This document shows positions 1 through 64,000 of a stretch of DNA of 64,000 nt, piece by piece. The notes beneath the pieces were generated by a model that saw only the letters and a list, made by a program, of their open reading frames with translations, was not told the DNA's origin and did not search any database. The stretch is from Sphyrna mokarran. Its lineage: Eukaryota. The first letter of the stretch is position 1. Every line of letters starts with the position of its first letter. A program made the position numbers and the translations under genes. The stretch covers positions 4,526,001-4,590,000 of the forward strand of contig JAGIQG010000027.1 in assembly GCA_024679065.1 (NCBI GenBank), in the 5' to 3' direction.

Positions 1-285
1 CCTTTCTTCAGATGTGGGCATTGCTGGCAAGGTCTAAATTTACTGTTTATCCCTAATTGCCCTTGAACTGACCTTGTAAGATCATTTTGTAGGGGCAATT
101 CAGACTTAACAACATTGTTGTGGGCTGGAGTCACACATAAGCCAGACCAGGTAAGGATGGCAGATTTCCTTCTCTAAAGGGAGCAAATGGGTTTTTACAA
201 CCTTAATAATAGTAGTCATGGTTGTCATTACTGAGAATAGCTTTATAATATCAAATATCTCAATTGAATTTAAATTCCACCAGCT
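1..285 (-). mobile_element. tRNA-derived SINE with LINE-type 3' tail ('family D'), partial
   Basis: gatgtgggcattgctgg...ccctaattgcccttgaac...ctggagtcaca..taagccagaccaggtaaggatggcagatttcct matches copies at 5045, 23588, 50548 and 53946. Confidence 0.75.
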
Positions 286-375
286 CTCCTCCTAAAATCT
301 ATCTCCATCATTTTGTTTTTATAAGTTGGCAGTAAATGTCTTCATATAGTGTACATACTGTTGAATACAAAACCA

Positions 376-600
376 CAGAATCAGAATGCAAAAGCAAAGA
401 AGGAGCCCATTTGGCCCATTGTGCCTCTGCCTGTTCTTGAGTTCTGGCATGAATCTCTTTACACCATTCCCTTGCTCTTTTTTCAAATCTTTTTATATTT
501 TTGAATACTTACTCAATTATCTTTTAAAAACTACTATGGATTCTGAATCATCACTGTTTCTGTTGGAGAATTGTGTGTCATCGCAACCATCTGTGTAAAA
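376..600 (-). mobile_element. Decayed CR1 3' end
   Basis: cagaatcagaat...gaaggagcccatttggcccatt is the reverse complement of the CR1 tail seen elsewhere in the window. Confidence 0.5.
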
Positions 601-781
601 AAAAGTATTGACGAATCTTCAGAACAAGATGGTAAGGCTGTTTATAAACAACAGTCAAGAATTTGGATTAGTCAGATAACACAATACAGACGGGGAATGA
701 GTATGGGACAAAGTGGAGCCACATGATCAATTGAGTTTCCTGCTCTTGATAGCCAGGCAACATTTGCTGTCTAGAGTTTCT

Positions 782-1592
782 TCTTTTCACTCACTCATGT
801 GATATGGCATCATTGGATAAACCAGCATTTATTTCTGATTCCTAATTGCCCTTCAGAAGGTTATGGTGAGTTGCCACCTTGAATCACTGCAATCCATGCG
901 GTGTAGGTACATCCACAGTGCTATTAGCAAGGGAGTTCCAGGGTTTTGACCTGTGATGAAGGAATGGTGATGTATTTCCTAGCCAGGATAGTGAGTAACT
1001 TGGAGGGGAAATTCCAGGTGATGGTGCTCCCATGTGAGTGGTGCCCTTGTCCTTCTAGATGGTAACTGACATGGGTTTGGAAGTTGTTATCTAAGAAGTC
1101 TTGGTGAGTTCCTGCAGTGTAAATTGTAGATGGTACACATGACTGCCACTGTGCTTTGTGATGGGTAAAATGAATATTTGTGGATGGAGTGCCAATCAAG
1201 CGAGGTTGCTTTGTCCTGGATGGTTTCAAGCTTCTTGATGTTGTTGGAGTTGCATCTAGGCAAGTGGAGAGTACTCCATTAAATGTCTTTGTGGGTAGTG
1301 GACAGGCTTTGAGGAGACAGGAGGTGAGTTACTCACTGCAGGATTGCCAGCCTCTGACCTGCTTTTGCAAGCTGGTTCAGTTCAGATTCCGGTCAATGAT
1401 AACACTCAGGATGTTGATAGTGGGGGATTCAGTGATGGTAATACCCATGTCAAGGGGTAATGGTTAGATTCTCCTTTTTTGGAGATGGTGATTGTCTGGC
1501 GCTTTGTTTGGTATGAAAGTTATTTGTCACTTGTCAGCCCAAGTTTGGATATTGTCCAGGTCCTGCATCACTGAAACATGAACTGCTTCAAT
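782..1592 (-). mobile_element. CR1-group LINE 3' fragment; likely partner of SINE family D
   Basis: ORF 924..1229 contains RLIGTPSTNIH, an ORF2 C-terminal remnant; its 3' tail (gggcaattagg...aataaatgctgg) is shared with family D SINEs; second copy at 21240-21510. Confidence 0.75.
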
Positions 1593-1764
1593 ACTCAGAG
1601 ATACACATGGGAAAAGCCACTCAGATGAATTGTGGGATACCGTATGATGTCAATGGGAGCTATAACCCAGTAGTAGTCAAGATTCAAAGGGATTGGAGGG
1701 GGAAGAAGATCTATTCTTAATTTCTTTGACTTGTTCTTCACCCAAAGAATGCATGGGGAAAATA

Positions 1765-2215
1765 AAAGAAAAGCAATGTCAATAGTATCTTTCATTGTCA
1801 CGGGATGTTCCGTACAGCCATTTAAATATTTGCAAATCCACTGATTGTTGTAATGTGGGAAATGCAGCAGTTAATCTGCAGACAGCAAATTCTCACCAAC
1901 AGCAGTGAGGTAAATAACCAAATAATCAGTTCTTGTGATGTTGGCTGAGGGATAAAGGAGACCAGGGAGAACTCACAGGGTCTTCTTTGTATTGTACCAC
2001 ATGAGATCTTTTATGTCTGACTGAGAAGATAGGCAGGGTGTTGGTTTAATCTCTCAATTGCAAAGTGGCAACTCAGACAGTGCAGCATTCCCTCAGTAGT
2101 GCCCCTCTAATACTGCAAAACTCTCTCAATAGAGCACAGTGTTAGCCTCGATAAATGTGCTTGGATCTCTGGAGTGGGGCTTCAACCCGTAACCTTTTGA
2201 CTCTATGTGTTACCA
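1765..2215 (-). mobile_element. Deu-domain SINE (SacSINE1/AmnSINE-like)
   Basis: Reverse Deu core gacagtgcagcattccctcagta, ggtttaatctctca, ttgtaatgtgggaaatgcagcag. Confidence 0.75.
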
Positions 2216-2667
2216 TGGTTGACATTTAAAGGCTGCTATAAATTTCACATGAGAGTGACATATCATCAATGCAGTTGATGGACGTATCCTTCAGTGTGCC
2301 TGCGATACCCATCAGACATGTCAGACAAATGGCTCCTCCATCAGCGAGATGGCTTATCTGCCATATAATCTCCTCAGCTCTGCTGGGTAACTTACACACA
2401 CAGTTTAAAAAATACCCTTACAGGGATTGATGTTGAGGTATGCCAAAGTCACAATGCATCAGATGAATTTGAGCCCTGTATGTATTGTGAGGAGTTGGCA
2501 TAAAGGTATTGGGAGGCATGAGTATTACAAATCTGTAAATTGTTAACTTTTGCTTGATGTGTATTGCCGCAGACAGGAGCTGACCCTGTGTCAGAACAGA
2601 CACGCACAGTGCCAGATGGGAAAGAATTGATTTCCTTTTACTTAATCTATGCCAAATATACGCAGAG

Positions 2668-2795
2668 GCTGATGCCAACCCTCCTGGATTGTCCTGAAAT
2701 TAAAGATTAATCTCCTCCTTCACTCTGGCTCTCCTGTCAAAAAGACCAGAGGCAGGAGGAGGGAAACAGAATACAGTGGGACATTAATAAACACA
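2668..2795 (+). mobile_element. Fragment of hAT-like MITE (same family as 10372-11270)
   Basis: tgccaaccctcctggattgtcc..aaattaaagattaatctcc resembles the left end of the 10372 element. Confidence 0.5.
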
Positions 2796-3358
2796 CAAAT
2801 CCAGGTGCACGCTGCCGGTGCAGTACAGAAGATGTTCTGCACTGTCAGAGGTGCTATATTTGGAATATGATGTTAAAACCATGTCCCCTACAAGGAGTTC
2901 TCCCTGAATTAGTCATCTAACATAAGTAAAACAATTAGGGATAGAACAGAATCTGGACAATAGAATTGTGGATTTTGTAGTTGCCATTGTTCATCATTGG
3001 CATGAGAATTAATATGTCCAGCAACTGATAGCTGGAACATGGTTTCCAGGTAACTTGGGGTGAGCTGATGTGACGAAACCTCAAAAATATGAAATAACCA
3101 GAGTTGCAACTCTATCTCACATAAAGATGGTGTTGGATTAGAAAAACATATATAACTTCCATTTCTGTGACACATTTCACCTCTTCAGCGTGTCTTAAAA
3201 ACATATTATACCCAATCAAATACTTTTTAAAGTTTAATCTTATTGTAATGTAGCAAAGCGTGGAAAGAATGCCCTGATAGCAGCTATACCTGACGTATAA
3301 GAACATCATTATGCCAAGAACTCCAGTACTTTTCTTGTGGTCATTCAAGCTGCTGTTG

Positions 3359-4283
3359 AACAAAGAAAAGTACAGCACAGGAACAGGTCCTTTGACTTTC
3401 CAAACCTGTGCCGATCGTGATCCCCTAACTAAACTCAAAAAAAAATCTTCTGCCTTTCCTCAGTCCATATCCCTCTATTCCCTCCCTGTTCATGTGCCCA
3501 TACAGATGCACAGTGTTGCTACAGCGCCTGTTTCCACCACCTCCTCTCGCAGCGTGTTCCAGGCACCCACCATTTGCTGCATGAAAACCCTCCCCCGCAC
3601 ATCTCCTTTAAGCTTTCCCCTTCTCACATTGAACCTGTGCCCCCTTGCAATTGACACTTCCACCCTTGGAAAAAGCCTCAGACTATCCACCCAATCTCTG
3701 CCTCTCATAATTTTGTAGAATGTTATCAGGTCACCCCTCAACCTCCGTTTCTCCAGTCAAAACAATTCTAGATTATTTAACTTCTCCTCATAGCCAACAG
3801 CCTTGAGACCAGGCCACAGTTCGCGAACTGTGGACTTGCACACCCAGATCCCTCAGAACGTACCTAAGCGTTCTGCCATTTGCAGTATAATTCACAGTTA
3901 AATTTGATCCTCCAAAATGCATCATCTTGCATTTGTCTGGATTACACTCCATCTGTCATTTCTGTGCCCAAGTCTCCAATCTATCTATATCCTGTTGTAT
4001 CCTCTGACAATACTCTTGCTCAGTTGAGAACAATTCTCAATGCTGAGAATACTCAGCACTATCAGCAACTCCACCAACCTTCTTGTCATGTGCAAACTTA
4101 CTAATCAGACTATCACATTTTCCTTCAGATCATTTATATGTATTACAAACAAGAGGTCCCAGCACAGATCCCTGTGGAATACCACTGGCTACAGATCTCC
4201 ATTTTGAAAAACAGCCTTCCACCGCTACCCTCTGTTTTCTAAAACCAAGTCAGTTCTGTATCCATCTAGCCAGCCTATCCCAA
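3359..4283 (-). mobile_element. CR1 LINE, 5'-truncated, internally deleted
   Basis: ORF 3490..3741 RGDLITFYKIMRGRDWVDS..LFPR..RGHRFNVR is the CR1 ORF2 C-terminus; RT motif region (GIPQGSVLGP) near 4155-4185; tail begins aacaaagaaaagtacagcacaggaacagg. Confidence 0.9.
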
Positions 4284-5044
4284 AACCTGTTTAAATATGA
4301 AAGTGAGAAAGTTGATTATTTGTAACATTAGCTGTGAAGTCTGCAGCTTTTTGCTGGATTAGGGGAATGAGGAAATGTAATATGGGATGGGAACTGTGAT
4401 TGCTGATTCTCAGAATCCTAAATTCAGTATTAAAATATCAGACAAGGGCAGATTTAGGTGAATTCCTCCAATTTATCTGGTTTGAGTTGCTCACATACTG
4501 GAGATGTCAATATTTTCAAGTCATAACAATTTGCAGGTTTTACTTGCTGCATAACAAAAGCAATTTATTTATTTGTTAGATGTTTAGTTTCACCTGTACA
4601 CATTTGAAACAGCTCGAGGGATAACGAATTCAATCACAGTTGCACAAGATGGTTCATTAAACAGTTGATATTACCAACATTTAATTCAAAGGTGTCACTG
4701 CATAATCCTCATTAACTCAACTCCTCTATTTCTTGTTTGGTTCAAAATCTACATGACTTTTCTTGGCTTCAATTTAGTTTCTCTAATTGTTTTCATGAAC
4801 GCTCCTGCACCATGATGATCTAGATTCTCACTCTGGGTTAGAAGTATGCCAAATGAATTTGAGAAATGGGGGTCTGGCACATAGCAGAAGGAACAAAGTG
4901 AAGGTCTTGGTATGTAAACTCCTATCTGTTCTGAGCAGGAAGCTTCAGAATAATATTCTAATAATGATCAAACACTATTTAGCCATAGCTTCCCAGCTGA
5001 GGTAAGAATGTCGTGTCAGTTTTGGCTCACTGGGTAGCAGTCTC

Positions 5045-5320
5045 TTTTTTCATTCGTTCATGGGATATGGGCATTGCTGGCTGGCCAGCATTTATTGCCC
5101 ATCCATAGTTACCCTTAAGAAGGTGTTGAACTGAGTGTCTCACTTAGCCATCTCCAGAGGACAATTGAATCAACCACAATGCTGTGGCTCTGGAGTCATA
5201 TGTAGGCCAGACTGGATAAGGATGGCAGATTTCCTTCCCTAGAGACATTAGTGAACTAGATGGGATTTCCGACAATCAACAATGGTTTCATGGTCATCAA
5301 TGGGGTTTTAATTTCAGTTT
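5045..5320 (-). mobile_element. SINE family D
   Basis: ttcattcgttcatgggatatgggcattgctggctggccagcatttattgccc...ctggagtcatatgtaggccagac. Confidence 0.85.
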
Positions 5321-5374
5321 TGTCACTGTTTCAACAGGTTGCGTACTCAGTTGCCCTAGTGTCCAGTATGTAGC

Positions 5375-5630
5375 TCAGGAAACCATATCAGTGCCAGTAT
5401 TAAGACAGTGCTACATTGTAGGAAGTGCTGTCTTTTACCTTTGCTAAGTCAAAGTCCCAAATATTCTATCTCAGGTGGATTAGAAGATCCCACTGCAGAA
5501 GAGCAGGGGAACTTGTGATCTTTTGATTAACCTTCATCAAACACCACTAAAGCAGAAAACTGATCATTTTTATTGCTGCTTATGGGACCTAAGTTTACTA
5601 AAATTGACTTCCGCTTTTCCCTGTGTTATA
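5375..5630 (+). mobile_element. Deu-domain SINE, decayed
   Basis: gtgctacattgtaggaagtgctgtcttt...ctcaggtggattagaagatccca...gaagagcagggg. Confidence 0.6.
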
Positions 5631-5631
5631 G

Positions 5632-5948
5632 GATGACATGGTGGCACGGTGGTTAGCAATGCTGTATCACAGCACCAGAGATCCAGATTCAGTTCTGGCC
5701 TCAGGTGACTATCTGTGTGGAGTTTGCATATTCTTCCCGTGTCTGCATAGGTTTCCTCCTGGTGCTCCGGTTTCTTCCCACAGTCCAAAGATGTGCGGTT
5801 AGGTTGATTGGCTACGCTAAATTGATCCTTATGTCAGGGAAGTAGCAGCGTAAATATGTGGTGTTAAGGGAATTGGGCCTGGGTGAAATTGTGGTTGGTG
5901 CAAACTCGATGGGCTGAATGACCTCCTTCTGCACTGTAGGGATTCTAT
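5632..5948 (+). mobile_element. HE1-type V-SINE, full length
   Basis: tRNA head ggtggcacggtggttagcaatgctg; V domain tgtgtggagtttgcatattcttcccgtgtctgc..ggtttcctcctggtgctccggtttcttcccaca; CR1-type tail tctgcactgtagggattcta. Confidence 0.9.
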
Positions 5949-6019
5949 AATGCAATGATATTTCCTAGTCTGAACATTCTGTATTTTCAAAAGATCCAGT
6001 TTAGAGACAAATTATTTTT

Positions 6020-6122
6020 CTTCAGAATCAGGACTACACCTGAAACATCAATTTATTTGTGCTCTCCCCAGATGCTAAATGACTAGCTGAGTGTTTCCGG
6101 CAATTTCTGTTCTCTTTCAGTC
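6020..6122 (+). mobile_element. PLE-derived 'family B' arm
   Basis: cctgaaacatcaa...ctctcccagatgct...gctgagtgtttccggcaatttctgtt resembles 6738, 32040 and 37750. Confidence 0.6.
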
Positions 6123-6574
6123 CAAATGGCACTTTAGTTTTGGAGATCATTTTGGAAGCTATTTCTCAAGATTGAAAGACATACTGCTTGAGTTATGCTA
6201 TTGTTAGTCTGCACCATGTAGTATTTGAATGGATAATGACCTTGCTAAGGGGCAGTTAATTGGCCTCATGTGGTTAACTGCAAAAAATTCTGAGGATGAT
6301 TTAATAACTTCACTGCTGACCACTGTTTGACCTTTTTATGTTCACTTGCACTTTGAATGAAACTCCACTCAGAGTTTTGGCAACAGCAGTGAATGCAAAG
6401 AAATAAAACCACTAATCTTTTTATAGCAATAACATTCAAATCAATAATATTGGTGTGGCGGCAGAAGATGTTGAGCAGTAACCTAACCACATGAGCAGAG
6501 CCGCCTTGAAATATATATCACACATCAAGAATCATAAGATTACTGCACATTAAAATTCAAGACATTGGCAGTAC

Positions 6575-6910
6575 ACAATAGCTTGCATTTAGCTGATGTC
6601 TTTAATAAAGTAAAGCTAACCCAATATTTTTTTTAACAGGAGCGTTAGCAAACAAAATGTGACACTGAACCATAGAAGGTGATACTAGGACAGATGACCA
6701 AGAATTTCGTCAAAGGGGTACATTTTTCAGCAGCAGTTGTGATAAAAAGGTCATCGACCTGAAAATTTAAATCTGTTTTTTTCCCACACAGATGCTGTCT
6801 GACGTGCTGAGTATTTCCACATTTTCTGCTTTTATTTCAGATTTTAAGGAGCATTTCAAAGGAGGGAGAAATGATTTCGGAATATCAGAGCTTTGGGCTT
6901 AGGCAGCCAA
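6575..6910 (-). mobile_element. L2 LINE 3' end, interrupted by a family B element
   Basis: aggagcgttagcaaacaaaatgtgacactgaacc...caaaggggta|...|ttttaaggagcatttcaaaggagg; complement of the 49700-49915 copy. Confidence 0.7.
6738..6843 (+). mobile_element. PLE-derived family B arm with decayed hammerhead
   Basis: tgataaaa AGGTC atc GACCT gaaa, then cacagatgctgtctgacgtgctgagtatttcca. Confidence 0.7.
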
Positions 6911-8201
6911 TTATAATCTAGGAGTCTATTTCCGTCTTTCTCTCTTACATTCTCACACACAACTCTCCCTGTCTCACCCTCTCCCCTTCCTATCTTACAG
7001 TGGCTGAAGCACAACATTTCTCTGTTGTTTTCTCTCATCTACTGCCTCCCTCAATCTCTTTGTCTCTGTTTCTTTTCTTGCAAGCTTTTTTTTAAAATCA
7101 ATTAAATCTTTTCTTCCTCAAGCTCATTGTATATACTCTGTAAGTAGCTGCAGTGCAGTCAAAGGCAAAAAGGCTGCCCATTTCATCTAAATTTCAGGGG
7201 TGGATGGGGCAAAGAATACAATCTCCCCAAAGACAATCGCCCTGACAGCAAACCTGTTCAAAAAGAGCAGAGGTGATTAGAATACAAACACTGAAGCCAT
7301 CAGCGCCTCAGCTTCAGGCTGCAGCAGAATTGACTGGGAACGCACAGAGTGAGACCGAAGAATTGTCAGTGGGAAAATGAACTGTCACCTTGGATTTTTC
7401 ATTGCAATTGCTGGTATAAATTGTGACTTTGAACCATGTGACCCATCACTGATTGAGTTCCTTTATCTGAGGATGCTGTGAGCAAGTCAGCTTATTTGAA
7501 GCTGTTGTAATTTAGCTCATCATTCTGAAGGTTTAAAGGATTCTGTTGTTTTTTTTTACCATATATGTAGTTTGGCTGTTCAATTGCAGTAACTGATCTA
7601 CCTAAAGTGTCCCTTAACTTTCTCCCTCTGGCAGCTGACAGACCACCATGCCCTTTAAAATACCTACACCATCTGTGCACAGGGCTTCCAGGAAGATTTG
7701 GGCCATTTTTGCATTAATTGCACTGTCAGTATTAGTTCGCAGCCCTTGAATTGAATAATAATGTCATTCTGTTTTCCACATTTAATGCAGATGATGACAT
7801 TGCTGAAAGAACAGGATGATTTTCCCTTGCAATCCTTCTCCAGGCTGATAGTGGCTGCATTGAGTGCATGTGGGACACATTCTTTGACACAGTAATAGCC
7901 AAAGTCTCAGAGGAAATCACCTTAATGCAACGCAGTTTCTTGGCTGCGATCACCTCTTGCATTGCCGTGAGGACTCACTGCTGACAAGACATCTGTGCTT
8001 CCTCTGCAAGTGGCTTTATTAAGCACATAACACAGTTACATATCTTTTATTAAAATAAAATTACTTTCGCCTCCTATCTCTCCAGAAATCACTGACTCAG
8101 GATGAGGCTCAATGCCATAGGCCCTCTGTCAGTCCCTTTCCCTCCCAAATGACTACTGTTTATACTTGATAATTTGCAGGCTATTTGACTATGGTGGGCA
8201 T

Positions 8202-8319
8202 AACTCAGTAAAGTTTTACAACACCAATTTTAAATCCAACCAATTTATTTGATAGTAAATCAGCGAGCTTTCGACTTTTCGTCTTCGTCAGGCAAATGCA
8301 GTGTTCTGGTCTCTACGTC
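8202..8319 (-). mobile_element. Penelope-like insertion (family A), one arm nearly absent
   Basis: TSD atggtg(g/a)gcat at 8191-8201 and 8320-8330; near-identical to 45551-45650. Confidence 0.85.
8263..8297 (-). ncRNA. Minimal hammerhead ribozyme motif
   Basis: Minus strand reads gcatttgc CTGACGA a GAC gaaaa GTC GAAA GC TC gc. Confidence 0.7.
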
Positions 8320-8554
8320 ATGGTGAGCATCCCAGTGAAATCAGTCTCAAGGTGAACACTTCCTGTCATGAGTCACTGGGTACGACAATTGAAGAAAGTC
8401 TGGCTGATTATTCCTTTCTCTAGCCCAGTGATTGTGAGTTCGCCCAGCTCAGAACCATTAACTTGACTCAATGTAGTCTGCAAGCCTTACTTGGGGCATT
8501 TGGCACAAAACCACCAGAAGCGGCTCCTTTGTGAACTGTTTATTTGCTTATATG

Positions 8555-8860
8555 ATAGGAAAGAAGAGGAGGTCATTCAGTCCTTTGAGAAAGTTCCACC
8601 ATTCAGTTAAATCATGGTTAATCTGTATTTTCACTCCACAAACCCACCTTCATTCTGCATCTTTTGGTGGCCTCTCCCTGTCTCCTCAGAGCAGCTCTCA
8701 GGGGGAGATGGTTCCAGTTTTCCACTATCTTTTGTACAAAGGAGTGCTTCCTGATATCATCTCTGACCAGCCAGGTTCTAATTTTAAGGTTTACTACCAG
8801 CCCCACACCCATCTCCCCACCATCTATCCCACCGACTCCTTAAACCAGCTCGAACACCCC
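8555..8860 (-). mobile_element. Old CR1 3' end
   Basis: ORF 8618..8812 LKIRTWLVRDDIRKHSFVQKIVENWNHLP is a CR1 ORF2 C-terminal motif. Confidence 0.75.
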
Positions 8861-10094
8861 AGTGGTATCAAATCATGTTTATTTGTCCTGGGAACTTTTA
8901 ACATATGTTCTTTTACCTCACCCATCAGTTGTGCTTTCCTGCATCACACACTTCACTCTCATAGCCAAGATGGTGGATGCACATCTTAAGCTTTACTGTT
9001 GTTGCTCTCAAGTAATGTTGGGTCATTTCTCTTCTCCTTGTGATGCCCCTCACATTCAAGTAGGTAAGCATTTGATGCCCTTCAGACAATAAAAGGGGAA
9101 AACATAGACAAAGGGGAAATCATCAAAGCACAACAACAATGTAACATAGCCAGTGAGAATGGATTGAGGAATCAAGTGGGGAAATGATTAAACTATTGAA
9201 TGGAGAAAGATTTCTTTGTGTGCGGGTGTCTGATACACCCCCGTGGCAGCCTACTCATCTAAAGAGCAGAGAGACTTTAAGTGTAAAGTTAACTGCCTGA
9301 ATTAAGCTATTTAACCCTCTGCGCTCTCTTGCCTTCTATCGTTACTGAGTTAATAGGTACATTTAAATGCAGCCGTCAGTGCTGTCAGGTTTTGATGCTG
9401 ATGTGTGTTGATGTAAATGGCGCTTCCTGGAATTTCATTATGGGATGATGTACCTGTTTGTCATCCTTACATTGCTGCATAGTTTTATGCCAGCTACACA
9501 AAATGCTGCTGATTTTCTAGCTGCTTTACCAAGTGGGATTTAATTAACCCTTTTGAGTGCTTACTCCCACAAAAGGGGGTTTCATTTCTTCTGAGTGTTC
9601 ACTCCTGACTTCTCTTGGAATTAAAATAACCGGCAAGCCCTCCAAACCTTCCACCACATGACTGTTTTTCGTGTTTTGTTGGGCAAGCTCTGAAGAACCA
9701 AACCAGGATGTTCCACCATTCATATCTTATGTTCACGTTTGCAGCAAGAGTAACAAGATAGCAATAAGTGATGGGAACTTTGATGGATTCTTAGTTACTC
9801 CCAAGGCCCATTTGTTTGTTGATCTGAGCAACTTCTGACCTTAACACAGGTAGTGAAAGGTTTCTTCTTTTTCAAATGAACTGACTTATAAATGACTTCA
9901 TCATCTTCAGTGGGTCTTTTCCTGATTAGAGAGTCCCATGTACGATTGGTGTAGACATCCAAGAGCCTGGCAGCTTACTGTTATTGGTGATATTTGGGGG
10001 GGGGGGATTTATGCAGTTGCACCACATCTGGTCTTCTTGGCATGTCTGATGTAGCAAGTTGAAACACTTAACACTATATAGCTGTCAGTCAACA

Positions 10095-10320
10095 CTCAGT
10101 GGATAGCACTGTTGTCCATAAGTCAGAAGGATGTAAGTCCAAGACTTATTACAGGAATTTGAGCACATAATCAGGCTGACATTCCAGTGCTACAGTAACA
10201 AAGTTGCTGTCTTTTATTTGAGATATTAAACCAAGGTCCCATCTGTGCTTTCCTATGGATATAAAATTTGTATATGCTATTTGAAGAAGAGTAGAGGGGG
10301 AGGATACTGTTATTCTTCTT
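10095..10320 (+). mobile_element. Deu-domain SINE, 5' part
   Basis: ctcagtggatagcactgttgtc..taagtcagaagg head; gagatattaaaccaaggtcccatctg core. Confidence 0.7.
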
Positions 10321-10371
10321 AAGACAAGGAAGGACTGGGTTAGCCCCCAGTTCATCTTAACTGACCCATCT

Positions 10372-11270
10372 TAAGGTTGCCAAAACTCCAGAATTGGTCA
10401 CCACATTTGAGGAAGGATATATTGGCCGTGGAGGGGGTGCAGAGAAGGTTCACTAGGCTGATACCGGACATGAGGGCGTTGGATTATGAGGAGAGACTGA
10501 ATAGGCTAGGTTTGTACTCTTTGGCATTTAGAAGGCTGAGAGGGGATCTTATAGAGACGTATAAGATAATGAAGGGGATGGATAGGGTAGAGGCTGAGAG
10601 ACTCTTCCTGCTTAGCAAAGGTAGCAGGACTAGAGGGCACAGCCTCAAGATTAGGGGGGAGGGGAGCAGTTTGGATCGGAGTTGAGGAGGAATTTCTTCA
10701 CTCAAAGAGTGGTGAATCTTTGGAATTCTCTATCTGTTGAAGTGGTGGCGACTTCCTCACTGAATATGTTTAAGTCGAGTGGATAGGTTTTTGATTGACG
10801 AGGGAATTAAGGGTTATGGAGAGAAAGCGGGAAAGTGGAACTGAACCACTGCAGATCAGCCATGATCTTATTGAATGGGGGGCAGGCTCGAGGGGCTGGA
10901 TGGCCGACTCCTGCTCCTAATTCTTATGTTCTTATGTCCTTGAGACTCCTGGAATTGAAGATTTAATTTCCAGGCTAAAGCTGTAAGTAATCCCAGAGAA
11001 ATATCACATGGAAGGGACGGCATTCAAAAATTTTGGATTTTGTTTTACATTTTCTTTGCGCATTTTTGTTTTTTAATCAAAAAAGGATATTGGCAACAAG
11101 AAACATGGTTGTCTGAATGACAGTCAAGGAACCTGTTCATCTTCTGATTGGCTGTGGGAAGGTGAACATCTCGGGCAACCAATATTGGGAGTGTGAGGCG
11201 GGACAGTTAGACACAGGAAGTCGTGTGACAAAACCTCCAGGAAAATGTCCATCCAAAGTTGGTGTCCCAA
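10372..11270. mobile_element. hAT (Blackjack-like) MITE split by a CR1 insertion
   Basis: Ends taaggttgccaa...gttggtgtcccaa resemble a degenerate TAGGGTTGCCAAC terminal inverted repeat (TIR); host sequence ccagaattg|tccttgagactcc resumes after the CR1. Confidence 0.6.
10394..10936 (+). mobile_element. CR1 LINE 3' fragment
   Basis: ORF 10377..10685 WSPHLRKDILAVEGVQRRFTRLIP..RLRGDLIETYKIMKG; tail ttcttatgttcttatg. Confidence 0.95.
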
Positions 11271-12098
11271 CATGTGAGAAATTTGGAATTGATCCCTAAA
11301 ATCAGTGACCTTCATGACCATTACAGTTGAGCCAACTCTGCCCTCATCGCATAATCAATACAGTTGTGGGAGTCTCTGATTCATAATACGGCTTGTGAAT
11401 CCTTCTTGATTTTCCTGTTCCTTTGTGGGAGAGGTTTTATTGTCCTAAATCAGCATTACTTTAATTTTGGCATTAAGCTGATATTTTGAAGTGTGTCCTC
11501 ATTTAGATCATCCACAGATCATCCAGATTTAACTGGCTCAGTTCCAAACCAGGCAGGCACAGCACAGCTGTTACTGAAACATTGGAGCAGAGTTGGGTGG
11601 GGAGCCGGGGAGGGGGGAATGCAGTTATAACAGATTCCTTGCCTGTGCTGAGCACACATTTACAGCAGGCTAGATCAACATGATTTGAATGACTGAACAC
11701 TGTTTGAAAAAGTGAACATTTCTCCAAGGCTCCAAAAACAAAAGACGGCATCAAACTTTCCAGGGTGAAAAAGTTACCAATCACAAAGGAATAAGATGCT
11801 GACAAAAGGTTTTACTTCTGGCTGTGAGGCGCTTGTTGGTTCAGAATCCTTCACTGCGTAAAAAAAACCCTGTCGAATTTCCTCTTTCCAGAGTAACCCC
11901 AGTGTACATGTTGTGTTGCTCAGTGGGAAATAACAATTCAAAAGAATGTAAACTCACCATCAGCATATGGAAGAACGCGGGGGGATGTGTTACATCTCTC
12001 GAGCTGTCTGTAGACTGCCTGGGCTTCTGCTTTCCCAGGGGGTTGCTTTGTGAGAAAACACAAGTTGTAAGCAGAGGAGGTGGTGGTGGTGGTATTGC

Positions 12099-12126
<28 letters not shown>
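12099..12126 (+). repeat. (TG)14 microsatellite, preceded by (GGT)5
   Basis: Read directly from the sequence. Confidence 0.95.
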
Positions 12127-12130
<4 letters not shown>

Positions 12131-12927
12131 TGGGAGGGTGGGGAGGGAAGAGGTATTGGTTGGGGGGGGGGTAGTGCTGCTGAGGCAGCAGGGTGGCAGG
12201 ATTAAAAACAGGAGCAGAAACGATATGGACAACAACATGTCTTGGGCCTAATCAGCCTGCCATCACCATGAGCCCTGTTTCTGCTCATCAGTAGCGCATC
12301 AGTCTGTCACCTCTGACAGGTTGGCCAGGGGCTTCTTTTCAAGTCAGCATCAATTCTCTTAATGCAACTAAAACGATTGATTGAGAGTCAGGATTTTCAG
12401 GCTTCAATTTCCTTGTATTCAGAAAGTCAACTCACTGCTTTCAGCCTTCAGAGGATTGTGTTAAACTCAAAATGCTCTTTCTAACAACAAAAATGTACTT
12501 TTGTAAAACCTCAGGTCTTCTGCAATAAATTGTTACAAATGTGATACAATGTAATCCACTCAGTGCATCAGAGAATCATTCTCCAAAGTGTCACTCATGA
12601 AGCTCTTGATTTTCCAATCAGCATTTTTTTCAAATTTTTTTAATGAGATTCACACCAGGCTTAAAGTCACATTAATCATAAAAATCAAATCAAAGTATTT
12701 CAATGAATTGTTAGAAACTTTTGAGATGGTTATTATTACTGTTTTTAGAATTTGGAAATGTTGCTTTTCTCTGCATTTCAGCCTCTCCCTCTGTTTTGAA
12801 TCTGAATCTCATCCCTTTTTCATTGACAGGGAATGATCTTGTCAATGGCTTCTCCTAGTCCACCCTGCAAGCTTGAGTTAAAATTCAAAGGCCTCCGGCC
12901 TTTCAGTGAGCTGATTGTCCACATGCA

Positions 12928-13332
12928 TGATATAGAGATGATGGTGTTGGACTGAGGTAAACACTGTAGGAAATCTCACAACACCAGAGTAGAGTCCAAC
13001 CAGTTTATTTGATGGTAATCTCACAAGCTTTCGGAAACAGTATTCCTTCGTCAGATGCGTGGAAGGTTCTGATCAGAGAAGGGCATATAAAATCACACAC
13101 AGCTTACAGAATACTGATTAGAATGCAAGTCTTTACAGCTAACCTGCTATTCAAGCTGTAAAGACTTGCATTCTAATCAGTATTCTGTAAACTGTGTGTG
13201 ACTTTATATGCCCTTCTCTGATCAGAACTTTCCACACACCTGACAACAGAACACCATTTCCGAAAGCTTGTGAGATTACTATCAAATAAACTGGTTGGAC
13301 TCTACCCTGGTGTTGTGAGACTTCTTACTGTT
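12928..13332 (-). mobile_element. Penelope-like fold-back insertion (family A), ~180-bp arms
   Basis: TSD tccacatgca at 12918-12927 and 13333-13342; arms ~12959-13140 and 13154-13332; 13-nt spacer. Confidence 0.9.
13022..13057 (-). ncRNA. Minimal hammerhead ribozyme motif, intact core
   Basis: Minus strand reads cat CTGACGA a GGAA tactgt TTCC GAAA GC TT gtg; the plus-strand mirror at 13240-13272 has a mutated core (CTGACAA). Confidence 0.75.
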
Positions 13333-13639
13333 TCCACATGCAAGCAGGATATTTGGCCCAATTAGTCTATTCTGCCATTTACTTCCTTATTGACAAAAAG
13401 CCCTGATCACATTTACACATCATTTTCCTCTGCCTAGTTTGTACTTGTGTGGTCTTTTAGAGGAATCACACAATGTCAGCTGAGACATGGCCACGTGTAG
13501 CTTTGGATTGACACAGGTAATTTTGTTGCTGGTATTTTCATTTTTCCAAGGGTATTTATAGAGTGTTATTATGTTATTATGTTGTATTATGTTGTAGATA
13601 AATCCCAGTTTAATCTATTGATCCTTTCCAGAACGTCCC

Positions 13640-14330
13640 TAAATCTTATTTTCCATCTTCCATCTATCCAAACTAATCTTGCATGTTAATGGAAGCGAAT
13701 TCCATTGAATCACTGTTGTCTGTCATCCTTTCCATGTAAATCTATTGCCCCTTGTTTTGGACCTCACAGCTCCTGGGAGCAACTCCTTTCTAGCTTGCCA
13801 TATACTTTTATTATTTTAGATACTACTTTCTGAATTATTATAAGAAAAAGCCCATATTCTCCAAGACTTTTGCTGTTTTCTTTTATTTTACAAGGCAACA
13901 TTCTAGCAAAACAATGTTGTACCCTTGGTAAAATCTCTATCCTTCCATAATGCAAAAGCCCGTTGTTGCAGTGTTCCATCTGAGATTTTATATAGGGTCA
14001 ATATTACTTCCTGTTTTCATATGCCGTACTTGTGTTAGAACCTAATATGGAATTAGCTTTTTATTCACAGTCTTTAATATCCTGTGGATCTCTGTTTCCG
14101 ACCCTCCACACTCCACCGCCCCACTCCAACCGCTCTCTCCCACCCCTTCACATACACACATACACGCACTCTCCCCGCTCTGTTCCAGTGCTGAACCCAT
14201 CTTCAATCACTGATTCATTACTGTTAGAGTTTTTTAAACCATAGTGCATCATCTTACACTGAGTTCCATCTGCCACATTTTATCCCATTTGACTCTCTCA
14301 TCAATTCTGCATTGATAATTTGGATTGTAC
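13640..14330 (-). mobile_element. Ancient, heavily decayed CR1 fragment
   Basis: tgtacccttggtaaaatctctatcctt, aaaccatagtgcatcatcttacact..gagttccatctgccaca resemble reverse-strand CR1 RT C-terminal sequence. Confidence 0.45.
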
Positions 14331-14394
14331 ACACTCCCTTTGTAACAGGGATTTCACTGTCTAGTGGAATATTGAGCATCCAAATTAAGAGTAG

Positions 14395-14630
14395 GCCATA
14401 CAAGCTCCTTGTTTCGTCCCTGTTTTATGCTGAGTTGGATCATTTTAATTGTTGTCAGTGCTGTGTCTCAGGGAGAATTCTCATCTGAGACCCACAAGGG
14501 AAGCATGTTTGAATGTAAAAACAAGGTAGCGTTTTGATCAGGTTTGAGTGTGCTGTTTGCTTCTATAGTTTAGTCCTATCAATGCTCACCACCCAGGCTT
14601 AGATACAGAGAATAGGACCAAATTTTAACC
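14395..14630 (+). mobile_element. Ancient SINE 'family C' (possibly Nin/MER131-like; name unverified)
   Basis: ccctgttttatgctgagttggatc...gaataggcca-like motifs recur at 17025, 48190 and 50290, and reversed at 8150, 23340, 35280, 42700 and 43820. Confidence 0.45.
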
Positions 14631-15761
14631 CATTCATGGTGCACTATGTCCACTGGGGTAAATGTGCATCAATGGAATTACACAACAAGGAAAGTCTCAG
14701 TACCATCAGCAGAGGAGAAAGAATCTTACGTTCACTGTGTTCACCATCACACAGACACACAGAATGTAGAGCTATTGTGAGGAATTGCAGCAGATCACAT
14801 CTGCAGCTGCTATTAGGTTTTGCAGTTGTTGTTTCATTAACAAACTCTGCATTTAACCTGAGGACCAGGCAGCGATATTTTCTTTTATAAAAAAAATTCT
14901 CTCCCATGCAAGTGCTGTGATTTCTTTCTCATTCAGTCTTTAGGGTTCATGAACTCCTTCCAGCTAGATATACAATGGGGCTTGCTCTTGAGACGTGGCT
15001 TTAGAGAAGGAACTGAAATGGGTTCCCCATCATCAATAACCTGAGCTCTGACAGTGCTGAAGGCATCACAAAGTGGGCCCTGCCTTGGACCTGTCACTCG
15101 GATTCAGCGACAATGCTCTTGCTTGCAGGACCCCAGTGAGTGTTGTACTCTGAGGGTGTGTGGGGAGGCAGGGAAAGGGATGCTAGTCGGGGTAAAGAAT
15201 GAAGAAGAGAAAAGAAAAAAATGCACAGTTTTCTTCCAATATTTGGTGATGTGCAGCTGCCTCTTAAATAAATGAACTCACAGCTTTACCTTCAGGCAAT
15301 GTGCCTCTCAACTAATAATAAAGTGTGATCAGTTTGTGTTGACAGCAGTGGCTGTCTGGAGCTGATATGGGGAACTGGAAAGGTGGATAATAACAAACTT
15401 TGTTTAGATTTTACAAAGTGCCTCTTGGATAATGCAGAGCTAACGCATTCCAATTAGCATTTTGGAATCATGCTTCTCTCACTGATTCCTCTCAATTATA
15501 CACTTTTATTTGGTATCTGTTCTTGAAATATGCTAAGCAAGGATACTAAATCAATCAGGATTTCATATGTAGAAACTCAGGTGCCTCTTGAGTTGGAAGG
15601 TTCTGTTCTCAAGTCACATTTTAGGAAGCAATTGCAACCGGTTTATATACGGGCTGGTGGTCATTGGAGATGTACATTGGGAGAGATATGGAAAGTCTAT
15701 ACACTTAATCTAGATTTGCACTCCAATGCAGCACAGATTGAATGTGACATTGCCAAGATCC

Positions 15762-16676
15762 AGGGCGCATTTTCCCAAAAGATTTCTAACTGTTATTCCC
15801 AGCAGAAAAAGTGCTGAGAATCCCACTGCGAGTGTCAGTATGATTCATTCTGCAATTCAACCTTACTTAGAAATGTTTTTGGAGCCTGGGGAGATTCTCA
15901 GTGGCTCCTCCCATACAGGATTTTGATTGAATTCTCCCACACTTAGGGACCAGAATTCTCTGGCCATTCACACTAGTGAGATTCTCTGGTCCTGCTGCTG
16001 GCACAACCTGGCAGTGTGGGAACTTCCATTGATAGCAGTGGGATCAGAAAATCTCATCACCAGTGATCGATATGTGCTGTCAATAGCGTAACGCTGTGGA
16101 AAGGCCAGAAAATCTCACCCAAAATTCTCTTTAGAGCAGGGACCTAAAAATGCCAGTGAGGTAATTTTTAAAGGGCCAAAAGAGAAAATGCCAGTGCTGG
16201 ACACTACCCAGCCATTTTGCCAGCTACCTGGGGGCTTCAATGATCTCAAAGCCTCCCTGGTGTGGCATCACGACTACTTTCTGTTTTTGGAAACCAATAG
16301 CGATTGGCGAGAGGATTCCACTGCCCCCAGGGTTGGAGAATCCCAGATTCCTGCTTCAAACTGATACAGCAGCTGGAATTCTCCAGTCTCTCATACCCCA
16401 TCGCCACTGCCAGCAAGAATGGCGAATATGACACAGCCAAACCTCCATCCACAGCAGCAGAACTGGGGAATCCCAGCTGCCGGCAAGGTCAGAGAATTCC
16501 GGCTGACACATTTATTTGAGATTTAAATATGCTAATCTGGTTCATGCCCTTGCTAGATGGACATCAGATTATGTTGGGGTGGTTGGGAGGAGAATCCCAA
16601 AGGGAATTCTCACTGCCCTGTGCAGCCCCGTGTGATCTGCGTATGAGGGAATGGAGAGGGCGGAGAATCATCCCCA
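15762..16676. mobile_element. GGG-terminal (PIF/Harbinger-like) non-autonomous DNA element, with a nested short MITE at ~15947-16120
   Basis: Ends agggcgcattttccc...ggagaatcatcccc; internal gagaatccc/gggattctc motifs; related to 45168-46540. Confidence 0.65.
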
Positions 16677-16679
16677 CCA

Positions 16680-16980
16680 TTTTTCGTTGATGTTAAATTG
16701 AGTTCTACTTCTCTGTTCCTGTGAATCAAGTTGATATTAGAGATTAGGTAGCATTATTCAAAGAAGAACATAGAACTGTGGTTCTCTGCTCAACAATCTA
16801 TCAATAACACCATAAACAGATTAACTAGTTGCTCGTCTTATTGCTATTCATGGCAATTGGCTGCACACAACGGCTACCACATTTAACCAGATAAAAGTAA
16901 TCACCATCCCTCAAAGTAACTCATTGTGAAGTGTCTTTAGATGCTTTTGAGAAACGTGTTCTGTCATTACATAAATTTCT
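16680..16980 (+). mobile_element. Deu-domain SINE remnant
   Basis: gatgttaaatt...ttcaaagaagaaca...aacagattaactagtt..attgctattcatgg. Confidence 0.5.
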
Positions 16981-17024
16981 AAAGTCTCTCCATTCTGATT
17001 TGTCCCTAGCCAAGTTCTACCCAG

Positions 17025-17175
17025 CCTGTGCTAAGTTCAGTTGATCTCAGACAGATTTGTAGGAGACACTGTGAAGGTTTTTGGTATCCCTGATCTAAGG
17101 TGGAAATTTTTTTGAACTTCAGTGTTCCTGCTTCCAATCACTGCACAGTGACCCCCTACTGGATTAGGATTGTGT
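17025..17175 (+). mobile_element. SINE family C fragment
   Basis: cctgtgctaagttcagttgatctcag...ttcctgcttccaatcactgcacagtgaccccctactgg. Confidence 0.55.
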
Positions 17176-18194
17176 TCAGCTGCCACGTCTCAAAAACCCA
17201 TAAACTGGAGGTGAGAAGCAGTTTCCCTTGAAGCAGGTCCATCCAAGAATGAGAAAGGAAAGGTGTGTGGAGGCTGAGTTCATGCCACATGTGACTGAGT
17301 TCATGCTCCTAAGAAATAATGCCAAGCAATTGGCACATCCAGCAGTTTGAGCAGGTGAGCTCTGCAATTTAAACGGAGGGACATTACTAATAAATCAATG
17401 GAATGCCCCTCATACTCCAAAATCCCAGTCAGGGAGAGAGACTGTCTGGATGAGAGGGCTGCTGTGAATATTCAGGACAAGTTGGGTGCAAGGTTTCTCT
17501 GTGTTGCCTGGAGGAGTATATGCTTTGATTAACTAGGAAGCTTAAAAAGAAACAAATGTAACAACTTATCTTGCTGGGCCTCTTTTGATCCCTGTTTGTC
17601 TGGCTCCTGTTCCTGAAAGATTTGACTTGACGGGAAACCAACACCACTCCCCTTGGCCCGGTCTAAGGTTAAAATAGCAGATCAACCACAACAACATGAT
17701 CAGAGATCGATCTGTGTGTGTAAAGAGAGCCCCCTCCCCCTCCAGCTTGAGTCCAGATCCTTGCTACCAAATATTTAAAATAGCGATTGGCCAAATTGGT
17801 ACCAGCTATTTATTTTATTCCATTTTAATTTGGTTCAGCTGAACAAGGGAATACAACTCAACCCCAGGTAGTGACTTATTGACTCCATCCCACAGAGTTA
17901 GTTACTTGTTGACTCCATTCCATATAAATTGCTATTTGAAATTTCTCAACAGTCCATCAAAGATATGTATAGAATTCCTCAAATGCAGCCAGAAATTAAG
18001 GGTGGAATTTTACAGACCTCTGGTTGCTGGGATATTCTGGTCTTGCCAGTGTTAATGGATATTTGGACAGTTGGCCACAGCATCTGGCCCCAGCTCTACC
18101 ACAATGAGGATGTAAAATTCTACCCTGCATAATGATCAAAGAACTATAGCTTTGGTGTTACTCCACTGCCGTGGAATTTGCCTCCATTTTATGT

Positions 18195-18660
18195 AAGGTT
18201 CAATGGTAGCTATCAGAAACTCAGTCCCAATGTAGAAACTTAGACACAAAATCTAGGCTGAACTCTAAGTGCAATAATTAGGAAGTGCTGCACTGTCAGA
18301 GATATAGAATGGAAGCCATAGATTCCTGACAGTTTGGAAGGAGGCCATCGCATCCAGAGCAACTCTCCTGAAAGAGCATCCCACCCTGCATTCCCGTTCC
18401 ATCTCTGCAACCTCTGTCCCATTGCTGCAACACCCTGCTGCCCTCTCAAGGTGACATAAAGATTCCACGGGACCAGTTGATAGAAGAGCAGGATATCAGC
18501 ATATCCAGCATTGAGCTGTACCTGGACCTTAGCCCATATTTATCCCTCAACAAATGTTACTGAACAATTGATGTTCTGGTCATCTGATGTGCTGGGAGTC
18601 TGCTGTGTGCAGATTGGCTGCCAGGCCAGCAATAGTACTGCATCAAGTAATTAATTGCCT
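18195..18660 (+). mobile_element. Deu-domain SINE interrupted by a reverse CR1-type tail (~18302-18430)
   Basis: gaagtgctgcactgtcagag|...|ctgccctctcaaggtgacataaagattccacggg..gaagagcagg..atatttatccctcaac. Confidence 0.7.
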
Positions 18661-19304
18661 GTACGGAGCTCCTCCAGCCCTACAAACATTCAAGAACTCT
18701 CTGACTTCCATTGTTCCATCATTAGTTGCTGTGTCTAGATCTTCCTTCACCTTTCTGTCTCTCTTTCCACCATTAAAATACTGGAAACCTACTTCTTCAT
18801 CCTCACTTCTGATCATCTACCCTACTAATTTCTTCTGTGTCTTAGTATCAAATTTTGTTTTAATAATTCACCTGCTTTCTTCCTGCCAGGTTTAAGGTAC
18901 AAAATAAATGAAAGTTGATGTTGCTGTTATTTGAGATGCCGAATTCAACTTGAACAACTGAGAGAGAGCACAAGAAATGGAAATGTCTTCGAGAAGAGCA
19001 GTAAATTGAATTTACGTGACTTGTATGTTTAGGAGACAACCAAAGCTGGTTTACGCTGGAGGTCGCTAGAACTACACTATTGAGGCTGTGTGCAATCGTG
19101 GTTCAGTCCTAACGTGCCATAACTGCAGGCCATACTGTCTACACACTGTACCAGCTGCAATGCAGAAAGTGTATTACCTCATTTTGTTAATCAGTATATC
19201 TGGCATTGAGCTGTATCCAGGCGTGCACACCTGGAGTTTTTTTTAAACACAAAGCATTACCTGCAGCTATGTGGGGAAGATAAAATTCAGTTAACCCTTC
19301 AAAG

Positions 19305-19660
19305 AAAGAGTTTGCATTTCGAAAGCACCTTTCACAAGCTGAGTCTTAACAAACCACTTCACAGCCAATGAACAAATTCCTTCTGAAGTATTGTCACTGT
19401 TGCAATGCAGCCAATTTCCAAATTGCACGTTCTCACAAAGAGCAATGAGACAATGAAAAGATAATTCATTTTTTTCTTGATGCCATTTGAGGAATAAATA
19501 TTGGCCAGGAATCAGGGAGAATTTCTCTACTCTTCTTCACATAGTACATTGGGACCTGTAACTTCCACCAGAGAGACAGGGCCTCTGTTTGATGTTCCAT
19601 CCAAAAATCATAGCTCCAAAATGCAACACTCCCCCTCACACCTGGGATGTCAGCTTAGAT
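19305..19660 (-). mobile_element. Deu-domain SINE
   Basis: tttgcatttcgaaagcacctttcaca...tgaggaataaatattggccagga. Confidence 0.75.
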
Positions 19661-19811
19661 TATAATAAGCACTTACGGCATAAATTCATTGTCGACAAAG
19701 GAGTTGAACTAGGAGGAGGACTCTGCTTTGCCAAGGTCACAAAGGCAAATTAACAAGTACACACAAAAGGAGGGCACCATTTCTGAAAAATGGATCAATA
19801 AAACCAAGGAC

Positions 19812-20190
19812 AAAGAATTACATATCCATAGCACCTTTCATGAACTGAAGACCTCCCAAAGCATTTTAAGGTACATTAAATACTTTTGAAGCGTAGGCAC
19901 TGTCTAATGCAGGAAACACGATAACTAATTTGTGCACAGCAAGATCCCACAAACAGCAATTAATTAATGAGCGGATCATCTGTTTTAGTAATGGTAGTTG
20001 AGAGATAAACATTGGTCAGGACACTAGGGAAAACTGCCAGCACTTCTTTGAAGAGTGTCAGGAGATTGTTTACATCCCCTGATAGTGCAGTACTCCTTCA
20101 GTGTTGCACTGGAAGTGTCAGTCTAGATAATGTGTACAAATCCTGTGATATAAATCCCTACTTCTCTGACTCAATCAAGAATACTAGCCC
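19812..20190 (-). mobile_element. Deu-domain SINE
   Basis: atagcacctttcatga...aatttgtgcacagcaagatcccacaaacagcaat...gtgcagtactccttcagtgttgcactgg. Confidence 0.8.
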
Positions 20191-20828
20191 ACCCTGCCAA
20201 GGCAGAAAAATGAGATGGAAGGACTTTTGAGAAAACAGAACTTCTGCACAGCCTTTACATTCATTCAGCAGGATAACTTATCTAAGAGTACATTCTGCTC
20301 ATGTACTGTCTCATTCTCCTTTCCCCCAGTGTCTTATGCTCTTCCTTCACAATCATGGCTGATAAAACAATGTTGATTGGCAATTCCATAACTGGGTCTG
20401 AGAAGATGTCATTTTGGGTGAAGATAAAAAACACTCCAAGGGTCTCAGTTCTATAATCAGTAACAGGCAGTTAAGAGCAAAGCAAAACAGAATTACACCA
20501 GAACTGTTTCTCAATTTTAATAACTTGAAAAGTTAAATGAATTGAAAAACAGACTTGCATTTTTATAGCAATTTTCATGACCATTGGATAACTCAAACTG
20601 ATTTACCACCAATTAAGTGCTTTAGAAAATTAGTCATTGTTGTAATCTAAGAGACTTTAATTTTGCCTGTCTCATCAGAACATTGGCATCCATTTGAAGT
20701 TAAAGCAAGGAGAAATAACTTGTTTTATTTAGCACCTTTTACAACTTCAGAATGAGGGCAGGTTTAATCTGTACTGCAAAACATGTATTGTGGGTAAGGA
20801 ATCACTGAGTAACAGATGCAGAATTGTA

Positions 20829-22042
20829 GACTGAAATTCTCCCCTCCTATCCATTGCATGTTTGGTAGTGGGCAGAAGCAGAAAATCTAGCAGGAGTCAA
20901 ACAGTCAGAAGCCTGCCAACATCATGTTGTAATTTTCCCAATGGCGAGTCAGTGTTCCTGAAGGTCGATGGCATGGACGCCATTTGCATTCATTGGTATC
21001 TCATGAATCTCATTAAAATAGCTGGCCACCAGCATTCCGTTAGGCCCTCCAATCCTGCATCTTGTCAGCATGATATTACATTGCTCTAAAACCCGATTAT
21101 TAAGAATGGAGTGCACATAGTGGTTCTCAGTTTGCAAGTGGTGAGTGCAACAAAGCCTTTCTGCCCCTGTGCCACACTGCTCCTGATGCCCTGTTCGCCA
21201 CTCTGCCAGGGCAGACCAATTCTTAATTGCTCTGGAGAAGATGGTAGAGAGCTGCTTTCTTGAGGAGCTGCAGTTCTTGAGATGTAGGAACAACCACAGT
21301 CCTGTCATGGAGGGATTTCTAGGATTTTGACCCAGTAACAGTGAAGCAATCGCGATGTATTTTCAGGTCAGGATGGTGTATGACTTGGAGGGGAACCTCC
21401 ACGTGATGACATTCTCATGTGTCTACTGTTCTTGTTCTTCTAGATGGTACTGGTCATAGTTTCGAAAGGAGCTGCCAAAGGAACCTTGGTGAGTTCCTGC
21501 TGTGCATTTTGAAGATGTGGCTGAAGAAGATAAACAATTGAAGGCTGAGGGAAGTCTGAAGGGAGGGAAGTTGGATCCTGATAATGCTGCATGAAAAGAT
21601 TCCAATCGGGGAGAAGGGGGGGGCATCAAAAGGATACCATATTATTTAATGGAAGGAGATAGATGAAGATTCCAGAGGCAGTGGATAGAGGTCCACTTGG
21701 GGCTGATGGGCTCAGTGGGGGAAAAGGTAGTTGAATTGAAGAACAAGTCGTTTCTTGAGCTGTTTCTCTCTAGGTGGCTGACATTCTGCACAGCCTGGTG
21801 AAGATAGCTGGGCTGGAGATAGTGATGTGGGTGTGCTGGACTGGTGTTTAGATATGACCTTCCAACCCACCAACTGATGTTTGGTGGACAAAGCAGTTGG
21901 CAGCCTGCCAGGGGATTTGGAGGGGAACTTGCCTGGGCAAAATTAATGAGGTTTTAGGTACAGAATTTGGTGCGGAATCATTCTGGCCAGCAGGAAAGGC
22001 ACTGCCAGAGCTCCCGCTACTGCATAAATGGAGAATTCTGCC
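20829..22042. mobile_element. Harbinger-like MITE remnant containing a reverse CR1-group LINE fragment (21240-21510)
   Basis: Ends agactgaaattctccc...ggagaattctgcct; internal segment matches the 850-1130 LINE. Confidence 0.5.
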
Positions 22043-22787
22043 TGTGGTGTTTGTGAAACACAAAAAGGCAGAAGGAGAAGTATTTTGGAACATGTTTTAG
22101 TCCTGTGAGTTCTGTTACTAACTCTCAGCGAGCAGACTGGCTTCCCCACATGGCTTCCAGTCATAAAAAAAAACTTGGCAGGCCCAACTATTTCAATTAC
22201 ATCAATAACATTGCCGCCAGCATCTGGATTGCAATCTTCTTTTAAATCATCCTGACATAATGTGATCGTAAATTGGAATGGAATTTTCCCTCAGTATCTC
22301 TGGTACCTTTCACCAAGTTAATTTGCTGATACCTCACAGTACCTGGATGGTAAGAATTGTTTCAGAATTACAAGGCTGACAACATAATTGTTGTTCCTCA
22401 CTCACTCTTAATGATCTTGTGGTTTTAAGACTCAAGAAATGTATCATCAGTCAAGTACTTTCTAATAACAGCTCAGAGAAAACCACTTTTCTAATCTGTC
22501 ACTTTGCATGTCATATTTGTGCAGTGTTATCAATCATTTCGCTGATGTCAGAGTTGGCTAAATACTCATTCACCTGGAATCCAAATGTGGAGGTTGTGCT
22601 CGATTTTTAATTTGTTTCTTCATATTCGTAAGTCTCAGGCAGTCAAAAATAAGAAGAGAATTGTGGCCCAGAATGAACTCAGCACTTTCAGCCTGTCTGG
22701 AGCATATAGTAGTTCATTTCACTTTTTAGCACAGCATCCGCGCCAATAATTATACCTCAACTAAGAACACAAAAATAAATTAATGTG

Positions 22788-22905
22788 AAAGCAAGATAAT
22801 GCAGAAGCTGCATATCCAAAATAAAAATAAAAAGTGCTGGAAAAGCTCAGCAGGATGTGTGCTTAAAGAAACAGTCAACATGTTGAGTCAAAGATGTCTC
22901 TTCAG
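22788..22905 (-). mobile_element. PLE-derived family B arm
   Basis: aaagcaagataatgcagaagctg..aaataaaaataaaaagtgctggaaaagctcagcagg...tctcttcag. Confidence 0.65.
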
Positions 22906-22909
22906 ACCA

Positions 22910-23075
22910 AAAACTGATTGATGATTATTACTTGGCTGCTTGTAGGAGCTTGCTGTGAGCAAATTGGTTTCCATGTTTCCTACATTACAAAGGTGAACAC
23001 ACTTCAATGAAAAATGTTCTTTAATGTGCTTCAGGATATCCTGAGCTTGTGAGGGGTGCTATAGAAATGCAAGTG
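22910..23075 (+). mobile_element. Deu-domain SINE, 3' part
   Basis: ggagcttgctgtgagcaaattgg..tttcctacattacaa..gtgctatagaaatgcaagt. Confidence 0.75.
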
Positions 23076-23587
23076 CTCCATTGGCAAGTGTTTGTTTAAT
23101 TTTATGATATGGCAGAATGTAGCTTTGTTTAAACAGCTGGCTCTAAAAGGTTCTCCCAGCAGTAGCTAATCTCTGACACAAAGTTCTATCAGAAAACAGG
23201 CAGAAGTGTGCATTTGAAACTTGATCATCATTTAGTAAATAATTCCCTTAAAGATAAAAGTGATTAGCATTTTTTTCATATACTTCAGCTTTCTGCTAAA
23301 CTTTCTGTCCTCCTCTTTTCAAAGTACTTACTTCTGTGAGCATGTTCAGTGACATGTAACCAGGCTCCAGTGCCTCACCCATCTGACTGTTTATCGTTGT
23401 GATGCTGAAAGGCATTTAGACATTACTGCTGAACCCAATCCTGTCTCAGGCTGATCCACACATCCGAACCTATGAAACAAGGAGCAGGAGTAGATGGCAT
23501 GGTGGCGCAGTGGTTAGCACTGCTGCTTCACTGTGCCTCACTGCTGCCTCACTGCATCGAGGGGGTGGGGGCGGGGGCGCGAGAGGA

Positions 23588-23940
23588 GCAATGACCTAGT
23601 GGTATTATTGCTGGACTGTTAATCCAGGAACTCAGCTAATGTTCTGGGGACCCAGTTTGAATCCTGCCAGGGCAGATGGTGAAATTTGAATTCAATTAAA
23701 AAAATTATCCAAATTAAGAATCTACTGATGACCCTGAAGCCATTGTCGATTGTCAGAAAAACCCATCTGATTCACTAATGCCCTATAGGGAAAAAAATCT
23801 ACTGTCCTTACCTGGTTTGGTGACGTGTGACTCCAGAGCCACAACAATGTGGTGGATTCTCACTACCCTCAGGCAACTAGGGATGGACAATAAATGCTGG
23901 CCAGCCAGTGACACCCATATCCCACGAATGAGTAGAAAAA
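23588..23940 (+). mobile_element. SINE family D, full length
   Basis: tagtggtattattgctggac..gtttgaatcc (A/B boxes); tail ggacaataaatgctggccagccagtgacacccatatccc. Confidence 0.85.
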
Positions 23941-24102
23941 AGAACCTAGGTTCAATTCTGGCCTTGGTTGACTGCCTATATGGAGTTTGCATGTTGTCCC
24001 CATGTCTGTGTGGGTTTCCTCCAGGTACTCCGGTTTCCTCAAAGGATTACATTTGACCATGCTAAATTACCCTTAGTGTCAGGGGCATTAGCAGAATAGA
24101 TA

Positions 24103-24478
24103 TTTGATTTGATTTGATTTATTATTGTCTCATGTATTGATATATAGTGAAAAGTATTGTTTCTTGCGCACTATGCAGACAAAGCATACCATTCATAGAG
24201 AAGGAAAAGAGAGAGGAGAGTGCAGAATGTAGTGTTACAGTCAAAGCTAGGGTATAGAGAAAGGTCAACTTCATGCAAAATAGGTCCATTCAAAAATCTT
24301 TTGGCAACAGGGAAGAAGCTTTTCTTGAATCGGTTGATATGAGATCTCAATTTTGTATCTCTTTCCTGACAGAAGAAGGTGGAAGAGAGTGTGTGGGGTT
24401 TTTGATTATGCTAGCTGCTTTTCCAAGGCAGCACGAAGCGTAGATAGTGTCAATGGATAGAAGGCTGGTTTGAATGAT
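24103..24478 (-). mobile_element. Rex1/Babar LINE 3' end
   Basis: Minus-strand translation remnants LLSGKRYK..INRFKKSFFPVA; tail (atcaa)n. Confidence 0.7.
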
Positions 24479-24579
24479 AGAAATATGTGGGGAAACAGGG
24501 GTAAGTCCCAGGTAGGATTGTTGTCAGTGTCAGTGTGATGGACCAAATCGTCTCCTTCTACATAGGATTCTATGATTTT

Positions 24580-25488
24580 CAGCCATTCAGCTCCACGAGC
24601 CTGCTCCACCATTTAATAAGATCATGGTTGATCTGATGGTAATCTGCACTCCTTGCTAACCAAGAGCCTATCCACCTCTGACTTAAACATTTTCAAAGGC
24701 TCTGCTTCCTCTGACCCTCTGAATGAAAAAAATTGCTGTTTTAAATGGGTGATGTTAATTTTTAAACAGTGAACCCCTAGATCCAGATTCTCCTCTCCAC
24801 ACCTCTCAGGATCTTAGATGTTTCAATTAAGTTATCTCTTACTCTTCTAAACACCAATGGATAGAAGCCGAACTTGTCTAGTTTTCCTCGTAAGACAACC
24901 CTCCTGTGGTATTTTTGCTTGCAGACCATGAAGGCACAAGCAAACTTTGTTGGAAAGGTGTTTACTGTGTAGGCTGTTAGAATAGACTGCCTATTTGCCT
25001 GTGCAAACAGCCAATGATAGTATCAGGGCATCATGTGATTGATCCTTTAAAGTGCCCTTGTTCCAGATAAGAACAACATTAATTCATAACACTTCCCACT
25101 GAAAGTATTAATCCAGTAAATCCTCTCTGAACAGGTTCCAATATGTTTACATTTTTCCTCAAATAAGGAGACTAATACAGTACACAGTTCTCCAAAGGCC
25201 ATCTCATTAGTAACCTGTATAATTGAAGTATTACCTCCTTACATTTGTATTCAATTCCCCTTACAATGACTAACATTCTATTAGCTTTCCTAATTACTTG
25301 CTGCACCTGTACACTCACCTTTCTGTGATTCATATGTAAGGATACCCAGATCCCAATGCACCTCACAGCTCTGCAATCTTGCATCATTTAGATAATATGC
25401 TTCTTTTTGATACAAAATGGACAATGTAACATTTTCCCCACATTATACCCCATTTCCAAGATCTGTGCCCACTCACTTAACCCATCTA
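24580..25488 (-). mobile_element. Decayed CR1 3' part, containing a solo LTR
   Basis: ORF 25172..25387 KVSVQVQQVIRKANRML..RGIEYKCKEVILQLYRLL. Confidence 0.85.
24905..25091 (-). mobile_element. Solo LTR, 187 bp, probably Gypsy-type
   Basis: TGT...ACA termini; 5-bp TSD cctcc/cttcc (24900-24904 and 25092-25096); interrupts a CR1. Confidence 0.7.
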
Positions 25489-25489
25489 T

Positions 25490-25660
25490 GGATGCGATTC
25501 TCCCCAAAACATTCTAAGTGCTGAATTGATGAGAAAAATGGTGTAATTCATGACTGTTCTTTCAGTGGAAGTTCAGACTTGAATGTTCCACTCTCTGTGC
25601 AATGTAGGGGTGCAGGGGTCGTAATCATTCCAGGGGTGGGGGGAGGATGCGGTGGGGGAA
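25490..25660. mobile_element. Harbinger-like MITE end
   Basis: ggatgcgattctccccaaaacattctaagtgctgaatt is the reverse complement of the 46503-46538 terminus. Confidence 0.7.
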
Positions 25661-26560
25661 CTAACACTCATTTTGTGAACTCTTTTAAATATTTATGAAA
25701 ATTCTTACCATCTATTTTTATATTTCTAATCAACTTTCTCTCATACTCTAATTGCCCCCTCCTTATTAAGCTTCTAGTCATCCTTTCTGTTCCTTATATT
25801 CTCTCTAATCTTCTGACTTGCCAACTGTCCTAGCACAATTATTTGCTTTTTCTTTAACTTGTCTAGTTAACCATGAATGGTCCCTTGCTCATTGGAATGG
25901 TATCTTACTAATTGGAATGTATATATTCTAAGCATTCTAAAATATCTCCCTAAATGTTTGCCACTACATCTCTATTGACCTACTCCTTAACCTAATTTGC
26001 CAATTCACTTTAGCCAGCTCTACTTTCATGCTCCCATAATTGCTTTTATTTATGTTTAGTCACAGACTCACTTCTCTCCCTCGAACTGAATGTAAAATTC
26101 AATTATATTATGGTAACTGCTAAATGGGGTGCATTCTCCATGAAATCATTAATTATTGCCTTCTTATTGTGCAATACAAGTCAAGTATAATCTGCTCTCT
26201 GGTTGTCATCAGAACATGCTCTTCCAAGAAACTATCCCAAAAACATTCAATCAACTCCGCATGTAGGCTACCTTCATCTAACTATCTTTTTTAGTCAATA
26301 TGAAAATTAAAATATCCTATGATAATCGCTGTACTTTTCACAGAATCGCAGAATTGTTACAATGAAGAAGGAGGTCATTTAGCCCATTATGTCTGTACTA
26401 TCTTTCCAAATGAGCATTATGTCTTGGTGCCATTTCCCTGTCATTTTCCCACACACTTGCACATCCCAATAACTTCCAAATATTTCTTCCTTTATTGTCT
26501 ATTTTACTGTGTGGTTATCATTAAAAAGCCTGTACATTATTCCCACAAGTGATTTCTTAA
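25660..26560 (-). mobile_element. Decayed CR1 ORF2 internal segment
   Basis: ttctaaaatatctccctaaatgtttgccactaca, ttcaattatattatggtaactgcta, aagaaactatcccaaaaacattca resemble CR1 EN-linker sequence. Confidence 0.6.
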
Positions 26561-26599
26561 TTTTACCATTTCTCATCTCTAAGTGGCGCATAACACACT

Positions 26600-27180
26600 T
26601 GAAAGCCTGCAGAGGGAGGTGATGCACATGTGCAGGCTTCTGATGCTGCACATGCACATTAGCAGTAGCAAAGGTCTGATAGAAAAGAGAGAACTGTCAG
26701 CCCCTGCTATTCCAGGCAGCTGAAGCAGCTCCCCGCTAACCTCTGCAATCACAGGTGCCCATAGCCCCAAGATTTAGCCTTCACCAACACTTCCACCACA
26801 CAGACCGATCGCAGATCACCCCTCTCCCCACAGATCACCGCAGAGTGACAGCAGGACCCTTTCTCTTTAGCTCCTCCCCATTAGCCCTTTCCCCATCAGC
26901 CCCTTCCCAGTGACCCTGCCCCTACATGCTCATCGGGCATTGCCCAAATGCCAGGTGCTAGGGTGGCATTGCGAGTCTGGCATTGTCCCAGGGCTACCAT
27001 CGGTCTCTCCTGGAGGGTCTCAGTGGTCACTGGTTCCACCGGCAAGGTCAACTCAACTGCTCCCCATTCATGGAGATTATGTGTATTCCTCATTGGCGCA
27101 AACCTTTCCTGGTAAGGTCATGGGGGAGAGGCCTGGACAATTGAGCTCTGGGCTCGCTAAGCAGATGTAAAACAGCATTA
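26600..27180. mobile_element. Internal part of a GC-rich Harbinger-like element
   Basis: gggcattgccc/ggtggcattg motifs like those at 45800-45960. Confidence 0.5.
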
Positions 27181-27334
27181 TAAAAAGAACAGAGATAAGA
27201 CAAGAAAGGAAGGTATAATTACGGGAAACGAAAACCACACAGTGACAGGAAAGAATAGAAAGTGCAAATTTAACAGTATATCAACAGATGAGGTTGAGAC
27301 CAACAGATCTACAGAGGTCATAAAAAGAATAAAA

Positions 27335-27515
27335 GGATAAAATTAAAAACTCTGTGTCGGATTGCATGAAGCAAAAGAAAACAGATGAACTGAGAGCACA
27401 CTTGGAAATAAACAAATATGATTCGATAGCTATTATGAGTCATGGGATCAGACATGAATATTATAAGGTACAAGATAAGAAGAGCAGGAAGTGAGGAGGG
27501 GTAGCTCTGTTAGTT
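27335..27515 (+). mobile_element. CR1 ORF2 endonuclease N-terminal remnant
   Basis: Translates as DELRAHLEINKYDSIAI, matching the CR1 APE start motif DEL.AQI....YD.IAITETWL. Confidence 0.6.
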
Positions 27516-27869
27516 GGTTAGTTATCGCTTCTGCAGCGAGTAACAGACTTACTGATATTTTTGCAGGGAGAATGCATATGGGTGAGAGGGTCCGAAAACA
27601 TGCCCAGGAAACAAGATCTGAAACACTCCTGGCACTATTTTACCATTTTTATTCAAAGTGCTGAATGGATTTGAAACTGTGAGTGTTTCAGAATGCACTC
27701 AACAGCCATGCACCCCTTACTAATGCGTGCATCACAAAGACATTTTATATCAAGGCTTGAAATGGAAATGCAAGAGCAAGAAGAGAGAAAGATGAGGACT
27801 CCATTGCCTGGAGCAGAAAACAGGGAAGGGGAAGGAAGAAGATAGAAGATGGCCAATTTCCTGCAGCAG

Positions 27870-28240
27870 CTTGGCTCAGCAATAGCACTGCTGATACTTC
27901 AGTGTAATACTGAGGGGGCGCTGCACTGCCATCTTTTGGATATAACATTAAACCAAAGACTCAACTAGCTATTGGGTGGGATATGAAAGGGCCCATATTA
28001 CTGTTTGAAGAAAAGCAGGGAGATTTTTCTCAGTGTCCTGGCCAATGGTCATGCAATAACTGGCATCAAGAAAAACAAATAAATTGGTGCGTTATCTCAT
28101 TGATGTTTGTCGGACTTTGCTGTGTGCAAATTGGTTGTTGCTGTTAATGATTACACTTCAACAAGTAATTCATATGGTGCCTAGTATTTTAAGGCTTGAC
28201 GAGTGCATGAAAGTTGCTGTATCCATTTGTTTCCTTTTTG
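27870..28240 (+). mobile_element. Deu-domain SINE
   Basis: tactgagggggcgctgcactgccatcttttgg..ttaaacc..gaagaaaagcagggaga..gtcctggccaat. Confidence 0.8.
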
Positions 28241-28814
28241 TTTTCACTTGCCGTGCTGTTCCAATCAGCATGACTAAAATGCAATGTTCATTCAGTGTTT
28301 GTTTTGTTTAACCAATTCGTGTTCCTTATCAACCAGTTTATTGTGCCCTTAAAATCCGCTATCCACTGGCTGTTATCTCAAAAAAGTTTATATTGCTGTG
28401 AGGGCTGTCAGCTGTTCTGCTCCTTCAGCTGGATATCCTGCCAGAATTGGCTGCAGTTCCTCATAAAACATGAACTACATCTGTCTCGAGCTGGACAACA
28501 TATTAATCAAACTGATGAAGCTCCCTCAGCTCCTCTTTGCACCCAATTATCAGATGATTTATAGAACTGACCAGAACGGCAGGACTTGATGGAGTTCGCA
28601 CTATGTAAGTGATTTACACTGTCCATAGCAAGACCCTCCATCTCTGTGCAACTTCTGAATGCACATTCCTCTGTGAAAGAGTAAATGACATGATGACAGA
28701 TCAGTAGAACACAATATTCTCCTCCTTTCCATTGCGTCTGGCTCCAGTATGGATTATGATTGGTGAAAGTCACGGAAGCAGGTGGATGAGATTTAGACAG
28801 CTGGATGGTATTTA

Positions 28815-28985
28815 ACAACAGAACATTGCACTTATTTCACACCTTTAAGGAAGTGGAATTCCCCAAATCTTTTTATGGGAATTATATCAAGCAAAATCTG
28901 ACACCGCGGCACATAAGGAGATGTTTGGTCAGGTGCACAAAGAGGAGGAAAGTACAGGGGTTTAGCAAAGGAATTCCAGTTTTCT
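28815..28985 (-). mobile_element. L2 3' end fragment
   Basis: tatcaagcaaaatctgacaccgcggcacataaggagat. Confidence 0.65.
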
Positions 28986-29199
28986 GAATGAATAGATTAT
29001 TCCTTCATTGCTTGTGGAAAAGTTTGGGAAGGAGTCAAATTTAATGTTGAAGCTTTGTTGGGTTTGATACTCTTTCCTCCTTGCAAGTGTCCTATACTTT
29101 CTGTCCTTCCTCAAGTTTTAACCTTTTTTTCTTGAGATGCAGTTTCACAGGTGTTGGTCATTTTCTGGTATTTGTCCAAGTCACCAATTCCCATGAAGT

Positions 29200-29540
29200 T
29201 TTATTCCAGGGACTCAAGCACACATCTAGATTGACATTTTCACTGTAAGCTGAGGGAGGGTAGTATAATCAGACCTGTTTTTCTAATAAAGTATTTTCCG
29301 TCTCAGGTATACTTAAGGACTTCAAAGTACTACTTCAAAGAAGAACTCTCAGCCAATATCATGAATAAAAAACATGATCTTGCCACCATATTGTTGTTTC
29401 TGAGAGCTTGCTGTGTACAAATTATTTGCCACATTTCTGACTCAACAAGAGGGCTTAGACTTCAAAAAGTACTATGTTGGCAGTCCAGTCCATGTTCTGA
29501 GTTTATGAAAATCTAACAGCAAATATTTCTTTCTTTCTTC
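29200..29540 (+). mobile_element. Deu-domain SINE, decayed
   Basis: gactcaagcacacatctagattgaca..gagcttgctgtgtacaaatt..cttcaaaaagtac; tail (tttc)n. Confidence 0.6.
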
Positions 29541-30479
29541 TGTTAACTCACCTCAATAGTTTTAGATTTCTGAGGCCAGTTGTAATTGTCCGACCTTGTC
29601 CCAGCTGATATCAACCAACAGATTGGGGATTAAACTGGCAATCGCTATGGGCAGTGCCAATTATCAGCTGTAGAGCCAGTCACTAAGTGTTTGCATCTGC
29701 ACTGCATGGCATTATCGACCTTGCTCGAGAGAGAATTTGATGAAGTAGATATTTATGTTAATTGAATAGAAATGGAATATTTATAAGCATTTCCCTCCCA
29801 CAACCATTCTTGCTAATTGAATAATGTTTATTACAAATGGATATTAGGTGAGAGTGTGGGCTGAATGATTAAACATCATTGTACAGTCATAGTATGAGAT
29901 ACTGTGTATCAAATGTATGTCTTTTAGTCATTGCTAATGAGAACTATGAGAAGCAATTGAAACAACCTGACAAGTCAATTCAACGGTCACTTTAAGGGCT
30001 CATTTTGGATAAGAGAGAATAATGGCTTGTAGATCCATATACAGCATGGAGAACATTACACACAATCAGGGGTCGTTGGATCTTTACCATCAGCTAAATT
30101 GCCATCTGAAGTCTGGTGTTGATCATCATTTATATTGTCCACATGTGCTGTGTGATACAGGGATGTGCTGCAATTTACACAGTTACTGTACCCATTTGAG
30201 ATGTTAAATCAATGAATAACATCTTCTCCATCACCAAGACAGCTTGTTCAGCTGTTACATATTGGCTCACCTTCTATTTCTGAGAGTTTCCGCTGAGAAA
30301 ACATAATTTTGTGCCAGTTGTTATCTTTTACCTAGGACACTATTAGATAAACATTGTCAATTTGGCTCTCTGACTGACAGAATGATAATTGTAACCTTAG
30401 CATTTAAAGTTACAATTGAGTGGGGTGAGTGGGGCCAAAGAATCAAGGAGAAGAGGAGATTTGTTATGACCTGGAAGCA

Positions 30480-30650
30480 CTTCCACAAAATCATTGAATA
30501 AATACTTGAAAGAGAATAATTTGCAGAACTATGGAGAAAGAGCAGAATAGCGAGACTAATTTGATAGCTCTTTCAAAGAACTGGCACAAGCTCAAGAGGC
30601 TGATTGGCTTCCATCTGCACAGGATCATTGTATGAATCTATAATTCTATA
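30480..30650 (+). mobile_element. CR1 3' UTR fragment
   Basis: ctatggagaaagagcag..gatagctctttcaaagaactggcaca..ggctgattggcttcc. Confidence 0.6.
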
Positions 30651-31129
30651 AGAAACTATCAGGTGAGAGACATCCTGCACTCCAGTCTAGCAAGGACTAA
30701 TTGTGAAGGTCTCACCTATCCCTATAACATTCATTCCCATCCCAAATTGGTATTTATCCTGCTCTTTCAATTATGTTGGGAATCTATTCCACATTGCTTT
30801 CTTAGTGGAAGCACATTCCTTCAATTCTGTTGAATGATTGGCTTGGCTCAATGAGAACACTCTGGCTAATTCTGTCTGAGTGGGAAGGCCTTGAAATAAC
30901 TCTTCAGAGGCCATTGTCCCTTCACAAGATTCCCTTTATTTACAAACTCAATTCTATTCCTAAAAGAGCTCCAGATACAAAATCAGAATCTGGAGTGCCA
31001 GTAAATCTGACACTTCTATATTTATGTACAGATGCAGCTTCCTGATTGGGCAGGCAATTATAGCCTTAGTCAGGAAGTTCATATTACAGACCCCATTAAA
31101 ATCATTACAGTTCTATGTTCAAGTTGCAC

Positions 31130-31590
31130 CCCTGGAATGATGCTGTGATGCTGTCTGTGTGAATGCTGCATTAGGGCAGTGATCTTTTTTCGAAATGCTA
31201 ATCTGAGGACCCTTCTGTGTGTCCAAGTATGTGTAAAAATACCCATGCAGAGAATTTTATGGCCTCACTATGGCAAGACTGAGGCTGAAAAATACATTGG
31301 TTTTGGTGGGAGTGGAAAATTGCTCTGGTGAGTGGGGCTGTAAAATTCTGCCCAATGGCTCAATTGAAAGAAATGCAGGCAATGTCCCCTTAATGATAAT
31401 TCCTCAATTGACATCAACAAAACTGACTACTGGTCCTTGATCTCACCTCTCCTGTGGGAATTCACAAGTACAAATTCACTGACATAGAAATTGGGATTGC
31501 ACTTCTAAAGTAATCTATTGGCTGTCACATAATTTGGAGCATCATCAGAACATTAAAGGGTATCATATGAATGTAAATAATTTTTTTCTC
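31130..31590 (+). mobile_element. Deu SINE remnant with a nested short MITE (31247-31353)
   Basis: MITE ends gcagagaatttta...taaaattctgccc. Confidence 0.5.
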
Positions 31591-31934
31591 TTCAAGTTTT
31601 TAAAAAGAATTGTCTGTGCTCCTTTAATGAAAGGGGCGTCAGAACCAAAAATATTCAGGGTGCCTTGCAATTTCTATCCATTTAAACATAATAATAAAGT
31701 GCAGGAAGAAACAGGCTTGTAGAATGTTTACACATTGCAATAACAATAAAGAAAATCAGATCACAGATCAATGGGCATGATAATAGTGTACTGGTTATGT
31801 TACTATGATAATAATCCAGAATAATCTAGAAGATGAGTTCAAATTCATCCTGTCAACTCCAATCTCCCATCAATCTGATTTATTCTTAACTTGCCTCTAA
31901 GTCACACACTTGTGTCAAAATACTACAGAGTATT

Positions 31935-32170
31935 GCTCTGAAATAAAAAGAAAAAATACTGGACAAATTCAGCAAGTCTGGCAGTATCCTGAAAGCAGGA
32001 TACAGAATTAACATTTTGAATCCATGTCTACAGTTCTGTAGGAGAGTCACAAGGACTCAGTATATTAACACTGTATCTCTCTGCAGAGATGCTGCCAGAC
32101 CTGCTGAGTTTCTTTAGCTATTTTCTGTTTTATTTAGATTTCCAGCATCTGTAGTATTTTGCTTTTATTT
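31935..32170. mobile_element. PLE-derived family B palindrome
   Basis: Left arm tctgaaataaaa..tactgga..ttcagcaagtctggcagtatc pairs with right arm gatgctgccagacctgctgag..ttttctgttttatttaga. Confidence 0.75.
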
Positions 32171-32530
32171 TAAAGATTTTCCCTGATTCAGGAAGAAGGC
32201 TCACCCCAATATGCGCAGAGTAAAAGTGACTAGCAATAAATGCCAGCTCCTCCACCCATATCCCATGTCATGGTGCAAACCACATTTATTGATAAAATTG
32301 CTTTGCACTATAAATATTTCCATTCAGTAATCTGCGCTTTATTCAACATCATGAAATTTCACAGGTCTATTGATCTTGTCACTGGTTCTGCAGGCACTTT
32401 CTTCTTTGGTCATCATCCTGAAACTGTGCGTAGTTACAGGATGCCAAATATCAACTTCAACTTAGAATCATAGAATCCCTACAGTGCAGAAGGAGGCCAT
32501 TTAGTCAATCGAGCCTGCACCAACTCTCTC

Positions 32531-32738
32531 ATGACATGGAGATGCCGGCATTGGACTGGGGTAAACACAGTAAGATGTCTGACAACACCAGGTTGAAGTC
32601 CAACTGCTTTATTTGATAGTAAACTGAGACCAGAACATCTCATTCATCTGACGAAGAGGGGAACCTTGAAAGCTTGTGAGTTTATTATCAAATACATTGG
32701 TTGGACTTAAACCTGGTGTTGTCAGACTTCTTACTGTG
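32531..32738. mobile_element. Penelope-like fold-back insertion (family A)
   Basis: TSD ccaactctctc at 32520-32530 and 32739-32749; inverted arms. Confidence 0.9.
32642..32681 (+). ncRNA. Minimal hammerhead ribozyme motif, intact core
   Basis: attcat CTGACGA a GAGG ggaa CCTT GAAA GC TT gtgagt, with a 6-bp stem I. Confidence 0.75.
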
Positions 32739-33099
32739 CCAACTCTCTCCCCCAGGCCAAAGCCCCTTAACCCCATGTATTTACCCAGCTAATTCCCCCT
32801 AAGCCAGACATCTTGGGACAACAAAAGGGAATTAAGCATTGCCAATCAAACTACCTGCACATCGTTGGATTGTGGGAGGAAACGCACACAGATACGGGAA
32901 GAACATTCAAATTCACACAGTTACCTAAGGCTGGGTCCCTGGCACTGTAAGGCAGCTGTGCTAACCATTGTATCACCATGCCATCCCATTCTTGACCTGA
33001 CCATTGGATTATAATTCTAGCAGTGAAACCACTTCCTTATTACTCTGGGGACAGACAGTCCTGGAACTCCAATTGATTAAACTGGCAGACCATGTTGTT

Positions 33100-33420
33100 T
33101 CATAGAATTCTACAGTACTGAAGAAGACCATTTGGTCCATTGAGTCTGTACTGATCACAATCCCACCCAGTCCCAATTCTCGCAATCACATGCATGTACC
33201 ATGCTAATCTCCCTGACACTAAGGGGTAATTTTGTATGCCCAATCAACTTAACCTGCACATCTTTGGACTGTGGGAGGAAACCGGAGCACCTGGCAGAAA
33301 CCCACGCAGACATCGGGAGAACATGCAAATGCCACACAGACAGTGGTCTGAGGCCGGAATTGAACCTGGGATCCTGGCGCTGTGAGGCAGCAGTGCTAAC
33401 CACTGTGCCACTGTGCTGCC
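33100..33420 (-). mobile_element. HE1 V-SINE, full length
   Basis: Head, V domain and tail all recognisable. Confidence 0.9.
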
Positions 33421-33906
33421 ACTGTTTTACCTTGTCTGTGGCTTGTTGTGCATCTATTGAACTATATTTGCAGTTCTCTGACATGGGCTTTGCTCCCTAT
33501 TTGGTTAGGGCTCCTGGACACGATCTCTATAATTGTAATGTTCCCTCCCCCCACGCCACCCTATACCAAATGGGTAATCATAGAATATTACAGCCCATTT
33601 GACCTATCGAGTCTATATATGGAACACAGAACATAGAACATATTGGCTGTTTTAGTGAGCAATCCAGGTATTCTTCCCACTATACGATTTTCCCTCATCC
33701 ATGATTTTTCTATGGCAGTTATTAACTCCAGTTGGACCATTTTAGCTCCAGTCGCAGTTAAAATTCTAATTGATATTTCTATCACATGGCATTTTGTCCC
33801 GATATCTGGGATGTTGCAGCATCTTGCTAAATAAAGATGCATTTGGGGAGTGAAGGAGTAAAAAAAATGATTAAAATTTCCCCTAAGCAGCAGAAGCTCA
33901 TATGAT

Positions 33907-35144
33907 ACAAAGAACAAAGAACAAAGAACAACACAGCACCGGAAACAGGCCCTTCGGCCCAACGAGCCCACGCTGCCGTCCTAACGTCTTAATGACATAT
34001 AGGGACCAATTTGTCACCCAATCAGCCTAAGAGCACATTTTTGGGATGTGGGAGGAAACCGGAGCACCCGGAGAAAACCCACGCAACCGCGGGGAGAACG
34101 CGCAAACTCCCGCAGACACAGGCCCAAATCCATGTGTCTGCACAGCAACAGCGATAGTCCCTGAGCTGTCATGGTGCCCATCAGATGGTCCAGTTTAAGC
34201 ATACACTAACGACGTGAAGCACTAGGCCACTCCTGAAGCAACATCCAAGAGCAGCTCTCACACGACCTGCCGCATGCATGCACCTTGTTGGTTAACAAGG
34301 TGGACTGAACATCCTGTGGAAACAAATAGGATATTTAAACAGTCCTACTATATCCCTCTATCTGCAGACCGCTCATGTGGCTGTCCAAGAGACCCTTAAA
34401 CAACCCCAGCGTGCCTGCTCCCACCACCTTACTCGGTAGTGCATTCCACACCCCCACTACCCTTTGTGTGAAAAACTGCCCTCTAATATTCGTCTTATAC
34501 ATAGCCCCCCTCACCCTAAGGCCGTGACCCCTCGTTCTATCCTTTTCTAATGGTGGAAAAAGCTTACCACCATTTACTCTATCTATACCCCTCATAATCT
34601 TATATATCTCTAATAGATCCCCTCTCAGCCGACGTCTTTCAAGGGAAAACAACCCCAGTGCGTTCAATCTTTCCTCGTAAGACAGCCTTCCATACCAGGC
34701 AGCATCCTGGTAAATCTCCTCTGCACTCTCTCCAGGGCCTCCACATCCTTCCGGTAGTACGGCGACCAGAACTGGACGCAGTACTCCAAGTGAGGCCTAA
34801 CCAACGTTCTATACACTTGCAACATTAGACTCCTACTCTTGTATTCTATACCTCTTCCTATGAAGGCTAACATACCATACGCTTTCTTTATCACATTCTC
34901 CACCTGTACTGACATCTTTAGAGACTTGTGAACCTGCACCCCCAGGTCTCTCTGCATCTCTATACTCCGGATAGTTTTACCTTTTATCCTATAACTCCCC
35001 GCTACATTTTTCCGGCCAAAATGCATCACCTCGCATTTATTCGGATTAAATTTGATTTGCCATCTATCTGCCCAATCTACCAGCCTATCTATGTCCTGTT
35101 GTATTGCCTGGTACTGGTCCTCTGTTCCTGCCAATCCAAGCATT
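33907..35144 (-). mobile_element. Young CR1 LINE, 5'-truncated, with a V-SINE-derived 3'UTR
   Basis: ORFs 34664..35143 and 34335..34667 are ORF2 C-terminus with one frameshift (KFNPNKCEVMHFGR, RPHLEYCVQFWSP, RRLRGDLLE); possible TSD tatgat at 33901-33906 and 35145-35150; tail (ttctttg)n. Confidence 0.93.
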
Positions 35145-36004
35145 TATGATGAAACTACTTAATATAAATGTGAATAGAATACCCCATATCCCACCCTTGC
35201 ATTCTTCTTCTCTATCACATGCTGATCTACAATTCTGTGGGACACCAGTCACTCTCTGCTACCTCAGTAATTCATGATTCTTGAACTGAGATGGTATCAT
35301 CAGCTGGGAATTCAACCATGCTGTCATATGACATCTGCGCATGTATGTATGCCTTCCAGCAGGGGTCATTTGATGGTGATCAGGATCAGGAATCTCCCCC
35401 TCCCTAGCTTAAGGAAATATGGTGTTGGCATACCCTTGGCACTTTCAGATTAATTCTGGGAAATTGAATCTTAATGGTCTACAATGACAGACATGATGCA
35501 TTTACTTTGCAAGCCATTTATTCATCTGAGAAAATTGGAATAATCCTCCAAATATTTAGTTTAATTTAATAAATAAACGATCCTTTCAGTAAATATTTTC
35601 AGCCTTTCAGGAATTGTGTTTAAAACCTGTAGAGAATGAGCACACCTGGATGATAAATAGTGCCGTCAAGGTCAGAGGTTAAGCATCACCTTGAAGCAAT
35701 GAACAACTTATAAATCATTAGCCATTTACAGACCTGTCTTTCTCAAAGCCAAGGAAAATATGTACTTACTGAAGCCTGATTTATGTGATGTGAGAAGTGA
35801 AAGAATCTCCTTTTATTCTTTTCAGAGAGATCAAACCTTCTGATAAAATTGCTCTTATTTGACCTTCATGACAACACTCAAATTTACCGATTGGTTTTGT
35901 GATGAGGATGTTTTTTAGTAGTTCCCCACAAGGTGGGAGTGCCTTTCAGATTGAAAATGCCCTGGCTTCTAGAGACATATTGAAATTTATAGACATATTC
36001 TATT

Positions 36005-36340
36005 TTACCTCTTGGATGTGGACTTGCCAAATTAATACCAGTTCAAATGCACCTAAGAAGGTAATGGTGAGCTATTGTTTTGAAAAGTGAATGGCTCGCT
36101 AGCTAGATAACCACATTGTACTAGGAAAGCAGATTTCCTTCCTTGAAGGACACGATAAACTGGATGTACTTTAGTGACAATCCAGTTATCACCAATTCTA
36201 GCTTTTTATATTTCAGACTTGCTTAATTGGCTGAAGTTGAATTTCCCAGGTGGTTCAGTGATTATTGAATTCATGTTGTCAGATCATTAGCCCAGGTCTC
36301 TAGATTACTTGGCCACTCATTTAACCACAACACTGCTGTA
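36005..36340 (-). mobile_element. SINE family D, decayed
   Basis: ggatgtggacttgcc..gcagatttccttccttgaagga..cattagcccaggtctctagattact. Confidence 0.55.
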
Positions 36341-37074
36341 TCTCAAGCCACAGTGCAGGTAAAACTCTGGCCTTGGGAGAGTGTATGTATGCATGTTAAT
36401 TGCCCAGACATTGCCTGTGCATTTAAATAATTATTAAGTGCTACTTAATGGAGCCGGCTTTTAAACATTCCATTTGAACATCTCTATGGAAGTGGATTGA
36501 CGTCCTCTTTATGTTGCAACCACTTGGTGCTATGCTCTGTCAGGACTCTCAAGGACACGAGATCAATCCCACGAACAAAGCAAAGCCAATTTTGGAGCAT
36601 TATATGTGACCCAGATACAACTGATTATGTATTTCATTTTCTGGCAGTCAACCTTCTCTGATGTCAGGGGAAATCTTGATCCACTCCAGCAATGCTAAAA
36701 CTACCTCATTGCTGCAATGAGTATTTTACCCACTGTCAGCAAGAAAGAATGGTGACCTTCACTGCTGTTGATCTTGGCTCTAGTAACACTGCTGAAGCGA
36801 GATGGGGAGGGTATGGGGGAGTGTTGGAAAATCATCTCCTGAAGTGATTCTTCACTCCTCTGGAGTGTTGGCTGGCTTACGTTGTAACATTGCATCCAAA
36901 ACAAGATCTGCCTGTGGTGACATTCCTTAAAGAGATTTGGAGGGGCTCAGATTATTTCATTGGTCACAATCCCAGTGTCTAAAAATGAAAACCCTATGCA
37001 ATGTGATTCTTTTATTGTCCAGCATGCCATGCTATGGTGTGCTAGAATGCAGGATTGTGATAAACATTTACTGA

Positions 37075-37220
37075 GATTGCCAGTCTTCCACATCCACTAG
37101 GTGGGATTTCCTGGCTTTTCCGATGAACTGGATCTTCAGTTCCCATCGAAGTCAGTGGGGATTTGAATGGCTCACTGCATCTTCCTTGGGGAAACCCATG
37201 ACAGCGGGGTTGGAATTCTC
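37075..37220. mobile_element. Short Harbinger-like MITE
   Basis: gagattgccag..ggatcttcagttcccatcgaagtcagtgggg..cggggttggaattctc. Confidence 0.45.
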
Positions 37221-37430
37221 TTCCACAAAGAGAAGTGCAGGCTGGATCATTGAATATATTCAAGGTGGAATTTGACAGATTTTTGATCAACAAGGGAGTC
37301 AAAGGTTATGGCAGGAAGTAAGGAAAATGGAGTTGAAGTCGCAAAGTGGTCAGCCATGATCTGACTGAGTGGCAGTGCAGACTGTAGGGGCCCAATGCCC
37401 TGTTCCTGCTGCTAATCCTTGTGTTCCTGT
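37210..37430 (+). mobile_element. CR1 3' end
   Basis: tggaattctcttccacaaagag..ttgaatatattcaagg..cagccatgatct..ctaatccttgtgttcc. Confidence 0.75.
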
Positions 37431-37707
37431 GAGGAACAATGGACCATTTTATTTTGTTAAAGATACTATAAAGGTTAAAGGTTAAAGTTGTTGTTGTTTA
37501 TGTTTCCAGCATATGGGTGATAAGTGAGAATCAGGCACTTCACACCTGGAGTAGAGCAATGTACTGCAAAAGACTGTCAGAAAAGCCTTAGATGTTGCAA
37601 GCAATTCCCAGTGTAATCACTGCCAAGATGTAAGGAAATGCAACAGTCAACTTGTGCAAAGCAATCTCCCAGAAACAGCAATAAGATAATAACCAGGCAA
37701 CTTGATC

Positions 37708-37882
37708 ATAATAAAACAGAATGTGCTGGACAAACTCTTCTTGAGTTCCAAAAAAGAGTCACATTGAACTTAAAACATTAGCTCTGTTTCTCTTTCCACA
37801 GATGTTGCCAGATGTGCTGAGTGTTTGCAGACTTTCTATTGATATTTAAGAACTTAGCATCCACCATTAATTGTTTTTATTA
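37708..37882. mobile_element. Family B palindrome nested in a reverse Deu SINE (37590-38090)
   Basis: aataaaacagaatgtgctgga...ccacagatgttgccagatgtgctgagtgtttgcag. Confidence 0.6.
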
Positions 37883-38356
37883 ACCTGTTCTATTCATATT
37901 GAGTAAGGGATAAAAGTTTGCAGGAACAGGAAAACATTCTCTTGATAATGATCAATTAATCTGTTTTAATGATGTTGATTGAAGATTAAATATTGGCTAG
38001 GAAACGAGGGAGAGCATCCTTGCTCTCCTTCAAATAGTCCATGGCATCATTTGCATCCATGTGAATGGGCATATTCATTTTAAAACAATTTTAGCATGGT
38101 ATAATTTTCAAGACACTTCATATAAGTGCGATCAGACATTAGATAGACACAGTCAGTGATACAGAAGAGGTGGGCAAAAGTTTGTCAAAGGCTGAGGTTT
38201 TAACAATAGTGTCACTGAATCTTTTATATCACCCAAGAAGGCAGACAGGTAATGGTTTAATATCTTATCCAAGAAACAATACTTCTGACAAAATAGAAAC
38301 TGCGTTGTCAGCTCAAGTTTTTGGAGTGGGGCTTGAGTCCACTGGCTTCTACCTCA

Positions 38357-38559
38357 CATAATAAGAAATCTCACAACACCAGGTTAGAGTCCAACCAGTT
38401 TATTTGATAGTAATCCTGAACAGGTTCCACACACCTGACAAAGGAACACTTTCTGAAAGCTTGTGAGATTACTACCAAATAAACTGGTTGGACTTAAACT
38501 TGGTGTTGTGAGACTTCTTATTGTGTTTACCCCAGTCCAATGCAAACATCTCTACATCA
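38357..38559 (+). mobile_element. Penelope-like fold-back insertion (family A), hammerhead core mutated
   Basis: TSD ttctacctca at 38347-38356 and 38560-38569; cac CTGACAA a ggaa cact ttct GAAA GC TT gtg at 38432-38465. Confidence 0.9.
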
Positions 38560-38824
38560 TTCTACCTCAGATATCAGAGAGCCATCTTTGGGTTAAGTCT
38601 GAATAGGCAATGTGATATAGTGAGCACAATCCTACACTGCTGATTTCCCAAGTTTGGCTATTTTTCCGACTGGAAACAGCTGGGAACAGGAAAAAAAACT
38701 GGACAAAGTATGAGCAATCGTCATAATTAAACTTTCCAAAAAACAGACAATAGGAAAGGAATGTTTTCCCTTTTGACATACCAGCTCCTTACACTGACAA
38801 ATATAACATCTCTCCCAACGAGAA

Positions 38825-39003
38825 GCGGGTACACTTTTAAAAAGCATTCAGACAGTTACATGAATACAATGGGTATAGAGGTATATGGGCCAAATGTGGG
38901 CAATTGGGATTCGCCTAGGTGTTTAAAAAAAAAGGGTGGCATGGATAAATTGGGCCCAAGGGCCTGTTTCCGTGCTGTAATCATCTATGACTCTATGACT
39001 CAA
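38825..39003 (+). mobile_element. CR1 3' end
   Basis: gggcccaagggcctgtttccgtgctgta..(ctatgact)n tail. Confidence 0.8.
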
Positions 39004-39299
39004 TGACACATCATGCTGAACTTCACACTGAAATTACATAGGGAGTCAAGCATGGGAGCAGCCCAATCTTTATTTCCCAATAAGGAAGTACAAATTCCAG
39101 ATAACCATTAAGAGCCATTTATTTTTTATTCTTGATGAAGGAATGGCTCCATTTCAGATAATATCTCTTATCTTACATCTGAATCTCATCCATTCCCTTC
39201 TTCTTTTAATAAATTTTCTGGGTTGATAAGTGAATATAAGAGTTTGGCTATGATCCCATTCATGGTCGAATTGTCAGACTTGAGAAATGGTCAAGTATC

Positions 39300-39712
39300 A
39301 GCTATGGCTCCATAAGTCAAGGGTTTGGTGTTCAAGTCCTTGGTATATAATCTAGGATGTTGATTCAGAGCAATTATGAGGAAGTGCTGCATTGTTGAAG
39401 ATGCCATTTTTCAGGAGAAATGTTAAACAGAGGCCTGATCTGCCCACTCAGGTGGCTGCAAGCTATCCTATGAACTATTTGAGGAAAACCAGGGAAATTC
39501 TCTCTAGGGTCCTAGGCAATGTTTAACCTTCAACTGACATCATTAAAACACATTATTTAGTCATTATTAAGTTGTTGTTTGCAGAGCTTGCTGTACACAA
39601 ATTGGCTGTTGCATTTTCTACATTACAACTTTGAAGGCATTTAAGGTTCATTTCAGCAGCTGTAAAGCACTTTGAATCACCCTGAGGTTGTGACAGGGAC
39701 TGTTGAAATGCT
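39300..39712 (+). mobile_element. Deu-domain SINE
   Basis: gaggaagtgctgcattgttgaagatgcc..tgttaaacagaggcc..aaattggctgttgcattttctacattacaac. Confidence 0.8.
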
Positions 39713-40590
39713 GAAAATTTCAGCAGGTCTGACAGCATCTGTGGAGAGAGAATGGGACTAATAGTTAGAGTTAGGAAGTTAGCTTGAAAAGTTGGCTCTA
39801 TTCTCTCTCCACAGATAGTGAAGAATGAAGAGGGATCTTAGTGTATATGTTGCCTGAAAGTTGGCAATCAAGTCGATAAGGTTGTTAAGAAGGCATACGA
39901 AGTCTTAGCTTTTATTGGTAGGGGGATTGAATTTTGGAGCCGCAACGTCATGTTGCAACTGTACAAAACTCTAGTGCGGCCGCACTTGGAGTATTGTGTG
40001 CAGTTCTGGTCCCCACATTATAAGAAAGATGTGGAGGCAGTGGAGAGGGTACAGAGGAGGTTTACCAGGATGTTGCCTGGTATGGAGGGCAGGTCTTATG
40101 AGGAGAGGCTGAGGGATTTGAGGTTGTTTTCGTTAGAAAGAAGGCGGATAAGAGGAGACCTTATTGAAACATATAAGATGATTAGAGGTTTAGATAGGGT
40201 GGACAGTGATAGCCTTTTTCCTAGGATGGAGAAAGCTAGCACGAGGGGATATAGCTTTAAATTAAGGGGTGGTGGTTTTAGGACAGATGTCAGAGGTAGG
40301 TTCTTTACCCAGAGGGTGGTAAGGGTATGGAATGCCCTACCTGCTGCAGTTGTAGATGCGCCAAGTTTGGTGGCTTTTAAGAAGTTAGTAGATAAGTTTA
40401 TGGACGAAAAGGGAATGGTTTAGGTTAGAGGGTCATTGCTTTTTCTTAATTGGTCAGCGCAACATCGAAGGCCGAAGGGCCTGTTCTGCGCTGTAATGTT
40501 CTATGTTCTATGTTTCAGAACTGCTAAGATTTTCCAGCATTTTCTGTTTTTGTTTCTGATTCCAGCATCCGCAGTATTTTGCCTTTATAT
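39705..40590. mobile_element. Family B palindrome split by a CR1 insertion
   Basis: Right arm ctctctccacagat| (39816) resumes as tcagaactgctaagattttccagcattttctg (40515). Confidence 0.7.
39821..40514 (+). mobile_element. Young CR1 LINE 3' fragment
   Basis: Open ORF 39950..40423 LYKTLVRPHLEYCVQFWSP..WNALP; tail (tgttcta)n. Confidence 0.95.
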
Positions 40591-40665
40591 TGCTATGTAA
40601 ATGCTACTTCATTCTTGCTTCTTGTGGAGTTTCATTAGTCAGTGGAATCAAGATCAAGAGAAGAG

Positions 40666-40868
40666 CCATAGAATCCTTATAGTTCAGAAAGAGGCCATTT
40701 GGCCCATCAAGTCTGCACCAACTATCCAAAAGAACATCAAACCCAGGCCCCACCAACTCCACCCCCCCGCCCTATCCCTGTAACCCCACATATTTAACAT
40801 CGCTAAACTACCTAAACTATACATCTTTGGAAACTAAGAGGCAACTTAGCACAGCCAGTCCACCTAAG
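40666..40868 (-). mobile_element. HE1 SINE, 3' part
   Basis: catagaatcc..gaggccatttggcccatcaagtctgcacc..ccctatccctgtaacccc. Confidence 0.7.
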
Positions 40869-41119
40869 CAATGGAAAGAGGAAATTGGAAAGAATTCAAA
40901 TATGGTTGAGGCGTGAAAGCATATCTATTAAATAAGGTGTGTCTTGGAATGAAACTGCTTCCAGCATTCCTGCAGGGAAGGCACTGAATACAATCCTCAG
41001 CTACTTTTCCTTAAAAGTTTTTGCAGCCAAAAGATATGGATCATTTTTGGCAGCTTAAGCTACTAACCAATTCAAAGTGCTCTTAACTTCCTGAGCACCA
41101 ATGAAGTAATTGTGATCAT

Positions 41120-41607
41120 GTTAAAGTCCCACTCTAGAGACTTGAGCACAAAACGTAGGCTGATAATCCCAGTGCCATACTGAGGGAGGGCTGCACTGTC
41201 AAATATGCTGGCCAAAATTCTCCGCTCATTCACAGCTCTCCACCACTGCCAGTGAAGATGGAGAATTTGGCACTCAGCTATTCACTGCAGAAGGACTCAA
41301 GAATCCCAATTGTGGGCAAGATCAGAGAATCTGGCCCACTGTCTTTCAGAGGAGATGTTAAAGCTTGCTCCGTCTGCCCTCATGGATGTACGCCAAACTC
41401 CCAGGACATTATGTCAGAGGAGATTAGGGAAATCTCAACTAACATTTATCTTAACCAACATAAATTATCTGGTCATTATTGTATTGCAGTTTGTGGGAAC
41501 TTGCTATTCATAAATTATCTGTTGCACTTCTTACATTACAACTATGACTACACTTCAAAAGTACTTTGGGACATCCTGAAGTCATAAATGGTATGAGATA
41601 AATGCTG
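41120..41607 (+). mobile_element. Deu-domain SINE with a nested short MITE (41209-41317)
   Basis: Deu core split at gctgcactgtcaaatatgc|...|tgtctttcagaggagatgttaaa; MITE TIR ggccaaaattctc/gagaatctggcc. Confidence 0.75.
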
Positions 41608-41745
41608 TAGCTATTTGGCAATGACAAGCATCACAGCCAATAAAAACAACAGTAACTTTTTGCAAAGCATTTTAAGAAATCCTGATTGTTATGAGGCAAT
41701 ACATAATTGCAATATCTTTCTTTCAGTCATTGCTTCTTCATGCAA
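41608..41745 (+). repeat. Direct repeat, copy 1 (138 bp)
   Basis: Matches 42765-42901 with 5 substitutions and 1 indel. Confidence 0.95.
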
Positions 41746-42764
41746 TGGTTTTTTACCATTACAGCCCCGAATATTTTGCCTCAATTTCTCAGCCAATTTT
41801 GAGTTGGCTGCTGAATGTCCTTGTGCTGTGCCACTGAAAATACTTGCTTATGGAATGGTATGACAGCAGCTCCTATGCTCACTGCATCACAGTTTTGTGG
41901 ATGCTTCACTACTTAACATCCTTGCCAATGTCTCAATTCAAAAGCTGAAAATGAACATCTATTATAATGTCAGATAACCTTATCACTGAGGAAGAAAATC
42001 CATTTGTTTTTAAGTTTGAGCGAGAGTTAATGGCAGGAACAATCTGAAGCATATGTGTACGCCAATATTAAGATTTTCCGTCACAAAAAAAAGTTTGTTC
42101 ATCTTTTTCTTTCCTTTGCCTCCATTCTCCGGCTCTCATGATTGTATTGGCTTTAAGAGTAAATTTCTGCCAAGGTAGTATATCACATAATTTCACATAA
42201 TGTACAATAATGTTGAGTGTCAATTGACTCACATCTCCTCACTGGAACTGACAAGTCGAACATTTTGAAGAAAAATTGCTCAATTCATGGAGAACATTCT
42301 TCGAAATAACTTACCTGCACACTGTGACCAGATGACCCAGAAATTAGTCCAGAGATAAATTACACTTAAGTGGAGTGATATGCACATCCCCTCTTCAAGC
42401 TATCGTTAGCTCACTCAGCACCCTTAAGTGTTCTCACACTCTTGATCCATGCAAGGCCCTCAGGTTCATGTGGATTAGAATCTCATCACAACTCTTCAGA
42501 TCATGCCATCAGCTGAGTTGTGCCTTGATAAAATTGCGAGGAAGACAATCAAATACAGTAACATCTAGGGTGACCTGTAGCATACATTCTGCCATGCCTT
42601 TTGAATGACATCTTGTAATTATGCTTTTCTAAATCCCAACTCTGCTAATCCTTTCTTTAGTTGAAGGCACTGCCTCTTGCAGGAATTCAGTTTCATGATC
42701 AGTTTTCTGATAAGTTTGCCTGGATTGTCTGTGTACCTTTGTGAGCTCAAACAATGAGGATAAA

Positions 42765-42901
42765 TAGCTATTTGGCAATGACAAGCATCACAGCCAATAA
42801 AACAACACTAACTTTTTGTAAAGCATTTTAAGAAATCCTGATTGTTATGAGGCATTATATAATTGCAATATCTTTCTTTCAGTCATTGCTTTTTCATGCA
42901 A
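42765..42901 (+). repeat. Direct repeat, copy 2 (137 bp)
   Basis: Matches 41608-41745. Confidence 0.95.
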
Positions 42902-43103
42902 GTATCAGTTCTGCTGACACTGGGCAAGAATGCAAGATACTGACATTGTCTTAGATTAACCTGATGGGTAGCAGGAGTATCGTGTGCAGATAATCAATAT
43001 GGACTTGATGCCTAAGTAGTGACGCAGAAGCTGTGCTGCCAATCAGGGGTGGCTTTTTTCTTTGTTTATACTAACAACAGATGAAGATGCTTCAACCACG
43101 TCC

Positions 43104-43558
43104 CAGAGGACTGTATACTAATTAAGCCTCTTGTATCTTCCATTTCAGGGTTATAAAAAAACAATTGGTTGTAGAATTCTAGATTCTTTTATGTTGTCCA
43201 GGCATCATTTAAAGAGCAGTACTGGCTTAATTCTCTCCTGTCTTCCCTAATTATGTTGACTCTCACAAAAGCACAGTTCCACAAGCTCCAGGAACCTTAG
43301 CTCTGTCAGAATTACCACTCGTCATTTCCAGGTTTGGCTAATCATTACCAATGGGATATTAAACATGGAGGCATCACAAGTAATTCCAATTCTGTTCTTG
43401 TACAGTTATCATCCAGTGAAATGATTGGATAATGTTTTATTCCTCCCTTTCCCAACTGCGAGACTGTACGAGATAATTCTATCCTCAATTGAGATCATTT
43501 CCCTGATTCAATTCTTTTGCAGAGGACTGTATACTAATTAAGCCTCTTGTATCTTCCA
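43104..43558 (+). repeat. Perfect 39-bp direct repeat pair (43104-43142 and 43520-43558)
   Basis: cagaggactgtatactaattaagcctcttgtatcttcca occurs twice. Confidence 0.95.
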
Positions 43559-43980
43559 AAAAAATGAATCTGGGATAAGTTTTCTGTTTAGTTGAATTAG
43601 TAGTACATTATTTAGTCTCTTTATTCATTGAAGCAGTTAATGTTTATAACCAAAGTGTCACTTTCCCATTAAATAAAGTAGATTTCTGGGCCTGTGTAAT
43701 AGTAAACATTATTTGCCCTGAGATCAAATTTATTTTATTTTTTGCCTCAATTTCCTTGCCTATTTTCTAGAATGCACTGATTCTTGCTGGAATGCAGTTC
43801 CACAGTTGCCTTTAGTCGAGTCCTCGCATTTACATGTGAGCTTAGACAGTAAACATTAGCAAGCTGTTCAGCAATGGTGTGCATCATATCTGAACTTAAT
43901 TCAGACATCAGCAATAACTGATATGGGAGCTGAAAAATAAGCCGTTTTATCCATTATCCACAAATGTGGAGGCTAATTCC

Positions 43981-44745
43981 TGCACTATGGCAGGAATAAT
44001 AAATGTGTAGAGTATAGGGCTAATGGTAGGATTCTTAGTAGTCTTGATGAACAGAGGGACCTTGGTGTGTATGTGCATAGATCCCTGAAAGTAGGCAGTC
44101 AAGTCGAGAAGGTTGTTAAGAAGGCATATGGAGTCTTAGCTTTTATTGGTAGGGGGATTGAATTTCGGAGCCGCAACGTCATGTTGCAACTGTACAAAAC
44201 TCTAGTGCGGCCGCACTTGGAGTATTGTGTGCAGTTCTGGTCCCCACATTATAAGAAAGATGTGGAGGCATTGGAGAGGGTACAGAGGAGGTTTACCAGG
44301 ATGTTGCCTGGTATGGAGGGCAGGTCTTATGAAGAGAGGCTGAGGGATTTGAGGTTGTTTTCGTTAGAAAGGAGGCGGCTAAGAGGGGACCTTATCGAAA
44401 CATATAAGATGATTAGAGGTTTAGATAGGGTGGACAGTGATAGCCTTTTTCCTAGGATGGAAAAAGCTAGCACGAGGGGACACAGCTTTAAATTAAGGGG
44501 TGATAGTTATAGGACGGATATCAGAGGTAGGTTCTTTACCCAAAGGGTGGTTCGGGAGTGGAATGCCCTGCCTGCAGCAGTTGTAGATGCGCCAAGTTTG
44601 GTGGCGTTTAAGAGGTTAGTTGATAAGTATATGGAAGAGAAGGGAATGGTTTAGTTTGGAGGGGCATTGCTTTTTATATTGGTCGGCGCAACATCGAAGG
44701 CCGAAGGGCCTGTTCTGTGCTGTAATGTTCTATGATCTATGTTCT
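43981..44745 (+). mobile_element. Young CR1 LINE 3' fragment
   Basis: Frame is open from 43983 (HYGRNNKCVEY..QRDLGV) to the stop at 44654; same subfamily as 39821-40514. Confidence 0.95.
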
Positions 44746-45552
44746 TAATTGAATCTCATCTAACAAACCTCAACATTGAGTGTGTCACTCAATACACATC
44801 AAGAATTGAAGCTGTGACTTGTCTGGCATTTATGGTTCAGTTCCTCATTTACCAACTAATCAATACAGGGAGAAGATGCACAAATGAGGTGCAGGAGTCA
44901 GCCCTTGAGCCGGATCAGCCCTGCCATTCAATAAGATCATGCCTGGTCCGATTGTGGCCTCAGCTCACATTCTGCCTGACCCCAATACTTTCTTGTTAAT
45001 CTCTTGTTAATCAAGAATCTATCTAACTCTGCCTTAAAAATATTCAATGACCCTATCTTCACCACTGTCAGGGGAAGAGAGATTCATGAGCCTCTTCTCA
45101 TCTTAAATGAGAGACCCTTTATTTTTAAACTATGTTCCTTTGTTCTATCTCCCACATGGAGAAACATTGGCAGTGATTTTCCCACCCCGAAGCGTTAATT
45201 TTTTTGGTGCTTCAGCCCGGGAGAATCGCGTGTTGGCCTCTTTGTGAGATGTGTTCCTGACGAGTGCGCAGCTCCGAGCACCAGATATCCAGAATGGTCG
45301 GGATCATGCTGGAAACTGGCGGGAACAGCAGGTAAGTTGTTTTGATCTGTTTTTAACATAAATTAAATGCCATTATCGGGCCTGGGACTGAAGTCTCTGA
45401 GCCTGCTAGCATCTCCCACCACCCCATCAGTGCAACTTCACTTTGGCAGGATTCAGACTAGCGGGAGACCCCCACTGGAGTGAAGGGGGAGCAATTGGGG
45501 CCCTCCCATGGAATTAGGTGGTGAGGGTGGTCTCCCTGGGCATGGACACCCT

Positions 45553-45799
45553 CAGTAAAGTTTTACAATACCAATTTTAAATCCAACCAATTTATTTGAT
45601 AGTAAATTCGCGAGCTTTCGACTCTATAGCCTTCGTCAGGCAAATGCAGGCTATATAAATGCAGGCTATAGATGCAGGCTGACGAAGGCTATAGAGTCGA
45701 AAGCTCGCGAATTTACTATCAAATAAATTGGTTGGATTTAAAATTGGTGTTGTAAAACTTTACTGAGTTTACCCCAGTCCAACACCGGCATCTCTACAT
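45553..45799 (+). mobile_element. Penelope-like fold-back insertion (family A), very young
   Basis: TSD catggacacc(c/t)t at 45541-45552 and 45800-45811; 89-bp arms (45551-45639 and 45679-45767) with 1 mismatch; 32-nt tail. Confidence 0.92.
45606..45645 (-). ncRNA. Minimal hammerhead ribozyme motif, intact
   Basis: atttgc CTGACGA a GGCT atag AGTC GAAA GC TC gcgaat; the mirror core is on the + strand at 45679-45712. Confidence 0.8.
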
Positions 45800-58559: not shown

Positions 58560-61500
58560 TAAACGTTTGGACCCCTTGTTCAATTAGATTACTGCCTCAA
58601 ATACACAATCTCCCTAAATTTTGCGGATTTTTAGCCAAGGTAGTGACTTAACCAGAATATGTCATTGACTCAATCCAAAGTAATCAGGGATGTATTCAAT
58701 CCCATTATATGGGCATCACATTCTTTATTCCATAATTAACCTCTTTGCTGACATCATTAGTGCAGTATTACCAGGAAGTCATCTGCTGTATATTACTGGG
58801 AAATTCTAACCCCTCTATATGTTATAACGGATTACGAGATATTGTAATAAATATTAGTCCCATTACTTAAGGAAGGTCGCGACATTAATTTCTCAGAACC
58901 CTAATTGGTAATCAAGAAATAGATTAAATTCGTGCAAATATAATTTCTGGCTCGTTATCAAGAATCATCGATTGTGGAAGAAAAAGGTTTATTTTCTGAA
59001 GTTGATTCTAGATTTCTATTTTGCTGATAAAGCTCAATAAAGTGAATTGACTTAATCTCTTGTTGACTTTCAGTCTCTCCTCTTGCAAGTGCCTGATGTG
59101 GTTTTAATAATGTGCACACACGCTCAGAGTGCACAGCCTCCAAATACGCTGTGAATTACCATCTGTTTTCCTTCAAATAGATTTTACTGAACTCAGATAT
59201 TTACACAGTGATAACCTTTCAACTCAACACGTCCATAAAAGGATTGTATTGTATTTTCACTTCGATAAAAGAAACAATAGCCCAAGAATAGTTTTGGAGC
59301 CGGAGGCAGGTCCGTCACAAACACCGAACCCGGGCACCTACTGAGATTTGAGTTATCCTTGAAAGTCTTATTGTCATTTTACTATGTTCTTACATATTTT
59401 TCTTATGTGAATCGTTTGAAACCCGATGTAGACATTCTGCTGCTTCGTTGGTCCTGTACTCGAGGGTTCTGCAATGCAAAAATATTCCTTTTTATAGTAG
59501 TTTAACATTTATATTTTTCATCATGCAATGAACTTTTCTCTGTTTTCTAAGGCGATCAAGGTCGAAGTCAGAATCGAGCGCTTCAAGTCTGTCACAAGCT
59601 TTATTCTTGAATATACGCATATATTAAACATTTATATATCAGCTCCTGACACCGGCTTTTCCCAGTATTAACAGTGATTAATTTTCTGCTTTCTTGCTGT
59701 CTCTGTCGATGTTCATTGAATCTCGTGTTCTGCACCTGTAAGGTCACTGTCAACGGCTCATGAAAATCCGACCTCTTCTCGTTACTTGTGGATCAATGAG
59801 TTCAACCCTCTGCCAAGCATTTGACAACTTGGAGATGGTCCCTAAGGTTTGGGGGATAGCTAAGTGAAATATTACGCTATGACACTCAATATGTAACATT
59901 AATAGGATCCAGTTTATTTCCGTAATTATCGCACGATGTTCTGTTCCACACTATTAGATATTTTTCATGATAAATCTTTCTTGACTCGGTCATTTTACAA
60001 TTGAGATCATCTGGCTGTAGTTAGTCAATGACGCCCAATACCTGGATATTGTAAAGTTAAGCAAATCTCGGTGAAGATGGTAGAAATGTAGGAAAACTTT
60101 TCCAAGTGTAATAACTAAAAGTTGCAATGCAAAGAAAAATGCTGTTTCGGCAGCCATGTATACCAAGTCAGATAGTAAGTGTTGTTGAGATAGCTATTTA
60201 TATTCATTTAAACGTTAGAATGCATAAAAGATACATAAATAACATGATTATTTGTATAGGAGTGTATCAACAGACAAAATAAAACATATCCATTATCTTG
60301 TAGTCTGCAGCTATACCTATCCGAGGGTTGTACATAAATATTACCTATATATTTATATCTGCTTTTGTATATCTGGAGATTTCTATTTGTCTCTAATTTG
60401 CAAGTGTTCCAATACTCAATGGCGATGGTTGACTGAAAACTTACTTAAGAAAGGCGAATGAAATTGTGCAAAAAGATCAAATTATTACTGTTACTGACTG
60501 CCTTGATACGGGGGACAATCGGAGTCAGATCACTTTCAGATTAACAAACCAGAAATTACAATCTCACTGGTGCTCCAGTATCGCTGCTAAATATTCCAAG
60601 GTTGCGACGATTAACATGACTTTGGAAAATCTGGGAAAATTTAAACAATTAAACGTTGAATGCCGTCAGTAGGACCAATAGTAGCAGGGATGAAATAACC
60701 TCATTGGACTTCTGCTAGACGGTAAAACAGCGCAGGCTTAATTTTGCCTGGATTTCCTGGAACTTTGCTTGTATGAAACGCGACTGATTGTACATGGGAT
60801 AATTATTTACCAAACATACATGTTTTCTCGTTATATTCGGGGTGAAAGATTGCTTTGTTAATGAAAAAGTGGAGAATATTGATAGTGTGAGTATATAAAT
60901 GAGCATTCAAATGTAGAATTAAAGCTAAACTCGCTTCCCATCATTGCCCAGAACCCCTGATACAAAACATAGTACATGGTGCCAATGCCTCCTGAGGAAA
61001 CTATTCACCTTTTGAAGGCCTATCAATACATTGGCTATTGTTTAAACCTTCCGTTACTAATTTTAGTAGAATGGAGACTAGGAAATGTGCAGCAACACTG
61101 TATTAGGAAATTGACATTAATTCAACCTCAAAACTAAAGTGAGATTATTAACTCGTGTTAACTCTGGAAGCAGATACCCTTATAAAGTGCAATAGGTTCT
61201 GAAGTTAGAATCGAAAACGAACACAAGTTTCAAGGCTTTCACTGGTAATATCTGTACCTGGTGCCAAAAACTGAAGGAACGCTCTCTGCTTCGAATTGTC
61301 CTAATGTATGAGCCCCACTGGTGAGAATAAAAATAGCACTATCCACTGTCCCATACTTCATAATTGTACATATCAGAATAGGTTCAGTTACAATCAGATT
61401 CCATAAATACAATATATACCGTTATGGAAACGAAACTTAAATGGTTCCAAAATAATTAGGAAAAATACATGCTAAAAAGGTACTACCAAACATTTTCATT

Positions 61501-63650
61501 GTTCTCTACCTCTAATTTGATCAGGAAATTTGAGAATAAACTAAAATGTTTGAAATGAAGCCTTCCATTTTCCATGTATTCCACTATTCCTGTGCTCACT
61601 TGATGATTTATTTCCAATAACATTTATTCATCTTCCACTCACTGGAGAGCGAGTTACTTCTGGTTTTCAAATATAAAATCGTGTAATAATTTGATGTTTA
61701 ATTTCTTACCTTGAAAAGGTCTTTGGATGAGGGAAACCGTGCGAGGTTTGTGTGTACATGTGTATAAAGTATCAAAACTTAACCTTTCGACAAGACCACC
61801 TGCACGTTTAGTGTTTTAGGGGCTAGTGGCTTTCGCTAACCACATATTTCAGTGTGAATGCCTTTATATAAATAACATACATTGGTTTAGAATTCCTCTT
61901 GTGCTGTAAGTCATGTGTTTGGGTCAGTCTGTAATACTTTGAGAAAAGATTTGGATTTTTTTAAAATATTGAACATTTTAGGATGTTATTCTTTGTCGCA
62001 GCATTTCAGATTGAGTGCAAACATTTATCGACTGCCTTAACAACTGGAAGAACGCAAGTAGATAAAAGCAAATTCACTAAAAAAAACATCCTTAAGTTGT
62101 TTTATTAAATAGCCCTTTTTGGCGTAGATACTGACGTGAGACATTAGGATTCTCTATATAATGTCCAGTGCTGATTAGACCAATTTAAGACTGTTGATTA
62201 CAGACGATAAAGACTTATGTATTTTTAAATGAATATAACAGCTGCTTCAAAAATAAGATTAGAGCACATCTCGAATTGTGGATTTGATCATATTGCACAT
62301 GTAATTTTAGAATTAAGTTTGAGTTCCTTGCTCTCGCCGTTAAGTTTTGGAATATGAAATACAATACTAACTTTGGAGTTCAAGACTTGCAATATATCTG
62401 CTAAATATCAGAGTGATAGGATTCGAGTTATCTTTGTGGGATACATGATTGCAGACGAGCATTGCATTCGGGTTTTAAATGGGATGTGGTCGGAGGGACA
62501 TATTTATTGGGATGTCGGATTCTGAGTACAATGAGGACTATGGATATTTGGATATTCTTTCGATCCACTGCTCCGTTAGAGAAATGTTATGCCACAATCG
62601 GTGCAGGTGTTCCCAATTTTGAGTACCAGCACCGGGGTTTATCAGTTTCTGTTCCCCAAGCTCTCGTCATAGCAGGAGGGCGATCTGAGAAGTAGAAATG
62701 GAGATCGCCACATTATACTGTTTACGAGTTAGGAATTTTCGTCGCTGCGATCAATTTCAAATGACCAACAGATCTTGATTTCCACAGTGCTCTGTCAGTT
62801 ATTGGAAATGTATTTTAGGCAAAGTGTACACTCTCCTCGAAATTTATTTAATTCGTTAAACTTATCTTTCACTATCCTTTTCTGTACTAATAAAGAGAGA
62901 AGTTATGTAGGGATTGCCACCTATTAAGAGATAGGATGTAAATGTGTATCTATTTATCAATTTTTATGTGCTTGTGGAAATCTCGGATAATCGAGGATTT
63001 TCAATCAGTGTAATTTATGTATTTGTCTATTTATTTGCCCAGCAACATTTGGAGGAAGTTCCTTGGACGTATGTTTTGTAAGGAATAATAAAATATGGTT
63101 TCAGTGATGTATCTGTAGAATTTCTTGACCACCTCTTGTTGACAGGGTACTTTAGTCGGGAATGCAATAAGACCTCCTTCCGGAGGCACTTGTTTGTTTA
63201 TGCGGGTTTCTATGCAAATAACGGTGGTGGGAGCAATCGGACTCCGAGGTGAGAGATATGAACTGGCTGGTTCTCCTCGGGCACGCTGCATCTCTAACAC
63301 ATAGTTCCTGACAACGGGTGCAAGGGTTGCAGACAGTTTGAAGTATTTAGATTCCTTATCTGCAGTGTACATAAAGATTGGAATTAAAACGAATTAATAA
63401 TGATTCACAGAGGGATTACGATGTAAAAAATACCTTCCGGTGCAAAAATAGCAAACCCATCAGAGACTATGTTCCACGTTACATCGCAAAGGGTGTTAAC
63501 AAACTTGTGCCAATCTATATTATATATGTACATAACCTATTCATATGCAATGTGTTTGCCTGTATATATAATATATAAAATTAAATGCACAATATTTGCA
63601 AAATATATAGCATATTCATATTTGTGTACACTAGTTATGTATATATACAT
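58560..63650. promoter_or_regulatory. Repeat-free, CpG-undepleted domain (putative non-methylated regulatory region)
   Basis: Manual count: ~21 CpG in 59221-59820 versus ~3 in 4321-4920; no recognisable TE over ~5 kb. Confidence 0.55.
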
Positions 63651-63699
63651 ATAAGATGTGAGGAAACTCATATGGAGTAGAAACAGCGGCATTGACCAT

Positions 63700-63990
63700 T
63701 TCGGCTTTATTGCACAGAGATCGGCTATTCGGTCCAACGGGTCAATGCCAGTATTTATGCTTTACAGAGTCCTCTTTTCACCTTCCATCACCTAACCCAA
63801 TCAAAGTATCCTTATATTTTTTCTCCCTCATGTCCACATCTCAAATATACTTTCCCTCAAAATGTTCTCCCTCAAATGCATTTATACGATTTGCTTCAAC
63901 CGTTCCCCATTCACACCTCTCTCTGGGTAAAGGTGTTTGAAGGTGTTTTTTCTCTGAGTTTCCTATTGGTCTTATTGGTGACTATCTTAT
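63700..63990 (-). mobile_element. Old CR1 3' end
   Basis: ggctattcggtccaac..cctctctctgggtaaagg..tttcctattgg..gtgactatcttatatttatgg. Confidence 0.55.
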
Positions 63991-64000
63991 ATTTATGGTC

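Follow-up and report, generated by a model that had tools for sequence, protein, structure and literature searches.

In the available sections of the published accounts, insertions of Penelope-like elements (PLEs) carry an inverted, 5′-truncated copy with a 30–40 bp tail at one end (PMC8557442), or inverted pLTRs with a 31-bp tail and a target-site duplication (TSD) of 8–10 bp (PMC3846280). The PLE enzyme nicks and extends both target strands, and the tail is as long as the distance separating two sites at which reverse transcription starts in vitro, as far as the accessible part of that study describes it (PMC11167929). Minimal hammerhead motifs of metazoan PLEs (min-HHR) have already been noted, in the available portion of one report, as pairs on opposite strands 100–700 bp apart (PMC4209133); PLE hammerheads are reported, as a review sums it up, to cleave as dimers (PMC5785218), and two papers, in the sections at hand, treat the in vivo function of the PLE hammerhead as unsettled (PMC8557442, PMC11167929).

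Here we describe five related inserts of 118–405 bp in a 64-kb window (the whole stretch of DNA that was analysed), which are most probably independent, severely 5′-truncated pLTR insertions of several related PLE subfamilies, each from one two-sided reverse-transcription event. As such, they are an ordinary but clean instance of a known retroelement footprint. They share with EN+ PLEs (Penelope/Poseidon, Neptune and Nematis; PMC8557442, PMC3846280, PMC8969392), as the available parts of these sources describe them, head-to-head arms, a short TSD, 5′ truncation, a one-sided tail (32–34 nt here) and a hammerhead in the terminal repeat, but differ in the extreme shortness of both arms and in retaining no ORF. 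Poseidon_Ac (PAc) of Anolis, in the accessible part of its description (PMC11167929), has two start sites flanking the tail and both strands nicked and extended, as proposed for the inserts, and likewise a hammerhead upstream of the start sites. The distance from cut to first start is 61–63 nt here, in contrast to ~85–92 nt computed from the PAc coordinates; the TSDs here are not AT-rich; and the same source reports PAc priming as non-homologous, whereas the inserts have an apparent overlap of 1–4 nt at the tail end. With min-HHR, as set out in the available text (PMC4209133), the inserts have in common a conserved core, an extra base before helix II, G10.1–C11.1 (or G–U after decay), a palindromic AGCU with no helix III, and covariation between families, although helix II, 7–8 bp long in the Schistosoma motifs, is 3–4 bp in the inserts. 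Animal non-LTR retrozymes (PMC7229834; bioRxiv 10.64898/2026.07.22.740005) are, in the accounts available, ORF-less, hammerhead-bearing and PLE pLTR-related like the inserts, but form tandem arrays, whereas the inserts are single head-to-head units bounded by TSDs; searches of the window yielded no retrozyme-type tandem head-to-tail repeats, all five copies being single. In literature searches that left Repbase/Dfam and most subscription journals outside, we found no paper on such short copies in this animal group and none on arm ends at a ribozyme cut, and three short element motifs were absent from the searchable literature.

Inserts and target-site duplications

A profile HMM built from the five inserts recovered nine arms at E ≤ 1e-18 (next match at E 0.31), and neither this search nor a second one found a sixth insert, giving a density of 5 per 64 kb, or 1.8% of bases. 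The limits between TSDs are 8202–8319, 12928–13332, 32531–32738, 38357–38559 and 45551–45799; four of these agree with the first-pass annotation, which had placed the start of copy 5 at 45553. Their parts are as follows.

8191–8201, + strand: left TSD of copy 1, 11 bp, one mismatch to the right copy
8202–8313, − strand: tail-less arm of copy 1, 32 nt short of the terminus; core 8291→8265; inner end 22 nt upstream of CUGA
8310–8320, + strand: terminus remnant of copy 1, 11 nt; 4 nt common to the inverted arm, final base common to the TSD
8320–8330, + strand: right TSD of copy 1
12918–12927, + strand: left TSD of copy 2, 10 bp; contigs of three other runs follow the left flank and cease to match exactly at 12927
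12928–13142, − strand: tail-bearing arm of copy 2, 215 nt; intact core 13054→13025
13143–13153, no strand: junction filler of copy 2, 11 nt, differing from the element consensus; contig loose ends at 13142
13154–13332, + strand: tail-less arm of copy 2, 179 nt; decayed core 13240–13269; the two arms 91% complementary to each other
13333–13342, + strand: right TSD of copy 2
32520–32530, + strand: left TSD of copy 3, 11 bp, in a SINE-like repeat
32531–32625, − strand: short tail-bearing arm of copy 3; inner end 3 nt downstream of the predicted hammerhead cut
32626–32738, + strand: long tail-less arm of copy 3; intact core 32648–32675; inner end 22 nt upstream of CUGA
32739–32749, + strand: right TSD of copy 3
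38347–38356, + strand: left TSD of copy 4, 10 bp
38357–38415, − strand: short tail-less arm of copy 4; inner end 4 nt downstream of the predicted cut
38416–38559, + strand: long tail-bearing arm of copy 4; mutated core (CUGACAA) 38435–38462; inner end 19 nt upstream of CUGA
38560–38569, + strand: right TSD of copy 4
45541–45550, + strand: left TSD of copy 5, 10 bp
45551–45649, − strand: tail-less arm of copy 5; complete minimal hammerhead (helix I 6 bp, helix II 4 bp), core 45639→45612
45650–45678, no strand: junction filler of copy 5, 29 nt, a patchwork of 4–8 nt pieces that occur in the two arm ends
45679–45801, + strand: tail-bearing arm of copy 5, CUGA to terminus, last 2 nt common to the TSD; the arms complementary over 88/89 nt
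45800–45809, + strand: right TSD of copy 5

All five inserts thus have their own TSD, as had been claimed, with lengths of 11 (one mismatch), 10, 11, 10 and 10 bp in copies 1–5. Four copies score 10–11 and copy 1 scores 8; the same search on 400 random intervals reached a score of at least 10 in two and at least 8 in six. Two sites speak for true insertions: the copy 3 site is crossed by a paralogous repeat without the insert (5951→5770), and contigs from three other runs lose their match exactly at the copy 2 TSD. The fold-back architecture ascribed to all copies at first pass, with two inverted arms, is present in four. Copy 1 has no inverted arm pair; it is a single inverted arm that meets the final 11 nt of the terminus at a common TCTC, its predicted fold is weak (−12/−19 kcal/mol) and it is missing from the inverted-repeat list.

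Fixed outer ends and variable junctions

The inverted arm had been described as stopping ~30–35 nt before the ACATCA terminus, and this offset is 34 nt in copies 2–5 and 32 nt in copy 1, always leaving a tail on one side only. Outer ends at 0 and at −34 (four of five copies) or −32 point to two reverse-transcription start sites. The inner junctions, by contrast, differ in 5/5 copies, with one 4-nt overlap and two fillers among them. Opposite-strand joints in contigs of four public runs are equally diverse (8/8 unique, one contig each, depth 2–27), in a low-sensitivity table of eight strand-switch joints among 33,810 contigs for which the reference was one subfamily only. None of the window's own junctions was clearly recovered there, and one contig joint with the inner end of copy 2 may be an allele of that copy. 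The stereotypy of the family is confined to the outer ends and absent at the junctions. Copies 3 and 4, which belong to different subfamilies and carry their tails on opposite arms, are alike in where their junctions lie relative to the predicted cut (−50/+3 and −47/+4). This likeness is more order than random truncation would give.

We propose that the element's GIY-YIG endonuclease would nick both strands 10–11 bp apart, the spacing seen in the TSDs, after which cDNA synthesis would begin from one nick at the terminal site and from the other 32–34 nt inward; this step agrees with the fixed positions of both outer ends and with a tail on one side only. Both cDNAs presumably stop after about 10–215 nt and are then joined head to head by end joining, as the unique junctions, the 4-nt overlap and the two fillers suggest. 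The hammerhead would be a passenger of the pLTR, and its versions in the fold-backs carry mutations, lack parts or are predicted to lie buried within the hairpin. The resulting stubs are predicted to have been unable to move from the outset.

The parent element

None of the 149 open frames of at least 70 aa in the window gave a PLE RT or GIY-YIG domain in Pfam searches (run on 10 frames, then on 149), and a PDB search of one window frame was empty. With no PLE ORF in the window, architecture and motif make the case for PLE parentage. The Pfam matches were all sub-threshold, including a weak RVT_1 in a LINE-like piece. The family continues upstream past 13142 with a common consensus in 4/4 runs (78–133 contigs each), which indicates that the source elements are longer than any stub; a contig depth step near the tail was left out of account, as alignments there are trimmed by mismatches that only copy 2 carries. 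In one run, 10,812 contigs fit one arm at ≥80%. In four scans for the motif, contigs from metagenomes, viruses and prokaryotes gave no matches, and five motif matches in a further contig scan, aligned only over about the length of the pattern, were dropped as chance.

The hammerhead motif

A minimal type I hammerhead, with CUGANGA and GAAA boxes and UH, occurs in seven of the nine arms, with its predicted cut 95–97 nt from the terminus; copies 3 and 4 lack it in their short arms. The CUGACGA core attributed to every copy is intact in five of the seven motif-bearing arms, G8 having changed to A (CUGACAA) in copy 4 and in one arm of copy 2, the tail-less one. In copy 5, the tail-bearing arm starts at CUGA, without the native 5′ strand of helix I. 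A palindromic AGCU stands in place of helix III in 7/7 arms, and all five stem II pairings listed at first pass (GAC/GTC, GGAA/TTCC, GAGG/CCTT, GGAA/TTCT, GGCT/AGTC) are correct.

Helices I and II covary, with 5/10 pairs changed on both sides, 85% of 60 cells paired and 11 cells changed on both sides, in a sample of six related rows from which the structure itself was read. The covariation score was 0.71, against 0.07–0.29 in slid controls, and was reached in 0/500 shuffles. Because the helices covary between subfamilies, selection probably maintained the hammerhead in the parent elements. Comparison with Rfam, also proposed at first pass, found no hammerhead family among nine matches up to E 5. 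The only models matched were generic miRNA hairpins, and the matches, to mir-607 and MIR841 among them, were below threshold and arise because the inserts form long hairpins. Folded as monomers, the seven hammerhead regions were not more stable than shuffles (z −0.85 to +0.72), as expected in motifs that have no helix III; the hammerhead-like fold lay 0.7–1.7 kcal/mol above the minimum in three folded cases. In copies 2 and 5 the core is predicted to be 83–100% paired inside the hairpin.

Alternative origins

Given the same PLE origin, the fold-backs could instead stem from one strand that snaps back and primes itself, perhaps with an antisense template, the unstable palindrome centre later being deleted asymmetrically. 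Self-priming has been proposed for head-to-head PLE palindromes in the available part of one report (PMC3846280), copy 2 is nearly symmetric, the arms within one copy carry common subfamily letters, and the contig joint mentioned above could be an allele of copy 2 that has lost its centre. We nevertheless think this route quite unlikely. The tail-less arm is the longer one in copies 1 and 3 and the tail-bearing arm in copy 4, so that a single cDNA folding back is insufficient without later deletion, which would be needed in three of the five copies; moreover copy 5, which is the youngest and has a single difference over 89 nt, is already unequal-armed, with its patchwork filler in place.

The first-pass annotation had offered two readings, stereotyped abortive PLE insertions or a non-autonomous, ORF-less ribozyme/hairpin retro-MITE family copied as a unit. 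The former, with inverted pLTR, tail and minimal hammerhead, is supported by layout, tail, TSDs and motif. High density, the abundance of arm-matching contigs, fixed outer ends and the similar geometry of copies 3 and 4 would suit the latter, and non-autonomous PLE derivatives have been reported (PMC8557442; bioRxiv 10.64898/2026.07.22.740005, in the sections available), yet we hold it to be very unlikely. Unique inversion junctions had themselves been named as the mark of copies that do not amplify independently, and no two are alike among the window and contig joints; size is not uniform, copies 3 and 4 come from different subfamilies with tails on opposite arms, and the core is predicted to be largely paired in the hairpins of copies 2 and 5. 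That the inserts are DNA-transposon MITEs or foldback elements with terminal inverted repeats and an incidental hammerhead is exceedingly improbable despite their long inverted arms and TSDs, as the ends are asymmetric by the tail, the TSD is 10 or 11 bp rather than fixed, copy 1 has no inverted pair, the hammerhead helices covary, and the uniform size, common junction and symmetric TIRs of MITEs are lacking.

Arm ends and possible ribozyme cleavage

If the inserts are truncated PLE insertions, their stubs might further record in vivo hammerhead cleavage, one cDNA running off the 5′ end of the ribozyme 3′ product while its partner copies RNA that has not been cleaved, up to a favoured 5′ end ~20 nt upstream of the core; we regard this as unlikely. 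In copies 3 and 4 the short arm breaks off 3 nt and 4 nt, respectively, from where cleavage is predicted, and the long arms of copies 1, 3 and 4 end 22, 22 and 19 nt upstream of the core. Simulation gave P 0.03 for at least two events ending 0–5 nt 3′ of the cut and P 0.02 for three long-arm ends within 4 nt, both criteria having been chosen after seeing the data. None of the eight contig joints ended near the predicted cut, and two (−44, −46) lay near the long-arm ends. If the reading is true, arm-end counts over genomic copies would reveal whether and when PLE ribozymes act in retrotransposition. Such short, abundant, TSD-bounded copies hold both initiation sites and the junction in <400 bp and so lend themselves to statistical study of two-site priming and of what the PLE hammerhead does. 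The fold-backs, if read through, would also supply double-stranded RNA.

Five short inserts and the anatomy of their arms

The five related stretches proposed in the first-pass annotation are all present in the sequence; they total 1,183 bp (1.8% of the window) and comprise nine arms, with no further match in the window by BLAST or by an HMM built from the copies. Their limits agree with those first drawn for copies 1–4, while copy 5 begins at 45551. Direct repeats surround every insert as described, although these target-site duplications (TSDs) measure 10–11 bp rather than 10–12 (among 400 random intervals, 2 scored at least 10 and 6 at least 8). The inverted-arm architecture ascribed to all five holds for four, whose inverted arms span 178, 60, 60 and 89 nt at 88–99% complementarity, but not for copy 1, where, in place of an inverted pair, a shared TCTC links a 112-nt inverted arm to the final 11 nt of the terminus.

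Read in the orientation of the hammerhead strand, all arms represent the 3′ end of a single sequence type, made up of a hammerhead, a conserved core of ~60 nt and a terminal 34 nt. Tail-bearing arms reach the terminus ...ACATCA, and tail-less arms stop 34 nt short of it in copies 2–5 and 32 nt short in copy 1, within the shortfall of ~30–35 nt originally noted. Unlike these outer ends, the inner ends differ among arms:

Inserts (window coordinates) and inner ends of their arms, counted from the predicted hammerhead cleavage site (minus, upstream)
Copy 1, 8202–8319: −49 and about +86
Copy 2, 12928–13332: −118/−116
Copy 3, 32531–32738: −50/+3
Copy 4, 38357–38559: −47/+4
Copy 5, 45551–45799: −38/−28

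No two of the five junctions are alike: one is an overlap of 4 nt, one holds a filler of 11 nt, two look like direct joins, and one carries 29 nt patched together from pieces of the arm ends. The copies fall into at least three subfamilies (copies 1 and 5; copies 2 and 4; copy 3). At the tail side, element and TSD apparently overlap by 1–4 nt in all five copies (8320, 12927, 32530, 38560, 45800), a count which assumes that the element goes on with TG, the reading suggested by the contig consensus; at the tail-less side the overlap is 0–1 nt. The tail-side overlap may reflect template–primer pairing or a target preference, which would look identical. Two overlapping 6-mers of the copy 2 filler (13143–13153) recur within 30 nt of the right TSD, possibly by chance.

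Origin of the inserts

The inserts are real, and are most likely an ordinary footprint of the type left by Penelope-like elements (PLEs). Published PLE insertions often carry an inverted 5′-truncated copy and a 30–40 bp tail at one end (PMC8557442, PMC3846280, PMC8969392). A study of an Anolis PLE protein describes nicking and extension of both target strands, and two start sites for reverse transcription with the tail between them; there the hammerhead was dispensable in vitro and RNA ends at the cut were not found (PMC11167929). The simplest account of our copies is that reverse transcription would have been primed twice, with a different strand and a different start site each time, that both reactions would have aborted early, and that end joining would then have linked the products. 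The copies themselves show the fixed outer ends, the varying inner ends, the fillers and the TSDs; that nicking, priming and joining took part in making the copies is what we infer. No parent PLE ORF was found in the window, and it is therefore by their architecture and motif that the inserts are assigned, putatively, to the PLEs. Repeat databases may already list the family.

Inverted arms might instead arise from a single cDNA folding back on itself, which we consider less economical because the tail lies on the longer arm in copy 4, yet not in copies 1 and 3. The suggestion that the inserts amplify as units, as a retro-MITE, predicted shared junctions, and none occurred among the 13 examined.

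The hammerhead motif and nearby arm ends

Seven arms carry the motif CUGANGA-N-helix II-GAAAGCU-H. Its core is intact in five, and the other two (one in copy 4, one in the tail-less arm of copy 2) have A for G8. Having the palindrome AGCU in place of helix III, the motifs fit the minimal PLE hammerheads, which PMC4209133 describes as probable dimers of low activity. The proposed Rfam check detected none of them. Across six arms, 85% of 60 cells in helices I and II are paired and 11 are changed on both sides; covariation is 0.71, against 0.07–0.29 with slid partners, and this value is reached in 0 of 500 shuffles; the count of double-change pairs taken alone is unexceptional (118 of 500). This supports helices I and II, short of proof, because the six rows are related to one another and also supplied the structure being tested. 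The loose-end consensus of the commonest contig subfamily has an additional helix II version, GGAG/CTCC. Predicted folds of whole copies pair 83–100% of the core in copies 2 and 5, and place it in the hairpin loop in copy 3.

In copies 3 and 4 the short arm stops just past the predicted cut, 3 and 4 nt downstream respectively (32625, 38415), so that the ribozyme motif falls within the long hairpin's loop. Arm ends near the cut are the remaining lead, one drawn post hoc from two copies (P about 0.03). Among eight opposite-strand joints in contigs of public runs, none has an arm end in the 5 nt just 3′ of the cut, and two have long ends at −44 and −46. Although copies 1, 3 and 4 belong to three subfamilies, their long arms start at similar points, 22, 22 and 19 nt 5′ of CUGA (8313, 32626, 38416). 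Every arm reaching that region has a conserved CAG 11–14 nt upstream of the core, preceded in copy 2 by a pyrimidine run; that it is a 3′ splice site is speculation. Both arms of copy 2 also have a TATA-like run (13085–13092, 13202–13209) ~37 nt upstream of the core, a possible promoter of the PLE terminal repeat.

The family in public contigs

Contigs of four public runs were aligned to the copy 2 tail arm with 128 nt of flank at a likeness of at least 80%. Respectively 10,812, 4,970, 9,354 and 8,674 fit, and the family is therefore abundant, contig counts being different from copy number. In all four runs, 78–133 contigs diverge from the reference at 13142 and agree on one consensus from there on; hence members of the family exceed the five stubs in length. 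The eight joints are all different, each in one contig at depth 2–27, in a table of low sensitivity that favours unequal arms (differing by 35–85 nt). One joint in run X1 (13095→13140; window 12800–13150) shares copy 2's inner end, its depth being roughly half that of the contig of the locus itself, and may be a copy 2 allele partly missing its palindrome centre. In three runs a contig matches the left flank of copy 2 at ~95% up to exactly the last TSD base and then runs on for 41–51 non-fitting letters, which hints at an empty site.

Genomic surroundings

The window around the inserts is animal genome, that of a shark, with many LINE- and SINE-like pieces; no host gene was identified in it. 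A paralogous SINE-like repeat (5951→5770) spans the copy 3 site without the insert. Other features are:

5043–5317, 5637–5959, 23588–24093, 32464–32900, 33100–33420, 55552–55873: short interspersed repeats in several copies, one of which contains copy 3
20952–21362 (−): open frame in which a repeated stretch gives a below-threshold Folate_rec match (E 0.004), with no PDB support
34335–35143 (−), 39842–40514 (+), 43977–44743 (+): three related LINE-like 3′ fragments

These LINE-like fragments, which we take to be CR1-type, have open frames of 150–225 aa, and one gives a weak RVT_1 match (E 0.025).
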